Below are positions 1 through 64,000 of a DNA stretch of 64,000 bases, piece by piece. How positions within the stretch are numbered: position 1 is the stretch's first letter; each line of letters begins with the position of its first letter. This DNA comes from Candidatus Altiarchaeota archaeon (GTDB taxonomy: Archaea > Altiarchaeota > Altiarchaeia > IMC4 > SCGC-AAA252-I15), in the NCBI GenBank assembly GCA_043800705.1, contig JAZDMS010000024.1, positions 1 through 64,000 of the forward strand, written 5' to 3'. Below the pieces are notes generated by a model, which saw nothing but the letters and a program-made list of their open reading frames with translations, was not told the DNA's origin and searched no databases. Position numbers and translations under genes: made by a program.

Positions 1-202
1 TGTAGACGATGTTGCCCGAGAGCGCGAGGCCCGCGGCTAGGCCGATCATGTTCTGTTCCGCGATGCCGGCGTTGATGAACCTTTCCGGGAACTCCGTCCT
101 GAACGGCTCCACTACAGAGTAGCCGACATCGCCGACGACGAGCCAGATGCGGTCGTCCTTCCTCGCCATCTCGATGAGGGCCTTGACGAATGTGTTCCTC
201 AT
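1..202 (-). CDS. Transketolase C-terminal (pyrimidine-binding) subunit, runs off window edge
   Basis: Minus strand reads MRNTFVKALIEMARKDDRIWLVVGDVGYSVVEPFRTEFPERFINAGIAEQNMIGLAAGLALSG (GIAEQ motif); start overlaps the stop of the N-terminal subunit. Confidence 0.9.
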   Translation of the reverse strand, partial: MRNTFVKALIEMARKDDRIWLVVGDVGYSVVEPFRTEFPERFINAGIAEQNMIGLAAGLALSGNIVY

Positions 203-1026
203 CATCCGGCCCCCAGTTCCGAGAGCGCAGACCGAAGCTGCTGCTTGTTCGGAGACTTGTAGTGCCATTCGAGCCTGTCTTCCATGTAGCTGACGCCCTT
301 CCCCTTCACGGTGTGTGCGATGATGCAGGTCGGCTTGCCGGGTTCTGCAGGCAGCCTTTCCAATGCGGCCTCTATCTGACATGTGTCGTGGCCGTCTATC
401 TCGATGGTGTGCCAGCCGAACGTTCGCCATTTGTCCGCCAAGGGCTCCAGGTCCATGACTTCCCGGACCCTGCCGAAGCTCTGGATCTTGTTGTAGTCGA
501 CGATGACTGCCAGGTTCTCGAGGCGGTTGTGCCCTGCGAAGAGCGCAGCCTCCCACGTCGAGCCCTCGTCGCATTCGCCGTCGCTCAAGAGTGCGAAGAC
601 CCTGAAACGTTGCCTACCCCGCGACCCTGCCAAAGCCATGCCGCACGCAATAGGCAGGCCGTGTCCGAGGGAACCGGTCGAGACCTCCACTCCGGGGACG
701 CCGGAGGTGGCGTGGCCTGCAAGGTCGGTCCCGTTGACGCAGAACCCCTCCAGGCTCTTCACGCTGATGTGGCCGGATTCCGCCAATGCCGCATACAAGG
801 CCGCAGCAGCGTGGCCTTTGCTCAGTATGAATCTGTCTCGGCGGGCATTTTTAGGGTCTTTCGGGTCGATTCGCAGGATCCCGCCGTATAGGACCGACAG
901 TATGTCGATCGCCGAAAGGCAGCTTCCGACATGGGACGAGTTCGCCCGGTGGGTCATCTCCAGGACGCGCCTGCGCAGACGCTTCGACATCGCCCTATGG
1001 CGTCCAGGTGAGGCTTCGGATTTCAT
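202..1026 (-). CDS. Transketolase N-terminal (TPP-binding) subunit
   Basis: Motifs RDRFILSKGH, STGSLGHGL, LSDGECDEG (variant of the GDG TPP motif), HTVKGKG. Confidence 0.93.
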   Translation of the reverse strand: MKSEASPGRHRAMSKRLRRRVLEMTHRANSSHVGSCLSAIDILSVLYGGILRIDPKDPKNARRDRFILSKGHAAAALYAALAESGHISVKSLEGFCVNGTDLAGHATSGVPGVEVSTGSLGHGLPIACGMALAGSRGRQRFRVFALLSDGECDEGSTWEAALFAGHNRLENLAVIVDYNKIQSFGRVREVMDLEPLADKWRTFGWHTIEIDGHDTCQIEAALERLPAEPGKPTCIIAHTVKGKGVSYMEDRLEWHYKSPNKQQLRSALSELGAG

Positions 1027-1085
1027 AGTTCACAACCGATGTTTTAATATTGAACAGTCGTATATTAGACAAAGCATTTGCGAGG

Positions 1086-1904
1086 ATGAGGATGAAGGCC
1101 AAGGACGAGATGGAAACGTTTAAGGAAAAGTTCAGGCAGGAGCCGCTTCTGTGCCACGAGATCGAAAACCAGACGCTCGACAACCTCAAGAGCCTCACGG
1201 ACTATCCGGCCTATTTCGAGAACACGATGGGCACGACCCTGAGCAAGCTGGAGGCGTTCCCGAAGCACGTCACGAGGCAGATGATGTCCAAGCTCCTGGC
1301 CAGGTACGAGATATTCAAGAGGATACTGAACGTCCACGGGTCCGTCATCGAGGTCGGGGTCGGCGCAGGCAACGGCACGTTCAGCTACGCCCACTTCAGC
1401 TCCATACTGGAGCCGTACAACTACACCCGCGAGATAATCGGGTTCGACACCTTCGAAGGCTTCACGGAGCCGACGAAGAACGACCTCATCGGCGGACGCA
1501 TCGAGCACATGAAAAAGGGCGCATACCACTCCGTCGGATACTACGAGAACATAATGGAGGGGGCGAGGCTCCTGGACGCCAACCGGCCGCTCGGACACAT
1601 GCAGAAGATATCGCTCGTCAAAGGACCAGTGAAGAAGACGATGAAGAGGTACCTCGAAGAGCGTCCGGAGCTCATAGTGGCATACGTTGGATTGGACGTC
1701 GGCCTCGAGGAGGCCACCACCCCCGTCTTGGAGCTCCTCTTCGACAGGATACCGAAGGGTGGGATCGTATCCTTCGACACGGTGGGCGTGCGAGGCTTCC
1801 CCGGGCAGAACAAGGGGCTGTTCGAGTTCTTCAGCGGGTTCGGGAACCTGAGGATCGAACGCCTGCCTTTCGAGCCTGCGAGGACGTTCTTCGTAAAGGA
1901 ATGA
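1086..1904 (+). CDS. TylF/MycF-like sugar O-methyltransferase
   Basis: GSVIEVGV, IIGFDTFEGF, SLVKG, RIPKGGIV motifs; lies in a sugar-nucleotide cluster; start codon uncertain (1086 or 1092). Confidence 0.75.
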   Translation: MRMKAKDEMETFKEKFRQEPLLCHEIENQTLDNLKSLTDYPAYFENTMGTTLSKLEAFPKHVTRQMMSKLLARYEIFKRILNVHGSVIEVGVGAGNGTFSYAHFSSILEPYNYTREIIGFDTFEGFTEPTKNDLIGGRIEHMKKGAYHSVGYYENIMEGARLLDANRPLGHMQKISLVKGPVKKTMKRYLEERPELIVAYVGLDVGLEEATTPVLELLFDRIPKGGIVSFDTVGVRGFPGQNKGLFEFFSGFGNLRIERLPFEPARTFFVKE

Positions 1905-1911
1905 CGCACCC

Positions 1912-2619
1912 ATGGAATCCGCGCCCGAACTGTCGGTTGTGATTCCGTCTTACAACGAAGAGGAGACGCTCCCGAGGACCGTCCCCGAACTGACGGGAAT
2001 CCTGGACCGGGAGGGCGTCAGCTACGAGCTCGTCATCGTCAACAACGGCTCCAGGGACGGTACCGGGAGGGTCATCGACGCGCTTGCCTCCAGGCATAAG
2101 GGCATCGTCCGCGTCGATGTCCCTGTGAACGTGGGCTGGGGGGACGGAGTCATCAAAGGCTGCGCGAAGGCGGCAGGCACCTACGTCGCATACATGTGCG
2201 CCGACTCGCAGGTACCGAACGAGAATCTGCTGAAGGGGCTCAATGCTATCAGGAGGGAGCCGGACGCCCTCATAAAGGTGAGGCGGGTCGTCAGGGACGA
2301 CGGGTTCAAGAGGCTCCTGTCGACGCTGTCCTACAACTTCCTCGTCAACGTCCTCTTCTTCGGGATATCCTCCGACGTGAACGGCACGCCGAAGATGATG
2401 AGCAGGAGACTCTGGGAAAGGCTTCAGCCCAGGTACGGCGACTTTTTTATAGACACCGAGGTCATGGTCAAGGCGAAGGGCATGGGCGTCAAGGTCGTCG
2501 AGATACCCACGAAATCCGAGAAGAGGAAGGGCGGGAAATCGTCGATAAAGCTGGTCAGGGACTCGCTAGGCCTCTTCCGGGAGCTTGTGGAGTACAGGTT
2601 CGGGATGAGGCGGTTTTAG
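1912..2619 (+). CDS. Glycosyltransferase family 2 (DPM1-like)
   Basis: [24 protein letters not shown] (DxD variant), DTEV, VVEIP. Confidence 0.9.
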
Positions 2620-3593
2620 GGGCTGAAGAACTCCGCATACCACGCTATCGTCTTCTTCAACGACTCGTCGAGCGTGTGTTTCGGCTTCCATCCGAGCATT
2701 CGTCTCGCCTTCCTCGCGGACAGGTGCTGGCACAGTATCTCGTTCGATGCCTCGTTGAGGACGCGAGGCTTCAGGTCGGAGCCCATCAGCTTCAGTATCC
2801 TGTTGACGAGCTCAAGGACGGTGAACTGCGCCTCGGTCGACAGGTTGTAGGCCTCGCCGTGGACTTTGCGGTCGTCCATCGCCTCAGCCAGCGTGAGGTA
2901 GCCGTCGACGGCGTCCTCGATGTAGATGTAGTCGCGCACGGACTTCCCGTCGCTTCTGATGACCGGCCGCTTGCTCCGCAGGACGGACCTTATCGTCCCC
3001 GGCACTATCCTGTTGAAGTTCAGGTCCCCTCCGCCGAAGAAGTTGCCGCAGCGCGTGACGCATACGGGCGACCCGTATGTCTCATAGTAGGACCTGGCCA
3101 GGAGGTCTGCGCAGCTCTTCGAGACGTCGTATGGATGCCTCCCCTGCAGGGGGGTCTTCTCGTCATATGGGAGCTTCGGCTGGTCGCCGTAAGCCTTGTC
3201 GCTGGAGGCGACGACCGCCCGGGTCACGAGAGGGGAGCGCCTGCACGCCTCAAGGACGTTCCAGGTCCCCTTGATGTTCGATTCGAACGTGGATAGGGGA
3301 TTCCTGTTGGCGATCGTGACGATAGTCTGTGCAGCCAGGTGGAAGACAGAGTCTATCTCGTACTCGCTGATGACGCGTTCCATGAGGGCGTAGTCCTCTA
3401 CGCTGCCGCGGACGACGTTCATCTCCTGGGCGAGAAGTGTGCGGTTGAGCTCCGACTTCGGGACCCAGTCCCGGACGAGGCCAGTGACGTTTGCGCCGGC
3501 CGCCAGAAGATGCGCGCTCATCCAGGAGCCGAGCAGGCCGGTGCACCCGGTGACGAAGACGTTCCTGTCCTTCCAGAAGGGATCCCTGTTCAC
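2616..3593 (-). CDS. rfbG: CDP-glucose 4,6-dehydratase-like NAD-dependent epimerase/dehydratase
   Basis: [35 protein letters not shown] (YxxxK); GTG start overlaps the rfbF stop (ATG at 3599 is an alternative). Confidence 0.85.
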
Positions 3594-4369
3594 TTCCATT
3601 CCCTCCATGGAGGGTTCCCGGACTTCCACAGGTCGTTGAGCATCTTCAGCTCCCGGTAGGTGTCGACGCACTGCCAGAAGCCGGTGTGCTTGTAGACCAT
3701 GAGTTCGCCGTCCTGTGCGAGCCTCGCCAGAGGCGCGGATTCGAGGGGCCTGTCCTTCTTCGCATCAAGGTACTTGAAGAACTCCCGGTTGAACACGAAG
3801 AACCCGCCGCTTATGAGGCCGGACATGAACTTCGGCTTCTCCTGGAAGTTCGCGACCCTCTCGCCTTTGACGACGAGCTCCCCGAACCGGCTGCTCGGTG
3901 GCACGCCCGTGACGGTGCCGATCTTCCCATGCGCCTTGTGGAAATCCAGGAGGGCCTTGATGTCGACGTCGGCCAGTCCGTCGCCGTATGTCAGCATGAA
4001 GACGTCGTCCTGTATGTATCTCTCTATCCGCTTCACACGCGTCCCTGTGAGGGCCTCCTCGCCGGTGTCCGCGAGCGTCACAACCCAGTCCTCCTCCTTC
4101 GCAGTGCCGTGGATCTGGAGCTTGTCGTGGTCACCGAGGCGCAAGGTCACGTCATTGTTCATGGCCGCATAGTGGAGGAAGTATTCCTTTATCATCTGGC
4201 CCTTATAGCCGAGGCACAGCACGAACTCCCTGAAGCCGTAATGGGAATAACCCTTCATGATATGCCAGAGAAGGGGCCTTCCGCCCACTTCGACCATGGG
4301 TTTCGGCCGGAACTCCGTCTCCTCCTTCAGCCGGGTTCCCTGCCCGCCGCACAAGATCACGACCTTCAT
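3590..4369 (-). CDS. rfbF: Glucose-1-phosphate cytidylyltransferase
   Basis: [39 protein letters not shown]. Confidence 0.95.
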
Positions 4370-4471
4370 CGGATTATACCCCACGCAGATTCCGTAATAA
4401 TGATATTTGTCCGGCTTAAATAAACCAGCCATTGGGATTTAATATGTCGCTTGGGGTAATGTTTGAGGAGG

Positions 4472-6424
4472 ATGAAAACCGGCGTAAACGGCTCAGATGA
4501 CGGCGGCGTCGGCTTCATCAAGTGGTCCTTCCTCGCCGCGGTGGCAGTCATCGTCATCTTCGGCGCCCAGGAGAAGGCGCTCTTCAACAGCATGAACGTG
4601 CTGCAGTGGAAGGGCGAATCCGTCTTCCAGGTTCCCCTGCTGAACGGCCTCGTCTACTCAGTCTTCGCCCTTGCATTGATCGGCATATACACGATCCTGT
4701 TCCTTCTCGGATACCATCTGATCCGGGGTGGCGGACTGCAGCTTAAGGACGACATGACAGCCGCGATGATATTCGCGGCCATGGCGCTGCTGATGACCTA
4801 TCCGCTGATATTCCATTTCACGACGCACATACCCGGAGACAACCAGGACGCCAAGAACGCGTTCTGGAGGAATTGGATGATGAAGGAGTCGGTCCTCGGC
4901 CTGAAGGACCCATTCCACACGACGGCGGTCTTCCACCCCGCAGGCACAACGCTCCTTCTGGCGGCCATGTCATTCTCCGTAGGCCTCCTGTCAGTCCCCC
5001 TGCAGCTTCTGTTCTCCACTATCATCGCATACAACGTCCTCGTCCTGCTCACCCTCGTCTGGTGCGGCCTGGGCATGTACAAGCTCGCAGAATACATGAC
5101 CGGCGACAGGAGGGTCGCGCTCGTGTGCGGCCTCGCCTACGCGTTCGCGCCGTACAACATGGCCCACCTCCTAGGACACATCAACATCATATCCAACGAG
5201 TGGCTGCCGTTCTTCACCCTCCACCTGATCAGGGCGGCAAGGGGAGAGGGCAGAAGGGACGGGCTTCTGGCCGGCCTGTTCTTCGCGGCCATAATATGGA
5301 CAGAACTGACGTTCGCCATATATGCCGCGATAATAACAGCCATTGTCCTCGCACACCAGCTGGCCTCAGGGGGCGTGTGGAGGACCTGGAGGTTCGCGCA
5401 GACGTTCGCCCTGCTGTCGGCCGTCTCAGTCGTACTCATAAGCCCCTGGCTGTATTTTGCGGTCAAAGAGTACGGCAGCTTCGACTACCCGGACAGGTCG
5501 ACCGAATCCATCATCCATTCGGCAGACCTGTTCGCATACGTCATCCCGCCGGCGATTAATCCCGTAGTCGGCGGCATCTTCCGCATGTACCAGGACATAT
5601 ATACGAGTTTCGTCACGGAAAAGGTGGTGTACCTCGGCTGGACGATAATCATCCTGGCGGGGATGTCCCTGTCCTGGCAGAGCCTCATCCACGTCAAGTC
5701 CAAGGCATGGCTCTGGGCGGCCATCGCCGCCGTATTCCTGGTTCTGGCGCTCGGGCCCGTCCTCCACTCGATGGGGGTCCAAGGGCAGTGGGTAAACGGA
5801 GAATTCCAATTAGCCGACGGACATATCCCGCTGCCGTACAAGGTCGTAGGGAACCTGCCGCTCATAGGGGTTACCAGGTCCCCCTCCAGGTTCGCGATTG
5901 TCGGCCTCATGGCCCTGATAGTCCTGGCAGGATTCTCGCTCAAGCGCCTGGCAGGGCAGAAGAACGGCCAGAGGATCCTTGCAGCGGCCGCAGTCCTCAT
6001 CGTCCTCGAGTTCATGCCAGCCCCTTACCCGGTCGTGGATATGTCGTACAGGGGGGGCTGGAGCTACCTGGGGCAACAGCCAGGCCAGGCCTTGGTGTAC
6101 GAGATCCCAGGCGACGGCGACGCCGAATACGGCCAGCACATACACGGCAAGGACCGGCTCCTCGCCGGCTCGTTCAGGATCCCGCTCAGCGTGACGCAAT
6201 TCCGGGACCGGTTAGGGGAGGACGTGAAGAACCTACCCTTCCCCGAATTCGCAGACAAATACGGCATCGACTACGTGGTCCTCCAAAAGGGCAAACTGGA
6301 CAATACGGCGGATGTCGAGATGATGCTCACATCGTTCTACGGCAATCCGGGATACTCCGACGCCACGCTGTCGATCTACCGGACGAACGGCACTACTCTA
6401 TCCCCACGACCCCTCCGGCATTGA
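4472..6424 (+). CDS. Polytopic membrane protein, probable GT-C fold glycosyltransferase (YfhO-like)
   Basis: Many TM helices; F-H-P-x-G motif, YAFAPY..AHLLGH, RSPSRF, C-terminal YGIDYVV domain. Confidence 0.65.
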   Translation: MKTGVNGSDDGGVGFIKWSFLAAVAVIVIFGAQEKALFNSMNVLQWKGESVFQVPLLNGLVYSVFALALIGIYTILFLLGYHLIRGGGLQLKDDMTAAMIFAAMALLMTYPLIFHFTTHIPGDNQDAKNAFWRNWMMKESVLGLKDPFHTTAVFHPAGTTLLLAAMSFSVGLLSVPLQLLFSTIIAYNVLVLLTLVWCGLGMYKLAEYMTGDRRVALVCGLAYAFAPYNMAHLLGHINIISNEWLPFFTLHLIRAARGEGRRDGLLAGLFFAAIIWTELTFAIYAAIITAIVLAHQLASGGVWRTWRFAQTFALLSAVSVVLISPWLYFAVKEYGSFDYPDRSTESIIHSADLFAYVIPPAINPVVGGIFRMYQDIYTSFVTEKVVYLGWTIIILAGMSLSWQSLIHVKSKAWLWAAIAAVFLVLALGPVLHSMGVQGQWVNGEFQLADGHIPLPYKVVGNLPLIGVTRSPSRFAIVGLMALIVLAGFSLKRLAGQKNGQRILAAAAVLIVLEFMPAPYPVVDMSYRGGWSYLGQQPGQALVYEIPGDGDAEYGQHIHGKDRLLAGSFRIPLSVTQFRDRLGEDVKNLPFPEFADKYGIDYVVLQKGKLDNTADVEMMLTSFYGNPGYSDATLSIYRTNGTTLSPRPLRH

Positions 6425-6911
6425 AGAGCGCGTTCAATGTCGCGTCCTTCACGGCCTCGAGGTATTTCTCGCAGGGGGCCTCCTTGTCGACCTGAAGCGC
6501 ATACAATACGTCGGAGACGCCCGCGTCAAGCAGGACCGCCTCCAGGTTGACGAGCATCTCCACGTAAAGTTTCCGCTCGATTGGGAGTTTGTGGTTGACC
6601 GAAAGGGGGCGTAGGCCGTCCCCGAGCATCGCAGGAATCAGGGAGATGTTAAGCAGGTTCCCGTCGTCGGCTGCCGAGCCCGACCCCGCGAGGGTGGTGC
6701 CGTACTTCTTCCATTCGAGGATGTTTATGTTGCTGACGCCGAACTTGCCGAGGGACTTTATCACGTCGTCCAGCTTCTCGCTCTTCACCTGGAGCGAAAT
6801 CTCCCTGCCGACCAGCGAGAACTGCAGAATGTCTTCCTGGGGCAGGCTCTTGAAAAGGTCGGCGGTGTTTCCGCTGAACGAGCCGCCCAAAGCAACCTTG
6901 TGACCTTTCAT
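6393..6911 (-). CDS. Hypothetical protein
   Basis: 172-aa ORF with host-like codon usage and an AT-rich upstream promoter region; no motif recognised. Confidence 0.7.
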   Translation of the reverse strand: MKGHKVALGGSFSGNTADLFKSLPQEDILQFSLVGREISLQVKSEKLDDVIKSLGKFGVSNINILEWKKYGTTLAGSGSAADDGNLLNISLIPAMLGDGLRPLSVNHKLPIERKLYVEMLVNLEAVLLDAGVSDVLYALQVDKEAPCEKYLEAVKDATLNALFNAGGVVGIE

Positions 6912-6979
6912 GAAACCGCGAAGATATATAGGCGATGGACGCTATTAAAGAGGATATTACCGCTTGAAATTTTCTGGAA

Positions 6980-8014
6980 TCAGTGAGTGCCTGAGCATGA
7001 GATGCCGCTCATGAGGGCGTGGTATTCTTCAGATTCGTCCGATGAGAGGGGGTATGAGAAGATGAACATCTCATTCCCGGAGCACACTCGTCCGATGAAG
7101 GATATCGTCCCGACCGCCTTATCCTTCTTCGTCGATAATGTTTCGCACCCCTTCGCGTTCCCGTAATCCCTGAATATCGAGTCCGGATTCGTCCGAGAAC
7201 AGACCTCCTGCGAGAAGGAGCCGCCATACTGCGAGACTGCAGCCCCCTTCATGAAGCCTTCCATGACCAGGAAAACGAGGGAGGAGGAATTTCCGACTTG
7301 AGGTTCCCTTGAGAAAAGCCGCATCCCCATCATTGTCCCGTTTTCAGTTTGGCCCCAGCCCGGAGGGAAAGCAATCACATACCCTGATTCGACGTTCGAG
7401 TAGACAAGCCCGCCATTGCTTTCAGACACCGTGTTCGGAGACGACGAGGACAATCCTGAAATGACAGCCCCGAATAGGAGCATGAAGATTACACCCCCCA
7501 TTATCAGGCTCGAAGCTGCAAACGATGTGGCCACGGCGGCGATCGACTTTCCCGAGCCCAGGGAATGCGCCGATCGAACGATGAGATAATCAAAGTACAA
7601 GGCGACGAATACTATGGGATAGCTCAGAAAGCTCAGAAAAATTGAAACGTTTGAAAGCAGGCCGATCACTATGGATACGGCAGTCAAGGGAACGGCAGCG
7701 ACAGCCTTGCACTGGAATACGTCTTCAAACGAACCATCGCCGCCGAAGATTCTTGAGCTGAGATGGAGGAAGCAGACCGTCATGAGGGAGGATACGGCCG
7801 AAAAAATAAAAATCGCCGGAAAAAACCACCCTGAGGGGATAAGGTTCGATATAATCCCGTATGATGGGGTAAAGTATGCAGAGACGGCACTCGCAGACAG
7901 GACGACAAGATATATCAGGGATGCCGTTTTCCAGTCCCCTTTGCCTGTGAACGAGTCAAAGACTTCCTTTGGATGCTTCAGGACCCTGATGAATGAGTCA
8001 GCACTCAAACCCAT
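6980..8014 (-). CDS. Yip1-domain membrane protein with C-terminal extracellular domain
   Basis: VLKHPKEVF, HLSSRIFGGDGSF, RSAHSLGSGKS Yip1 pattern; 5 TM helices; soluble tail beginning YSNVESGYVIAFPPGW. Confidence 0.75.
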   Translation of the reverse strand: MGLSADSFIRVLKHPKEVFDSFTGKGDWKTASLIYLVVLSASAVSAYFTPSYGIISNLIPSGWFFPAIFIFSAVSSLMTVCFLHLSSRIFGGDGSFEDVFQCKAVAAVPLTAVSIVIGLLSNVSIFLSFLSYPIVFVALYFDYLIVRSAHSLGSGKSIAAVATSFAASSLIMGGVIFMLLFGAVISGLSSSSPNTVSESNGGLVYSNVESGYVIAFPPGWGQTENGTMMGMRLFSREPQVGNSSSLVFLVMEGFMKGAAVSQYGGSFSQEVCSRTNPDSIFRDYGNAKGCETLSTKKDKAVGTISFIGRVCSGNEMFIFSYPLSSDESEEYHALMSGISCSGTH

Positions 8015-8151
8015 GGGAGAATATTGCAGAACGATGTTAATAACCATTCAGTATGAAGACCGCAGCCAGCACGATCAGGGGAAGCAACAGGGGCAGCACA
8101 TACGCAAAATGCGGATAAAAAGAATGAAACTGTGATACATATTATACAGCC

Positions 8152-8793
8152 ATGGCAGTACACTACAAGAAACTGGTTCTTGAGACTTCCGACGAGGTCT
8201 ACCACCCGGCCGAGGACTCATTCCTCCTGGCTGACAGCGTAAAGGCCGGCTGGGGCCGGGTGCTGGATGTGGGCACAGGGACGGGCATACAGGCCCTCAA
8301 TGCCGCAAGGTATGCGGAACACGCGGCCGGCGTGGACCTGAATCCCGCCGCAGTAGAGCTCGCGAAGAGGAACGCAAAAGCCAACGGCATCAGGAACGCC
8401 GAATTCTGGGTAAGCGACCTCTTTTCCGAAGTCAATGGAAGATTCGACCTGATAGTATTCAACCCCCCCTACCTGGAGACGGAGGCCGAAAACATGCTCG
8501 AGCGCGCATGGGCCGGGGGAAAGCTGGGGGTCGAGGTCATTAACAGATTCATAGACGAGGCCGGCGGACACCTCCTGCCGGAGGGGAGGATCATGCTGCT
8601 CATATCCTCCATCAACAGGCTGGAAGAGGTCATGAAACGGTTCGAGAAGAACGGATACAATGCCGAAATCGCCGCAAGGCAGAAGATATTCTTCGAGGAA
8701 TTGTACGTACTGACCGCATGGAGAAAACGACGGACATCTGCCCAAGGCATACTGCAACCCGCAGGTATCTGGGAAAAACCGACGAATCCATGA
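8152..8793 (+). CDS. HemK2/MTQ2-family protein methyltransferase (aRF1 Gln MTase)
   Basis: VYHPAEDSFLL, VLDVGTGTG, FNPPY, WAGG, FFEEL. Confidence 0.92.
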   Translation: MAVHYKKLVLETSDEVYHPAEDSFLLADSVKAGWGRVLDVGTGTGIQALNAARYAEHAAGVDLNPAAVELAKRNAKANGIRNAEFWVSDLFSEVNGRFDLIVFNPPYLETEAENMLERAWAGGKLGVEVINRFIDEAGGHLLPEGRIMLLISSINRLEEVMKRFEKNGYNAEIAARQKIFFEELYVLTAWRKRRTSAQGILQPAGIWEKPTNP

Positions 8794-8843
8794 CATATGA
8801 GGGGATTTTTTGGATTATTAAGGCTACTGCCAAAACATATACC

Positions 8844-10412
8844 ATGTCTACGAAAACATTAGTTCTTGGACTCATCATCCTTTTGGCTGCCACCGCATCC
8901 GCCGACGAATACCTGAAGCCGACATGCCAGTCGATCCTCAAAGGCGACCTCATCAACGGGATGCAGGTCGTCGACCTGGACAAGGACGGCACTCCGAACA
9001 TCATGTTCGGGACATCGACGGGGGGCGTACTACACAATTACATATACAAGGGCGCGGACTGCACTACCGACTGGACCGCGCTCATCTCAGGCGGCTGGAA
9101 CTACGACACCGACGGCGACGTCCGGTCCTTCAAAGTCGTAGACCTGCTCGGCAACGGCAAGAACGAAGTAGTCATAAACAGCGTCAAATCCGCGGCCGGA
9201 GGCAGCCAGCCACCGGGCACATACATCAGGGCGATCTCGGCCAACGCCATCGACTTCTGGAACTTCAGGGACGCCTGCGGATTCTCGCAGGCTGTCGACG
9301 CAGCCGACATTGACGGGACAGGCAAACCCAACGTCGTCTTCGGCGCCCTAAGCAGCAACATTTGCGCCCTAAAGGACTCAGGCGACGGCCTCATGCCCAA
9401 AGGCTCCCTCCTGTGGAGCTACCAGGCGAAGAACCCCGTAGGATACGTCAAGGCACTGGACATCGACGGCGACGGGAAGATCGAAACTGTCGCCTTGGCG
9501 AACAAATACATGGAGGCATACTTGATCGTCCTAAGCAGCGGCGGCACCCTGAAATGGGAGAAGAAGATCGACGGCGGAATATTCACGGCAATGGTGCCGG
9601 AAAACGTCGTCTCCGTGTCCGACATCAACGGAGACGGTAAAGCAGAAACAATCGTCGGGACCTACAAGAACAACGTCATAGCATTCGACAGCGCAGGAAA
9701 CGAACTTTGGAGATACGACACCAAAAACCTGGTCTCCAGCATACACGTCGCGGACATCAACGGAAAGAGGACCGTCCTCGCAGGGTCGGCACCTAAGGTA
9801 TACGCATTGGACGGATCAGGTTCGCTGGTGTGGACGTGGGAAGCACTGACCAAGAGTACGGTATACAGCATGTCATCCGCGGAACTCGACGGAGGAACAT
9901 CCATAGCGGTCGGCTCAACCAAATACTTATATGTCTTGGACGGGAACGGCAAGCTGAAAGGCACCTGGAAATACACAGTCGAGATACAGGGACTCAACAA
10001 GGCCTACGAGGAACGGGACGCGAACGCGGTCGCGGTATACATGGGCGACCTTGACGGCGACGGAGAGACAGAAGTCGTGGCAGGCTGGAACTGGGAGCAG
10101 AGCACAGTAAGAGGCAACCAATACAGCGCAGACCTCAGGGTCTACGAAATAAACGAGGACTACGTGCCATCAGAGGCGACAGCAACGACATTGGCACAAT
10201 CAGGCGGAACACAAGTCGCAGAAGACACCGCGAATGAAGAGGTGACCCCGCAGGACGAGACCGCAGAACAGGCCGACGAAGGCACCCTCCCTGAAGCCGC
10301 CGCCGAGAACAAGAGCCCATGCTCATGCATCCCGATGCTGCCGGCCATACTCGCTTTGGCAGTCGCGATAGTCGCGAAGATACCGCTCGCTGCGACTGAC
10401 GAAAAGGGTTAA
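8844..10412 (+). CDS. Secreted FG-GAP/PQQ-like beta-propeller surface protein with C-terminal membrane anchor
   Basis: Signal peptide; repeated DxDGDG..E motifs and G..LW repeats; acidic linker; C-terminal hydrophobic helix. Confidence 0.85.
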   Translation: MSTKTLVLGLIILLAATASADEYLKPTCQSILKGDLINGMQVVDLDKDGTPNIMFGTSTGGVLHNYIYKGADCTTDWTALISGGWNYDTDGDVRSFKVVDLLGNGKNEVVINSVKSAAGGSQPPGTYIRAISANAIDFWNFRDACGFSQAVDAADIDGTGKPNVVFGALSSNICALKDSGDGLMPKGSLLWSYQAKNPVGYVKALDIDGDGKIETVALANKYMEAYLIVLSSGGTLKWEKKIDGGIFTAMVPENVVSVSDINGDGKAETIVGTYKNNVIAFDSAGNELWRYDTKNLVSSIHVADINGKRTVLAGSAPKVYALDGSGSLVWTWEALTKSTVYSMSSAELDGGTSIAVGSTKYLYVLDGNGKLKGTWKYTVEIQGLNKAYEERDANAVAVYMGDLDGDGETEVVAGWNWEQSTVRGNQYSADLRVYEINEDYVPSEATATTLAQSGGTQVAEDTANEEVTPQDETAEQADEGTLPEAAAENKSPCSCIPMLPAILALAVAIVAKIPLAATDEKG

Positions 10413-10439
10413 TATTTTAAGCCTTCCCAGAGTTAGGAT

Positions 10440-11387
10440 ATGAGCCAGAAGACGGCAGCAGGACAGGCCGGTGAAAGACAGAGGGACCTGACGGAGTATA
10501 TAACGGGTTTGACCGACCCAGCAGACAGGATCACCGTCATCGTCCGCCCCGGCGACAGGGAAAAGGTAAAAGGCAAGCTGATATCCGCGGGAATACCAAA
10601 AGACAGGATAGACACGCCGACTGCTGAAGAATTTGACCCCAGAGGAAACCACCTGCTCGTAGTCGCAGACGTCGAGAACATACCCTCGCTGCGCAACGCA
10701 GTCACAGAAAAAGGTGCCGACGTGGCAATCGCATTGATAGTCCCAAAGGGGGACTACAAGGAGATGAGCAAAAAAGCAGGCCACCCCCTCATACACACCG
10801 ACATGAGCGACGACAGGGCGGAAGAAGTCCTGACAGATGGCATAATGACCGTCCTGGACGGGAGGATGCCTGCGACAATGCCCCCCCAGATGGAAGGCTT
10901 CCACCCGCCTAACGAAACAGATTATATAGGCGCCACAAAGGCCAAAATCGGAGGCCGGAAGATCCTGGTAAACGGCATGTACGGCTTCACCGACGCCGAA
11001 CGCTGGTTCGGCCCAATGACAGAGATGGGACGGATAGTCTGGGAGCCGAACACGGAAAAGGCAGAGGCAGCAATCCTCTCGAACCCCGGGGAATATGCCC
11101 TGGTCGTCTCGACGAACCCGGACACCCTCAAGAGGATAAAGGCGCAGCCAAGATGCGGGCACATATGCCGAGGTTACCAGTCGTTCCAGAGATACAACGA
11201 CCACGGAGGCCTAGTGACGGAGGGGGCGGCAACCGAGGCCCATTTTGCAACGCCAAGCAACCTGCACGAAAGCACAGACTATCTCGCAAGGTTTATAATG
11301 ACAGGATTCGAGATGATGGAGGGGGGCAAAAACCTCAAATCCCCCGACGCAGGGGAAAGATTCTCCTGGGCATTCGGGGTTAAGTAA
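10440..11387 (+). CDS. Hypothetical protein, possibly degenerate receiver-like domains
   Basis: 315-aa ORF; C-terminal half resembles the CheY-like pattern without the catalytic Asp/Lys. Confidence 0.6.
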   Translation: MSQKTAAGQAGERQRDLTEYITGLTDPADRITVIVRPGDREKVKGKLISAGIPKDRIDTPTAEEFDPRGNHLLVVADVENIPSLRNAVTEKGADVAIALIVPKGDYKEMSKKAGHPLIHTDMSDDRAEEVLTDGIMTVLDGRMPATMPPQMEGFHPPNETDYIGATKAKIGGRKILVNGMYGFTDAERWFGPMTEMGRIVWEPNTEKAEAAILSNPGEYALVVSTNPDTLKRIKAQPRCGHICRGYQSFQRYNDHGGLVTEGAATEAHFATPSNLHESTDYLARFIMTGFEMMEGGKNLKSPDAGERFSWAFGVK

Positions 11388-11421
11388 CGCAAATCCGAAT
11401 CATCGGATAGATATAGGACAA

Positions 11422-13227
11422 TCACCTGTAGAGGCTTTGGTTCAATTCTGAGTCGAATCCTTTTATCTTCGAGAACTTCTCTATCTCCTCTGCCAGGTCC
11501 GTGAAAAGGCCTCCCTCCCCGCTTCGGTTGATCTCCCTCGCAGCCACCAGGTACCAGGGCATTAGCGATGAGCGGCGGCTCTTCTTCAGTTCGATGAAGT
11601 CCTGTTCGCACGGTTTTCGTTCCGTCTTCTTCTCTATGTATTCTTCCATCAGGTTCTCGGAGACATCCTCGCATATGGCTCTCACGTCGGATGCGGAGTA
11701 TCCTTCGAGCATCTGCGCGATACTGTCAAGGTTCATGCCTTCGCATCCCGAACTCGAACCCTTCGCGAGGTAATAGTGTAAGAGCTGCCGCCTGGCGTTC
11801 TGGTCCGGGGCCCCAATGAGGATGTGCGTGTCGAACCTGCCGCTTCGGCGTATCGCGGGATCAACCCCCCAGGGAACGTTCGTCGCGCCGATTATCAGCA
11901 CCTTCGTGCCGCCTAAGTTGTTAATCTCCTGCAACAGCTGGTCGATGTACTCCGTCATCCAAAGGTTCGGCCCCGTAAGCTCCCTGCTGCCTCCGACTGC
12001 ATCTATCTCATCGATGAGGACGATACATGGTGCGACCTCCTTCGCCTTCTTGAAGATGGAGGAGATCATGATTATCGTGTCTCCATGGAACTTCCCCCGC
12101 ATGCTGGAGACGCTGGCGTCTATCAAGGGCACTTTGAGCTCCCCTGCAAGGGCGTATGCGAGGTAGGTCTTCCCGCAACCAGGCGGACCGTATAACAATA
12201 TCCCGCCGCCGAACGTCTTCCCGAACTTCTTCGCCTCCTCCGGGAACCTGAAGGGATACAATATCTCCTTGTTTATCGAGCGCTTCACCTCGTCGTTGAC
12301 GCCCATGACGTCGGAGAGTGTCTGTTTGATGTCGCGGTTGACGTTTACGCTGAATTTCGATTCCGCATCGGAGGAGGGCTTCTTCAGGCCTGAGCCCACT
12401 GCAACGGCCTCCTGTCCGCGGAGGATAAACGCCCTTTGGAAGTCGCGTTCCGCTTCGGCCCGTCTGCCCTGCAACGCGAAGATCTTCGCCCTGGCATAGA
12501 GCGAATCGGATGAGGGTCTCACACGGATAGAATAGTCCAGGTCTGTCAGGGCCTTCTCGTAGTCCCCCAGGTAAAAATACGCGATGCCGCGCTTCATATA
12601 GGGCCTGGAGTTGGTCTTTCCGGCGGGGATGTATTCGATGGATTTGGTCAGGTAATCAATGGATTCCTTATAGAACCCCACCTCCTTCAGGACGAACCCC
12701 GCATAAAAGTTGAGGCTGTAGTTCTTGGGGTCAAACTCGAGGCCCCGCTTGAGGTCGTCTATCGAGCCCATCATGTCATAGAGGTCGTATTTCGCGCGGC
12801 CGCGGTACAGATAAGCCGCTGTACATTTCGGATTCGCTTCCAGGCATTTGTTCATCAGCTCTATCGTCCGAAGGAAATCCTTCCTCAAAAAGACCGCCTC
12901 CCCCTGGGAGAGGTAGAACTTCGAGTCTCCCTGCATTGAGGTTGTACTCCCAGTCTCCTGCGGTTGCTGGGGGGCGGCCGGAACCCCCGCTTTTTTCTTC
13001 AGGGCATTCTCGAAATCCTCAGACGTGATTTCACGCTTTTTCTCGGATGATAGCGCTTCCGCCATCGGAAAGGAGGCCGCCAGGTCGCAGAGGTCCTTGA
13101 TCCCATCCTCGGAGAGGCCCTCGGTCAGCTGACCGAGCCGCGCAAAATCCAGGTCGGCCGAATAAGGCCTACCGGTCAGATGCTTCTTCAAGAGCGCTAT
13201 CCGTTCAGAGACGCCAAGACCATCCAT
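11422..13227 (-). CDS. AAA+ ATPase (CDC48/Vps4-like) with TPR repeats and an N-terminal lid-like segment
   Basis: Walker A GPPGCGKT, Walker B IDEID, SRH ATNVPWGVDPAIRRSGRFD; TPR-like helices (AYLYRGRAKY, YMKRGIAYFYLGDYEKALTDL). Confidence 0.9.
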   Translation of the reverse strand: MDGLGVSERIALLKKHLTGRPYSADLDFARLGQLTEGLSEDGIKDLCDLAASFPMAEALSSEKKREITSEDFENALKKKAGVPAAPQQPQETGSTTSMQGDSKFYLSQGEAVFLRKDFLRTIELMNKCLEANPKCTAAYLYRGRAKYDLYDMMGSIDDLKRGLEFDPKNYSLNFYAGFVLKEVGFYKESIDYLTKSIEYIPAGKTNSRPYMKRGIAYFYLGDYEKALTDLDYSIRVRPSSDSLYARAKIFALQGRRAEAERDFQRAFILRGQEAVAVGSGLKKPSSDAESKFSVNVNRDIKQTLSDVMGVNDEVKRSINKEILYPFRFPEEAKKFGKTFGGGILLYGPPGCGKTYLAYALAGELKVPLIDASVSSMRGKFHGDTIIMISSIFKKAKEVAPCIVLIDEIDAVGGSRELTGPNLWMTEYIDQLLQEINNLGGTKVLIIGATNVPWGVDPAIRRSGRFDTHILIGAPDQNARRQLLHYYLAKGSSSGCEGMNLDSIAQMLEGYSASDVRAICEDVSENLMEEYIEKKTERKPCEQDFIELKKSRRSSLMPWYLVAAREINRSGEGGLFTDLAEEIEKFSKIKGFDSELNQSLYR

Positions 13228-13357
13228 GGAGACACATGTTATGATATGGATTTACCCACCGATATTAAATAAGATCATATGAAGAGGCCGCGGCGACGTT
13301 GACGCACCGGACAAATGCGGCAGGCTATTTATTATTCAAAGGCATTGTACTAAAGGT

Positions 13358-13948
13358 ATGTCTGACCGTGGAGTCGTCGAAGCCGCCCTTTTCGTGGCAG
13401 GCGGGAACATCACGATAGAGAGGCTCGCGAAGCTGTGCAACCTCGAACCGAAGGCGGTAAAGGATATCGCCGACGGCCTCGTGGAGGAGTATTCGAAGAG
13501 GGACGGCGGGCTCGAGGTGTTCAAGTCCGGGAAGGCCTCTTACACGATGCGCGTGAAGCCGGAACTGGAAGACAACGTCACCCCCCTCATACCCGAGACC
13601 GACATGCCGAAGGCTATGCTCAAGACCCTTGCCATGATAGCCTATGAGCAGCCGATAAAGCAGTCGTACCTCGTGAAGATACGCGGAAATAGGGTATACG
13701 ATTACATGCAGAAACTCGAGCAGCTGGAATTCATCGAGCGCAAGGATGTGGGCCATACGAAGCTCATCTCGACAACGGCTAAGTTCAACAAGTACTTCAG
13801 GATAAACGACGCGAAGGAGCTCGTCATGAGGAAGGAGGCCGCCGAAGATGATGCGGCAGCTGAACCTGCCCCCCAAGATGAGCCCCAGCAGACGAAGTTG
13901 GAGGAGGCCGTTTCTGAAGCTTCCGAGGAGACGTCGACACAAAGTTGA
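13358..13948 (+). CDS. scpB: SMC-Scp complex subunit ScpB
   Basis: VEAALFV, LKTLAMIAYEQPI, IRG, TTAKFNKYF. Confidence 0.93.
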   Translation: MSDRGVVEAALFVAGGNITIERLAKLCNLEPKAVKDIADGLVEEYSKRDGGLEVFKSGKASYTMRVKPELEDNVTPLIPETDMPKAMLKTLAMIAYEQPIKQSYLVKIRGNRVYDYMQKLEQLEFIERKDVGHTKLISTTAKFNKYFRINDAKELVMRKEAAEDDAAAEPAPQDEPQQTKLEEAVSEASEETSTQS

Positions 13949-13950
13949 AG

Positions 13951-15927
13951 ATGAAAAAGCCGGGATTGACGATACTAATCCTTGCGTTCCTGATCCTTTC
14001 ATCAACCTTTGCATCCGCAAAGGTCTACTACCTCGAAAAGGCGTATGTGAGCTACCGCATCAACGACGACGCGTCAGTGGACGTAGAGGAGAACATAACC
14101 TACGACTTCAGGGACTCATTCACATATGCCTACAGGGACTTCGGAAAAGGGGCGTGGCAGACGCGGGACATCGCCGTACTGGAAAACGGGCAGGCACTCA
14201 GGCAGGAGATCACCGACGAAGGCTCGTACACGAGAGTCAAATGGTACTATTCCGCATCCAATGAAAGGAGGACCTTCACCATCAGATACCGCCTGACAGG
14301 CATTATAAAGGCCTACGACGACGTGGCCGAACTCTACTGGAAGGTCTGGGACTCGAACTGGGACCTGAGCCTCAAGAACCTCGAAGGGGCCATAATCCTC
14401 CCAAAGCCTGTGAACGACCCGAAGGATGTCTACACCTGGGGGCACCCCGAACTGAAAGGAAAGATCGCGATAGCGGAGAACAGGAGGATAATATTCCAGA
14501 CGTTCAGCATACCTAGCCGCCAATGGGTCGAGGTCAGGGCGGTGTTCCCAAGAAGCGTGCTGGCGTCGACGACGTACGCGAAAAGAATCGCAGGACAAGG
14601 ATTGGGCATGATAGAAGACGAGGAGAGAAACTACAGCCCGCCGATGGACGCAGACTGGTATATGTCAGTCATATTCGTGCCGGTTTTCCTGTTGGTGTGG
14701 GGGCTCGGATTCTTCGGAGGAATCGCAACCGCAATAATCAGTACAGTCAACCCGCCCCTCGGCCAGAAAATAAGGAGGGTCCTGGGCCCTGTTATACTCA
14801 TAGGGATGGTCGCGCTTTTCCTCGTGTTCTTCGCGGGATTCGCAGTCGGCACCGGCATTATGAGCTCAGGCAGCCTCGGATACCTCCCGGCCGTCTCCAT
14901 CCTGCAGGTCCTTGCATTTGCGCTTGTCTGGCATTTCTGGGGCAGGGAACCGGCTGTGAACGTACACTCAATATATGAGCGGGAGCCGCCGTATGATTAC
15001 AGCCCGGCAGTCCTTGACGCACTAATCCACCAGGATACCAAAAAGCCAAAGACCGAGACGATGGGGGCGGAGCTCTTGAACCTGTGCCTTAAAGGGAAGA
15101 TGAAGATAGGGAAGATTGATAAAGCAAAGGTCATGGGAATCTTTGGAAGCGGGCAGGACTACGAAATCCGGATAATCGACCGAAGCGAATTCGGCCTGAC
15201 AGAAAGCCAGAAGATCCTCTGTAGGATGATAGAGGTAATGGCGGCATTCAGATACGAAGGTACCTTCATACCTAGGAAAGTCGAAGATGAGACCCCAGAT
15301 CTCGTCACCCTGGAAGAGATGATGAATTATCTCAGAAGCCAGCCCCTTAAAACCAGGGAATGGCTCGAAAGCTGGCAGCACCAGGTTTGGGAGGAGGCCG
15401 ATGAGATGGGATTCTTTGATGAGAAAAACGGCTACATAGCGTATGCCCTGGCAACCTCCCTGAATGCCATCGCGGCTGCGATCATATCCCCGTTCATATT
15501 CCTACCCGTCGTCGTCATAGGAGGCATACTCCCGCTCGTGTACCCCAACGCCCTCCCCAACAGGACGAAAAAGGGCGCAGAACACTACGAGAAGTGGATG
15601 AGGCTGAAGAAATTCCTGTCTGATTTCAGTAATCTCAGCAGGATGCCCCCTGATGCAATAGCCCTATGGGAGAAGTACCTCGTATATGCCATACCGCTTG
15701 GGGAGGCCCAAAACGTCCAGAAGGCCATGGACCACGTCTTCAAGGACTACCATGGAGAAATACACTCCAACATCATGGCTGGCGGCTTTTCCGCGGCATC
15801 GTTCGCCTCAGCAGCCGGAGGATTCTCCTCGGCCTTCGCCTCGGCGTCGGCCACGTCGGGCGGGGGCGGATTCGGCGGCGGAGGTGGGGGAGGAGGCGGC
15901 GGGGGAGGCGGAGGAGGAGCGGGCTGA
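13951..15927 (+). CDS. DUF2207 family membrane protein
   Basis: DASVDVEENITY, YDDVAELYW, LWEKYLVYAIPLG, poly-Gly C-terminus; lies next to lemA. Confidence 0.9.
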   Translation: MKKPGLTILILAFLILSSTFASAKVYYLEKAYVSYRINDDASVDVEENITYDFRDSFTYAYRDFGKGAWQTRDIAVLENGQALRQEITDEGSYTRVKWYYSASNERRTFTIRYRLTGIIKAYDDVAELYWKVWDSNWDLSLKNLEGAIILPKPVNDPKDVYTWGHPELKGKIAIAENRRIIFQTFSIPSRQWVEVRAVFPRSVLASTTYAKRIAGQGLGMIEDEERNYSPPMDADWYMSVIFVPVFLLVWGLGFFGGIATAIISTVNPPLGQKIRRVLGPVILIGMVALFLVFFAGFAVGTGIMSSGSLGYLPAVSILQVLAFALVWHFWGREPAVNVHSIYEREPPYDYSPAVLDALIHQDTKKPKTETMGAELLNLCLKGKMKIGKIDKAKVMGIFGSGQDYEIRIIDRSEFGLTESQKILCRMIEVMAAFRYEGTFIPRKVEDETPDLVTLEEMMNYLRSQPLKTREWLESWQHQVWEEADEMGFFDEKNGYIAYALATSLNAIAAAIISPFIFLPVVVIGGILPLVYPNALPNRTKKGAEHYEKWMRLKKFLSDFSNLSRMPPDAIALWEKYLVYAIPLGEAQNVQKAMDHVFKDYHGEIHSNIMAGGFSAASFASAAGGFSSAFASASATSGGGGFGGGGGGGGGGGGGGGAG

Positions 15928-15971
15928 GGTCTTTTTAAGCAAACATCCAATATAATTCCAGGTGATAGTAA

Positions 15972-16559
15972 ATGGTCGGATTCTTTGAATTGATCGGAGT
16001 TTTTGGGATATTAGGAGTAGTGGGATTCGTAGGTCTTCTCGTCGTCGTAGGGGCGGTAATAGTCGTATACAACGGACTCGTCACGCTGCGCAACCAGTGC
16101 GAGAACGCATGGAGCCAGATAGACGTCCAGCTGAAGCGAAGAAACGACCTGATACCGAACCTGGTGGAGACCGTCAAAGGCTACGCATCCCATGAGCGGG
16201 GCACCTTCGAAGCAGTGACGCAGGCGAGGGCCGCGATGGCGAATGCGAAGTCGATGAAGGACATAAACGAAGCAAACAACCAGCTCACCGGGGCGTTGAA
16301 GACCCTGTTCGCGGTCGCAGAGAACTATCCGCAGCTGAAGGCGAACGAAAACTTCATGCAACTGCAGGAGGAGCTCACGACGACCGAGAACAAGATATCC
16401 TACGCCAGGCAGTTCTACAACGACATCGTGATGAAATACGACACAACCAGGCAGACGTTCCCGTCCAGCCTCATAGCAGGCATGTTCCATTTCGTCGACA
16501 AGGAATACTTCCAGACGCCCGAGGCCGAAAAGGCGGTGCCGAAAGTCAATTTCACCTAA
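15972..16559 (+). CDS. lemA: LemA family protein
   Basis: [49 protein letters not shown]; AGGTGA RBS upstream. Confidence 0.96.
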
Positions 16560-16560
16560 G

Positions 16561-17112
16561 ATGGGTTTGACCAGGCAAGAGGGCGGCAACTACTCCGTCG
16601 TCGATGTATCTTCCATCCCTGGGACGAAGAGGCTTGCCACCAAGGAAACCCGTGACTGGCGGGTCTACAGGCGGGAGATTGACGCCCTCATCTACGGCGC
16701 ATACCCCGACCAGTCCGCGATAGCCAGGCTTCTGGAACTGAAGACTACCTATTCCAGAGGAAGCTTCATGCTGGACCAGAGGGGAAGCCCGGTACCGAAC
16801 AGTGCCAAGGAGGGATCATGGGGGAGAATACCCCGGATGCATGGGGAATTCCATGAAGTAGAAGCCTCGAAGAGGAGGGATTGGTTCTGCGGACTCCATG
16901 TCGTAGACGGGGATGCCGAGGTATATTTCAGAATCAACCACCCGGACGCAACCGCCAGCATGAACCTGTATGACTTTGAGGCGCTGAAAGGCTCCCCCCT
17001 CGGGATAGCAGTCTCTCACTGGATCCATATCAAGTCGGAACAGCTCGAACGGGAGGGAGCCGACGTCGGGCAGATGAAAGAGGAACTGGGGGAGCAAGCT
17101 GGGGAGAACTGA
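16561..17112 (+). CDS. Orphan hypothetical protein between lemA and htpX
   Basis: 183-aa ORF exactly filling the gap (1 nt after the lemA stop, 0 nt before the htpX start). Confidence 0.65.
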   Translation: MGLTRQEGGNYSVVDVSSIPGTKRLATKETRDWRVYRREIDALIYGAYPDQSAIARLLELKTTYSRGSFMLDQRGSPVPNSAKEGSWGRIPRMHGEFHEVEASKRRDWFCGLHVVDGDAEVYFRINHPDATASMNLYDFEALKGSPLGIAVSHWIHIKSEQLEREGADVGQMKEELGEQAGEN

Positions 17113-18042
17113 ATGGAAAAGATAAACTTCTACGAGCAGATAGAAAGGAACAAGAGATACTCGTGGATACTGATGGTCCTGGTGTTCGCCACCGTCGCCG
17201 TACTGTCTGTAGCCTTCGCCATAATAATCGCAGGCATGTATGACATCGGAACCATGTTCATTTTCCTCATTTTCGCGACGGTCTTCAACATAGGCTACAT
17301 CCTGGCCACATACTACAAGTCAGCGGACATCGCAGTATCGTCCGTGGGCGCCATACCCGCAGACGCACCCCAATACAAACAACTGAACAACATCGTCGAG
17401 GAGATGGCGATAGCGTCAGGCCAGCCGAAGCCGAAGGTCTACGTCATGGCCACGAAGGACATAAACGCATTCGCAGCCGGCCGCGACCCGGAGCACAGCA
17501 TAATATGCGTCACCGAAGGATGCCTGCAGAAGCTCGAAAGGCAGGAGCTGCAGAGCGTCGTAGCCCACGAGATGACCCACATAAGGAACTTCGACATCAG
17601 GTTCGTCACCCTGGTCGCGGTAATGGTCGGCCTCGTGTCGATACTCAGCCAGATGTTCCTTCGGAGCATGTGGTACGGCGGAGGAGGACGAAACCGGGGA
17701 CGCGGTGGGGGAGGCGGACTGTTCATCGTCCTCGTGCTGGCAGGATTAATCCTCTCCATAATAGCCCCGTTGATAGTAAAGCTCGTCCAATTGGCGATTT
17801 CGAGGAAAAGGGAATACATGGCCGACGCCGGCGCAGTCGAGCTGACAAGGTACCCCCAGGGGATGATTGAGGCCTTGAAGAAGATAGGGGAGGACTACGC
17901 CAGCCCCGGGGAACACACCAAAGTCAACGCTGCCGTGGCGCCCATGTTCCTGGCAGACACGTCAAAGACACGGTTCATAGGGCTCCTGGAGACGCACCCG
18001 CCCATCAAGGACAGGATTAAGGCCCTTGAAAAGATGCTCTAA
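17113..18042 (+). CDS. htpX: Zinc metalloprotease HtpX (M48)
   Basis: INAFAAGRDP, HEMTH, SRKREYMADAGA, THPP. Confidence 0.95.
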   Translation: MEKINFYEQIERNKRYSWILMVLVFATVAVLSVAFAIIIAGMYDIGTMFIFLIFATVFNIGYILATYYKSADIAVSSVGAIPADAPQYKQLNNIVEEMAIASGQPKPKVYVMATKDINAFAAGRDPEHSIICVTEGCLQKLERQELQSVVAHEMTHIRNFDIRFVTLVAVMVGLVSILSQMFLRSMWYGGGGRNRGRGGGGGLFIVLVLAGLILSIIAPLIVKLVQLAISRKREYMADAGAVELTRYPQGMIEALKKIGEDYASPGEHTKVNAAVAPMFLADTSKTRFIGLLETHPPIKDRIKALEKML

Positions 18043-18065
18043 AGGATTAATTCCATTGTTGCCTA

Positions 18066-19199
18066 TTGGTTACTGTGACAAAGGCTGCAGAAAGCGCCAA
18101 GCATCCGAGATTCTTCACTCCTGAGACCCCAGTAGGGGATATCTTTGAGTTCATCCAGGAGGGGGAGAGGAGGCATGCGGAAAGGCTGAAACCTGCGGCA
18201 GGCGAAACCGAGCTAAGGGTCGACCTCCACCACCACTTCGTGCCCAGCATCAATCCAAAAACCAGGGCGAAACAGGTTAGGGCATTTTGGAAGGCTGCTG
18301 AGTATTCCGGACTGGACGCCGTCGCAATCACGACACACAGCAACATAGGGGCAGAAGACATTAATCCCGGCTCCATATACAGGGAACTCGCGAAGGCCAT
18401 GCCCGAAGCCCTGATGAAGAGGGGATTCAGGCTGCTTGCCGGGCTGGAGGTGCTATGCCAGGGGCGGGTGGAACTCGGCTTGATTTCGTCCGATCCAGAC
18501 CTCATCTACGGCGACGGATTCTGGATGTCTAAACCGGACCCACTGGATGCAGCAAAGAGAATCAGCGATGACGATAGGCTCCTTGGATATCTCCCCCACC
18601 CATTCCTGAACGCAGGCGGCGCGGCACACCCAGACAACCTCGGCCTAGACACGGCCAAAAGGCTGGTGGGAGACTATGGCCTTGGAGTCGAGCTGCACGG
18701 CTTCATACAGGATATCCGCGACTTCGCGCAAATGCCGGGGATCAATGCCATCCTAAAAAAACAGGCGGAGAAATGCCAACATATCCAGGAGGACGTGCAC
18801 TCCTCCGGACTCTCCCGGGACGCCGAATTCCTGACAGCTGGCGGAGACTACCACCACTACAAGAACCTGGGCAGGACGTTCATCATTGTCAAGGCAAAGA
18901 AGAGATCCGCGCTCCCCCTAAGGGAGCAGTTCAGGCTGTCGGAGACGCAATCTGGACTTGTCATACTAGAGGCATGCTCTGAAAGACTGAAGGATGACTC
19001 GGCAAACACACCGATAACGGACGATGGGCTGCTGGCGGGGGTCAGATCAGGCAAGAGGGACGGAGCAAGGGCTGTGCTGCCGCAGTCGAGGGGGATGAGA
19101 TTCCTGCTCCCCCTGACTGCAGAGATGTTGCGGGAGAAACTGGGACGAGACAGGGAAAAAAACCTCGTCAGCGAAGAGGACAGGGTGAATCCTGTCTAA
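18066..19199 (+). CDS. Divergent PHP-domain phosphoesterase
   Basis: Ordered PHP motifs VDLHHH, AVAITTH, AGLEV, PHPF, GVE, GGDYH. Confidence 0.7.
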   Translation: MVTVTKAAESAKHPRFFTPETPVGDIFEFIQEGERRHAERLKPAAGETELRVDLHHHFVPSINPKTRAKQVRAFWKAAEYSGLDAVAITTHSNIGAEDINPGSIYRELAKAMPEALMKRGFRLLAGLEVLCQGRVELGLISSDPDLIYGDGFWMSKPDPLDAAKRISDDDRLLGYLPHPFLNAGGAAHPDNLGLDTAKRLVGDYGLGVELHGFIQDIRDFAQMPGINAILKKQAEKCQHIQEDVHSSGLSRDAEFLTAGGDYHHYKNLGRTFIIVKAKKRSALPLREQFRLSETQSGLVILEACSERLKDDSANTPITDDGLLAGVRSGKRDGARAVLPQSRGMRFLLPLTAEMLREKLGRDREKNLVSEEDRVNPV

Positions 19200-19217
19200 G
19201 CACTCGCAGAGCGGAAA

Positions 19218-19227
19218 TTTATAAATA
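19218..19227 (+). promoter_or_regulatory. Archaeal TATA box (TTTATAAATA) with upstream BRE-like purines
   Basis: GGAAA-TTTATAAATA, followed by an AGGTGA RBS and ATG at 19255. Confidence 0.6.
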
Positions 19228-19254
19228 GGGGCGCCTATCTCGATAGGTGATCCC

Positions 19255-20048
19255 ATGCAGCAGGTAAACGATCTTGGGAAGTTGAGGCTGGTCCAGACAT
19301 GGAAAAAGCCTGAAACGGCTCTTAAGCCCAAAAAACGGATAATAATCCGGTGGCCAAGAGTATAATCCTCAAACCAGGCGATATATGCAGGGTTGAACCC
19401 GACCGTATAGAAGACCGTAATGTGCTAAGGGTCGAGCTTACCGAAACAGGCAGGAGCCTGAACGCACTAGCTCAGCTGAACCAGCAGGACCTCCCGCGCC
19501 AGATAGTCGAGCTCGGACCCGATGCTGTCAGGAATATCGGAAAGGTCGCGGGAGCCGGGATCGGGAAAAAACTCAATGCCGCAGCGAATGCAATAAGCCA
19601 CGGACTGGGGGAGGATGAGCTACTTCTTATCCCAGGGCTCAAGGAGCTCGGAAACCTCAGGTTCACTGCGGGGGGGCACGTCCTCGGGCAGGAGCCGTAT
19701 CCCGTGGAAAAACAGGCGAAACTGCAAAATGCCATCGAAAGATGCGTAGCGGAAAACCTACAGCAGAGGATCGAGGCCAGGTTGGAGCTGACAGGGGAAA
19801 AAAGGAGCAGGGAGATTCTAGAGGTCGGGATCCTAAAGAGAGGCGAAACCCTGAAGGTGGTCCCCTCCCCCCACACGGCAATCCGCCTCAGCACAGAAGA
19901 AGTCGGTGAGATCTTGGCTGACGTGAACGTCGAGCCCAGAACCTACACATTGGATGAAAATCCCGACAGGCCGCTACCCGGGCAGATAAGGTCCGAACTT
20001 GCAAAGTACGGCATCGTTTTAGGGGCTAGAAAGATACTTGGCGCCTAA
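19255..20048 (+). CDS. Hypothetical protein, apparently frameshifted at an A6 run (19330-19335)
   Basis: TATA, AGGTGA and ATG at 19255 open a 36-codon ORF; one extra A joins it to the 232-aa ORF 19350..20048. Confidence 0.55.
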
Positions 20049-20794
20049 CCTTCGCTAAGCTCCCTAAGAAGCTCCCGCCCACCTATCTCCGGCAGGCATA
20101 CGACGTGGTCGGCGCCTGCCGTCCTTAATTTGCCTACGTTCTCCTTCCTGTTTGCGCGCGCGTAGATCTTCACCTGCGGATTCATCTCCTTTATCGAAAG
20201 GACCGTGAAAACGGTCTTGGGATCCTGGTTCAACGCGATTATGACTGCCTTCGCGTTCTCTATACCCGCCTCCCTTAGCGTCTCTCCGACAGTCGAATCC
20301 CCCCTGATCCCCAGATACCCTTTCTTCGTCAGCAAGGCGAACCGTTCCTCGTTGTTCTCCACGACGACGGGATTCTTCAGCCCAGCCGCCACCTGCTCGC
20401 CGACGTCCCCGTATCCGCAGATTATGACGTGGTCCCTCATTCTGCCGATGTCTGCCTTCGTCTTCTCCAAATTGAACACCTCCATAAGCTCCCCCTCGAA
20501 AATCGCCATCGACACAGCGCCGAACATGTAAAGAAAGGCCGAGACCCCAAGGGGGATGAAAAAAAGCGTGAATGCTTTGCCTGCGTAGGTCACCGGGTAG
20601 AAGTCCCCGTACCCGATGGTGCTCAAAGTCACTACGCTGAAATACAGCGCATCGAAAGGCCGCAAGGCTTCGAAGCGGCAATAACCCATCGTTCCGATGG
20701 CCAAGACGAAGAGTATGTATGCGGCAGCGTAGAACAGGTGCTTGAAAGACCTATGCAGGCCCCGCATGAAGGGGAAACGATAGTAGTCTACCAC
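20045..20794 (-). CDS. Potassium channel with TrkA-N/RCK domain (MthK-like)
   Basis: Filter TLSTIGYGD; two TM helices; HVIICGYGDVG RCK domain. Confidence 0.93.
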   Translation of the reverse strand: MVDYYRFPFMRGLHRSFKHLFYAAAYILFVLAIGTMGYCRFEALRPFDALYFSVVTLSTIGYGDFYPVTYAGKAFTLFFIPLGVSAFLYMFGAVSMAIFEGELMEVFNLEKTKADIGRMRDHVIICGYGDVGEQVAAGLKNPVVVENNEERFALLTKKGYLGIRGDSTVGETLREAGIENAKAVIIALNQDPKTVFTVLSIKEMNPQVKIYARANRKENVGKLRTAGADHVVCLPEIGGRELLRELSEG

Positions 20795-20879
20795 AGAAAG
20801 ATATTAGCCGGAGGGAAATAAGAACCGGGACGAATCCGGCCGCAGACATATAAAAGCCTGCCCTTCCAAGATAAATATA

Positions 20880-21350
20880 ATGAACAGGATATTCGACGGC
20901 TCGACACGGGGAGGAGGGGGAGACGAGACACAACCGGGGGCACCTACAGGTCGAATCGAAAAACCATCTCCAGCGGAGGCCGCGATGCTGGATGTCGTCA
21001 TGGCGAAACTGACTGGGAAAAGGGTTCAGGTAGCTGTGAACATCGAGGCCACTGCGAGGTGGAAGGTCGGCCAGATGAGCAAAAGCCAGAAGAACATGGA
21101 GGGATATCTGGAGCCCGGCGAGACGAGGGCCCGCTTATTCCTGATAACAGACAACAACCGCAGGATCGAGTCCGTCACAGAGAATGCGCCCGCAATCGAC
21201 ATGACAAAGCAGCAGGCCTGCGACGTCGGCGTCATACTGAAGCCTGGGAAGGGATTCTCGATACTCCACGAAGACGGCCTACCGAAGGAGCTAGTGGCAG
21301 ACATGCAAAGCATAGGAATCAGGCTCGAAAAAAGGACCATCAAGAAGTGA
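20880..21350 (+). CDS. Hypothetical protein
   Basis: 156-aa ORF with AT-rich promoter region upstream; C-terminus resembles that of 19350..20048. Confidence 0.65.
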   Translation: MNRIFDGSTRGGGGDETQPGAPTGRIEKPSPAEAAMLDVVMAKLTGKRVQVAVNIEATARWKVGQMSKSQKNMEGYLEPGETRARLFLITDNNRRIESVTENAPAIDMTKQQACDVGVILKPGKGFSILHEDGLPKELVADMQSIGIRLEKRTIKK

Positions 21351-21395
21351 TCATCAGCTTGGTTGAATTCATAAATATCATGTGTCAATCCTGCC

Positions 21396-21500
21396 CAGAG
21401 ACCTAGGACAGGAGACCGAAGACTAGAAAAAGAAGACTGAAAACAGAAGACTGAAAACAGAAGACTGGAAACAGAAGACTGGAAACAGAAGATTGAATAG
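21396..21500. repeat. Degenerate heptamer tandem repeat (NGRARAC, about 15 units; 14-bp period AGAAGACTGRAAAC)
   Basis: cgaagac tagaaaa agaagac tgaaaac agaagac tgaaaac agaagac tggaaac agaagac tggaaac agaagat. Confidence 0.9.
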
Positions 21501-21506
21501 GAGAGT

Positions 21507-21626
21507 GAGGGGCGGGTTCATGCGTTTTAACATGGATGTCTGCCCCGCCGGCTACCTCATCGGTATACTCGGGTGTCGGTCGCAGACAAAGTTACAAATT
21601 GTTGACGGCCGAACCGTGTGCCCCTC
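21507..21626. ncRNA. Candidate 120-nt structured element of unknown class
   Basis: Terminal 7-bp stem GAGGGGC/GCCCCTC; internal stems GGGGCGG/CTGCCCC, TTCATG/CATGGA, TCGGTCG/CGGCCGA; no known RNA family recognised. Confidence 0.3.
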
Positions 21627-21649
21627 GATAGATCTATTGTCAGATGCTG

Positions 21650-21695
21650 CTTAAAAATGCTTTGGTTTCCATTAGAAAACGTCGGCATTTTTAAG
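21650..21695. promoter_or_regulatory. 11-bp perfect inverted repeat, probably back-to-back TATA elements
   Basis: CTTAAAAATGC (21650-60) and GCATTTTTAAG (21685-95); a similar GCATTTTTTAAA precedes the aminotransferase at about 48492. Confidence 0.45.
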
Positions 21696-21776
21696 TGGAT
21701 GGGGCGAATATTTTACATCAAATCCGGCACTTTTTGGTTCTGGGGTTAAATTCCGGTTCGACGTATTTATCCTGCC

Positions 21777-24348
21777 ATGATCGAGGCCCAGAAGGAACCG
21801 TACACCAAGGATGAGATTCTAAGGCAGCTGCATCCGCTCGTTCGGAAATGGTTTCAAGAGAAGCACGGGGAGTTCTCGCAGCCGCAGCTTTATGCGATAC
21901 CGAACATCATGCACAAGGTCAACACCCTCGTGTGCGCCCCCACAGGCAGCGGAAAGACGCTGACTGCGTTCATGAGCGTCCTCAACAAACTCATCGAGTC
22001 GTCTCTGGTTGGCGACCTCAAGGACCAGGTCTACTGCCTGTACGTGTCCCCCCTGAAGGCCCTGAACAACGACATAAGGAGGAACCTAGAGGAGCCGCTT
22101 CGGGAGCTTGAGGCCATTCACGGATCCAGTCTTGGCATAAGGGTCATGGTCCGAACGGGAGACACCCCCCAGAGCCAGAGACAAAGGATGCTCGCAAAGC
22201 CGCCGCACATCCTGATAACCACACCCGAGAGCCTCGACCTGATGCTGGCCTCCCCCGAAGTTCAGCCTCAAGCTCGCGGACGTGAAATGGCTCATCATAG
22301 ACGAAGTCCACGCCCTGGCGGAGAACAAGAGGGGGGTCCAGCTGAGCCTCGCAGTGGAGAGGCTGCAAAATCTGGCAGGCAGATTCACGCGCATCGGACT
22401 GAGCGCGACGATCAACCCCCTCGAAAAGGTCGCAGAATACCTCGTAGGGCTCGAGGGCGGAAAGCCCAGGGACTGCAGGATAGCCGACGTCAGGCACATA
22501 AAGGAGCTGGACATAAAGGTCCTCAGCCCTGTGCCCAACCTGATAACTGCGTCACCGGCCATGATGCACGAGGAACTCTACAAACTCCTCGACGACCTCA
22601 TCCAAGCCCACAAGACGACGCTCGTATTCACAAACACACGCTCGGCTACCGAGAGGGTGGTCAACCACCTTAAGACAAAACATCCGGGGAAATACTTTGA
22701 CAACATCGGCGCCCACCACAGCTCCCTTTCGGCTGAACACCGCCTGGACATAGAGGAGCGCCTGAAGAGGGGGGAGCTGAAGGTGGTCGTGTCCTCGACC
22801 AGCCTCGAACTGGGCATCGACATCGGATACATCGACCTCGTCGTACTCCTCGGATCCCCCAAAAGCGTCGCAAGGGCGCTTCAGAGGATCGGCCGCTCAG
22901 GCCACAAATTGCACGATAAGGCGGTCGGCAGGATAATAGTCCTCGACCGCGACGACCTCGTCGAATGCTCGGTCCTCCTGAAGAACGCCATGGAGGGCAG
23001 GATCGACGACCTGCAGATCCCGGAAAACTGCCTCGACGTCCTCGCCCAGGAGCTGTACGGGATGGCGATATCGAATGTTGAGAACGTCGACAACGCCTAC
23101 GAGCTCGTGAGAAGGAGCTACTGCTACAGGAGCCTCCGCAGGGAGGACTACGATGCCGTCCTCCACTACCTTGCGGGGGACTACGTCGAGCTCGAGCAGA
23201 GGAACGTTTATGCGAAGATATGGGTCGACGACGACAAGAGGCTCTTCGGGAAAAGGGGGAAGATGGCGCGGGTGATATACTCGACAAATCTGGGCACGAT
23301 ACCGGACGAATCATATGTCACCGTGAAGGTCGGGGAGGCCCCCGTCGGGAAGCTCGACGAAGGATTCCTGGAAAAGCTGAAGAAGGGGGACATATTCGTC
23401 CTCGGAGGAAAACTCTACAGGTTCAACTTCTGCAGGGGCATGGTCTGCCAGGTATCCCCCGACAGCGGCCCGCCAACCGTCCCCTCATGGTACAGCGAAT
23501 CCCTGCCTCTCAGTTTCGGCCTCGCCCTCGAGATCCAGCGATTCAGGCACCTGATGGAGGAGAGGATGGGCAAATCCAAGAAGGAGGTCACGGACTGGCT
23601 GATGGGCTTCCTCTACGCCGACGAAAACGCGGTCGAGAGCATATACGAGTACTTCCGTGAGCAGCACAGGTACTCGACGATACCGCACGAACGCAGGATA
23701 ATCATCGAATACAACCAGGCCTTCAAGAAGAGGTATATCGTTTTCCACTGCCTGTTCGGCCGCAGGGTCAACGACGCCCTGTCCAGGGCGGTCGCATGGG
23801 AGATCGCGAAGAAGGAGAGGAAAAACGTCGCGATAAGCCTCTCCGACAACGGATTCTACATCACCCTCCCGGGAAAGGTCCAGGCCCATAACGCGTTCAT
23901 GAGCCTGAGGGCGGAAAACCTCAGAAGGACGCTCATCGAGGCCATCGACAAGACCGACGTCCTTACACGGAGGTTCAGGCACTGCGCAACGCGCAGCCTA
24001 ATGATGCTTCGGACATACAAGGGCGCAAGGAAGTCCGTCGGGAAGCAGCAGATGGGGTCCAAGATCCTTCTGCACTTCGTCAAGAAACTTGACCAAAAGT
24101 TCCCAATACTCGAGGAGGCCCGCAGGGAGGTCATGGAGGACCTGATGGACATAAAGGACGCGGAAAAGGTCCTGAAGGCCGTAAACGACGGCAATATAGA
24201 GGTGAAGGAGATAAACACCGACATCCCCACGCCGTTCGCGATGGAGCTGATCGGCCGCGGATACATGGACGTCCTGCGGCCCGAAGACCGTCACGAATTC
24301 ATCAAAAGGATGCATGAAGCGCTGCTGGAGAGGATAAAGGACAAGTAG
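21777..24348 (+). pseudogene. lhr: Lhr-family ATP-dependent helicase (archaeal Lhr-core) split by a +1 indel in a C5 run at 22252-22256 (real mutation or sequencing error)
   Basis: APTGSGKT, YVSPLKALNND, ILITTPESL in one frame; [26 protein letters not shown] in the next; removing one C gives [21 protein letters not shown]. Confidence 0.88.
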
Positions 24349-24399
24349 GCCCCACGTCAATAGGTTCATTTTTATCTTCTTCCATCTCAAGGGATATAT

Positions 24400-25818
24400 A
24401 TGCCGGGGAAGAATGAGGAGGGAGGCCAAAGGAAGCCCGATCCGCTGTTTTTCACTGTTGACGTATTTGCTTCCGCCAATCTTCCCGAGTTGCAGCATCT
24501 TGAACCGAAGTGGAGGGGTGACAGATTCGAGATTGCCCCGGCTGATGGGGAAAACCGGGTCATACCCCGCAGGGTTACAGGCGGTGCACCTTTCGACACC
24601 CATTTCATGTTTGGCGTGCATTCCGGCTTTACATATCCGAGAGACGTGCATAATGCCCTAACAGCCGCCGAAAAGGAGGGAAAGCCCTTCAATCTTGTCA
24701 TCTTAGAACAGGCACCCTCCAAGGATCCGCAGAAAGCACGTGGCTTTCAGGACTCGGTGGATTTCATCGAAAAGTTCAGGGCGGATGCCTTGAGAATCAG
24801 CAAGGAAACAGGCATATCCCCCGACAAGGCATTAGGCCTTAAGGCATTTGTCGAATTGACCGTTCGAAAAATCGCTTATTGGGTCGAGGACTTTGATCCC
24901 GGGAAGGTCGAGGCGGGAATCAGGAGTTATGGCCTTGACGACAGTCATGCAAAGGTTATCAAAGCCCTTTTAGGGGGTATGGATGAACGCGTGCGGATCG
25001 AACGATCCAGGATTGCGGGCTTTTCAAGGGATCAGGCAGAAATCGACATCTACAAGGGAATGATCCATGCCGTCGTTGCAGAGCATGATGTGATAGCAGG
25101 CGCCGTGGAAGGCGATATCCCCGGTTGGAAACCTGCAGACGAAACGGAGGTGCCTCAGGCATTTAGGAATATCAGAATCACGTTTGGAAAAGCTTTCTTA
25201 GACGGCCGCACGCTTCAGAGTCTCATCCCCTCAGTGGGGAATGCACACAGAAAGTATCTTGAAAGATTCGCTTATCCGCGCGACAGGGCGTTAGTCGCAG
25301 CCGCCCCCGCAATCCTTGCAGGCCATAGGATGAAAGGAGGAAGGCTGAAGACCCTCTTCGTCTACGGGGGAGGGCATGCCGCCGGAATTGTAGAGGGGGC
25401 GCTGAATAGCAAACTTTGGGATGACCATGACATCACCGAGATCGAAAGCAACTCCCAGATTAGAACCGTCGGGTTCAGCGACCCTATTCACACCCAATTG
25501 ATAGACCACTGCATACATTACGGGCTAGCTCTTGGAGAGGCAGAATTTGGGGGGAAACCCATCTTTGACATCGGTGAGAGGAAAGACGCCCTAGGATTTA
25601 GGATAAAAAGTGCAACAATTGACGACCTCAGGCGCATTGACGGAAAAATTGATGGTTTGAGATCAATAATCAGGTTCGCGGTGTTGCTTGGCCATTTAGT
25701 CGGCGATAAAAACGTCCAAATTAACCTTTCAACAGAGCATAAAAAGGAGGAATGCCAAAATGTCAGGGACGCAAAAAAAAGGATACCACAACATATCTAC
25801 CGGCAACTGACCACCTAA
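24400..25818 (+). CDS. Orphan protein with TIKI/TraB/EreA-ChaN-like motif pattern
   Basis: FMFGVH, LVILEQ, RDRAL, VYGGGH in superfamily order; atypical codon usage. Confidence 0.55.
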   Translation: MPGKNEEGGQRKPDPLFFTVDVFASANLPELQHLEPKWRGDRFEIAPADGENRVIPRRVTGGAPFDTHFMFGVHSGFTYPRDVHNALTAAEKEGKPFNLVILEQAPSKDPQKARGFQDSVDFIEKFRADALRISKETGISPDKALGLKAFVELTVRKIAYWVEDFDPGKVEAGIRSYGLDDSHAKVIKALLGGMDERVRIERSRIAGFSRDQAEIDIYKGMIHAVVAEHDVIAGAVEGDIPGWKPADETEVPQAFRNIRITFGKAFLDGRTLQSLIPSVGNAHRKYLERFAYPRDRALVAAAPAILAGHRMKGGRLKTLFVYGGGHAAGIVEGALNSKLWDDHDITEIESNSQIRTVGFSDPIHTQLIDHCIHYGLALGEAEFGGKPIFDIGERKDALGFRIKSATIDDLRRIDGKIDGLRSIIRFAVLLGHLVGDKNVQINLSTEHKKEECQNVRDAKKRIPQHIYRQLTT

Positions 25819-26034
25819 AGGGATATTGAGATCAATAGGGATTTTTGGATTCTTCATTTATCGATTCAACTTCATCCAAGCACTTCCTTAGCAGGTGATC
25901 CCAATTCCGAGAGGAGCGTAAAGGAAGACCCTTTAGGAATTAGCGGATTGTCCCGGCCCCCATATGGCCCTAAAAAGGTTTCCTCCATAGTTCAATCGGA
26001 CCATTAATTATGCGGAATAATCTAGTATATCGCA

Positions 26035-26871
26035 ATGGAATCTGTTGAAATCCGTTCCGGCTTCTTCGCAGTCGGGCTCGCCCTGCACATCCCCGAGCAC
26101 GAGACACTGGTTTTCTCCGACGCCCACCTCGGCTATGAAGAGGCCCTCAACAAGGACGGGGTTCTGGTGCCCCGATTCCAGTACCGGCAGATAGCGGACC
26201 ATCTGAGGGAGGTCCTCGCCCAGACCAGACCAAAACGGATCGTCATCGACGGCGACCTAAAGCACGAGTTCGGCAGCATCAGCGGCCAGGAATGGGCCGA
26301 GGTCATGAGGTTCCTCGACGAGCTCAGAAGATACGAGGTCATCCTCGTAAAAGGCAACCACGACACCATCATCGGCCCGATAGCGACGAAGAGCAACGTC
26401 AAAGTCGTCGACCAATACGTCTTAGGCACTACACTGTTCGTCCACGGCGACAAGGAACCGAAGACCATAGACCGAAGACTGAAGACCGGCCTTTTAAGGC
26501 CGGCGAAGGAGAGACATTCGGCTGCAGCCTCAGTCTCTCAGACTAAGGACTTACTGTGTGAACTGGGGGATAAACGCTCATCCCGCATAACTGAAAACCG
26601 AAAACTGAAAACAATCGTCATCGGCCACGACCACCCCGCCGTCGGCCTCACCGAGGAGGGCCGCACCGAGAGGGTGAAATGCTTCCTCGTCGGAAAATGG
26701 AAGGGATACGACCTGGTAGTCCTGCCTTCGTTGAGCTTCGTCACCGAAGGCGTCGACGTGCTGAAGGAGGCCCTCTTGGGCCCGATGCTTCAGGGGGACA
26801 TTTCCGACTTTACGGCGTTGGGATTCGATGGCGGCAGAATCCTCAAATTCGGGACTATAGGGCGGATTTGA
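26035..26871 (+). CDS. Metallophosphoesterase (Lhr-associated MPE/ICC-like) with a 42-aa in-frame insertion
   Basis: SDAHLG, DGDLKH, KGNHD, HGD, GHDHP. Confidence 0.92.
   Translation: MESVEIRSGFFAVGLALHIPEHETLVFSDAHLGYEEALNKDGVLVPRFQYRQIADHLREVLAQTRPKRIVIDGDLKHEFGSISGQEWAEVMRFLDELRRYEVILVKGNHDTIIGPIATKSNVKVVDQYVLGTTLFVHGDKEPKTIDRRLKTGLLRPAKERHSAAASVSQTKDLLCELGDKRSSRITENRKLKTIVIGHDHPAVGLTEEGRTERVKCFLVGKWKGYDLVVLPSLSFVTEGVDVLKEALLGPMLQGDISDFTALGFDGGRILKFGTIGRI
26471..26612. mobile_element. In-frame palindromic insertion (126 nt) bounded by 16-nt direct repeats
   Basis: ACCGAAGACTGAAGAC (26471-86) and ACCGAAAACTGAAAAC (26597-612), 14/16 identical; internal hairpins CCGGCCTT/AAGGCCGG, GAGAGAC/GTCTCTC, GGGAT/ATCCC. 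Confidence 0.65.
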
Positions 26872-26939
26872 GGTTAGGGGACTGAAACCCGAGATTTTTT
26901 AAAGGCTACGTCTGTGATACCGCGCCTGCAGAGATCATT

Positions 26940-27347
26940 ATGAAAAAGCTGTTCGGTTTGACGGTATTGACGGTCGTTGCCTTGGGGGTATTAACCCCCT
27001 TGGCATCGGATGGAGGATACTTTCCGTCTAAGGACTATTTGAATGGTCAGTACGGCAAAGCAAACAGGCAGGGTAATGTTTCTGAACTCTACTACGGGGC
27101 AAATAGGCAGACGGGGAAAAATCGGTCGGACGCTTATCGCGAAGACGGTCAGTTGCGGAAAAACCAATCCGCAGGATTCGCAAAGATGATGCTGTACGAA
27201 CACCTGGACCTGCTTAAGGCTGGGGCGCAGGAGAGGATGGACGGGGACTACGAAAAGGAAATATCGTCTTTTGAGTAGGCGCTCATGATGTCGAAGGCGA
27301 TGTCGGACGACATCGTCAACCAATTCCCGGAAAAGTTCAGATGATGA
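26940..27347 (+). pseudogene. Decayed exported helical protein with in-frame TAG at 27276
   Basis: Signal peptide; MLYEHL...DY..EI; after the TAG the frame continues ALMMSKAMSDDIVNQFPEKFR then TGA TGA. Confidence 0.5.
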
Positions 27348-27351
27348 CGCA

Positions 27352-27368
27352 GGGGCCTAAAAGGCCCC
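27352..27368. terminator. GC-rich hairpin between convergent genes
   Basis: GGGGCCT-AAA-AGGCCCC. Confidence 0.4.
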
Positions 27369-27378
27369 ATGTATTATT

Positions 27379-28893
27379 TCAGGTCTCGACCCCGCCGGCG
27401 AAGTTTTCCAGTTGGTTGGCGAATGATTCCTTGTCCTTGGATAGCCCATCGTTTGCCCAGACGCTCGCGATGAGCGAATCTTCCCCGTATTCGCCTAATC
27501 TAGCATTACTAAGGGCCCTATTCGCACCCTCTAGTTTCGTCAGACCTGTTACTATCAAGTCGTTAACTTTTTTCAGTCTTCCATCGTCAGGATTTGATGC
27601 TGTAAGCGGTTTGAAAACCTCACTCCAGGTCCTTTTATCTTCTCTGGGAAATTCCTTGTCCAATCTGGCTAATTCGTAAACGTAACGTTCCCTCGGTGTG
27701 TATTCCTCAAGCCTTTTAGGCCAGGTCACCTCCACCGATTCGCCACCTATCCGCTTACTGACGTCTTGAACGATCTCCTCGATCAGCGCCCGGTTACCTT
27801 CCGGCCGCAAATGATCTATTTGACCGCGCTGTCTTAGGTAATCCCTGATCCTCTGTTCCCCCTTATCCCTGCCGAGCCGATCGATGGCTGGCCGAAGACC
27901 GTCGACCGCTTCGTCATAGCTGGCTTCCCTTTCCCCGCCGTATGAGTAGGTGCCTGGGTTAGCGGCCCTCCATATCATTTCGAGTTTTAGGTTTCGCCGG
28001 CGTATCTGATCCTCCGAGGACACCTTTGCTTCTGCATCTGGCGCACCAGGGTAGGCAGCCTCGGCTTCCGGCCAGTTTACCTCTACGGATTTGCCCTTAA
28101 GACGCAAGTGGGCATCATTGACAATCTCGTCTATTAGTGATCCAGGATCGACTTTTCCATCCCCTTTGAAGTCTTTCAGCCCCCATTCGGTAATGTATCC
28201 CCTGATTCGCTTTTCTCCGCCTTCATTTCCTAGCCTTGTGATTGCGGGGCTCAGCCGGTCCACCATCTCATCATAATTCGCCCCCTTGCCGCCGACGACA
28301 TCGATCCCCTCCGCCCGTTGAATAAGCTCGAGCTTAAGGTTTCGTCTTTCGATAACTTCGGGTGAGGCGACCTTACCGAGTTCAGTTTCGACGATTTTCG
28401 ATTCTGTCGCCTCAGATCCCGCCACCCTCAACGTCGGCATCGGATCAATTGCCCCCACGCCCACTATGCGATCGTTTATCGATGGTACGACACCAGGCTG
28501 GTCAAGCCGTTCATTGATGCCCGCTGCAAGCCTGCACAGGCGATCGGCTTCGCCGGGGTTTGTTTCCGCCTCCTTTGTCAGCAGTCTTGTATATAGGCGA
28601 AGGATTTTAGCCTTGTCGGGTGTTAGATTTTTCAATCCCTTGACATCAGAAAAATCTGGCAAGTAGGGTTCCCCTTTTCCGCCGCTGAGATAATCTGAAA
28701 ACGTATAGGCATCGCTCAATCCATCTCTGGCTTGCTCGATGCTTAAAGCCAAAAATTTGCCAGTGAAATTCTGTCCTTGGAAACCTGGCTGGCCGAGGAA
28801 GGCCGCAGCCGTGTTATATCCCATTTCCATCCGGTGTTGAAGCTGTTCTTGCTGTGGATCCCTCAGGGCTTGGGGGTCTTTCGATATGCCCAT
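27379..28893 (-). CDS. Orphan protein with an internal tandem domain duplication (about 100-115 aa)
   Basis: RRNLKLE..RA...YDE.VD.L.PAI.RLG...GE.RIR.Y...LI.EIV.D...R..G.SVEV.WP occurs twice. Confidence 0.75.
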   Translation of the reverse strand: MGISKDPQALRDPQQEQLQHRMEMGYNTAAAFLGQPGFQGQNFTGKFLALSIEQARDGLSDAYTFSDYLSGGKGEPYLPDFSDVKGLKNLTPDKAKILRLYTRLLTKEAETNPGEADRLCRLAAGINERLDQPGVVPSINDRIVGVGAIDPMPTLRVAGSEATESKIVETELGKVASPEVIERRNLKLELIQRAEGIDVVGGKGANYDEMVDRLSPAITRLGNEGGEKRIRGYITEWGLKDFKGDGKVDPGSLIDEIVNDAHLRLKGKSVEVNWPEAEAAYPGAPDAEAKVSSEDQIRRRNLKLEMIWRAANPGTYSYGGEREASYDEAVDGLRPAIDRLGRDKGEQRIRDYLRQRGQIDHLRPEGNRALIEEIVQDVSKRIGGESVEVTWPKRLEEYTPRERYVYELARLDKEFPREDKRTWSEVFKPLTASNPDDGRLKKVNDLIVTGLTKLEGANRALSNARLGEYGEDSLIASVWANDGLSKDKESFANQLENFAGGVET

Positions 28894-28927
28894 ATAAGGT
28901 ATCTGGATAGGTGTGAATAAAAGAGGG

Positions 28928-29128
28928 TTACTTTAGTACTTCGTTAAGGCCCTTCTCCAACAGCACCTTGTCGACGAGGTTCCTGTCGTATTTTACGTTG
29001 TCGCCTGCGCACATGCTGCAGATCCCGCGGACGGTTATGTGGTCTGGGCATACGCGCTTTCCACACAGGCTGCAGGTGAAGCCGGCAGCGACCTTTCCGC
29101 AGATGTCGCAGAGGCCTGAGACGTCCAT
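28928..29128 (-). CDS. Small zinc-finger protein
   Basis: CDIC, CSLC, CPDH, CSMC; co-oriented with scpA. Confidence 0.75.
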   Translation of the reverse strand: MDVSGLCDICGKVAAGFTCSLCGKRVCPDHITVRGICSMCAGDNVKYDRNLVDKVLLEKGLNEVLK

Positions 29129-29173
29129 GAATAGATTCCGAAGCCCCGAATAAAAACAGATAACGCCCAAGGC

Positions 29174-29596
29174 CTATTCTGCCTTGGCAAACTTCATCTT
29201 CTCGGGCTTGACCGTGACCGTCGGCAGCTGGATGGGGGCGGGCAGCTGGAGCTTCCGGCTCATGTCCAGGGCTTCGATGATGCTCTCCTGGATGACGGAA
29301 TTGGATATCTCCTTGATTGCCTCGTTCTTCAGCTCCACCTTGTCTTTCAGGTCGGAGTAGACGCTGTCCAGCTTCGGATGCTGGTACCAGAGGAAGCCTT
29401 CTAGGAATATCTCGCCCACTTCCGGAGCGTATTCGACCGAGTATTTGAAGTTGACGAGCAGATAGTCGCCTATCCTCTTGTCTTTGTCCTTCTTGACGGA
29501 CAGGATAGTGGAATTGGCCTTTATCTCTATGCTTTTAACGTTCCTGTCCCTTCTTGATCCGCTGATCTTGTTCAGCTTGAAATTCAAAACCGTCAT
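29174..29596 (-). CDS. Conserved archaeal hypothetical protein
   Basis: 140 aa; F.Y.VEY.P..GEI.LEG and LP.PIQLP pattern typical of an archaeal family; host codon usage. Confidence 0.75.
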   Translation of the reverse strand: MTVLNFKLNKISGSRRDRNVKSIEIKANSTILSVKKDKDKRIGDYLLVNFKYSVEYAPEVGEIFLEGFLWYQHPKLDSVYSDLKDKVELKNEAIKEISNSVIQESIIEALDMSRKLQLPAPIQLPTVTVKPEKMKFAKAE

Positions 29597-29630
29597 CGTA
29601 CAACCTTATATGCAACCATTGTTTAAAAGC

Positions 29631-30344
29631 CTAAGCTGGAATGGGACGTATGTATATTTCCCCGAACAGCTGCTCCTGAGACAATGAGACCCTCTGGCCG
29701 TTGGAAAGGTGCAGGAGGCTTATGAATGTGTGCAGGATCTCGTCCTTGGTCTTGGCGATGTCGCTGAAAAGCGCCACCTCCTTCCCGGCCAGGATGCCCA
29801 TCACCTTGGCATAGGTCTCCTCGATGACCTCCATCATGTTGACCTCAGGCTCGAGGACGAGCTCGGTCGGCGCGTCGCTCTCCCGCAGTTTTCTGCTCGC
29901 CCGAAGCGCTGCGGTCTCGACCCGCTTGGTCTTCTCAGCCAACGCGTCCTGTATCGCCTGGATAAGCTCGTCGGCCGTCACCCTCCTCGTCAAAGACCTT
30001 GCAGGCTTGATCGAGATCGGATACGGCTCGACATCGCCGCCAAGCAATGCGGAAATCGGATAGTCGGAGTTGAATATGAAATTCAATGCTGAGCCCATAT
30101 CGGCGTAGTCCTCCTTCTTGGGGGTCAGTATGTCGGCCTTCATCCGAAGAAGGACGGAACAGACGAGGACGACGTTCGCCGGTATGCGGAAGTTCATCTC
30201 CCGCATCTCGTCGACCTTCCTCGAATAACGGCTCGCTAAGGTTAGAATATCGACGTTCCAGGGGTCCATCCCCTTGAGGACTCCGGTCAGTATGTCCCTC
30301 CAGGTCGCGTCATCCGAGCCCATCAATGCGTCTATGTCTTCCAT
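29631..30344 (-). CDS. scpA: Segregation/condensation protein ScpA (kleisin)
   Basis: MDPWNVDI, LLRMKAD, RRVTADELI.A, TFISLLHL, L.QEQLFGEIYI. Confidence 0.92.
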   Translation of the reverse strand: MEDIDALMGSDDATWRDILTGVLKGMDPWNVDILTLASRYSRKVDEMREMNFRIPANVVLVCSVLLRMKADILTPKKEDYADMGSALNFIFNSDYPISALLGGDVEPYPISIKPARSLTRRVTADELIQAIQDALAEKTKRVETAALRASRKLRESDAPTELVLEPEVNMMEVIEETYAKVMGILAGKEVALFSDIAKTKDEILHTFISLLHLSNGQRVSLSQEQLFGEIYIRPIPA

Positions 30345-30545
30345 GGCTAAAAACACACATAAGCCAACACACCCCGTAGTATAAGATATGGAAAATGGAG
30401 TATAAAAGAACCGCCGGATTTCCCGCAAAAACGCTGGTTTTTATTGGAAAACGATACTACACCCATAATCCCCGACACCGGCTACCCCAGCCGTATAAGG
30501 CTTTTATAATCGTCGGCGGCGATACATAACCTAGTACAGAGGTGA

Positions 30546-31538
<993 letters not shown>

Positions 31539-31542
31539 GCCC

Positions 31543-32592
31543 ATGGCAAAGACAGGCCTCGTCTACCACAGCGACTGCCTGAAGCACCTTCTCCTGGAGG
31601 GCAAACCAGAGACGCCGGAAAGGGTCTCGTCGACGATGGAGCATTTCAGGCAGACCGGACTCCTCGCCAGGCTAAGTCTTTTAACACCCGAGCCTGCGAC
31701 CCATGATGACCTGGAGCTCGTCCACACTGAGGAGCTGATCAACTACGTCAGAGACCTCTCCGATAACGGATACGACGAGAACTCCGTCATCAACGGCGAC
31801 ATCTACATCAGCCCAGACACATACAACTCCGCTCTCCTGGCCGCAGGCGGAGTCAAGATGGCCGCAAAGGCCGTCTGGAGCGGAGACGTGGAAAACTGCT
31901 TCGCGCTCGTGAGGCCTCCGGGCCACCATGCTAAGAGGAACCTGCCGGCTGGATTCTGCTTCTTCAACAACACGGCGGTCGCGATAAGGTGCCTTCAGCG
32001 CAATGAGGGGCTCGGGAGGATAGCTGTCTTCGACTGGGACGCCCATTGCGGAAACGGGACCATGGACATATTCTACGAAGACCCTGACGTCCTTACCATA
32101 TCTGTCCACCAGGACCCGAGGAACTTCTACCCGGGGGAAGGATTCGTGGAGCAGATCGGCGAGGGGGAAGGCAGGGGGTACTGCATGAACATCCCGGTCC
32201 CCGCGGGGTCCGGCGACGCAGACTACATCCGCATCCTCGAAGAATTCGCCCTGCCGAAGATCAGGCAATTCGATCCGGAGATTATTTTCGTGGCCGCAGG
32301 CCAGGACAGCCACGCAGACGACGGAATGTCTGGTTTGAGGCTGACAGACGACGGATACGCGGCGATGAGCTCGAAGCTGAGGGAACTGGCTCTGGAGATA
32401 TGCGACGGAATGCTGGTGCTAACCCTTGAGGGAGGCTACAACGTCGACACCCTGCCCCACACCCATGAGAGGATCGTATCCGCGCTGCTTGGAGAAAAAC
32501 CAGTTGAGATAAGGGGGAAAGCCCTCGAATCGACGAACACGGTCCTGCAACAGCTCAGGCAACAGCTCAAAGGCACTGAAATGGGCGACTAA
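31543..32592 (+). CDS. Histone deacetylase family amidohydrolase
   Basis: RPPGHHA, GFCFFNN, DWDAHCGNGT, AGQDSH.DD, LEGGY. Confidence 0.95.
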   Translation: MAKTGLVYHSDCLKHLLLEGKPETPERVSSTMEHFRQTGLLARLSLLTPEPATHDDLELVHTEELINYVRDLSDNGYDENSVINGDIYISPDTYNSALLAAGGVKMAAKAVWSGDVENCFALVRPPGHHAKRNLPAGFCFFNNTAVAIRCLQRNEGLGRIAVFDWDAHCGNGTMDIFYEDPDVLTISVHQDPRNFYPGEGFVEQIGEGEGRGYCMNIPVPAGSGDADYIRILEEFALPKIRQFDPEIIFVAAGQDSHADDGMSGLRLTDDGYAAMSSKLRELALEICDGMLVLTLEGGYNVDTLPHTHERIVSALLGEKPVEIRGKALESTNTVLQQLRQQLKGTEMGD

Positions 32593-32990
32593 AGAAGCCT
32601 CTTCACGTCTGCAACGATCTTGGCATGGTCGAATGCGAGCACCGGTTGCTTGCTGAGATCGAACCACCTGGCTTCCTTCGCGTCATCAGCGCCCTTGAGG
32701 GTCCCGTCCTTCTTCCGGCACAGAAATGCGACGCTGACCGTGTGGCCGCGCGGATCCCTCATCGGATCGCTAAAGACGCCGACGAGGGCTTTTACGTCGA
32801 CGTCGAGGCTGGTCTCCTCTCTCGCCTCCCGCACAACGGCAGCTTCGACAGTCTCCCCAACTTCGACAAAGCCGCCGGGGAGGGCCCAGCAGCCCTTGAA
32901 AGGTGGATTTAGCCGTTTTATCAAGACTATTCGCCCACCATCCACTATCGCCGCATCAACAGTAAGCTTCGGAGTCTCAACAGACAACAT
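32589..32990 (-). CDS. NUDIX hydrolase (ADP-ribose pyrophosphatase-like)
   Basis: WALPGGFVEVGETVEAAVVREAREET Nudix box; RDPRGH, LAFDH. Confidence 0.95.
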   Translation of the reverse strand: MLSVETPKLTVDAAIVDGGRIVLIKRLNPPFKGCWALPGGFVEVGETVEAAVVREAREETSLDVDVKALVGVFSDPMRDPRGHTVSVAFLCRKKDGTLKGADDAKEARWFDLSKQPVLAFDHAKIVADVKRLL

Positions 32991-33239
32991 ACAAACAGAT
33001 TATTCACAGACAAAGGTTAAAATCATAATAAGGCCACGAATTCCAGGGGGAATCGCCAGATAGAAAGAAGCAGGGAAAAAAATACAGATGGGTTCGCCCG
33101 GCCAAACCGTGGATTGGACTTCCGCCCCGAGGTCCTGAGCTTTTTTAGCCCACCGTCCAGTAAATGAACAGGGCCATAGCTTCTCGCCTCACGTGAGGAA
33201 AAAGCACAGTGTAGGCGAACCGAGCTCCCACACCAGGGC

Positions 33240-33770
33240 ATGGACAGATCGATACTCGTCACGGGCGTGCCAGGTTCCGGAAAATCGGAGGTATGCGAGG
33301 AATTGAAGAGGCTCGGCCACAACGCATTCGACATCGACTTAATTCCTGAGATGCGTTTGGTAGTCGACAAATCCACGGGGAGGATATCTGCCGCCTACGA
33401 CAACAGGAACCTTGCATCGGTTAAACAGCGTTCCTTCCTCTGCGATAAAACGAGGCTGCACGATTTCATCAACAGGAATGGGCGGAGCATGGTGTTCTAC
33501 TGCGGAAACGCATCGAACATCGATGAGCTTCTGTCCCTGTTCGACGCGACATTGCTGTTGAAGGCGAGCGAAAGCGTCCTCCTTGAAAGGCTGAAGACAC
33601 GAACGTCCAACAACTTCGCTCGCTCTCCCGAAATCCAGGAATGGATACTCGGCTGGAAAAAAAGTTGGGAGGACAGGTTAATTGAAAAGGGGGCAGTAGC
33701 CGTCGACGCGGACCGCAGCATCCATGAAGTGGCCTCCGACGTAGTCGAGAAGGGCAGGTCACCAGGATAG
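33240..33770 (+). CDS. P-loop nucleotide/shikimate-kinase-like protein
   Basis: ILVTGVPGSGKS; ERLKTR lid motif; VDADR. Confidence 0.8.
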   Translation: MDRSILVTGVPGSGKSEVCEELKRLGHNAFDIDLIPEMRLVVDKSTGRISAAYDNRNLASVKQRSFLCDKTRLHDFINRNGRSMVFYCGNASNIDELLSLFDATLLLKASESVLLERLKTRTSNNFARSPEIQEWILGWKKSWEDRLIEKGAVAVDADRSIHEVASDVVEKGRSPG

Positions 33771-33827
33771 CCATGCGCTGAATTCAGGCACAAACGCCGC
33801 ATAGACGGTAGTCAACGCCGGGGATAA

Positions 33828-34188
33828 TGGGCCGAAGTCCCAGGTCTGCAGTCTTCGGTCTCCGACGAAGACTGAAGACAGCAGATTAAACAGTTAGCCC
33901 GCCCGAATTTTTTGAAGTCCCCAGTCTCCCGTCCCCGGTCATCTGCCCCCGGTCAAGCAATCGATGGAGACTGCAGACCGAGGACTGAAGACAGCGAACT
34001 GATGACTTGGAAAAAATAATGGACACGCCCGGATTCGAGAAATAAGCCACATGCTTTTTTACATCCTGGCGGGTGCGTGAATTCGACGTACAATCAGTCA
34101 ACACCGGCCCGCCCGGATTCTGCACAAGCTGCGACTTGTGTCATCCAGGCAGGTACATGAGACGAGACGCTAATGAAAAGATAAGAAT
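33828..34188. repeat. Array of tRNA-Val 3'-end relics separated by hairpin/heptamer cassettes
   Basis: Copies of TGGGCCCGCCCGGATTCGA at 34106-20 (15/15), 34020-38 (17/19), 33897-909 (12/13); inverted heptamer blocks at 33837-33890 and 33917-34007. Confidence 0.7.
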
Positions 34189-34263
34189 TGGGCCCGCCCG
34201 GATTCGAACCGGGGATTCCCGCCTCGTAAAGGCGATGTCATAACCGGACTAGACCACGAGCCC
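34189..34263 (-). tRNA. tRNA-Val(TAC)
   Basis: GGGCTCG/CGGGCCC acceptor stem, anticodon loop TTTACGA, T arm CCCGG-TTCGAAT-CCGGG; CCA not encoded. Confidence 0.96.
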
Positions 34264-34319
34264 TTTGAAGGGGTATTAGATAGGGTTTAAGGTTTTAATA
34301 AGGATATTATTTTAATCGG

Positions 34320-34542
34320 GGGTAAGCGAAGCGACACAGCCGACGCGATGCGTCGGGTGTGTGTCAGAGACGAAAAGTCTCTGCCACAATCCCCCTTTTC
34401 GCCAGCCTCCCCAAAACAGCTTTGCTGTTTTGGAGGCGCCAGTTGGCTATGAGCCAACTGAGCGTTTCTTTAGAAAAGGCTGCCGGGACTAGACCACGAG
34501 CCCTTTTTATCCTTCTCCCAGGGGATTATTGGGTTTTAATAA
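34320..34542. mobile_element. Hairpin-rich element followed by a duplicate of the tRNA-Val 5' end and promoter
   Basis: GGACTAGACCACGAGCCCTTT identical at 34246 and 34486; GGTTTTAATAA at 34291 and 34532; four to five perfect hairpins between. Confidence 0.6.
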
Positions 34543-34584
34543 TACAGCCGAAGGGTTTATATGCGTCCAATTATTGATCCCTGC

Positions 34585-35274
34585 TCATTCTTTGGGCAGC
34601 TGATCCAGTTCGTCGTGGCCGTCCTCAAGAGGGTACTCTTGTTTGTGTTTCCTCTTTGACGATATTGCGAAAAAGAGCAGTAATAGGACGACTATAACCA
34701 TGGCGATTATTCCGGGGATATTCAATCCCCCGTTTTGGCAGTCCGTGGGGCATCCGTCGGCCGTTTCCCCCGAGTCGCAGTTTCCGTTGCCACATGAGGA
34801 TATGGGCAGGGAAAGTGTTGTGATGGGCTGGGAATTCGTGGTCTGAGGCTGTAGGATCGGGGGGAGGGTTTCGTTCACTAGGTCGTTCAGGTCTGGGTAA
34901 GGACCTAGTTCCGGGTCGTTGAAGGATAGTGTAAGGGATTCCATGTCGCTTCCATCCGGCAGAATGCATACCGTACAGTCAGACCTGCTTATGACTTTGC
35001 ATACTTCCCGGTTATTGGTGAGGTATTTTGATTTATATCCTTTTAGTGAGCAGTAGTTGTACTTGATCCCGCATGTCCCTCTCGCAAAGTCGCCCATAGA
35101 GCACATGCTTCCGTCGGGCATGACACACATGCCCACAACGCCCCGGGGGGTAATGTTTTGGGCGTATTCGTATCCGAGCCTGCTGCAGTATTCGTTTGTC
35201 GGATGAATGACCGCAGATGCGGTTGCCGCAAAAAAGAGCAAAGAAACCAGCGATAAAACATATTTTGTCCTCAT
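34585..35274 (-). CDS. DUF333-like Cys-rich exported membrane-anchored protein
   Basis: Signal peptide; two YC...GY...C.(L/M)PDG repeats; CGNGNCDSGET..CP.DC; C-terminal TM helix followed by basic residues. Confidence 0.75.
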   Translation of the reverse strand: MRTKYVLSLVSLLFFAATASAVIHPTNEYCSRLGYEYAQNITPRGVVGMCVMPDGSMCSMGDFARGTCGIKYNYCSLKGYKSKYLTNNREVCKVISRSDCTVCILPDGSDMESLTLSFNDPELGPYPDLNDLVNETLPPILQPQTTNSQPITTLSLPISSCGNGNCDSGETADGCPTDCQNGGLNIPGIIAMVIVVLLLLFFAISSKRKHKQEYPLEDGHDELDQLPKE

Positions 35275-35302
35275 ATTTCATCCTCCTTATCTATTTTGGA
35301 TA

Positions 35303-36529
35303 TTAGGGGCATTCTGCGACACCGTCCACTTGCAGCCCATAATTCACCGCTTGCGTAACAGCAGAGGCCGGTAGGTGATATATGCCAGCATCCCCATAGC
35401 CTGCTCCCCAGCTGTTTTGGATGGTGAAGGTGCTTGTCGACGGATCGTATCCGACTATTACTACTGCGTGGCCGCATGGGGAATAGCCCGGCGCGCATGG
35501 ACCTGAGTATCCGTTATAGGTTCCGTCTCCGTCGTCCCAATCGTTGTAGTTCCAATTTAGGGATATGATTACTGGGCCTGATGAGAGGGCAGTTTGTATG
35601 GATGCGGAATTGTCAGCTACAGTATGGGCTCCTGTGACGTAGTATTTTGGGTCGCAGCCGGACGTGTCTATTGGGCAAGACGCAGTTGCGGGGTTAGACG
35701 AACCGACGCATGAATCTGTCACGAGGGCGCTTGTCGAACAGTCCATCTGTTGGGAAAGGACACTTGCGGTATTGGCTCCGGCTTGTAGGTTCCCGTTTAT
35801 CGAGCATGCCAATGCTGCCTCATTCAAAACGTTCGCTTGGCCGCAGTCGGAGTTTATGGCTGCGGTCACTGCAGCTTCTATCGCATGAGCGTAACACGTG
35901 CCGGTATTGTCCTGGTCCTGTATGCCATCAATACCGCTTGGGCAATTAAGCGAAGTGAGGGGTAGGGTAGTTGGGGGTGAAGTAGTAGACGTGGATGTGG
36001 TTGAGGGGGACGTAGTCGGAGGCGAAGTAGTGGGCGGAGAGGTCGTAGGTGGAGACGTAGTCGGAGGAGAAGTCGTTGGGGGGGAGGTAGTCGGAGGAGA
36101 AGTAGTGGGCGGAGAGGTGGTCGGCGGAGAAGTAGTCGGCGGAGAGGTCGTTGGGGGAGAGATAGTCGTTGGTGTAAATGGAAGAGTTGTCGAGGGAGGC
36201 GCCGGACCATTCGGGCAGTCTCCGATGAACAGGTTGAAGGGGGTCATCCCGGCGACGGCTACGACTATCTTGACGCAGATGATCCCTGTCAGGCCCATCA
36301 TGAGGTATTTTTTGGCAAGCAGCCTCTGTTTGCGGTCTTCAACCGCAGTTATGTAGGTTATCCCTCCGACGATAAAAAAGGCGAATGTTATGAGGGGGGC
36401 CACCTGGTCCACGAGTTTCATCAGGCAGGCGACTACATGCCTTGAGTCCGTCACGGGATTTCCAGTCAATGCGGAACATGCTGAGCCCAGCAAAATGACC
36501 AACAGAAGGGTAAACACCGGCCGATTCAC
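35303..36529 (-). CDS. Papain-like (C1) cysteine protease fused to an N-terminal TrbC/VirB2-pilin-like membrane domain
   Basis: DQDNTGTCYAHA (Gln/Cys), GHAVVIVGY (His), QNSWG (Asn); N-terminal TM-GGITY...RKQR..AKKY-TM; GTG start. Confidence 0.85.
   Translation of the reverse strand: MNRPVFTLLLVILLGSACSALTGNPVTDSRHVVACLMKLVDQVAPLITFAFFIVGGITYITAVEDRKQRLLAKKYLMMGLTGIICVKIVVAVAGMTPFNLFIGDCPNGPAPPSTTLPFTPTTISPPTTSPPTTSPPTTSPPTTSPPTTSPPTTSPPTTSPPTTSPPTTSPPTTSPSTTSTSTTSPPTTLPLTSLNCPSGIDGIQDQDNTGTCYAHAIEAAVTAAINSDCGQANVLNEAALACSINGNLQAGANTASVLSQQMDCSTSALVTDSCVGSSNPATASCPIDTSGCDPKYYVTGAHTVADNSASIQTALSSGPVIISLNWNYNDWDDGDGTYNGYSGPCAPGYSPCGHAVVIVGYDPSTSTFTIQNSWGAGYGDAGIYHLPASAVTQAVNYGLQVDGVAECP
35965..36173 (-). 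repeat. Coding 15-nt repeat, (PPTTS) x about 10 linker
   Basis: Synonymously diverged PPTTS codon repeats. Confidence 0.9.
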
Positions 36530-36596
36530 ATTAAATGATTATTTTCTGATTTAATAACCGCGTCACTAGGTCTTATCGGGCACCGGGGAAGTGAAG

Positions 36597-36622
36597 AACC
36601 CCGCAGCAGAGCTGCGAAGTAT
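36597..36622. repeat. REP-like palindrome
   Basis: AACCCCGCAGC-AGA-GCTGCGAAGTAT, hairpin with a 3-nt loop in the intergenic region. Confidence 0.4.
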
Positions 36623-36664
36623 GCTGTCTGAGCGAATCCTTGGAGCAGGCACACCAGAAGCAAC

Positions 36665-36676
36665 GGTTTTTATATA
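36665..36676 (+). promoter_or_regulatory. TATA box of the grpE-dnaK operon
   Basis: GGTTTTTATATA about 40 nt before the grpE ATG; the same 12-mer precedes tfe at about 59557. Confidence 0.6.
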
Positions 36677-36713
36677 CAGACAAACCTATAGTTTATCTCA
36701 ATTTTATTTTGGC

Positions 36714-37253
36714 ATGAAATCAGACAAATTGCAGGATAAGGGCGCCGAGAAGGAGCAGGATCCGGGCATTGGAGGCGACAACATAGAGAATCCGTTGGAT
36801 GCTGAAAAGTCAAAAACTGAGGAGTATAAGAGGCTCCTACAGAGGCTGCAGGCGGACTTCGAGAACCATCTCAAGCGCAGCGAGGCACAGCGGGCGGAGC
36901 TTGTCAGAAGCGCCAACAAGGACCTTATAATCAGGCTCCTTGAAGTAGTAGACACGATGGACGCGGCGCTCGCTGTGGAGTGCAAGGACGGAGACGAAAA
37001 GAGGATGCTTGACGGATTTAAAAAGGTCGGCGCCAAAATGTCGTCCGTGCTTTCCGCCGAAGGATTGGAAGACGTGGACACGACGGGAATGTTCGACCAC
37101 GGCATCCATGAGGCGGTCGATGTCGTGGAGGACGGATGCCGTCCGGACGGCTCGATCGTAGATGTAGTGCAGAAGGGGTACAAGCTAAACGGCACGCTAA
37201 TCCGTACGTCAAAGGTCATAGTTGTAAAAAATAGAGGTGATGCGAATGGCTAA
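36714..37253 (+). CDS. grpE: Nucleotide exchange factor GrpE
   Basis: [35 protein letters not shown]. Confidence 0.95.
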
Positions 37254-39108
37254 GGTAATCGGCATTGATTTGGGGACGAGCAACTCGGCGGCTGCGGCGA
37301 TGATCGCAGGCAGGCCGACAATTATTCCGAGCGCAGAGGGCACGAGCGTCGGGGGGAAATCATTCCCATCATATGTGGCGTTCACAGCCGACGGGCAGAG
37401 GCTCGTCGGGGAGCCTGCAAGAAGGCAGGCGGCCACGAATCCGGAGCGGACCATTCAGGCCATAAAGAGGAAGATGGGAACCGACCACAAGGTCAAGATA
37501 GGCGACAAGGAATACACTCCCCAGGAGATCTCCGCCTTCATACTCCAGAAGATAAAGCAGGACGCGGAGGCGTTCCTGGGGGATAAGGTAACTGACGCAG
37601 TCATCACGGTGCCGGCGTATTTCAACGACAACCAGAGGCAGGCGACGAAGGACGCGGGCAAGATCGCAGGCCTCGAAGTGAAGCGAATCATAAACGAGCC
37701 AACCGCCGCGGCTTTGGCCTACGGCCTGGACAAGCACGGCAAGGAGATGAAGATCGCCGTCCTGGACCTCGGAGGCGGGACGTTCGACGTGACCATCATG
37801 GATATGGGGGACCAGGTGTTCGAGGTCGTCTCCACCTCCGGTGACACGCAGCTTGGCGGCACGGACATGGACGCCAGGATAATCGACTGGATCGTGAAGG
37901 AGTTCAAGAAGGCGGAAGGCCTCGACCTGAGCAAGGACAAGAAGGCGATGCAGCGTGTCAGGGAGGCTGCGGAGAAGGCAAAGATCGAGCTTTCGTCCAC
38001 GACTACGACAGCGATCAACCTTCCGTTCATCACAATGGACAATGATGGCCCGAAGCACCTCGAGCTTAACATGACTAGGTCGAAGCTGGAGGAGCTCATA
38101 GACGACATCCTTCAGAGGCTTATCCCGCCGATGCAGAAGGCCATCGACGACGCCAAGATCGACCGCTCTGGAGTGCAGAAGATCATCCTCGTCGGGGGGC
38201 CGACGAGGATGCCCTGCGTCTATGAGGCGTTCAAGAGGTTCTTCAACAAGGAGCCCGAGAGGGGAGTCGACCCGATGGAGTGCGTCGCGATGGGCGCCGC
38301 CATACAGGCGGGCGTATTGGCGGGGGAGGTGAAGGACATACTCCTCCTGGACGTCACTCCCCTGTCGCTCGGCATCGAGACCCTCGGAGGCGTCTTTACG
38401 AAGCTGATCGAAAGGAACACAACCATACCGACTAAGAAGGGGCAGGTGTTCTCTACCGCCGCAGACAACCAGTCGACGGTCGAGGTCCATGTCCTGCAGG
38501 GCGAAAGGCAGATGGCGGAGGGCAACACTACCCTGGGCAGGTTCAGCCTGGTGGGGATACCGCCTGCGCCGAGGGGCATCCCGCAGATAGAGGTTACGTT
38601 CGACATAGACGCTAACGGCATCATGCACGTCTCTGCGAAGGACCTTGGCACCGGCAACCTGCAGAAAATAACCATTTCGGCGTCCAACAAGCTTGCTGAC
38701 AAAGAAGTCGAGAAGATGGTGAAGGACGCCGAGAAGTTCGCTGAGGACGACAAGAGGAGGAAGGAGACCGCTGACATGAGGAATGCAGGCGACTCCCTTG
38801 CCTACTCGGTCGAGAAGGCGATCAAGGAGCTCGGAGACAAGCTCGAAGATGACAAGAAGAATGTGGCCGAGAAGAAGCTGAAGGAGCTGAAGGAGGCGCT
38901 CAAAGGCCAGGACAACGAGAAGATCAGGAAGGCGACTGAGGAATTGTCCAAAAGCAGCCAGGAGCTGTTCACGAAGATGTACCAGGAGGCTGCGCAGAAG
39001 TACCAGCAGGAGCATCCGAGCGAAGGCGCCCCCAAGGGGGAAAATAAGGGCGAATCCAAAGGCAGCGACGACAACGTAGTGGACGCGGACTTTAAGGTCG
39101 ACAAGTAG
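37246..39108 (+). CDS. dnaK: Chaperone DnaK (Hsp70)
   Basis: [35 protein letters not shown]; GAGGTGA RBS. Confidence 0.98.
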
Positions 39109-39111
39109 GAT

Positions 39112-40266
39112 ATGCCAAAACCCATCCGGACCCCCTACCACAGCTGGCGCATCGGCAGGCTCCCAGACGGCTGCAGAAGCTGCGTGAAGGGCGCCAAATT
39201 GGTGCTTTTTGCGACCGGAGTCTGCGGCATGAGGTGCTGGTACTGCCCCATCTCAGAACGGAAAAATGGCAGGGACGTCGTCGTCGCCAACGAGTGGTGG
39301 GTGAAGAAGGACTCTGAGATACTGCAGGAGGCAAGGCTCATCGGGGCCGAAGGCGCCGGCATAACCGGCGGAGATCCGCTATGCAGACTCGATCGGACCA
39401 TCCGGTACATAAGGCTCCTAAAGAAGGCGTTCGGTAAAAAGTTCCACATCCACCTGTATGCGCCGACGACGCACACCACCGCCAATGCTCTGGCCAGACT
39501 ACATAAGGCAGGCCTAGACGAGATCAGGTTTCACCCCTGGTTCCTGGAGGGGAAGCCCCGCCTTGAGCCCATCGCCGAGGCCCTCAGGTACGACTGGGAC
39601 GTGGGGTGCGAGATACCGGTGATCCCGGGACGCTACAGGGAGACCGTAGAAGTCATAAAGTCCGTCGACAACGTAGGCGTAAAGTTCCTTAACCTCAACC
39701 AGTTCGAGGTATCGGAGACGAACGCGAAGGCCATGCAGGAACGGGGATACGAGGCAGAAAGTGACGAGTCCTTCGCAGTGAAGGGCAGCGGCCGGATGGC
39801 TATAAAGCTGCTGGAATACTGCGCCAAGAACACGAAAATCAGGGTCCACTACTGCACGGTCACGCTGAAGGACAGGGTCCAGCTGAGGAACAGGCTGAAG
39901 CGCAGGGCAAAGAACGTCGCCGAAGAATACGACATAGTCACCGACGAAGGCCTCCTCATCAGGGGAGCCGTTTACCTGAAGGAGACCGTTCCCTCGTTCG
40001 GATACCATGACGCCATCAATGGACTGAAAGGGCAAAAGAGGCTGAAGCTCAGAAGGAAGCTTGACCTGGCCAGGCGGAGACTGAAAAAAGACTACGGCGT
40101 AGGGTCCCCCCTCATGGAGGTGGATGACAAGAGGCTGCGCATCCTCACAGGCGCGTGGATTGTTGAGGAGCTTGCGCAGGAGATAAAGGACATGGGACTG
40201 AAGCCTGCCGTCGTCGAAGAGTATCCCACATGGGATGCGCTCATCACGGACTTTAAGGCACTGTGA
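39112..40266 (+). CDS. Archaeal radical SAM protein (uncharacterised, COG2108-like)
   Basis: GC..C..GAK.VLF.TG, CGMRCWYC, GITGGDP, HIHLY, DEIRFHP, VEEYPT. Confidence 0.88.
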   Translation: MPKPIRTPYHSWRIGRLPDGCRSCVKGAKLVLFATGVCGMRCWYCPISERKNGRDVVVANEWWVKKDSEILQEARLIGAEGAGITGGDPLCRLDRTIRYIRLLKKAFGKKFHIHLYAPTTHTTANALARLHKAGLDEIRFHPWFLEGKPRLEPIAEALRYDWDVGCEIPVIPGRYRETVEVIKSVDNVGVKFLNLNQFEVSETNAKAMQERGYEAESDESFAVKGSGRMAIKLLEYCAKNTKIRVHYCTVTLKDRVQLRNRLKRRAKNVAEEYDIVTDEGLLIRGAVYLKETVPSFGYHDAINGLKGQKRLKLRRKLDLARRRLKKDYGVGSPLMEVDDKRLRILTGAWIVEELAQEIKDMGLKPAVVEEYPTWDALITDFKAL

Positions 40267-40282
40267 CGTATACTATGAGAAG

Positions 40283-41425
40283 ATGGCCGACAAACGCGAC
40301 TATTATGTTGTTTTGGGCCTGGAGAAGGGCGCCGGCGACGACGACATAAAGAGGGCTTACAGGAGGCTGGCGAAACAGTTCCACCCCGACGTCAACAAGG
40401 CGCCGGAGGCGGAGGAAAAATTCAAGGAACTGTCCGAGGCCTACGAAGTCCTAATCGACAAGGACAAGAGGGCCAACTACGACAGGTTAGGCCACCAGGG
40501 CGTCAACTTCGGGGAGCAGGGATTCAACTGGCAGAACTTCAGCCACTTCAACGACATAGAGGACCTGTTCACAAACAGCGACTTCTTCGGCAGGAACATG
40601 TTCGACATGTTCTTCGGCCAGGGCGGAGGATATGGACGTCAGCCAGCCGGATCGGTCAGGGGAACAGACATCAGATACGACATCGACCTGACGCTAGAGG
40701 AAGAGGCCGCGGGAGCGGACAAGAAGGTAAGGGTCACGAGGTATGAAAGATGCCCGGACTGTAGGGGGACGGGCTCGAATAGCGGCGCCCAGAAGACCTG
40801 CCCCGAATGCAGGGGAAGAGGCCAGGTGACGAGGCAGCAGAGGACGCCTTTCGGCATGTTCATGGCGACGACCGCCTGCGGCAAATGCGGCGGACGAGGA
40901 AAGGTCGTCGAAGACCCGTGTGCCGGCTGCAGGGGTGACGGGATAGTCGAAAAGTCCAGGGAAATCGACGTCTCCATACCTAGGGGGATAAGCGACGGAA
41001 ACCACCTGAGGCTTAGGGGCGAAGGGAACGCAGGCCCGTACGGGGGGCAGAACGGCGACCTGTATGTTGTCATCCACGAGACCGAACACCCGATCTTCAC
41101 GAGGCACGGAGACGACGTCCTATGCGAGATACCGCTGACCGTCACGCAGGCAGCCCTGGGGACGGAACTGGATGTTCCGACCATCGGCGGCAAAGCGAAG
41201 CTCAAAGTGCCGGCAGGCACACAAAGCCATACCGTTTTCAGGCTCCGGGGGCAAGGCCTGCCGAGGCTCAGAGGCTCGGGGAGGGGGGACGAGCATGTGA
41301 GGGTCGTCGTGGAGATCCCGAAGAAGCTCTCCAGGCAGCAGAGGGAGGCATATGAGTCGCTCGCCAAGGTGGAGGACAAACCCGGCGGGAACATCTGGGA
41401 CAGGATAAAGGACGCCATCGGATGA
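40283..41425 (+). CDS. dnaJ: Chaperone DnaJ
   Basis: J domain with HPD, G/F region, four CxxCxGxG repeats. Confidence 0.97.
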   Translation: MADKRDYYVVLGLEKGAGDDDIKRAYRRLAKQFHPDVNKAPEAEEKFKELSEAYEVLIDKDKRANYDRLGHQGVNFGEQGFNWQNFSHFNDIEDLFTNSDFFGRNMFDMFFGQGGGYGRQPAGSVRGTDIRYDIDLTLEEEAAGADKKVRVTRYERCPDCRGTGSNSGAQKTCPECRGRGQVTRQQRTPFGMFMATTACGKCGGRGKVVEDPCAGCRGDGIVEKSREIDVSIPRGISDGNHLRLRGEGNAGPYGGQNGDLYVVIHETEHPIFTRHGDDVLCEIPLTVTQAALGTELDVPTIGGKAKLKVPAGTQSHTVFRLRGQGLPRLRGSGRGDEHVRVVVEIPKKLSRQQREAYESLAKVEDKPGGNIWDRIKDAIG

Positions 41426-41490
41426 TGCCCGAACGGATTTAATAACATCCAGGTACTCTCAGTTACCTCACCGAGGGTGAGGGAGAAAAG

Positions 41491-43746
41491 ATGAAACTGA
41501 GCAGTATGAATGCATTTTTGATATCCGGAATAATATTATATGCTTGCCTGACACCGGCTTCAGCCCTGTCGAGCAACTCCAATCTCGGCTTGAGCAACCT
41601 CCAACTTGTCACGACGACCACGACCCTAAAGAGCTCCCTGGCAAGCGACATCGCCAGACAGAATATCAAGCCCCTGCTGGACTGCCCCGACGTCGAATGG
41701 AAGAAAGAAGACTGCCACGTCCAGGGCATGAACTACACCACATCCACCGACAAGGACGGATGCCCGGTGATCTACTGCGTATACAATGCGGCGACGACGC
41801 TGCGCATAATCAAGCCGATTCCTCTCCTAGTCACGACGACGACAGTGCCCCCCCAATGCCCCGACGCCGATGCGGCAATCAAGGCATGCGCCGCGAAAGG
41901 CCTGGGATACTCCAAATACTACACGGGGGCATGCACGATGATACAGTGCGCGCAGACAACGTCGACCACGGTGTCGGGCGGAAACTGCCCCGACGTCCAG
42001 AGCCAGATGGAGGAATGCAAAGCCAAAGGGGGGCAGATCAGCCGAAGATACGACGAGAACAAGTGCGTCGTCATTGACTGCACGACCCAGACGGGTACGG
42101 ACTGCCCAGCCGCCGCTGACATCGAGAGGACAATCTCAGGATGCAAGGAGAAGGGCCTCGACTACGTCACCTACGAGAAGGGCGGGTGCAGGTACGCCGA
42201 ATGCGTGCAGCCCACAAACTGCCCAAGCGAAGGCGACCTCGAGTATGCGATCAGAAAATGCAAGGCCGCAGGCAAGGATTACCAGACCTACGCGGACCAG
42301 AACGGCTGCAGGCAGGTGAAGTGCGTCTCTCAGACGCCATGCCCTACAGACGAAGATAACAAGAGGAGGATCGAGGAATGCAGAAAGGAGGGGAAGGGCT
42401 ACGCGATGGTACCCACGGGCGCCGCCTCAACCTATGCGGTCGCCTACATTCCGTGTTATAGGGTTGAGTGCGTCGACGGCAATCCGGTGTGCCCATCCAT
42501 AAAGGACGACATCGAAGCCTGCAGGAAACAGGGCGCAGAGTTCGAATACTACGTCGACGAGAACAAATGCGAGAGGGCGAGGTGCCTGCCCAAACCCGAC
42601 GGATGCCCACCCAACTGCCCCACCGACGACGAACTGAAGGAGATGATCCTCAAATGCGAAGCCAACGGGATGGGTTACGAATTCTACACGGGAACGCCTA
42701 CGACCGCCGCACTGTTGGCCCAGACGTCGCAGAGCTGTCGCAGGGTCAGGTGCGTCCAGAAGGCATGCCCGTCCGATGCGGAACTCGAGAGGATCGCAAA
42801 GGACTGCGCGGCCAAGAAGCTCCAAGCCCAGACTTACGAGGGCGAAGACGGCTGCAAATACATGCGTTGCACCCAGGCTAGAGACTGCCCGCCCTACGAG
42901 GTCACGGACGAGATCGTGAAGGCATGCAGGGAGAAGAAGCTCGATGTCGAATCCTACGTCGACGAGAAAGGGTGCAAGAACGTCCGATGCAGGGAGCCCG
43001 ACAGTGTACCGGCGGTCGAATGCAGGAAGACGCTCAAAGGAGACTGCGTGATAGTCTCATGCAGCGACGGATACACTTTCGACAGCTGCAACCCTCAGGG
43101 CGTATGCCCCCAGGTGGAGTGCAAGAGGTTCAAGGACGAGAAGGGCTGCATGATCAAGCGATGCACCGACGGATCGGGAAGTCGCGAATGCCCCGACCAG
43201 GGCACGCCGGTAGAGTGCGAGATCGTGAAGAGGGACGACGGATGCCTCGTGAAGAAATGCTCCGACGGCAAGGAATACGTCAGCTGCCCGACGAGCACCG
43301 ACTGCAGGGACTACGTCGACGATAAAGGCTGCAAGGTCCGCGAATGCGCGGACGGCACGAAGGAGCGCGTATGCCCCGACGGCAGCCAGGAGCTCGAATG
43401 CAAGGTATACACCGACGCTGCAGGATGCCAGATAAAGGAGTGCACCAACGGCTACATGGACTCAACATGCGACAAGGCGCCCTCATGCAAGGAAAGCAAA
43501 GAAGGCGACTGTACGGTCAAGACATGCGATGACGGATCCGTGACAAAGGACTGCCCAAAGGGCGAAGACGTCGAATGCAGGACATATATGTCAGACGACG
43601 GCTGCAAGGTGACGGTATGCACCGACGGCAAAGAGGACAAAGTCTGCTCCGACATGGGAACGACCACGACGAGCCTGCGGTCCGGGCAGGAGCCGACCCA
43701 GGCAGGCGGCTGGCTCAGCGGATTCGTCAGGAGCCTTGGATTATGA
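41491..43746 (+). CDS. Secreted, extremely Cys-rich repeat protein
   Basis: Signal peptide; repeats CP...C(K/R)..G..Y..Y.D..GC....C, then EC...D..GC.(I/V)K.C.DG....C. Confidence 0.85.
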   Translation: MKLSSMNAFLISGIILYACLTPASALSSNSNLGLSNLQLVTTTTTLKSSLASDIARQNIKPLLDCPDVEWKKEDCHVQGMNYTTSTDKDGCPVIYCVYNAATTLRIIKPIPLLVTTTTVPPQCPDADAAIKACAAKGLGYSKYYTGACTMIQCAQTTSTTVSGGNCPDVQSQMEECKAKGGQISRRYDENKCVVIDCTTQTGTDCPAAADIERTISGCKEKGLDYVTYEKGGCRYAECVQPTNCPSEGDLEYAIRKCKAAGKDYQTYADQNGCRQVKCVSQTPCPTDEDNKRRIEECRKEGKGYAMVPTGAASTYAVAYIPCYRVECVDGNPVCPSIKDDIEACRKQGAEFEYYVDENKCERARCLPKPDGCPPNCPTDDELKEMILKCEANGMGYEFYTGTPTTAALLAQTSQSCRRVRCVQKACPSDAELERIAKDCAAKKLQAQTYEGEDGCKYMRCTQARDCPPYEVTDEIVKACREKKLDVESYVDEKGCKNVRCREPDSVPAVECRKTLKGDCVIVSCSDGYTFDSCNPQGVCPQVECKRFKDEKGCMIKRCTDGSGSRECPDQGTPVECEIVKRDDGCLVKKCSDGKEYVSCPTSTDCRDYVDDKGCKVRECADGTKERVCPDGSQELECKVYTDAAGCQIKECTNGYMDSTCDKAPSCKESKEGDCTVKTCDDGSVTKDCPKGEDVECRTYMSDDGCKVTVCTDGKEDKVCSDMGTTTTSLRSGQEPTQAGGWLSGFVRSLGL

Positions 43747-43807
43747 GGCACTGGGGGGAAACACCCCCCATAAACCTTTTTTAAACCAAGTTCTTAATTA
43801 TAACCAT

Positions 43808-45316
43808 ATGAGGAGCCTAGCATATTCTGTTTTTCTTATGCTTACATTGGCATCCTTTGCACATGCCGACAGCTCGGTCCTTTTCAACGTAACGGGCGTC
43901 GTCATATACCCGCAGAACGGAGGCCTCATATTAGCAGATGCCACAGTCCCGGGAGGCGGCTATTATAGCACGGTGCTTCCCCCGAACATCCTAAGAGATT
44001 CCATTAGGATAGATGACTCCGGCGGAGTCAGGATGATAAGAGCCAGGGACGAGCCAGAAAGCCGATACCAAGGGGTAGGGGGTGGCAATAAAATACCGGT
44101 CTACGAAATCCTATCGAAACAGAGGGGTAAAATCGTCAGCTTCGAGACAGCACGGGGGGAATACGAGGGAATGCTGACCTGGTTCGATGAGTCTTCAGGA
44201 TTCATGGTCTTGGAGAACGCCACATACACGCTCTCCCGCGCCGACACAAAGGAACCGCGGAAGGCTGCGTACCTAAGCCTTCAGGCGGGAGAAGTCCTCA
44301 GCCTCCTGCTGAATAGCAGGCCAGCCATGCCCGAGCCTGCAACGACAACCACTTTGGAGATGTACAATCGACAGGATTTTTCAAGGACGAGGGTTTCATG
44401 GGAGAGCGGGGCTTCGACACCTCACCCCGCAAAGCTTTCGTACATGAGTTCAGGCCTATCCTGGAAGCCGCAGTTCTACCTGGACATCACAGGCACAGGG
44501 GGGAACATGACTAGGTTCAGTTTCTGGGCGCAGGCGACAAACGGCATGGGTGTAAACCTCTCGGGAATCCGGCTAAGGCTGGTCGCAGGCAACATCAATA
44601 TCATACAGAGCGGGTATCTGAGAGACGAGGAATGGATGAGCATGACACAGAACGCCGTAGGCAACGTCTATGAGATGAGGGCCGGCTCACCCGGCATCCC
44701 AAGCACTGTCAAAGTCGAGGAATACGAGGTCTACGACTTCCCCGGCTACGCCGACTTGGGAGCCGGCGAAACGCAATACCTTCCAGTCTTCAACGACTAC
44801 GTCACCTACGAGAAAGAATACGTATGGGACGCACGGACAAGCATCAATTGGTACGGCTACTCGAGCTACGACTCCGATGACAAAACAGGGAAGGTCCAAA
44901 AGATCTACAGGGTAAAAAACGATGGCAGGACATGGCCATACGGCGTCGTTTCAGTCTTCGAGAACGGAATGCTGACAGGCCAGGATACTATCAGCTGGAC
45001 TCCGAAGGGCAGCGAAGCAAAGGTGACCGTCGGATATGCGCCAGACATAGAAGTCAAACGTAGGGAGACAGTGAAGGCGTTTTATAGTTATGGTCACGGA
45101 TCCGACCAGGATTACAGGCATACCGCCACGCTGAAATTGAAGAACTACAAAACCGAGCCGGCGAAGGTCCTTGTTATGGACCAATTCCCGCAAAACGCCC
45201 AGAATTTCACCTCAAGCGAACGATACGATGAGAAACCTGGGAACCTGATGTATTGGACGGTCGAACTCAGCCCCGGCCAACAAAAGGAGATAACTTACAA
45301 CTACATAACCGAGTGA
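43808..45316 (+). CDS. DUF4139 domain exported protein
   Basis: Signal peptide; LSYMSSGLSW, LRLVAG, G.DIEV.R, L.LKNYK, V.DQFP, W.VEL.PG. Confidence 0.8.
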   Translation: MRSLAYSVFLMLTLASFAHADSSVLFNVTGVVIYPQNGGLILADATVPGGGYYSTVLPPNILRDSIRIDDSGGVRMIRARDEPESRYQGVGGGNKIPVYEILSKQRGKIVSFETARGEYEGMLTWFDESSGFMVLENATYTLSRADTKEPRKAAYLSLQAGEVLSLLLNSRPAMPEPATTTTLEMYNRQDFSRTRVSWESGASTPHPAKLSYMSSGLSWKPQFYLDITGTGGNMTRFSFWAQATNGMGVNLSGIRLRLVAGNINIIQSGYLRDEEWMSMTQNAVGNVYEMRAGSPGIPSTVKVEEYEVYDFPGYADLGAGETQYLPVFNDYVTYEKEYVWDARTSINWYGYSSYDSDDKTGKVQKIYRVKNDGRTWPYGVVSVFENGMLTGQDTISWTPKGSEAKVTVGYAPDIEVKRRETVKAFYSYGHGSDQDYRHTATLKLKNYKTEPAKVLVMDQFPQNAQNFTSSERYDEKPGNLMYWTVELSPGQQKEITYNYITE

Positions 45317-45357
45317 ACAAGCAGCATTTATCCCCCTGAATTCTGATATATCGGACA

Positions 45358-45858
45358 ATGGAAGAGCCCAGCATCGACGAGCTAAACCTTCGCATTCGAG
45401 AGGAATTCGCCCGCCTCAACGCAGAGCGCTTCGGCGGCGAACTAGGGGAACACAGTCTCAGGTTCAGCCCGAACCAGGTCCGCACACACGGATGCATAAA
45501 CTTCAGGCTCAGGAAGATAACCATCTCGCTCCCGATGTACGAGCAGCACGGATGGGATGCGGTCGTCGACACCCTCCTGCACGAGATGACCCACGCCCTC
45601 CTGCACCAGAGAGGCAGCCACGACAGGCACACGAAACTCTTCTACAGGGAACTCATCGCCCGCGGAGGCACGAGGCAGAAAAAAGACGTCAAACCCAGGA
45701 AGGCGTATGTCTACGCCTGCCCCACATGCGGCCGGGAGTTCGAGCGCATGAGGAAGCTCAAGAGGCCGTGGGCAAGAAGCTGCGCAGCCTGCGACCACAG
45801 ATACAACCCCAGACACAGGCTGTATTTGAAGAGGGACAGGAGCCAGGATGTTCTGTAG
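45358..45858 (+). CDS. SprT-like zinc metalloprotease with zinc ribbon
   Basis: TLLHEMTH, H...F, YACPTC, CAAC. Confidence 0.9.
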   Translation: MEEPSIDELNLRIREEFARLNAERFGGELGEHSLRFSPNQVRTHGCINFRLRKITISLPMYEQHGWDAVVDTLLHEMTHALLHQRGSHDRHTKLFYRELIARGGTRQKKDVKPRKAYVYACPTCGREFERMRKLKRPWARSCAACDHRYNPRHRLYLKRDRSQDVL

Positions 45859-45879
45859 ACCGGATAGGACACCGTTTGA

Positions 45880-46437
45880 TTAATCTTTCCTGGACAGCTT
45901 CATCCCTTGGAGGACCAAGTCTGGCGGTTTTTCCAGCGAAGGAATGCGTTCCCTTGATATGAAGGCCTCGCCCATGACGGTATCCCCCTTCTCCGTCGGC
46001 TTCAGGAGGATGCTTATCTCTTTATCCCCCAATTTGAAACCGACCACCATGCCATTGTAATCCTGCGGCGCAGAGAAACGTATCCTTATACCGGACATGG
46101 AGTCCGGTGATTCCGGGTATTTTTCCGGGAGGACATCGGCTTCGAACCCCCTATGAGCCCAGTGTATCGAGCCGTCCTGTTTGAGCGCCCAATTCCCCTT
46201 TTTCTCCTGGACGACCACCGTCCATGACGATTCCGACCGGTCCGAGAGATTCTCGGCCAGGACCACGCCGGCCAATACCCTATTGGCCTTGTCTAAGGCG
46301 ACTTTGCCGGGCGACCAGAGACGTTCACCAGCTACGCCGGTTTCAGCTTCAAACTGCTTAAGCCGCTGTCCATCCGACATTTCCGCGATATGCCTATCGT
46401 ATTTGGGGATTGCCGCTATCTGCCGTCTCTGCGCCAT
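45880..46437 (-). CDS. Orphan hypothetical protein
   Basis: 185-aa ORF filling the gap between sprT and fbp. Confidence 0.6.
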   Translation of the reverse strand: MAQRRQIAAIPKYDRHIAEMSDGQRLKQFEAETGVAGERLWSPGKVALDKANRVLAGVVLAENLSDRSESSWTVVVQEKKGNWALKQDGSIHWAHRGFEADVLPEKYPESPDSMSGIRIRFSAPQDYNGMVVGFKLGDKEISILLKPTEKGDTVMGEAFISRERIPSLEKPPDLVLQGMKLSRKD

Positions 46438-46509
46438 CTGTATCGCTTAATACAAAGTATTTTGGATTTAAATTCACATAGGGCCATTTAGTAAAACACA
46501 TCTGGGGTG

Positions 46510-47451
46510 ATGAATTTGGATAAAATCGTTACGCTTAAGGACTTTCTGACGACGCAGAAGATAGACAAGGATCTGGCTGAATTGATACTGCTGATAACCT
46601 CCCAGACCATCCCGATCAGGGAGGAATTCCCGCACAGGCTAGGGGAGGCTGGAACCAAGAACAAGTACGGCGAAGAGCAAAAGGCCCTCGATGTTTGGGT
46701 CAACGACCTTCTCACGAAAAAGATGATAGAGTCCGGCCTTGTGAAGACGGTCGTCAGCGAGGAGCTGCCCGACATCGTCACGAGCCCAGACAAGAAGGGC
46801 AAATTCAACGTCGCCATGGACCCACTCGACGGGTCCTCGAACGTCAAGAGCAACAACCTCTTCGGGACGATAGTCGGCGTATACAAGAGCTCCGACAAGA
46901 TCGGCAAGGGCAGGAAGCAGATTGCGGCGTTCTACAAGCTATACGGCCCCAACACGACACTGACCATAGGGACAGGGGACGGGGTCCACGAGTTCGTGAA
47001 AGGGCGGAAAACCACGCAGGAATTCTTCCTCTACAAGAGCGACGTAACCTTCCCGGAGCCGAAGATATACGGCGTCGGCGAGAACCCGGAGAGATGGATT
47101 CCCGAGTTCTCACTTTTCGTCACGCTCCTTCGAAGCAAGGGCTTGAAATTGCGTTACGGAGGAAGCTTCGTCGGCGACTTCAACCAGATACTCCACCAGG
47201 GAGGATTCTTCGGATACCCGGCCACATTGGACAAGCCGAAGGGCAAGCTGAGGCTCGTGTTCGAAGGCAACCCTATGGCTTACATAGCGGAGCATGCGGG
47301 GGGCAGCTCAAGCTGCGGCAGCAAGAACCTCCTCGATATAGACCCCATAAACATAGACTCTAGAATCCCGATCTACGTAGGCAACAAGGAGCTCATCCAG
47401 AGCCTCGAAGACATATTCAGGGCAGCCAAGGAGGCGAGGGAGTACTATTAA
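46510..47451 (+). CDS. fbp: Class I fructose-1,6-bisphosphatase
   Basis: N.YGEEQKALD, VSEE, DPLDGSSN, RYGGSFVGD, KLRLVFEGNP. Confidence 0.95.
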   Translation: MNLDKIVTLKDFLTTQKIDKDLAELILLITSQTIPIREEFPHRLGEAGTKNKYGEEQKALDVWVNDLLTKKMIESGLVKTVVSEELPDIVTSPDKKGKFNVAMDPLDGSSNVKSNNLFGTIVGVYKSSDKIGKGRKQIAAFYKLYGPNTTLTIGTGDGVHEFVKGRKTTQEFFLYKSDVTFPEPKIYGVGENPERWIPEFSLFVTLLRSKGLKLRYGGSFVGDFNQILHQGGFFGYPATLDKPKGKLRLVFEGNPMAYIAEHAGGSSSCGSKNLLDIDPINIDSRIPIYVGNKELIQSLEDIFRAAKEAREYY

Positions 47452-47452
47452 G

Positions 47453-48475
47453 ATGAGGGTCGGAGTATTGACCGGCGGAGGAGACTGCCCGGGGCTGAAC
47501 GCAGCCTTGAGGGCGGTCGTCAGAAAGGGCATCAAAGACTACGGGATGGAGTTCGTCGGCGTCAAGGACGGCTGGAAAGGCCTCCTCGAAGCAGACGCGA
47601 TACCCTTGAACCGTGAGATTATCAGGGGCCTGCTTGTACGCGGCGGGACGATACTCGGCTCAACGCCCCATGCCATTTTCAAGGGGGACATAAGCACTGA
47701 AAAGCTGAAGGACGGGTATAACAAGCTCCACCTGGACGCCCTCATCGTCATAGGCGGCGACGAGACCTTGAACGCGGCAAGGAAGCTCAACGACGCCGGG
47801 CTGAAGGTCGTAGGCATCCCAAAGACGATAGATAATGACCTACTAGGCACCGAGCGCACCATCGGATTCAGCACCGCCCTCACAGTGGCAGTCGAAGCCA
47901 TAGACCGCCTCCACACGACTGCGGAATCACACCACAGGGTCATGATCGTCGAGGTCATGGGCCGCCACGCAGGCTGGATAGCCACCATGTCCGGAATCGC
48001 CGGAGGAGCCGACATGATCCTCATACCCGAGCGGCCGTTCGACATCGACGAAATCTGCGAGGTCATCAGGAGGAGGCACCAGACCAAAAACTTTACGATT
48101 GTCGTCGTCGCGGAAGGGGCCTTCCAGCGCGGTGGTAAGGAGGTCACCAACGACGAAGAGAAGGACGCATTCGGGTACGCCACCCTCGGAGGCGTCGCCA
48201 ACTGGCTCAAGAAGGAGATCAGGACGAGGACTGGATTCGACACCAGGGCGACCATCCTCGGCCACGTGCAACGAGGCGGCACGCCCACACCCGAAGACAG
48301 GATACTGGCCACTAGGTTCGGAGTCACCGCAGTCAAGATGGTGGCGGAAGGATGGTTCGGAGTCATGGTAGCCCTCCGCGGAGATGAGATAATAACGATA
48401 CCCCTGAAAGAGGCAATCAAAGACCGTGTGGTCGACGACGACTGGTACAGCATAGCTGAGACGTTCTTCGACTGA
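47453..48475 (+). CDS. pfkA: PfkA-family phosphofructokinase (group III-like)
   Basis: TGGGDCPGLN, GGTILG, GGDET, PKTIDND, EVMGR, LGHVQRGG. Confidence 0.95.
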   Translation: MRVGVLTGGGDCPGLNAALRAVVRKGIKDYGMEFVGVKDGWKGLLEADAIPLNREIIRGLLVRGGTILGSTPHAIFKGDISTEKLKDGYNKLHLDALIVIGGDETLNAARKLNDAGLKVVGIPKTIDNDLLGTERTIGFSTALTVAVEAIDRLHTTAESHHRVMIVEVMGRHAGWIATMSGIAGGADMILIPERPFDIDEICEVIRRRHQTKNFTIVVVAEGAFQRGGKEVTNDEEKDAFGYATLGGVANWLKKEIRTRTGFDTRATILGHVQRGGTPTPEDRILATRFGVTAVKMVAEGWFGVMVALRGDEIITIPLKEAIKDRVVDDDWYSIAETFFD

Positions 48476-48524
48476 AAAAACGACTAACGCCGCATTTTTT
48501 AAAACCAGAGGCCATTACATTTAC

Positions 48525-49715
48525 ATGGTCAAACTAACCAAGAACCTCGACGGAATCGTGCCCGACCCGGTCCGTTACTGGCTGAAGGTCGGAAAGGATG
48601 CTGGAGCCACCAACAACCTCACCATAGGCGTGCCGGACCCGATGCCGAAAGAGAGCCTCGAAGCATTCGCAAAGGCGCAGTATGATGCCGAACTCAAGGG
48701 AGCCACAGGGTATCCGAACTTCGACGGCGAAGAGACTATGAAGAAGGCCATACTCTCTGTCGAAGCCAACTTCGGCGCCAAGATGACCGACGAAGACCTT
48801 TCGAGAATCTATGTCACCATCGGCGCATCACAGGCGCTGCAGTTCGTGTTCTCCCTTTTCCCGTCAGGCTCTGAACTCATCGTCACGACACCCTGTTGGG
48901 GGACGATACACAACATGGCAGCCCACAGCGGAGTGAAAGGGGTGCCAGCAGCCCTCTTCGAGAAGGGGAAATTCATCCCCGAGAACGCGAAGAATGCAGT
49001 CTCGAAAAAGTCCGCCGCAGTGTACATCAACTTCCCCGCCAACCCGACGGGGGAGATCGTACCCGAAGCGGAGCTTCGGAAAATGTGCGACTGGGCAGTC
49101 TCAGCCGACCTGCAGATCATCACCGACGAACCGTACAAGTACCTCATATTCAACCAGAGGAAGACACCATACACGTCGCCGATAAACTTCAGCGAGGATG
49201 TGGCGGCCAAGACCAACCTGATATCGTCCTTCTCGAAGATAGTGAAGCCCGACATCCGCATCGGATACGTAAGGCTGTCTCCGGAGATACTCGCAGCAGA
49301 CGACATGGTCGGTTTCTACTTCAGGAACCTCAGCGCAGGAGCCCCCAGGGGCGTGCAGGCGGGGGTTTCAGCCCTCGTCGAAAAGGACCCGACACTCAGG
49401 TTTTTGAGGCCCATAGTCGACGGATACAGGAAGAAGAGCGAAATCGCCGCCAAATACATGACAGAATGGGGATGTAAGCTGCCTTATATGCCGGCTGCGA
49501 CCTACATGATGTTCCCGACGACCCCGCACGGCGAAGACGGCGAAGAGTTCGTCAGGAAGACGGCAGTGGAGAAGAAGACAGCATTCATCCCAGGCACAAG
49601 CTTCGGAGGAGGATTCAAAGGCTTCGAGCCACTGAAAAAACACTTCCGCATCGGATACGGGGCGGGGATGAGCCCGGAAAAGCTAGAGGAAGTCATGGCT
49701 GGGCTGATACGCTAG
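48525..49715 (+). CDS. Class I/II PLP-dependent aminotransferase
   Basis: GASQAL, NFPANPTG, TDEPY, SSFSK...IRIGY. Confidence 0.9.
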   Translation: MVKLTKNLDGIVPDPVRYWLKVGKDAGATNNLTIGVPDPMPKESLEAFAKAQYDAELKGATGYPNFDGEETMKKAILSVEANFGAKMTDEDLSRIYVTIGASQALQFVFSLFPSGSELIVTTPCWGTIHNMAAHSGVKGVPAALFEKGKFIPENAKNAVSKKSAAVYINFPANPTGEIVPEAELRKMCDWAVSADLQIITDEPYKYLIFNQRKTPYTSPINFSEDVAAKTNLISSFSKIVKPDIRIGYVRLSPEILAADDMVGFYFRNLSAGAPRGVQAGVSALVEKDPTLRFLRPIVDGYRKKSEIAAKYMTEWGCKLPYMPAATYMMFPTTPHGEDGEEFVRKTAVEKKTAFIPGTSFGGGFKGFEPLKKHFRIGYGAGMSPEKLEEVMAGLIR

Positions 49716-51127
49716 GAGCGGCCCAGACGATTCGGCCAATAAGTATAACACTCTGATGCGGGCAGATTCATCCCTTCTGATTCGCCGTCAGGAAAGCCCT
49801 TATCTTTCTTCGAAAAGAGGACGTATCCACCCCCTGAATAGTGGACATCGTATCCGGCCAAGTTGGAATAAGCGGACGAAGTTGAAACATAGAGCGCGTC
49901 TTCCTCGGTTAAGTCGTCTTTTGGGAATCGTTCAATCCCAAGATAGAACACATTCGCCGGACTCGTAGAGACGGAATTATGCACCCGGACATTACCGCCA
50001 GACACTTGGTTCAATTCGTAAAGTGGGCCGTTGCAGTTGAATGGGCCTGGAACTTCAAACGATAAAAAAAAGACGGCCGCAAACACCAAAATACCAACCC
50101 ATAACTCCTTAAAAACAAGACGTTCTAGGAGGATCGCAGCCAAAATCGCCAGCGGGGGATAGATGGGGATGAGAAGCCAGGGGATTTTCGTTCTCGCAGC
50201 CAAAAATACAGCAAGGAAGACAGCCCCCCAAGCCACAGTAAGCAGCGTCTCCGGCTGCCTCCAGCGGCCGCACAAAAGGACATATCCTACGCCTGCAACA
50301 CAAAATACCCCCCAATTCCCCAAACCATGCCACAAGACATTCAACAGGTAGATGTTACCATGATCGTGGCCTTCGATCGGTATGACCATCCGTTCGACCG
50401 TATAGTGGTATATGTAACGCCCAAGGAAGAGGTCGGTATTCACTGCCAGCTGGACCAGGTGCCAGGGAAACACAACGATTGCGAATGCCAAAAAAACAGT
50501 CAGATACTCCTTTAGGGTAGACCGATTGAAGCCTTTTATCCGACCCATATAGACGCACATGACAGCCAGCGCCAAAACGCCCAATGGAGCCTTTATCATC
50601 GTCGCAAGCCCTATCATCAGACCTGAAAGCGGCCTCAAAGACCCGTTCCTTCGCGAAGACACGAGGAAATAAAAAGAGGAAGCGATGAAAAAGGTCAAAG
50701 GGACGTCCAACATGAGCTTTCTGGATTCCTCCAGGAAGTGGGGGCAAGAGACTAGGATCATCGACGCCATAAAGGCGATTTTATCGTTGAACATTTCCAA
50801 TCCCAAAAGGAAGACCACCAGAACGGTCCCAAAACCGAAGATGGCCGTCCAGAACCTGGACGTGAACGTGCTGATGCCAAAAATCCCATAAGTCAAGGAA
50901 ACGAGGTGGAAGAAAAAAGGGGGTTTGGCGGCCAGATAAGGGAAGCCTTTGAAATGGGGGGTCACCCAGTCGCCTGTTAAAAGAGTCTCCTTGGAGATTT
51001 CGCCGTAAAGGGCCTCATCCCAGTCGGCGAGGCTGCCCCTATCAAGGCCGCTAAACATGACAAATGCGGAGATAACAGCCAATACAGAAAACTCCAATAG
51101 GATGACACGTTTTCCTGGCCAGATCAT
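49712..51127 (-). CDS. ArnT/PMT-like (GT-C) glycosyltransferase
   Basis: DWDEALY, GDWVTP, KPP, SRKLMLD, K.PW...P; many TM helices. Confidence 0.88.
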   Translation of the reverse strand: MIWPGKRVILLEFSVLAVISAFVMFSGLDRGSLADWDEALYGEISKETLLTGDWVTPHFKGFPYLAAKPPFFFHLVSLTYGIFGISTFTSRFWTAIFGFGTVLVVFLLGLEMFNDKIAFMASMILVSCPHFLEESRKLMLDVPLTFFIASSFYFLVSSRRNGSLRPLSGLMIGLATMIKAPLGVLALAVMCVYMGRIKGFNRSTLKEYLTVFLAFAIVVFPWHLVQLAVNTDLFLGRYIYHYTVERMVIPIEGHDHGNIYLLNVLWHGLGNWGVFCVAGVGYVLLCGRWRQPETLLTVAWGAVFLAVFLAARTKIPWLLIPIYPPLAILAAILLERLVFKELWVGILVFAAVFFLSFEVPGPFNCNGPLYELNQVSGGNVRVHNSVSTSPANVFYLGIERFPKDDLTEEDALYVSTSSAYSNLAGYDVHYSGGGYVLFSKKDKGFPDGESEGMNLPASECYTYWPNRLGRS

Positions 51128-51198
51128 ATAAACTCTTTCGCCGAGGTCGTAAAAAAATAGGGGGAACGTTTTTATTCCGGGATTCTTAATGCCTTCCT

Positions 51199-52320
51199 AT
51201 GGATTATTCCAGACCTGTCCCCGGAAAGCTCATGTTTGAGGCGCTGAAGAACGAGAGATGCATAGTGATGGCGTGCAACATACGCATCGGCCACAGCGTC
51301 CGCGGCATCATGATGGCGGCCAAGGAGATTGACGCCGCAGTCCTCTTCGAGATCGCCAAGAGCGAGATAAAATACACGGGCCAAAACCCCAGGACGTTCG
51401 TCGACAACATACTCAAGATCGCAAAGGAGCTGAAGTTCAGCCAGCCGTACGTCATCCACGGAGACCACATAGGAGTCAAGAGCCCCGATCCCAAGGACGT
51501 AGAATCGGCGGCGACCCTTATCAGGGACGAGATCGCGGCGGGATTCACCTCCTTCGCCATCGACGCGAGCCACAATTTCAACGCCGCGGCGCCAACGGTC
51601 CGGGAGCAGCTCAAAGACAACATCGAGATCACGACGAAGCTCTGCGGCCTCATACCCAAGGACGCCAGCCTCGAGGTCGAAGTCGGAGAAGTCGGCAAAA
51701 CCGACCCAACTACCGGGGAAAAGGCCATAACGACCGTCGAGGAGGCGGTCACATACATAAAAGCGATCAACGAGAACGGCTACAAGCCGGACCTCCTGGC
51801 CACGAACAACGGAACCAGCCATGGCAACATCTTCGACAAGAACGGGAAGCCAATTCCAAAGAGCATCAACGTCGAAAGGACAGGCGAGATAGCGAAGGCC
51901 ATAAAGCCTTATGGCGTCAGGATAGCGCAGCATGGCATCACAGGCACGCCCCTGGAGTACATGCCAAGGCTCATCGAAGCGGGGATAGCCAAGGGCAACG
52001 TCGGCACGAACTGGCAGAACATAGCGGTCGCGGCGATGCCAAAGGACCTCGCCAAGCGGATGGAGGACTGGACCCTGAGCTGCGAGGAGAGCGCCAAGAT
52101 GAGAGCCAAAAAGCCGGGCTGCAAGGACTCGGAGCTGATTGGAAAGAACATCAAGAACGCGATCGTAGTGTTCAAATCGGAGATCGACGCCATCAAAGGC
52201 GACGACCTCAGACGCATAGACGAGGCGACAAAAAAGGGGGCGCTGGAATTCTTCGGCGCATTCAACGCCAAAGGCACGGCCTCGAAGGTGAGGGCGCACA
52301 TAGAATCCAAAGGCCTATGA
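51199..52320 (+). CDS. fba: Class II fructose-bisphosphate aldolase
   Basis: HGDH, GFTSFAIDASH, EVEVGEVG, NGTSHG, QHGITG, KGNVGT. Confidence 0.92.
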   Translation: MDYSRPVPGKLMFEALKNERCIVMACNIRIGHSVRGIMMAAKEIDAAVLFEIAKSEIKYTGQNPRTFVDNILKIAKELKFSQPYVIHGDHIGVKSPDPKDVESAATLIRDEIAAGFTSFAIDASHNFNAAAPTVREQLKDNIEITTKLCGLIPKDASLEVEVGEVGKTDPTTGEKAITTVEEAVTYIKAINENGYKPDLLATNNGTSHGNIFDKNGKPIPKSINVERTGEIAKAIKPYGVRIAQHGITGTPLEYMPRLIEAGIAKGNVGTNWQNIAVAAMPKDLAKRMEDWTLSCEESAKMRAKKPGCKDSELIGKNIKNAIVVFKSEIDAIKGDDLRRIDEATKKGALEFFGAFNAKGTASKVRAHIESKGL

Positions 52321-52937
52321 CCTGTCTGACCCTCGCCATCCTGGACAAGGTCGACGACATGCTCAGGAAGAGGCTGGATGATGCCAAAAACCTCAAAGAC
52401 CATCTCATCGACAAGGCAGGGGCGGACTACCTACTTGCCACAACGGAAAGGAGGATTGAGTTCGAAGGGGTCAAACCAGTCCAGATCGACTTCCAGGAGC
52501 GGCAGGAGGAGGAGTTCGTCGCCCTCATAGCGGAAAAACCCGTCGACTTCGGGATAAGCGCCTACAGGATATACGCGGACCCGTTCAACACGCCGAGCCT
52601 CGTCGACGACGAGCGGATCGGCGACGGATTCATCGTGAAGGCAGGGAGATTATACGACATGCCCGAGGACAGCCTCAGGCTTCTTCGGGCGATCAGGAAA
52701 GGGGCAAAGACGGAGGCGGTCTTCCGGCGGGATGGAGAGGAGTCCGCATCCATGGACGACGCAGCGTTCCTCGCAAGGTGCGGGCCGTACCACCCGACTA
52801 GGCAGGAGATCCTCGCCCCATTCCAGGCGAAGGGGGGAAAAACAGTGAAACTTCACGTCCTGTCGATCGGCGTCAAAAACGGCAAAATAACCATCGACAA
52901 CACCTTCAAGCCGAAAACTCTGAAACTAAAGGCCTAA
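52317..52937 (+). CDS. Orphan hypothetical protein translationally coupled to fba
   Basis: ATGA overlap with the fba stop; host-like codon usage. Confidence 0.65.
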   Translation: MTCLTLAILDKVDDMLRKRLDDAKNLKDHLIDKAGADYLLATTERRIEFEGVKPVQIDFQERQEEEFVALIAEKPVDFGISAYRIYADPFNTPSLVDDERIGDGFIVKAGRLYDMPEDSLRLLRAIRKGAKTEAVFRRDGEESASMDDAAFLARCGPYHPTRQEILAPFQAKGGKTVKLHVLSIGVKNGKITIDNTFKPKTLKLKA

Positions 52938-54364
52938 GAGCATCGCAGTATCGTGTAATTCCCGAGAAATGGCTCATCGAACTGCTTCACAGCCTTGCAC
53001 CTTTGCATAAGAAAGCTTCTGACCTCCGGGATGTTGGTAACGCCCTGGGGAGGAGGCGACACGATCACTGTCTTCATGGGGGACTGCTCAAGCCTGCCAA
53101 GGAATTCCCGGATGTCCGTCGTGCCCGAAAACCGCTGGATGTTGGTATCCGCCTCGTCCAACGCGATCCTCCGACCCGCCAAAAGAGCGATAAGCGGAGC
53201 GCTCATCGAATCCCCGAACACTTCGTCGCCGGGTCCCGTTTTTGAATTTATGTAGTCAGCCATCGGATCTGCGGTCACGAAAGAGTAGTAGGATTCGTGG
53301 ACATAGTACGCCAACACCGCCCATGAGGACATGATCACGATGAGCCCGACGACGATCCTGAAAAGGCCCTTATCCCCCGTAGAATCGATCCAGGAGCCCA
53401 ACACCCTGGCCGAGACTGCAGCGGCAAACGGCGCAACAAGCAGGAAGTAGTGGTCGAATATCGTGTTCATGAGGCTGAAGAAAACCGCGAAGCACGCGAC
53501 CGACAGAACCAGCAATACCGAGAGGTCATCGACCAAAGGCTTTCGCATGATCAGCGGAATCCCCAACAGCGGAAGGAACAAGAGAGGGTTTGATTTGACG
53601 ACATCGAGGAAGGTCGCCAGATTATGCCCCTCGAAAACAGGCTTATGAAAATGATAGAGATAGACGCCGTCCAGGTACGGCTGGCCGATCAAGACGTAGA
53701 GGAGGACGTTGAAGGATGCGAATACGATGATGAATCCGCCCAACAGGGGGGCTGCGAAGCCCGCGACATCCCTCCTGCGCAGCAAAAAGAAAATGACATA
53801 TGCGCCTGCCAACGCCGCGGAATAGAGGCCGGACATGCATGCCACACCGACCAGCAGGCCGGATTGGAGATATCTGCCCTTCCAGAACATGTAAAGGCTC
53901 CAGGACATGAACAACACAGCCAGGTCCGAACCCATCGGATGGGAGGATACGCGCAAACCGACGTACGAGAAGAGGAAAGTCGCCGAAGCGATGATGGCAG
54001 TCGTCCGGCCGAAGGCCTCAAGGACCGTCAGGAACAGAAAGACCGATGCTCCCGCGACCGAAAGGATCGCGACAGACTTGAGGATTACCAGGTTGAACCC
54101 GAAAACGCCGAAGATGAGGCCGTTGACCATTATGCCGAGTGGCGGGTGGCTGAAGAAGAAATCCCTGTAGGGCACCCTGCCCTCCGAGATAAGCTTGCCG
54201 AAATAGAAGAGGTTGTTCTCGTCGGATATGGCATAATTGAAGGCGAGGGTCTTCAGGCCGAGGAAGAGAAAAAGCAACAGCAAAAAAGGCGTCCAAATGC
54301 TCCCTTGCAGGAATCCTTTCCTTTCCGAGCCTTTTTTTGGCTTTTTCACGCCCTTCGAAACCAT
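52934..54364 (-). CDS. GT-C fold membrane glycosyltransferase
   Basis: SDENN, G.VPYRDFFFSHPP, FDHYF; many TM helices. Confidence 0.85.
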   Translation of the reverse strand: MVSKGVKKPKKGSERKGFLQGSIWTPFLLLLFLFLGLKTLAFNYAISDENNLFYFGKLISEGRVPYRDFFFSHPPLGIMVNGLIFGVFGFNLVILKSVAILSVAGASVFLFLTVLEAFGRTTAIIASATFLFSYVGLRVSSHPMGSDLAVLFMSWSLYMFWKGRYLQSGLLVGVACMSGLYSAALAGAYVIFFLLRRRDVAGFAAPLLGGFIIVFASFNVLLYVLIGQPYLDGVYLYHFHKPVFEGHNLATFLDVVKSNPLLFLPLLGIPLIMRKPLVDDLSVLLVLSVACFAVFFSLMNTIFDHYFLLVAPFAAAVSARVLGSWIDSTGDKGLFRIVVGLIVIMSSWAVLAYYVHESYYSFVTADPMADYINSKTGPGDEVFGDSMSAPLIALLAGRRIALDEADTNIQRFSGTTDIREFLGRLEQSPMKTVIVSPPPQGVTNIPEVRSFLMQRCKAVKQFDEPFLGNYTILRCS

Positions 54365-54431
54365 GCCTTATACTATCCAAAATCGGCAATAAATACGGAT
54401 TTTTAACCTCGGTTGCCATATTGTGTAAGTT

Positions 54432-55121
54432 ATGAAGTTTCATTTAGCATGTCTTCTTGTTCTTGCGGTTTTTGTCGGAGGATGCCTCGGCGACGACCAG
54501 ACTCCGGCAAACCAGAACGGCGCCTCATCCACGACATTGACGGCCCATCAGGAGACTACGACCACCTCGGACGGCCCGCCGACGACTATCGACATCGAAG
54601 AGGAGGAGATCCCGACCACCACGACCATAAGGATCCCATTTAACATGACAAACTGCCAGAAAGAGGCGAATGCGACGATACGGGATGCGTGCTTCTTCGA
54701 TGCCGCAGGCCGCGAAAAGGACATCTCGATATGCGCAAAGATCGACTCCAAGAACACAAGGCTGAAGTGCCAGGCAAGGCTTGAGGACGATTCAGCCTAT
54801 TGCGACGATGTCGACGTGCAGGTCGAGAAGGACTTCTGTTACAGGATGATGGCCTTCAAATGGAACAAGCTAAACTACTGCAAGGGCATATTCTACGCCC
54901 AGATCAGGGACAAATGCGTCCTAGACTACGTAAGGGACAAAAAACCAGACCCATACGAATGCTTCCAGATAGTCGACTCGGCGATGAGGGACGAGTGCAT
55001 CTACTACCACGTCGACCTGTATGACAGGACCGGCGCGGGCATCAAGCCGACCCTCTGCAACCTCCTGAACAACGAGACCATGGAGCTGAAGTGCAACGAG
55101 ACGTACCTTAAAGGCTATTGA
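54432..55121 (+). CDS. Cys-repeat lipoprotein
   Basis: Lipobox VGGC; Thr-rich linker; repeated C..I......D.C motifs. Confidence 0.8.
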   Translation: MKFHLACLLVLAVFVGGCLGDDQTPANQNGASSTTLTAHQETTTTSDGPPTTIDIEEEEIPTTTTIRIPFNMTNCQKEANATIRDACFFDAAGREKDISICAKIDSKNTRLKCQARLEDDSAYCDDVDVQVEKDFCYRMMAFKWNKLNYCKGIFYAQIRDKCVLDYVRDKKPDPYECFQIVDSAMRDECIYYHVDLYDRTGAGIKPTLCNLLNNETMELKCNETYLKGY

Positions 55122-55178
55122 ACACTTTTCCAAAGGACTAGCCTTTTTATTAACGCCGAAACCGGCAAAATGGATTAG

Positions 55179-56303
55179 GTGAATGTTTCGGAAAAAATCA
55201 GGATACTCGGCGCGGCAGGCAAATGGGACGTCTGCGCGAGTTCAGCATCGACGAGGAAGCCCGCAGGCACTGACAGGATCGGGAACCTCGCCGCAGGCGG
55301 CATATGCCACAGCTTCACCGACGGCGGCCGATGCGTCTCCCTGTTCAAGACCCTCCTCACCAACGACTGCAGCTTCGACTGCAAATACTGCCAAAACAGC
55401 ACCCACTGCAGGAAACACGCCGCGGAATACGAGCCGCACGAGCTTGCGAAGGTCTTCATGAGCCTATACCTCGGAAACTACGTCGAGGGGTTGTTTCTCT
55501 CCTCCGGCGTCTGCCGGGACCCGGACTCGACGACAGAGAAGATGCTCGACGCCGTGAGGCTCCTTCGCCAAGAACACAGGTTCCAGGGATACATCCACTT
55601 CAAAGTCCTGCCCGGAACCGACAAAGACCTCATAAGACAGGCAAGCGAATGCGCAGACCGCCTCTCCATCAACATCGAAGCCCCAAGCAGCAGCAGGCTT
55701 TCCGAGATGACGGACGTCAAGGACTACGACGCGGACATAATACGCAGACAGAAGTGGATGAGGGATATGAGGATACCTTCGGGCCAGACGACCCAGATAG
55801 TCGTCGGCACAAGCGACGAAACCGACCAGGAGATACTCGAAGCCGCAAGATGGGAATACTCGGAGATGCGGCTGAAAAGGGTCTACTACAGCGCCTTCCA
55901 GCCGCTGGAGAAGACGCCCCTGGAAGCCAGGGACAAGACCCCGCTTGAGAGGGAACACCGCCTGTACTGCGTCGACTTCATGATGAGGAAATACGGCATA
56001 CCCTACGAGGAATTCAGGGACATACTCCAAGACGGCAACCTCCCCGAAGGAGACCCGAAAGTCCACCTCGCAAGACAGGCATTGGACGGACCCGTCGACG
56101 TGAACGCAGCACCATACGAGGACCTCATCAGGGTACCGGGCATCGGCCCCCAAAGCGCCAGGAGGATAATAGAGCTGCGACAGGCTAAAGCTACGATAAA
56201 CCGAAGCAGGCTGAACAGCATCGGAGTCGTCCTGAAAAGGGCAGACCCGTTCATCAAGGTTGCAGGAAATATGCAAACAACAATGGGGGAATACGTCACA
56301 TGA
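55179..56303 (+). CDS. Putative DNA modification/repair radical SAM protein (TIGR03916-like) with HhH
   Basis: GICHSFT.GGRCVSL.K, CSFDCKYC, GQTTQ, RVYYSAF, REHRLY, RVPGIG. Confidence 0.92.
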   Translation: MNVSEKIRILGAAGKWDVCASSASTRKPAGTDRIGNLAAGGICHSFTDGGRCVSLFKTLLTNDCSFDCKYCQNSTHCRKHAAEYEPHELAKVFMSLYLGNYVEGLFLSSGVCRDPDSTTEKMLDAVRLLRQEHRFQGYIHFKVLPGTDKDLIRQASECADRLSINIEAPSSSRLSEMTDVKDYDADIIRRQKWMRDMRIPSGQTTQIVVGTSDETDQEILEAARWEYSEMRLKRVYYSAFQPLEKTPLEARDKTPLEREHRLYCVDFMMRKYGIPYEEFRDILQDGNLPEGDPKVHLARQALDGPVDVNAAPYEDLIRVPGIGPQSARRIIELRQAKATINRSRLNSIGVVLKRADPFIKVAGNMQTTMGEYVT

Positions 56304-56881
56304 GCCACAATGCCGGATTCGGCCTCGTCAAAAGGCACAGGGATTATGATATGAGGCTGCACGATACGGTCCTCATGCAGGACCCAACCCTCGTCAAAAA
56401 CTGCGCGACACCCGAGTCCAAAAGGCTCTACCGCATGCAAAGGGAGGTAAGCAGATGCCTCCATGCAAAGAAAGGATTCCTCAGGCTGAAACGCTCCCCC
56501 CATGGCATATTATACGCCCGCACAGAACTCGAACACGACCTTGCAGACCTGCTCCTTTCGCACTTCCACCACAGATACCCCACATACCACATAGCACTCG
56601 AACACCGGAGGATGACATATATCGCCGCCCCCGGAGGAAAAAAGACAGTGACCGATGAATCCCTCGAAGAGGCAGTCCTAAGGCTCGAAGCCAGCCTGCC
56701 CAGGGAAGACTCCGGCCGCACCGATGAGACCCTCTGGAGACAGTACTACGACAGCCAGATGTCGAAGGAACGCAGGAACCTCCGGCTAATGGACAAGATG
56801 ATGCCCCGCAGGTACAGGGACAAGGACTCATACGAGAACAAGGCGGAAACATTCAGCCGCAGCCTCGTCGACTACGCCTAA
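56300..56881 (+). CDS. TIGR03915/DUF4130-like DNA repair partner protein
   Basis: V.R..H.KKGFLR, HF..RYP, ETLWRQYY, ERRNLRLM...MPRRY; ATGA overlap with the radical SAM gene. Confidence 0.85.
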   Translation: MSHNAGFGLVKRHRDYDMRLHDTVLMQDPTLVKNCATPESKRLYRMQREVSRCLHAKKGFLRLKRSPHGILYARTELEHDLADLLLSHFHHRYPTYHIALEHRRMTYIAAPGGKKTVTDESLEEAVLRLEASLPREDSGRTDETLWRQYYDSQMSKERRNLRLMDKMMPRRYRDKDSYENKAETFSRSLVDYA

Positions 56882-57816
56882 AGCCTGCCGAAGCCGAAAA
56901 CCCTCGGTGGCTTAAGCCCCGGATCGAGGAAAACGACGCGCCCGCCCAAAATCGGGGTCTCCTTCTCCAAAGAAAGCTTCAGCCTACCCGTCTTGCCCTT
57001 CTCGACAGAACCCGACACGACCTTGGCAGGCACATAGTTCAGGCAGGAATTCACGCTGAACTGGTCGCCGACGCCAAGCGGCCGCGGAGCATACTTGGAC
57101 AAGACTGCGTCGATCTCAAGCTCCCTCACGACTGGGACGGAACCGTCCACAGACAAGATACAACCCCGGGGAACATCCTCTGGCCTGATGTCCTTCAGAG
57201 CCACGCCGACCCTTAGGCCGGTACCGGCCTCTTCCATGTCGACGTCATGGACCTGCAGCGACTTCATCGACACCTTCAGCTTATGCGGGAGGATAAGCAG
57301 ATTGTCGTGGCGTTTGAGCACGCCCTGTTTGACGACGCCCAAAGCGACTGTCCCGACGCCCTTCACGGGAAAGGAGTGATCTACCTGGACGACTGCGGGG
57401 CCCTCATTCTTGCACTCCAGCTGGGCGAGCCTCTCCTTCACCACCATCGACTGATCCTCCAAGACCTCATACGAGCCCGCGACTGTGCCTTCAAGGAGAG
57501 ACTTGAGCGCTCCCGCATTGACGGACCCCCCGTAGACTATGTAGCCTTTGCCTACCCCCACCATATCCAATGCTACCACCGACTCCGCCAGCGACGCATC
57601 CAACGCATCTATCCTCAAAAGAGCCTGATCGGCCATGTTCAAAGAAGACAGAAGAGACTGGACCTTGTCGGGGTAAGACGACGGCTCCACAAATGACAGG
57701 ACCGCGTCCCCGACCTTGGAATTATACAAGGTCACGTCGCTGACAGTACCCTTCTTCCCCAATTGACCGCCCAAATCCCGCCCCAACACCGCGGTGACAT
57801 TGCCCCGAAAAGCCAT
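56878..57816 (-). CDS. Archaeal SelB-like/EF-Tu domain-II protein (SelBL paralog)
   Basis: LGKKGT.SD.T.Y, YPDK, VDHSFPVKGVGTVALG, SLQVHD, G.RVG.AL; G motifs degenerate. Confidence 0.85.
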   Translation of the reverse strand: MAFRGNVTAVLGRDLGGQLGKKGTVSDVTLYNSKVGDAVLSFVEPSSYPDKVQSLLSSLNMADQALLRIDALDASLAESVVALDMVGVGKGYIVYGGSVNAGALKSLLEGTVAGSYEVLEDQSMVVKERLAQLECKNEGPAVVQVDHSFPVKGVGTVALGVVKQGVLKRHDNLLILPHKLKVSMKSLQVHDVDMEEAGTGLRVGVALKDIRPEDVPRGCILSVDGSVPVVRELEIDAVLSKYAPRPLGVGDQFSVNSCLNYVPAKVVSGSVEKGKTGRLKLSLEKETPILGGRVVFLDPGLKPPRVFGFGRL

Positions 57817-57855
57817 AGAAAATACTGTGAAAACGGGAATATATGCGTGCAGATG

Positions 57856-58485
57856 CTAATCCGCAGCCCTCACCGCCTCGACCATCCTCTTGAACGCCGC
57901 GTAATCGTCGGACAGGTCCAACGCCAAAGAACCGTCCACCTCAAAAAGCCTGCAGCTCACCCGCGGAAACTTCACAAACTTCGCAGAGACCACGACCAGG
58001 CCGTATTTGTCCAGGAGGCATCCGGGATCCACCTCGTCGAATACGTAATCCAGGTCGCATCCCCGGCCGCCGAAAAGCTGCGGCAGGAGAAAATCCACGA
58101 TAAAAAGCCTCACAACCCCGTCCGAGGAGAACCTGACGCCGACCGCCTGATGCGCGCACCCCATCAGGGAATCGCAGAACTTCCCCCCGAACAGGGCCCT
58201 CACCCTCGAAGGCTCCCGCTCCCCGACGGCCAATGCGACCAGCCGCCTTACCTGATCCGGGTCAAGACCCGAACCGCCGACGTGAACCAACGGCAACACC
58301 TCGGCGTTGAACCCCGACTCCCGAAGGAACCGCGCCACCATCGAAGAGGCAGCCCAACAACAGAGAGGATAACCCAACCTAGGATCCGACGAAAGGACCC
58401 TGTGCAGAGGCGCCCGCATATCCTCCAAAAAGGACCTAAGAAACGACACATCGGCCCCTACATCAGAATCCACCATAGCCCCCAT
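57856..58485 (-). CDS. Hypothetical protein with a transglutaminase-like Cys-His-Asp pattern
   Basis: CCWAAS.MV..FL...G, AHQAV, IVDF..PQ. Confidence 0.5.
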   Translation of the reverse strand: MGAMVDSDVGADVSFLRSFLEDMRAPLHRVLSSDPRLGYPLCCWAASSMVARFLRESGFNAEVLPLVHVGGSGLDPDQVRRLVALAVGEREPSRVRALFGGKFCDSLMGCAHQAVGVRFSSDGVVRLFIVDFLLPQLFGGRGCDLDYVFDEVDPGCLLDKYGLVVVSAKFVKFPRVSCRLFEVDGSLALDLSDDYAAFKRMVEAVRAAD

Positions 58486-58635
58486 ATGCTAAAACAGCCC
58501 ATTTGAGGGAGTCTGTGGCCTCTACCAACCCCTCAGAGGAGCGAGTTTCATCCTCGAATCCCATGCACTTATATTCGAAAAAAACACTAATATAGACCAC
58601 AAAAACCGCAAAAAACCCTGCAATAAGAAGTAGAT

Positions 58636-58779
58636 CAATCCGGTCCCATGGCTCAGGCTGGTTCGAGACGCAGCCCTTTTCTTTACGAAAGAAAAGCGCT
58701 GGCGGAAAAGAAAAACTAACGAGTCATCGGAAAACATGCACCCCCAGGACAGGAGGGGAAGAAAACAAAAAAACACACA
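58636..58779. mobile_element. Duplicate of the tRNA-Ile 5' end followed by a hairpin module
   Basis: CAATCCGGTCCCATGGCTCAGGCTGGTT (58636) vs CAATACGGTCCCATGGCTCAGGTTGGTT (58780), 26/28; then GCAGCCCTTTTCTTT-ACG-AAAGAAAAGCGCTGGCGGAAAAG. Confidence 0.6.
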
Positions 58780-58785
58780 CAATAC

Positions 58786-58860
58786 GGTCCCATGGCTCAG
58801 GTTGGTTAGAGCGTCCGACTGATAATCGGAAGGTCTCGAGTTCAAATCTCGATGGGACCA
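58786..58860 (+). tRNA. tRNA-Ile(GAT)
   Basis: GGTCCCA/TGGGACC acceptor stem, TCCGA-CTGATAA-TCGGA anticodon arm, TCGAG-TTCAAAT-CTCGA T arm. Confidence 0.96.
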
Positions 58861-58868
58861 TTAGAGCC

Positions 58869-59081
58869 CCTTTCTTTCTTTTGCTAAAAGAAAGAAAGGC
58901 CCTCGGGTTCAAAGAAAGAAAACCGTGCCATCTTTGATGGCACCTGGGAAGAGTAGGGTTGATAAGGGCGAGAAACCCCAGAGGGGTGTCTTGCCCTTAT
59001 GTTCAACTTGATGGGACCATCTATTATCCTTACGAAGCGACATCGTCCGAATAGTCCCTCGAGATGTAAAAATCTCGAGGG
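58869..59081. repeat. Hairpin series downstream of tRNA-Ile with a tRNA 3'-end relic
   Basis: Stems at 58869-99 (14 bp), 58925-43, 58962-59000 and 59056-81; GATGGGACCAT repeated at 59010. Confidence 0.65.
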
Positions 59082-59137
59082 GTCATATTTCTTCATTTTT
59101 ATATCGATGTATCCATATCATCATCGGTTGATTTAAG

Positions 59138-59422
59138 ATGATGAATGCTCATTTCGACGGTGTGGAATTGGGTGCCGCTGTAGGATTGCTCGCGATTGTC
59201 TGGGTCTTTGCCAGCCTATTCGCATATCTCCTCTGGTACCGGTTCCTGAGGGAGAGGATAGCCAAGATCACCAGCCCCATCCTCAAGGCCGCGATGATAG
59301 TCGCCTTCGCGGTGCTGGTCGCTTTGGTGATGTTCGCCTTGTTCTTCAGCCAGACCCACAGCAGCTTCGAGGCGACGTACAGGTTCCCCCTGGATCTGAC
59401 ATACGATTACCTCTCCGGTTAG
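59138..59422 (+). CDS. Small two-TM membrane protein
   Basis: 94-aa ORF with two hydrophobic helices. Confidence 0.65.
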   Translation: MMNAHFDGVELGAAVGLLAIVWVFASLFAYLLWYRFLRERIAKITSPILKAAMIVAFAVLVALVMFALFFSQTHSSFEATYRFPLDLTYDYLSG

Positions 59423-59583
59423 GGGCTGATCCATCGGGAGGATGACGGTTTTCTAAGTTTGATTATACTATAGCAGGCGGAAAATGCGCATTGGGCCTGA
59501 AATTGGCCTGATATGGGTGAATTGCTGCGTTTTCCTGTTTTACAGCCGAACCGGAAGGTTTTTATATATGTTTTACGAAGTAT

Positions 59584-60078
59584 ATGGGCATGGCTAATAG
59601 TGTGAATGAGATCGGGGGCGTCTTGTGTGAGACGCTCGGTGGGGAAACGTTCGAGGTCATCAAGGTCATCGACTCTCCCATGGAAGACAAGGAGATATCC
59701 AAGGAGTTGAAATTTGAGACCTCGAAGGTGCGTGTGATTTTGAACGACCTTCTGGTAAGGAACCTCGTGAAGCTGGACAGGGACAGGCAGGACACCGGCT
59801 ACACGTATTACAGGTGGAGCAGGAGGGAGGACAAGATAAAGGAATACGTGAACGACTACGTCGAATCCAAGATAAAGGAATTGGACGGGATGCTGTCCAG
59901 CCGGGACGACATCATGTTCGAGTGCGGCTGCGCCAGGATCGACTACGGGAAGGCTATCGAGCTCGGGTTCACATGCCCAAGCTGCGGAAAGAGGCTGAAC
60001 CAGTCCCAGAGCGTTCGCGGAAGCAGGAAACTGAAGGACGAGCTGAGGAAGTTCACGGCATTGAGGAACGCGTCATAG
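59584..60078 (+). CDS. tfe: Transcription factor E (TFIIE alpha)
   Basis: D.EI...L......VR.IL..L, TGY.YY.W, C-terminal zinc ribbon F.CPSCG..L. Confidence 0.9.
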   Translation: MGMANSVNEIGGVLCETLGGETFEVIKVIDSPMEDKEISKELKFETSKVRVILNDLLVRNLVKLDRDRQDTGYTYYRWSRREDKIKEYVNDYVESKIKELDGMLSSRDDIMFECGCARIDYGKAIELGFTCPSCGKRLNQSQSVRGSRKLKDELRKFTALRNAS

Positions 60079-60405
60079 ACGTTTTCGGGCCCCCTTCAGC
60101 GTCCCTGAGGTAGTTAGGGTGTTGATCGAGGCCTTTCTTCCGTCTATTTCTCTGACCTGCGCCATGCACTGGCGTATGGTCTGCACGCTTTTGTGGTTCA
60201 CTTTGATTATCCCCTTCTTCTTCGCCTTCTCCCAGTCCATCACCCAAAGGGACGTTTTCGCTGCTCCGACTTCGCCGAAGAGGCGAAGGAGGGAGGACCA
60301 TATCGCGTCGACTACTGGTTTGCGCTCGAATGAGGAGTCGGATGCGACCTCGAACGCTATGTAGCGGTTGCGTTCCCTCAGCGTCGGTTTCAGCATCTTG
60401 GCCAT
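60073..60405 (-). CDS. rnp2: RNase P protein component 2 (Pop5/Rpp14)
   Basis: PTLRERNRYIAF, L.LFGE.G, TSGTLK. Confidence 0.92.
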   Translation of the reverse strand: MAKMLKPTLRERNRYIAFEVASDSSFERKPVVDAIWSSLLRLFGEVGAAKTSLWVMDWEKAKKKGIIKVNHKSVQTIRQCMAQVREIDGRKASINTLTTSGTLKGARKRL

Positions 60406-60406
60406 T

Positions 60407-61342
60407 TCAGGTATGGTAGACGTAGAAGAGGTTGTATCCGCCGTTGATATAGTGGCTGTTGTCGAAGAAGCCGCCGATGATCAGGTATCCGTCCGGGGAG
60501 GTTATCCCGTTGGCTGAGACCTTGACTTTGGACATCCCCATCCCGGCTGGCGTCACACCCAGGGTCGCGGATTGGCCGTCCGACCCGAACCTGTTGATCA
60601 TCTGAATCGTGTATCCCTGATAGTTGCGTTCGCACATTGCGGAGGGGGTGGGCCAGCAGGACTGCCCCCCGAGGGTAAGAAGCGACGCGTCGGGGTGGGA
60701 TGCTGCGACCGTGGTCAGGTCTTCGATGTTCTTCCTTATGCTTATGATCGGGATGTCTTCGCCATAGTTTGTGACCTTGAACCTGAGGAAATCGACGAAG
60801 CTTTCCCCTGTAGATAGGGGTCTTCTGTCGGTTATGCCGTCGGGTGTCTTTATCTCTAGCCAGTATTTCAGCTGGTTGGCGACGCCCTCCTTCTCGTCGA
60901 AGCGGAACAGGTATCCTGTCCCCGTCCCGTCCTGCTCGTATTCCTGCCACCCCGAATTCAGTTTCATGACGGTACCCTGCGGATTTTGGGCTGGGGCGGG
61001 CTGAGTGGTCGTCGGCGGAAGGGTCGGCTGCGTGACCTGCGTCGTGGTTATGGTGAGTAGGGTGGTGGTTGTCTGTGAGGTCGTGGTAGGTTCCTCGGTC
61101 TCTTCAGGAGGGGTGTCTTCCACCACTGTTTGGGTGATTTCCTCGTCGTCGTTGTCGCATATGCCGTTATCGTTATCGTCAAGGCAACATGATGAGCCGA
61201 CGCGTAGGTAGGGGGCCTCGCACCCTCCGTCCGCCCCCTCTTGGGGGGAGGTTCCGCCGCCTGGCAGGCTGAAATCCTTCCCTCCGCAGCAGATGCATCC
61301 GGAAAACAGCGCCACCGCCGCCAAGACGAGCAGATACCTCAT
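60407..61342 (-). CDS. Exported lipoprotein with Thr-rich linker
   Basis: Lipobox FSGC; C..PY..VG..CCLD.NDNGICD motif; Thr/Pro linker. Confidence 0.8.
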   Translation of the reverse strand: MRYLLVLAAVALFSGCICCGGKDFSLPGGGTSPQEGADGGCEAPYLRVGSSCCLDDNDNGICDNDDEEITQTVVEDTPPEETEEPTTTSQTTTTLLTITTTQVTQPTLPPTTTQPAPAQNPQGTVMKLNSGWQEYEQDGTGTGYLFRFDEKEGVANQLKYWLEIKTPDGITDRRPLSTGESFVDFLRFKVTNYGEDIPIISIRKNIEDLTTVAASHPDASLLTLGGQSCWPTPSAMCERNYQGYTIQMINRFGSDGQSATLGVTPAGMGMSKVKVSANGITSPDGYLIIGGFFDNSHYINGGYNLFYVYHT

Positions 61343-61431
61343 AGAAAAACCATTTACATAATTGAGTTGGCGGATTATAAACCCAAAAATCCCCGCCATT
61401 TATATGGGGGGGGCGTAATAATCTATCTTTA

Positions 61432-62673
61432 ATGGCGGCCAAGAGAGAGAGTAGGCTTCTTATCAAGAACGCATCCGTCGCCGGATCAGCCGGCACCGTA
61501 GACATCCTGATTGAGGAGGGGATAATTTCAGAGATCGGTCAGATCAGGGGAATGGGCCTTGACGTCGGCGGACACCTCGTATGCCCCGGATTCGTCAACA
61601 TACACACCCACTTGGACAAGGCCGACCTACTGTCTAAGATGAGGCCTGAACAGTTCGGAAAGAGCCTCGAAGATAACAGGGAGCTTCTAAAGACATTCAA
61701 GAGGAACTATACGGTAGGGGAAATCAAGGAGAGGGCGGGCAAGGTCGTCTCGGAATTCGTATCGAATGGGGTCACGGCCATAAGGACGCAAGTGGACGTC
61801 GACTCAACGGGTGGGCTCAAGCCCCTGCATGCCCTGATGGACCTGAAGAAGGAGGTCCCAGTCGACCTGCAGATATGCGCATTCCCGCAGCAGGGGGTCG
61901 TCGACGACAAGAGCAGGAACCTCGTCGAGCAGGCCTTGGACGACGGCGCCGACCTCCTTGGCGGGCTCCCACTCGTCGAGAAGACGAGACAGGACCAGGA
62001 GCGGCACATAGACATACTCTTCGAGATCGCAATAAGCCACGACGTCGGCCTCGAAGTCCAGATCGACGAGAGCAACAACCCGCAGGACTTCCTGCTGCCG
62101 CTCTTGGCAGAGAAGACTATAGAGCACAGGATGCAGGGGAGGGTCAGCGCCACGCACTGCATCTCGCTTTCCGCACAGGACGACTGCATCGCGGCTGAGA
62201 CGATCAAGCTGGTCCGGCAGGCGCAGCTGAACGTGATCGTCACACCGAGCGCCAACATGATCACACAGTTCAGGATCCCGGAGGGCGTTCACTCCAGGCC
62301 TAACAACAGCATAACGCGGGTCAAGGAGCTTCTGGAGGCCAATGTTAACGTCGCCTTGGGGACGGACAACATCAGGGACATATTCTACCCCCTCGGCAAC
62401 TGCAGCATCCTAAGGGAGATGCACGTCCTTGCCGCCGCCACGCGGATGACGAGGGCAGACGACCCGTGCAGGCTGTTTGATATGGCGTCAAAGAACGGGG
62501 CCTCGATCATGGGTTTGAGGTACGGCATCGAAGTGGGCGCCGACGGCGACCTCATAGTCTTGGATGCGAAAAGCCACAGGGACGCTTTGAACGGAAGCCC
62601 TATAGTGCCTTACGTGATCAAGGGGGGCGATATGATATGCGAGTCGAAACTTGAGGTGAAGCATGGACGATAA
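61432..62673 (+). CDS. Cytosine deaminase-like amidohydrolase
   Basis: PGFVNIHTHLDK, AFPQ, ATHC, GTDNIRD. Confidence 0.88.
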   Translation: MAAKRESRLLIKNASVAGSAGTVDILIEEGIISEIGQIRGMGLDVGGHLVCPGFVNIHTHLDKADLLSKMRPEQFGKSLEDNRELLKTFKRNYTVGEIKERAGKVVSEFVSNGVTAIRTQVDVDSTGGLKPLHALMDLKKEVPVDLQICAFPQQGVVDDKSRNLVEQALDDGADLLGGLPLVEKTRQDQERHIDILFEIAISHDVGLEVQIDESNNPQDFLLPLLAEKTIEHRMQGRVSATHCISLSAQDDCIAAETIKLVRQAQLNVIVTPSANMITQFRIPEGVHSRPNNSITRVKELLEANVNVALGTDNIRDIFYPLGNCSILREMHVLAAATRMTRADDPCRLFDMASKNGASIMGLRYGIEVGADGDLIVLDAKSHRDALNGSPIVPYVIKGGDMICESKLEVKHGR

Positions 62674-63568
62674 GGAGATTACTGCGCTTTTGAAGGAGTC
62701 GTACGACCTGCACTTCCACATAGGCCCCGACATCCTGCCGAGGAAGTACACGGTAGAGGAGCTTGTTGGAAGCGAATCCGGGAGGATAAAGGGGGTTGCG
62801 CTTAAGTCGCATAGCATCCCGACAATCGGCCTCATCAACTCGCTGAAGAAGGACGGCATAGAATTGATTGGCTCCATCACGCTCAACTATTTCATGGGAG
62901 GATTCAACGAGTCCGCGATATACGCGAGCGCGGTCATGAGCAAGGGGCCCCCCATAATCGTCTGGTTCCCGACGGTGCACGCGGAAAACCACCTAGTCCA
63001 CAACAAGAGCGACTACGAGATTCCGCCCGAATGGGTCAAGGACCCAAAATTCAAGCCGAGGAACAAATACGACCTGAAGGCCATAAAGGTCACCGACTGG
63101 GCCGGGAAGCTGATAAGGAAGGCGCAGTCGAGCCTGAAGGTCATGCAGGACATGGGATGCGTCGTCGCCACCGGCCACGTCTCATGGAGGGAGGCCGAGA
63201 AGCTCACCCTCGAATGCATAGACAGGGGCCTCAAGGTCATCGTCACGCACCCGATGCAGAGGGACATCGCGATGCCGCTGGAGGTCCAGAAGAGGCTCGC
63301 AGACAAGGGCGCCTACATAGAATACTGCTACATCATGTACCTGGACCGCGACTTCCCCGAGGACTACCCCCTTGAGGAACAGGTCAGGTGCATGAAGGAG
63401 ATCGGTTCTGACAGGGTCGTTCTGACAAGCGATGCAGGCCAGAAACGCAACCCCGGCCCGACCGAGAGCCTGAGCCAATATATCAAGCTACTTCAGGAAA
63501 AGGGCCTACAGAAGAAGGACTTCAGGGAGATGCTAGTCGACAACCCAACGAAGGTGTTGGGAGACTGA
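62663..63568 (+). CDS. DUF6282-like amidohydrolase-fold protein
   Basis: DLHFH..PD, LKSH, W.PT, ATGH, VTHP, TSDAGQ, NP; GAGGTGA RBS. Confidence 0.8.
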   Translation: MDDKEITALLKESYDLHFHIGPDILPRKYTVEELVGSESGRIKGVALKSHSIPTIGLINSLKKDGIELIGSITLNYFMGGFNESAIYASAVMSKGPPIIVWFPTVHAENHLVHNKSDYEIPPEWVKDPKFKPRNKYDLKAIKVTDWAGKLIRKAQSSLKVMQDMGCVVATGHVSWREAEKLTLECIDRGLKVIVTHPMQRDIAMPLEVQKRLADKGAYIEYCYIMYLDRDFPEDYPLEEQVRCMKEIGSDRVVLTSDAGQKRNPGPTESLSQYIKLLQEKGLQKKDFREMLVDNPTKVLGD

Positions 63569-63615
63569 TTAATTCGGTAGGCAAATAAAGCAGGGGAACC
63601 GGCCAAGGCACGGCT

Positions 63616-64000
63616 TTATTTTACCCTTAGCCGTTTGTTGTAGTCTTGCGCCATTTTGGCGGGGTCGTTGCTGTAGATGATGTGTCTGCCCACATTTATG
63701 AGAATGTTCTTTCCTGCGTTTTCGAATATCTTCTTTGCGTCGCCTCCCTGGCTTCCGATGCCGGGGAAGAGGATGATCCTCTCGTCGCCGGTGACCTTGC
63801 GGATCTTCTGTATGTCGACCTCCCGGATGTGGTCGGTGGCCCCGACGACGAGTCCGTCGGATTCCGCGTGCTTGGAGTCGTCTGCTATCCTAAGGAAGAG
63901 CGGTGTCTCGTTGAATCTCGTCTTCTTGTGGAAGCCTTCGGCTTCCGGGTTGCTCATGAGGCAGAGGACGAATATGCCGAGGTCCCTGTGGTGGGCCATG
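63616..64000 (-). CDS. pyrF: Orotidine-5'-phosphate decarboxylase, C-terminal part (5' end outside window)
   Basis: FVLCLMSNP, GLVVGAT, LFPGIGSQGG, INVGR.IIY. Confidence 0.9.
   Translation of the reverse strand, partial: MAHHRDLGIFVLCLMSNPEAEGFHKKTRFNETPLFLRIADDSKHAESDGLVVGATDHIREVDIQKIRKVTGDERIILFPGIGSQGGDAKKIFENAGKNILINVGRHIIYSNDPAKMAQDYNKRLRVK

Follow-up and report, generated by a model that had tools for sequence, protein, structure and literature searches.

Integron attC sites carry R boxes (RYYYAAC / GTTRRRY) around a fixed GTTRRRY core and are recombined by the IntI integrase. REP/REPIN sequences with their RAYT transposases and IS200/IS605 elements have subterminal hairpins and insert 3' of a short target without duplicating it; in IS200/IS605, a complement 5' of the hairpin acts as guide and pairs with the cleavage site. 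Rickettsia palindromic elements are structured repeats inserted in frame inside protein genes, and tRNA-derived SINEs are non-autonomous elements with target duplications of varying length. Elements integrated in archaeal tRNA genes use tyrosine (SSV-type) integrases, with the 3' part of the tRNA as attachment site (PMC7253208, PMC6563490), and casposon or CRISPR-type Cas1 integration can insert DNA at a tRNA 3' end, duplicating 14-16 nt of the target (PMC5137440).

We analyzed a 64,000-nt stretch (the window; contig JAZDMS010000024.1, positions 1 to 64,000, forward strand) of Candidatus Altiarchaeota archaeon GCA_043800705.1, a genome that is 87.6% complete and fragmented into 43 contigs. Five loci in the window are best read as members of several families of small insertion cassettes that are rich in hairpins, non-coding, specific to the lineage and located at gene ends. 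We assign a probability of roughly 0.4 to these being non-autonomous cassettes that recombination at a short stretch of identity between gene ends inserts, removes and copies.

Repeat-flanked inserts in the window

The initial annotation had described five hairpin-packed inserts or arrays, each flanked by a direct repeat of its target, and all five repeats are present where it placed them. Dense hairpin content was borne out for 7 of the 8 window inserts, which fold better than shuffled sequences (z -2.3 to -8.8), but not for the second unit after tRNA-Val (z -0.4). Loops of 3 nt are common in the predicted folds. The first insert lies in a protein gene.

26035..26871, plus strand: SbcD-related/PdeM-like phosphoesterase gene (open reading frame; TIGR00024, 8e-47, in two stretches)
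26466..26596, plus strand: insert of about 126-129 nt (amino acids about 146-188), from protein comparison with relatives and DNA alignment
26471..26486, plus strand: left copy of an imperfect direct repeat, a GAAGAC-type heptamer tract (TRF period 7 at 26457-26488)
26486..26538, plus strand: module A, a 6-bp stem with a TTTTAA loop, a GCGAAGG linker and a second hairpin (module comparison; fold)
26597..26612, plus strand: right copy of the repeat, a GAAAAC-type heptamer tract (TRF 26593-26612) identical to arrays elsewhere in the genome

The reading frame of the phosphoesterase runs through the insert, which is present in this genome only: of the relatives in which both flanks could be located, 21 of 21 lack it, and their two halves lie 0-21 nt apart. 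The offset of 126 given earlier for the 16-nt repeat is right, but the repeat is imperfect (14 of 16 bases match); it is itself composed of heptamer-like units, and either copy may be native. By description, this structured in-frame insert is like the Rickettsia palindromic elements. Unlike those, it is flanked by a target repeat and belongs to a family that prefers gene ends and tRNAs.

Module A, proposed as a module shared between loci, is real. Its pattern was found in 7 of the 49 genomes of the order, with no match for the reversed control. It resembles an anticodon arm (5-bp stem, 7-nt loop YU-NNN-AA), and a T-arm-like hairpin with a loop starting TTCGC follows. It also stands at the start of one ABCE1-like gene in three species, bracketed there by repeats of about 165 nt in this genome, 50 nt (exact) in the related genome G001 and about 13-15 nt in G003, while the same gene start is empty in G016 and G005. 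The empty sites in relatives at the phosphoesterase and ABCE1-like genes thus show that insertion has taken place. With its two tRNA-arm-like hairpins, non-autonomy and variable target duplications, module A is like the tRNA-derived SINEs, but there is no reverse transcriptase and no A-tail of its own, and the host is a prokaryote.

At tRNA-Val(TAC), both ends of the gene are affected.

34189..34263, minus strand: tRNA-Val(TAC) (tRNA match)
34486..34506, minus strand: tRNA-Val 5' end repeated upstream, 21 nt without a mismatch (repeats 34246-34266, offset 240)
34394..34485, minus strand: module A variant with nested hairpins in its loop (fold z -7.65)
34104..34188, minus strand: first D-unit after the tRNA; its last bases copy the 3' end of the tRNA (model R1, 57.1 bits, E 1.7e-12)
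34020..34103, minus strand: second D-unit, more decayed (R1 E 1e-9; fold z only -0.38)
33896..34019, minus strand: heptamer foldback tract, then a third, weaker copy of the 3' end of tRNA-Val at 33896-33910 (sequence reading)

The first two 3'-end copies lie at +85 and +169. G003 has the nested sub-module of the module A variant as well, both at the ABCE1-like gene and at tRNA-Ile.

The tRNA-Ile(GAT) locus has a similar layout.

58786..58860, plus strand: tRNA-Ile(GAT) (tRNA match)
58642..58669, plus strand: upstream diverged copy of tRNA-Ile nt 1-28 (26 of 28 bases, offset 144)
58670..58710, plus strand: module A variant, its loop holding an AAAGAAA palindrome (sequence reading; fold)
58866..59008, plus strand: three hairpins after the tRNA, namely a AAAGAAAG palindrome, a GC hairpin and a type-3 module, GGTTGATAAGGGC...GCCCTTATG (fold z -8.77)
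59010..59020, plus strand: copy of the tRNA-Ile 3' end, GATGGGACCAT (repeats 58851-58861, offset 159)
59021..59085, plus strand: collapsed D-unit without the inner hairpin (R1 28.8 bits, E 1.6e-4; fold z -3.71)

Within the 5' repeat, 17 nt are exact (58641-58657 and 58785-58801). A relative of this module A variant lies at C18:34839-35078, flanked by a repeat of at least 68 nt, and the type-3 module has further copies. At both tRNA loci, module type and copy number differ among G001-G005.

Gene-end repeats across the genome and in relatives

The first or last 16 nt of the tRNA are copied nearby (at most 2 mismatches, within 1.2 kb) at 20 of 28 tRNA loci. Exact direct repeats of at least 14 nt with a spacing of 45-450 nt form 809 merged pairs in the genome versus 4 in a Markov-1 random genome. 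The repeats that bracket inserts vary widely, from about 11 to 165 nt, and often run slightly past the gene end. At each cassette, the hairpin module adjoins the spare, non-functional copy of the gene end, so that one intact tRNA or reading frame is left, as had been suggested. Cassettes are present or absent between species, form tandem arrays of differing length and may be nested in one another; segments of 0.7-1.6 kb that carry genes are bracketed by the same tRNA-end repeats. PIN-domain genes are among those in the gene-bearing segments at these tRNAs, where tandem arrays also occur.

A genome search found further copies of the module, and module families recur genome-wide and in relatives; the inserts are non-autonomous and non-coding, as described. 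They do not, however, form the single element family that had been assumed. There are at least four module families (D-unit, module A and two further hairpin families, which share the layout of the first two with gene-end repeats), in addition to heptamer foldback arrays. The co-occurring heptamer tracts were confirmed and are spread over the whole genome (TRF). One tRNA intron is assembled from the same parts as the modules. Searched against Rfam 15, the window gave matches at the gathering score for the two tRNAs only and for no other RNA family.

The fragmented assembly could raise a suspicion of assembly artefact or chance repeats. The same architecture, however, recurs in at least 8 genomes assembled independently of one another and in 18 of 24 metagenome loci fetched, and because these independent sources share it, the duplications are not assembly artefacts. 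Together with the repeat excess over the random genome and the covariation described below, which cannot be artefactual, this refutes such a reading for practical purposes.

D-units match the tRNA that they follow

The D-units, the family at tRNA 3' ends, are about 86 nt long, and their first base is the base directly after the tRNA. Each unit ends in a copy of tRNA nt 58-73 (the arm) and contains an internal complement of it (arm-prime); the two pair into an 11-bp stem that copies the T-stem/acceptor segment of the tRNA in front, whichever tRNA that is. A single conserved body is found behind at least 10 different tRNAs, and its arms are adapted to each of them. The predicted fold has two helices, an internal loop of 2 nt versus 5 nt and a variable apical loop. 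Arm-prime co-varies with the tRNA, and the two helices show strong covariation, with 88.5% of cells paired and 178 double-change cells versus 43.9 in shuffles, in an alignment that was fitted to the model and whose sequences are mutually related; none of 500 shuffles reached the observed value, and slid controls were far lower. RNAalifold recovered the outer stem independently. A literature search found no description of a hairpin that matches whichever tRNA its family follows.

We found 77 D-unit copies in 53 sources, and in 65 of the 77 a 15-mer identical to the unit's own arm lies immediately before it (within 3 nt). This genome has 18 R1 matches at E<=1e-3. Among the 49 genomes of the order, 8 carry D-units, all of one family; the lineage restriction of D-units and module A is as for a repeat family.

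The main rival explanation, for the D-units only, is a host-functional, structured trailer RNA at the tRNA 3' end, vertically inherited and co-evolving with each tRNA. A hairpin co-transcribed with the tRNA would mimic or sequester its T-stem/acceptor strand, with possible roles in 3'-end processing, termination, folding control or as a decoy. The excess of G-U over A-C mismatches on the tRNA-sense strand (52 versus 25) speaks for such an RNA, and so do the two strongly covarying helices, although the provenance of the alignment given above weakens this last point. D-units are invariably in tRNA orientation and start at the discriminator+1 base, in metagenome contigs as well, where their neighbours are housekeeping genes and not mobile-element genes. 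The inner stem resembles a terminator in genus g1, where it consists of an A-run and a T-run, but other genera do not keep the T-run and show AAGCGAG...CGAGCGG. The D-units that follow tRNA-Val(GAC), two in number, appear to be orthologues in this genome and G001, even though coding DNA is only about 70% identical, and arm-prime at this tRNA has followed an acceptor-stem change; by comparison of the sequences, this fits units that selection has kept through long vertical inheritance. Conservation in the 5' portion of the D-unit is about the same between different tRNAs as between orthologous sites, which suggests sequence constraint.

Other observations fit a trailer RNA less well. Only about a third of tRNAs carry a D-unit, and one and the same tRNA may have anywhere from 0 to 4 units depending on the species. 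The last 4-5 nt of the arm, which are unpaired, also track the tRNA, which a plain hairpin would not need. Gene cassettes and other module families have the same repeat layout, and no Rfam family matches. We consider the trailer RNA possible but doubtful.

Unit-precise copying and insertion polymorphism are seen in particular cases. In G003, two identical 86-nt D-units follow two different tRNA-Val genes, and identity stops exactly at the arm. After tRNA-Gln, a D-unit abuts the gene in L088, and a 1.55-kb segment intervenes in this genome.

Enzymes and possible routes of movement

The initial annotation favored a MITE-like element mobilized in trans by a transposase of the HUH (Y1/RAYT) or another type, with long target-site duplications, and called for a genome-wide look at candidate enzymes. 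The hairpin-rich ends with many 3-nt loops would suit it, as would the D-units, which lie immediately 3' of a defined sequence, have a single orientation and carry a complement 5' of the hairpin, an arrangement that resembles guide pairing in IS200/IS605. The Y1 transposase (PF01797), however, is absent from all 8 D-unit-bearing genomes; only genera without D-units have it, and control genomes were positive. Cas1 (PF01867) and reverse transcriptase (PF00078) had no match in this genome. By inspection, neither D-units (TAGTATC... to ...tRNA 3' end) nor module A end in inverted copies, and the repeats of about 11 to about 165 nt lack the fixed short length expected for a MITE of a DDE transposon. 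No enzyme was found for an HUH- or REP-like single-stranded DNA transposon, an idea that these results do not support, and we regard transposition in trans as very improbable. The earlier proposal of non-autonomous insertion agrees with the empty sites and the bracketing repeats of variable length. The repeats may arise at insertion or come with the element, and a simple staggered-cut duplication does not account for the co-varying units at tRNA 3' ends.

Tyrosine recombinases fare no better. This genome has one, which is Xer-like, and PF00589 had no match in 5 of the 8 D-unit-bearing genomes (74-92% complete). These recombinases do not track D-units; G001, with 17 D-units, has no PF00589 match. 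No integrase was found near D-units among 52 ORFs chosen from the 96 called in metagenome contigs (at least 110 aa, overlapping calls dropped by eye; all but two from 18 loci with an R1 match), and the 86-nt D-unit is too short for any ORF.

That these searches found no enzyme would also agree with an origin by no dedicated mobility at all. In that case, replication or repair at hairpins would place a copy of a nearby module in the junction of a tandem duplication, by break repair or template switching, and only gene-sparing events would survive. Repeats of such variable length, often extending a little beyond the gene end, are in line with this, as are strong hairpins that could stall forks and exact tandem duplicates such as the two identical pairs of D-units at tRNA-Val in G001. 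But copies of these module families have sharp boundaries and reappear at many loci in several species, the same ABCE1-like gene start was struck in three of them, and simple template switching does not yield a tRNA-specific arm-prime. We judge such by-products improbable.

Under the preferred reading of recombining cassettes, exchange within the short identity block would gain, lose and copy them, and the repeat would be a recombination core or homology block and not a transposase footprint. Possible routes are unequal exchange between arms, pop-out of an X + arm circle and renewed entry at a gene whose end is the same. The arm-prime/arm hairpin may persist as a substrate for recombination or as a mask over the spare tRNA end. 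The elements would encode no enzyme; candidate catalysts are host recombination and repair, or an integrase missing from the incomplete genomes. Several points stand against the cassettes: no catalyst emerged from the enzyme families searched (Y1, Cas1, reverse transcriptase and tyrosine recombinases), of which this genome, at 87.6% completeness, has only the one Xer-like recombinase, a 16-nt block is short for homologous recombination, the tRNA-Val(GAC) D-units look vertically retained, and the D-unit 5' part seems constrained.

Comparison with described systems

The archaeal tRNA-integrated elements are alike in that direct repeats of the tRNA 3' part, from T-loop to 3' end, bracket an insert and leave the tRNA intact, and tandem arrays and gene-bearing segments occur here at the same tRNAs. 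They are unlike in that D-units are 86 nt long, have no integrase and do not follow integrase presence; one body serves many tRNAs through retuned arms, and similar cassettes occur here at 5' ends and in protein genes. Cas1-type integration shares the tRNA 3'-end location, the duplicated target and an array that looks like repeat-spacer-repeat, but Cas1 is missing, the bodies are a conserved family rather than arbitrary DNA, and repeats elsewhere reach 165 nt.

Set beside integron attC and the folded single-strand att site of phage CTX by description, D-units share the imperfect two-helix hairpin with asymmetric internal loop and variable terminal loop. As in integrons, an 'inverse core' is complementary to a 'core' that is repeated between cassettes, and ORF-less and gene-bearing cassettes are arrayed beside a fixed entry site. 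Here, in contrast, the neighbouring tRNA supplies the 16-nt core, so to each tRNA belongs its own outer stem, and entry is at a tRNA end; no IntI-type integrase was found, a Xer-like recombinase being the only one present. REP/REPIN-RAYT and IS200/IS605 palindromic elements are likewise short, non-coding hairpins oriented 3' of a defined sequence with a complement 5' of the hairpin; D-units have two hairpins exactly 3' of the tRNA end, and their arm may be either a cleavage site or a duplication. They differ in the absent Y1 gene, the low copy number here (about 18 and 9 per genome), the long target repeats and a pairing of 11 nt Watson-Crick versus 4-5 nt.

A bolder proposal, which we rate as rather unlikely, is that D-units are a programmable element: a conserved 70-nt body with a tRNA-retuned address pair (the 11-nt complement and the 16-nt T-stem/acceptor copy) that directs either enzyme-light recombination into the tRNA end or tRNA-specific mimic RNAs from trailers. 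Neighbouring modules would share the gene-end-duplicating route, and tRNA ends would be platforms for cassette capture. In its recombination form, such an element would by analogy be a tRNA-addressed counterpart of integron attC or of guide-directed insertion.

If the repeats mark a recombination route, they would represent a compact, integrase-less docking of DNA at tRNA genes, with the address written in a retunable hairpin, which would bear on how attachment sites and arrays of cassettes come about. Should the D-unit prove to be an RNA, it would have no described counterpart as a trailer element specific to its tRNA. Modules also break or pad genes, as seen in the 42-aa in-frame insert of the phosphoesterase, the spare gene starts and the one tRNA intron, and will mislead annotation in this lineage.

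Gene-end repeats in the window and across the genome

The Candidatus Altiarchaeota genome under study (G000; 2.0 Mb in 43 contigs, 87.6% complete) contains at least 27 tRNA matches, several of them with long introns. The window covers bases 1-64000 of contig C22, and an Rfam search of it matched two tRNA genes and no further family. Three genes of the window are considered here.

26035-26871: phosphoesterase ORF, TIGR00024 match
34189-34263, minus strand: tRNA-Val(TAC)
58786-58860: tRNA-Ile(GAT)

The initial annotation had described hairpin-packed inserts or arrays at these genes, flanked by direct repeats of the target. The repeats at the tRNAs were recovered 5' of tRNA-Val (21 nt exact, offset 240), 5' of tRNA-Ile (26 of 28 bases matching, 17 exact, offset 144), 3' of tRNA-Ile, where GATGGGACCAT recurs at offset 159, and 3' of tRNA-Val, with copies at +85 and +169 and a weaker third copy at 33896-33910. 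The phosphoesterase gene does carry a 16-mer pair 126 nt apart, but the match is imperfect (14 positions). Many loops in the insert folds have 3 nt, as described. Folding was significantly better than for shuffles in seven of the eight inserts (z -2.3 to -8.8), but not in the second Val unit (z -0.4).

Using 16-mers of the first or last tRNA bases (up to 2 mismatches, within 1.2 kb), we found at least one copy of the gene's own end near 20 of 28 tRNA loci. There were 5' copies at 7 loci (-82 to -257) and 3' copies at 15, 9 of these at +85 to +98. By our own arithmetic, chance alone would give about 0.001 copies per tRNA. An exact 10-mer search added further copies. Exact direct repeats of at least 14 nt at a spacing of 45-450 nt formed 809 merged pairs in 146 bins, compared with 4 in a Markov-1 random genome, and 201 pairs in 105 groups were left after removal of short-period tandem arrays. 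For practical purposes, an assembly artefact is excluded.

Single-gene segments of 0.76-1.15 kb also lie between exact 16-nt copies of tRNA 3' ends; by eye, one contains an acetyltransferase-like and one a nuclease-like ORF.

C9:72732-74150 (locus L040): tRNA-bracketed single-gene segment
C14:102694-103931 (locus L120): tRNA-bracketed single-gene segment
C14:124359 downstream: tRNA-bracketed single-gene segment

Beyond the window, a hairpin-rich stretch at the end of its contig (C22:78111-78545) carries two exact direct copies of a 124-nt sequence at a distance of 311 nt.

A conserved paired element 3' of tRNAs

The conserved element that spans the distance from a tRNA to its +86 copy, termed the D-unit, has four parts in the following order.

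5' part: TAGTATC, a small hairpin and CGTNTCACGAAC
Arm-prime: 11 nt, complement of tRNA nt 59-69
Inner hairpin: GTAAAAAG...CTTTTT in the genus of G000, AAGCGAG...CGAGCGG in other genera
Arm: copy of tRNA nt 58-73

A covariance model (R1) built on 23 D-units detected 18 in G000 at E<=1e-3, three of them outside the model-building set, and 77 overall across 53 sources, which comprise the window, genome loci, relatives and metagenome contigs. Across the 77 units, 88.5% of stem cells were paired, and 178 cells were changed on both sides versus 43.9 in shuffles, a value reached by 0 of 500 shuffles, although these figures are generous, as the alignment follows the model to which it was fitted and contains related sequences. 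Slid stem partners paired far more poorly than the true partners. RNAalifold independently recovered the outer stem, with compensating changes in 8 of 9 pairs; the first small hairpin was absent from its prediction, though individual units show one. On the tRNA-sense strand, G-U pairs numbered 52 versus 25 A-C mismatches.

The unit's own arm (15-mer, up to 3 mismatches) directly precedes 65 of the 77 D-units within 3 nt; of the remaining 12, one is a reverse-strand echo, and the others are decayed or have offset boundaries. On metagenome contigs, the D-unit starts at the base after the tRNA called by ARAGORN.

L082: tRNA end 2128, D-unit start 2129
L087: tRNA end 2458, D-unit start 2459
L088: tRNA ends 365 and 635, D-unit starts 366 and 636

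Readings of the D-unit as C/D-box RNA, H/ACA RNA or bulge-helix-bulge intron were dropped by eye, box and bulge motifs being missing. An origin from mature tRNA, with a reverse-transcription stop near position 58, was also dropped, as CCA is missing from the copies and some repeats continue into the flank.

D-units might be a functional tRNA-trailer RNA, which we consider possible, if less likely than not. The units are apparently orthologous across deep divergence, show compensating changes and sequence constraint, and lie in a housekeeping context; together, these points are the strongest counter-evidence to movement by recombination, the reading we prefer. Comparison of the 5' parts of 34 D-units from G000 and the relative G001 gave a mixed picture: the closest sequence came from a unit with the same arm for 10 units (in another genome) and 9 units (in the same genome), and from a unit with a different arm for 9 (in another genome) and 6 (in the same genome).

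Further hairpin families and heptamer arrays

The shared hairpin module of the initial annotation (module A) proved real. It consists of a 5-bp stem with a TT-NNN-AA loop of 7 nt (sometimes 6 nt), a linker GCGAAGG(AG) and a second hairpin whose loop begins with TTCGC, and both stems show covariation. A strict pattern detects 9 copies of the module in G000, 9 in G003, 6 in G001 and 1 each in four others, with none in the other 42 of 49 genomes and no match of the reversed control in any. Copies remote from tRNAs are likewise bracketed by target repeats.

Start of the ABCE1-like gene (G000): repeat of about 165 nt, last 84 exact
C33:4112: repeat of about 67-75 nt
C10:6430: repeat of about 50 nt
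C25:29160: repeat of about 40 nt

In three species, module A stands immediately upstream of the ABCE1-like start codon; its linker GCGAAGGAGG (for example, window 26503-26513) contains a Shine-Dalgarno-like AAGGAGG.

Two other families, type 2 (...GGGGGCGGTAGCC...) and type 3 (GGTTGATAAGGGC...GCCCTTATG, present in the window after tRNA-Ile), immediately precede the distal copy of the repeat, at tRNAs and at the 3' ends of protein genes. For one type-2 repeat, the end coincides with the stop codon.

Heptamer tracts (GAAAACY or GAAGACY) are arranged as inverted foldback arrays, in which YGAAAAC repeats come after GTTTYCR repeats. By eye, we estimate about 50 such loci; TRF gave 169 overlapping rows with a period of 7, 14, 21 or 28. 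Copies of tRNA ends bracket some tracts (window 33896-34019; contig C23), and others are in frame within genes. One array (C25:69827-69939) is apparently in frame in an HD-domain-like gene, as read by eye. The window also holds an array of GAAGACTGAAAA with a period of 14/28 nt (21418-21497). In G002, of the same genus, the tRNA-Ile (L033:355-518) is interrupted at the canonical position by an intron of about 89 nt, built of the AAAGAAAG palindrome and hairpin modules found downstream of the window tRNA-Ile.

Variation between species

The phosphoesterase was matched in 23 relatives, two of them partial. In all 21 relatives with both halves, the segments matching residues ~1-145 and ~189-277 are 0-21 nt apart, and about 43 residues are therefore extra in G000; the comparison was also aligned at the DNA level. 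A separate contig scan with the protein returned one distant relative only. The start of the ABCE1-like gene carries module A in G001, where two exact 50-nt copies enclose it, and in G003, where it comes with a nested sub-module and the repeat measures about 13-15 nt; in G016 and G005, module A is absent. Empty sites, as the insertion claim implied, thus exist at both genes.

At tRNA-Val(TAC), G001 has four D-units and no 5' copy, G002 has two 5' units of another type and no D-unit, and a single D-unit is present in G003 and in G005. At tRNA-Ile, two D-units were found in G001, one in G003 and none in G004 and G005. In G003, identical 86-nt D-units follow two different tRNA-Val genes, and the identity ends at the arm. 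The tRNA-Gln directly adjoins its D-unit at metagenome locus L088; in G000, a stretch of 1.55 kb with a PIN-domain gene, among others, separates the two.

The G000 array downstream of tRNA-Gln (C30:533-4160; L034, L070) comprises the 1.55-kb segment, a D-unit, a segment of ~1.6 kb (1.64 kb), two D-units and a heptamer tract, with copies of the tRNA-Gln 3' end (arms) between all parts. The segments encode a PIN-domain protein and a large membrane protein. Just past the array are genes for another PIN-domain protein, an HVO_A0114-type regulator and a DUF7718 protein.

Distribution and candidate enzymes

Of the 49 genomes of the order, 8 carry D-units (18, 17, 5, 4, 4, 2, 1 and 1 units). All 8 belong to one family, and the order's other families have D-units in 0 of 28 genomes. 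Viral contigs had no match to the D-unit core pattern.

The suggested HUH transposase was not borne out: the incomplete G000 genome contained no Y1 transposase, no reverse transcriptase and no Cas1 match. A tyrosine recombinase, also suggested as a search target, does exist in G000 (one Xer-like gene, adjoining a triosephosphate isomerase-like ORF), but PF00589 does not track D-units across the family, being present in 10 of 21 genomes, of which only 3 belong to the 8 that carry D-units. PF01797 was present in 4 of 21 genomes, none with D-units. Because all these genomes are incomplete, absence of enzymes is not proven. Among 52 ORFs picked from 96 called in metagenome loci (overlapping calls dropped by eye; all but two from 18 loci with an R1 match), none was an integrase, and all were housekeeping or unknown. 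A 120-aa ORF 3' of tRNA-Gln, considered as an integrase N-terminus, had no Pfam match.

In five genomes of the family (L076-L080), the Xer-like recombinase gene lies about 0.2-0.6 kb from a contig end, on contigs of only 2.2-2.6 kb in four of them, which suggests an adjoining repeat or assembly break.

Interpretation

Our preferred reading, to which we give a probability of roughly 0.4, is that the cassettes would move by recombination at the identity block. It is favoured because several unrelated module families and gene segments have a common layout, because repeat length differs at one locus, because copying is unit-precise, and because no transposase fits. Duplication by template switching appears improbable in comparison, and a classical transposon very improbable. 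At the level of listings and abstracts, our literature searches found no counterpart of the D-unit or module A; they returned work on casposons and on integration at tRNAs by integrase-carrying elements, as well as general reviews.

The gene ends of these archaea carry structured non-coding cassettes, each accompanied by a spare gene-end copy. The cassettes are variable between species, nested, arrayed and confined to one lineage. Recombination at the identity block and a role of D-units as tRNA-trailer RNA are compatible and not exclusive.

Follow-up and report, generated by a model that had tools for sequence, protein, structure and literature searches.

A two-hairpin repeat family of the Altiarchaeota and the probable insertion of one copy, with target duplication, into a metallophosphoesterase gene

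The window analysed here, a stretch of 64,000 nt of contig JAZDMS010000024.1 from a Candidatus Altiarchaeota archaeon, raises the question of how a metallophosphoesterase gene came to hold 42 additional codons between two of its catalytic motifs, and what this segment does to the gene and its product. The 278-residue protein scores above the curated cut-offs of both NCBIfam TIGR00024 SbcD_rel_arch (159.8 bits vs 115.2), where the insert splits the match into two stretches, and Pfam Metallophos PF00149 (44.8 bits vs 21.5), and thus belongs to the SbcD-related archaeal metallophosphoesterases. All 33 columns that are invariant in an alignment of 51 sequences are intact, with residues D29, H31, G73, D74, G107, N108, H109, D110, H137, H198 and H200 retained, and the motifs DxH, GD, GNH(D/E), H and GHxH, which we take to be the metal-binding motifs of these enzymes, are all present. 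The reading frame carries neither a frameshift nor an internal stop. As the earlier note on this DNA had observed, HGD (residues 137-139) and GHDHP (residues 197-201) are 57 residues apart.

An orthologue alignment had been proposed in the earlier note as the place where an empty site should become visible, and this is what the comparison with relatives revealed. Searches with tblastn in the genomes of 40 relatives detected the gene in 23, and 21 of these 23 matches consisted of two pieces, query residues 1 to about 145 and about 189 to 277, lying adjacent or at most a few codons apart, as at 41606-42040 and 42041-42307 of contig C62 in G001. A 22nd relative shows the empty site in a shorter frame, and the insert is absent in all 22 relatives whose match reached the site. 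The single piece found in G015, in a frame of 137 aa, ends at residue 115, upstream of the site, and therefore says nothing on it; G037 gave a weak fragment alone, and the match in G039 likewise came in two pieces. Most frames among the two-piece matches and G039 measure 235-258 aa, with three longer ones (263, 278 and 310 aa), against 281 here. Ten aligned orthologues have their gap precisely at GLLRP...RKLKT. The 119 other best homologues in a large protein collection, of which the closest named ones are labelled 'Candidatus Altiarchaeota/Altiarchaeales archaeon' (about 50% identity), also lack the insert and measure 193-269 aa, the length of 278 aa being found here alone. A scan of metagenomes with the protein as query returned distant relatives alone (57% and 48% identity), without the insert.

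The anatomy of the segment between 26446 and 26612 is summarized in Table 1. Two direct repeats, ACCGAAGACTGAAGAC (26471-26486) and ACCGAAAACTGAAAAC (26597-26612), are identical at 14 of 16 positions and start 126 nt apart. Deletion of these 126 nt yields HGDKEPKTIDRRLKTIVIGHDHP and brings the motifs to the spacing of the orthologues, in which 14-16 residues lie from HGx to GHxHP; both the repeats and the typical spacing after the deletion had been described before and were reproduced. The frame used by the gene is free of stops throughout the insert, the other two forward frames contain 4 and 3, and the predicted peptide segment reads GLLRPAKERHSAAASVSQTKDLLCELGDK. The predicted RNA fold of the insert has a minimum free energy of -43.1 kcal/mol (z = -2.06 vs shuffles) and consists of the three hairpins that the earlier note had reported, the third lying within S_down at about 26564-26587. 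The same note had called the insert palindromic; the repeated unit is no palindrome of terminal inverted repeats but a two-hairpin module with a precise 5' end.

Table 1. Coordinates of the phosphoesterase gene and of the parts of its insert in the window.
Feature	Position	Strand	Description
Metallophosphoesterase gene (SbcD-related, archaeal type)	26035..26871	+	Intact 278-codon ORF, 278 aa; interrupted by the in-frame insert
S_up, putative upstream copy of the duplicated target	26446..26486	+	Codes GDKEPKTIDRRLKT; last 16 nt (26471-26486) form the first direct repeat
E core	26487..26543	+	Hairpin 1, GCGAAGG, hairpin 2, CAGA; first 57 nt of the insert
Hairpin 1	26486..26503	+	Arms CCGGCCTT / AAGGCCGG; inverted repeat with 8-nt arms, 100% complementary
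Hairpin 2	26509..26539	+	Predicted from the fold; lower stem 26509-26515 pairs with 26533-26539; upper stem GGCT..AGCC
Variable 3' tail of the window E copy	26544..26565	+	BLAST finds the tail itself alone; unique in the genome
S_down, putative downstream copy of the duplicated target	26566..26612	+	Codes GDKRSSRITENRKLKT; contains the second direct repeat (26597-26612)

The similarity of the insert to repeats elsewhere in the genome, on which the earlier note had made its reading depend, is borne out by the 57-nt core, which belongs to a repeat family here named E. By BLAST the core matches contigs C25, C10, C19 and C42 of the same genome, where a motif search also detected it again, and a covariance model built from 21 copies of five genomes (R1) matches it with 62.7 bits (E-value 1e-18). 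The copies consist, in order, of hairpin 1 (SRRCCTT-loop-AAGGYYS), the spacer GCGAAGG, hairpin 2 and a closing CUGA or CAGA; hairpin 2 has a lower stem of 6-7 bp whose sequence varies, then the internal loop (A)UUC/UCR and an upper part that is either small or expanded. The spacer and the 3' CUGA are nearly invariant, and as a pair they might resemble a G-A motif. Across the 21 copies 94% of the cells are paired, and 10 of the 14 pairs have changed on both sides (4 of 7 in hairpin 1 and 6 of 7 in hairpin 2), values that none of 500 shuffles matched; the signal is lost when the partners are slid against each other. The 3' tails are each unique in the genome by BLAST and are not common to the copies.

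R1 revealed 13 real copies in the genome of the window and matches in 35 of the 49 genomes of the order, which is probably Altiarchaeales, representing 20 of its 26 genera, with up to 39 copies per genome (39 in G036, 25 in G003 and 16 in G040); beyond the order, 2 of 12 genomes of the same phylum gave weak matches. A pattern scan over all species genomes gave, among the matches listed, mostly chance bacterial ones. Although 48 viral contigs fit the 5' pattern, the best of them reaches a model score of 24 bits vs 35-74 for true copies, and a viral origin of E was rejected for want of a convincing viral copy. Scanning of the window with Rfam 15 gave no match, the best being a glycine riboswitch at 16.7 bits (gathering threshold 32, E-value 1.4), which we judged to be chance; at eight further E loci only the neighbouring tRNAs matched. 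Bacterial promoter and terminator scans stayed at chance level. No description of E was found in the literature searched, the supplements of PMC11602168, which may list Altiarchaeum MITEs, not included.

Some copies are embedded in larger arrangements. In G036 (L171-L175, e.g. L172:250-700), E and a second hairpin module, GUGUGCUUGAGCCCC...GGGGCGAAACACAC, which resembles a kink-turn hairpin, make up tandem units about 121 nt long. In G003 (L036, L039), E stands 3' of tRNA-Met and tRNA-Gly and is followed by a common module of about 65 nt with two more hairpins. Expansions of 50-60 nt occur within hairpin 2 of some copies, and within hairpin 1 of the copy at the ABCE1 gene of G003.

The genomic setting of E is dominated by tRNA genes. 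Of the 13 copies in the genome of the window, 7 have a same-strand tRNA gene less than 200 nt downstream, copies in other genera precede tRNA-Ile (G026), tRNA-Met (G005), tRNA-Thr (G036) and tRNA-Asn (G006), and some copies of G003 lie directly 3' of a tRNA or 5S rRNA. Furthermore, nearly all copies are bracketed by a direct duplication of the local sequence, whose upstream copy ends 0-5 nt from hairpin 1; a flanking direct-repeat score of at least 18 was reached by 8 of 10 copies in the genome of the window vs 3 of 400 random sites. Their recognisable length, a lower bound, lies between about 12 and more than 148 nt, and at several sites the duplicate is still seen at the protein level where the DNA match has faded. 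At tRNA genes the leader is duplicated along with the first 10-28 nt of the tRNA; at the ABCE1 gene the duplicate extends from the ribosome-binding site as far as codon 49; where E lies at the end of a gene (a LeuA-like gene, an RNase Z gene and one other), the last 15-35 codons have been duplicated together with the stop; and where a stop and a start overlap, both genes stay intact next to a duplicate of 52 nt. G000 and G001 have E and the duplication at the end of the LeuA-like gene and G003 has neither there, hence the duplication comes with E. The orthologous copies at ABCE1 have an upstream duplicate of at least 148 nt in G000, 50 nt in G001 and about 12 nt in G003.

ABCE1 is an essential gene, and E lies just inside or before its start in these three species (G000 C19:19950-20180, L004; G001, L031; G003, L233). 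The truncated upstream frame continues across E and ends either 8 nt ahead of the true ATG or in an ATGA overlap with it, an arrangement that would allow translational coupling.

Against this background, the account we consider probable for the phosphoesterase gene is the insertion of an E copy together with a target duplication and with the reading frame kept. A small, non-autonomous, structured repeat would have entered a loop-coding stretch between motifs IV and V, accompanied by a direct duplication of its target as at the other E sites, so that E (79 nt) and the duplicate (47 nt) would together account for the 126 nt added. As 126 is a multiple of three and the frame used is the sole one without stops, the gene stayed open. 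The window repeat, taken by its score, is at chance level: the score of 11 is equalled or exceeded at 25 of 400 random sites, and in a tighter local test the observed score was reached by 32 of 2000 shuffles. Its meaning derives from the duplication pattern of the family and not from the score itself, and like the duplicates at other copies it abuts hairpin 1. The peptide coded before E resembles the peptide coded after it, as read from the translation. Because the repeat abuts hairpin 1 and the flanking peptides are alike, E proper can be placed at 26487-26565, with S_up and S_down as the putative target copies; their extension beyond 18 nt is inferred. The two 16-nt repeats would then be the recognisable, well-kept part of a longer and diverged target duplication, of which 16-18 nt can be clearly recognised and about 45 nt were probably duplicated.

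The target itself contains heptamer repeats. Positions 26457-26488, mostly within S_up, read as 4.6 heptamer units ACCGAAG, and S_down holds 3.4 heptamer units (26589-26612). In G017, which belongs to another genus, the orthologue (L017, G017:C89) has an identical 24-nt heptamer stretch, ACTGAAAACCGAAAACTGAAAAC, at the same position of the gene and no E; the stretch codes PKTENRKLKT, of which TENRKLKT, like the 24 nt of heptamer DNA, is found unchanged in S_down. Orthologues from the window's own genus do not have ACTGAAAACCGAAAACTGAAAAC. The shared stretch suggests that E was inserted within or beside a heptamer array which occurs repeatedly at this position of the gene.

Such arrays are frequent: the genome of the window holds 51 arrays of at least three tandem heptamers GARRACN (GAAAACY or GAAGACY), and the reversed-sequence control holds none. 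Those of the window lie at 21418-21497, 26457-26488 and 26589-26612, and others in G000 at C25:69857-69933, C16:5462-5580, C33:4-164 and C12:76856-76988. Many are palindromic about a centre such as GTCTTGACG; some stand upstream of tRNA genes, and some lie in coding frames, where 3 units make 7 codons. On the minus strand of G000, at C24:1772, ARAGORN predicts a 'tRNA-Stop' (anticodon TTA) with an intron of 99 nt, preceded by a heptamer array and a hairpin-GGGGATAG motif; this could be a miscall or a suppressor-like tRNA. A separate tandem repeat, at 35966-36168 of the window, has nested periods of 15, 30 and 75 nt, the unit GTAGTCGGAGGAGAA... and up to 10.5 copies.

At the protein level, the earlier note had suggested that modelling might place the insert in a surface loop, and the AlphaFold2 model of the 278-aa protein (mean pLDDT 87) agrees with this. 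Means over blocks of 10 residues are at least 85 outside residues 141-190 and fall to 39-54 across 151-190, a stretch that sits between the strand 133-136, which ends at H137, and the strand 193-196, which leads into GH198DH200. The model fits a disordered loop between motifs IV (H137) and V (GH198DH200), tolerated at the surface. Most likely, then, translation of the 42 extra codons would give a disordered surface loop, tolerated by the enzyme. The motifs of a splicing Hint domain were not found and Pfam recognised Metallophos alone in the 278-aa protein; a Hint domain needs more than 42 aa, for which the insert is too short, so that an intein does not account for it.

Contigs of a related strain bear on whether the loop is all that the insert provides. 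In the sediment-metagenome runs X2, X3 and X4, which come from at least two studies and of which X2 and X4 represent one sample, contigs cover positions 26356-26646 without gaps at about 92% identity; among the sequencing runs listed for the region, none is of RNA. They contain 21 differences in 268 nt (about 8%). Among the differences with a listed position, 15 fall in the 77 nt of 26393-26469 vs 2 in the 124 nt of 26470-26593 (Fisher p = 1.4e-5); the two insert differences, at 26553 and 26565, leave the 57-nt E core unchanged. Four further differences of the X2 contig (record 8), whose positions are not listed, could fall within the insert, so the true contrast between insert and flank could be a little weaker. 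A neutral loop that is simply tolerated would be expected to diverge no less than the neighbouring codons, and the pattern hence indicates constraint on the nucleotide sequence or homogenisation among copies. It is likely that the insert has a function at the nucleotide level.

This leads to the alternative that E is primarily a functional RNA or DNA element (a protein-bound small RNA, a processing signal or a regulatory signal) and that the phosphoesterase copy is kept for its action on the mRNA, with the loop as a by-product. We hold this reading to be possible, at a tentative level, and it overlaps partly with the account of insertion plus duplication. It is favoured by the scarcity of changes in the insert and their absence from the core, by the compensatory changes that keep the structure across an order, by the near invariance of the GCGAAGG spacer and the 3' CUGA, and by the retention of E at the 5' end of ABCE1 in three species while the upstream duplicate shrinks from at least 148 to 50 to about 12 nt. 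However, no Rfam family matches E, the counts of G-U and A-C pairs (7 vs 14) favour neither strand as the functional one, the four differences of record 8 could lie in the insert, and gene conversion among E copies could equally keep the sequence uniform.

A second alternative is that the insertion inactivated the enzyme, leaving a young pseudogene in which the open frame is fortuitous. The insert separates two catalytic motifs, and the combination of a length divisible by three with one open frame out of three has a chance of about 1 in 9, so that the open frame is weak evidence of selection. Yet none of the 33 invariant columns, metal-binding residues included, has been lost, the ORF shows no frameshift or stop, and the insert is common to strains about 8% apart, where none of the listed changes of the insert-carrying contig (records 8 and 12) creates a stop codon; the one change of W to a stop belongs solely to a separate, partly listed contig (records 9 and 17). 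We regard inactivation as improbable, and continue to favour insertion into a gene that would have stayed functional.

Removal of the insert, either after transcription as a bulge-helix-bulge intron or by other splicing, or from the DNA, had been offered in the earlier note as the alternative to protein innovation. Archaeal bulge-helix-bulge introns occur in tRNA, rRNA and cbf5 mRNA. The insert resembles them as a structured intervening segment of an archaeal gene whose repeat family is linked to tRNA genes, and its flanking direct repeats would permit scarless removal. Contrary to this proposal, a scan of the junctions for two 3-nt bulges with a 4-bp helix between them gave 0 candidates where 300 shuffles gave 1.7 on average, the two junctions are not paired with each other in the fold, and the direct repeats cannot form the exon-exon helix required, which makes a bulge-helix-bulge unlikely. 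E copies, moreover, lie outside mature tRNA sequences and are accompanied by duplicated 5' tRNA fragments, whereas bulge-helix-bulge introns lie inside. DNA lacking the 126 nt was likewise not seen, the contigs of the three runs being uninterrupted and no joint that skips the insert being reported. Excision at either level is therefore very unlikely. An assembly artefact, in which metagenome assembly or binning would have placed a repeat in the gene by mistake, is hardly credible even for a source assembly of 43 contigs and 87.6% completeness and for repeats, which are prone to mis-assembly, because independent contigs of X2, X3 and X4 cross both junctions at about 92% identity and have the same arrangement.

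Insertion with target duplication can be compared with several known systems. Rickettsia palindromic elements (RPE) are short hairpin-forming repeats that land in frame in protein genes and add a peptide to the product. The earlier note had likened the insert to these as a case of repeat-driven formation of a new peptide segment, and the empty site, the repeat kinship and the modelled loop make this a fair description. In-frame insertions of miniature elements (MITEs) are also reported for Coxiella (PMC5896051). E is like both in being short, hairpin-forming, non-autonomous and multi-copy, with many dispersed, short, non-coding copies (13 in the genome of the window; 35 of 49 genomes), and in adding an in-frame peptide at a tolerated place. 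Unlike them, it is archaeal, is precise at its 5' end and variable at its 3' end, and is concentrated just upstream of tRNA genes; terminal inverted repeats were not found in it, the copies sharing hairpin 1 at the 5' side alone and differing at their 3' ends, and the target duplication is not short and of fixed length but varies from about 12 to more than 148 nt.

Among archaea, Candidatus Altiarchaeum hamiconexum has the highest density of cMITEs, 146 per Mb, according to PMC11602168. Being small, repeated and non-coding, present in the same phylum and high in copy density, E resembles these archaeal MITEs, which are, however, defined by terminal inverted repeats and a short, fixed target duplication, neither of which E has. 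C/D-box sRNAs carry a box C (RUGAUGA) near the 5' end, a box D (CUGA) near the 3' end and internal C'/D' boxes. An identity of E as a C/D-box sRNA was considered on account of the CUGA or CAGA after hairpin 2 and was rejected, as no conserved RUGAUGA is found and no Rfam snoRNA scores above threshold. In Pyrobaculum calidifontis a 'MITE-like' family of C/D-box sRNAs has been reported (PMC6009581). With SINE-like elements and retroposed small RNAs E shares a structured multiplying unit, a fixed 5' and a ragged 3' end, variable duplications and the link to tRNA units; it differs from SINE-like and C/D-box families in having no box C and in tails that are neither poly(A) nor common to the copies, and from SINEs in that a search of five genomes of the genus (G000-G004, 70-92% complete), in which the positive controls matched, found no reverse transcriptase (PF00078).

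The traits that bear on the mechanism are the precise 5' end, the variable and unique 3' tails, the long and variable duplications and the bias towards tRNA genes in the same orientation. In a putative scheme, E would be transcribed, usually within pre-tRNA leaders, its transcript with a fixed 5' end would be copied into a staggered break in the manner of a SINE, and those copies would survive in which the duplication leaves a whole gene or, as in the phosphoesterase, an open frame. Such spread by RNA copying is our preferred guess; the genus genomes without PF00078 and the 3' tails, unique rather than common, speak against this route, and DNA transposition of E by some enzyme is about as likely. 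A more far-reaching and rather speculative proposal is that E is a previously undescribed archaeal small RNA whose fixed-5'-end transcript would be copied into staggered breaks without a canonical reverse transcriptase, that the long duplications would supply a host promoter, usually that of the tRNA gene, and that purifying selection would act on its nucleotides even inside a protein frame, so that the core in the phosphoesterase gene (26487-26543) might be functional RNA and protein part at once.

In-frame repeat insertions are already known in bacteria, and what is new here is the repeat family E behind the insert: an order-wide archaeal element with a conserved two-hairpin fold and a strong preference for the 5' side of tRNA genes, whose target duplications exceed those of known prokaryotic transposons in length by an order of magnitude and also vary more. 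Taken together, these traits indicate that E either inserts by a mechanism not yet known or represents an unrecognised class of tRNA-linked small RNAs in the Altiarchaeota, to our knowledge a phylum without cultured model organisms. The phosphoesterase copy provides a natural test case for whether one element can serve as RNA unit and protein segment alike, and it also bears on how long duplications let insertions spare essential genes.
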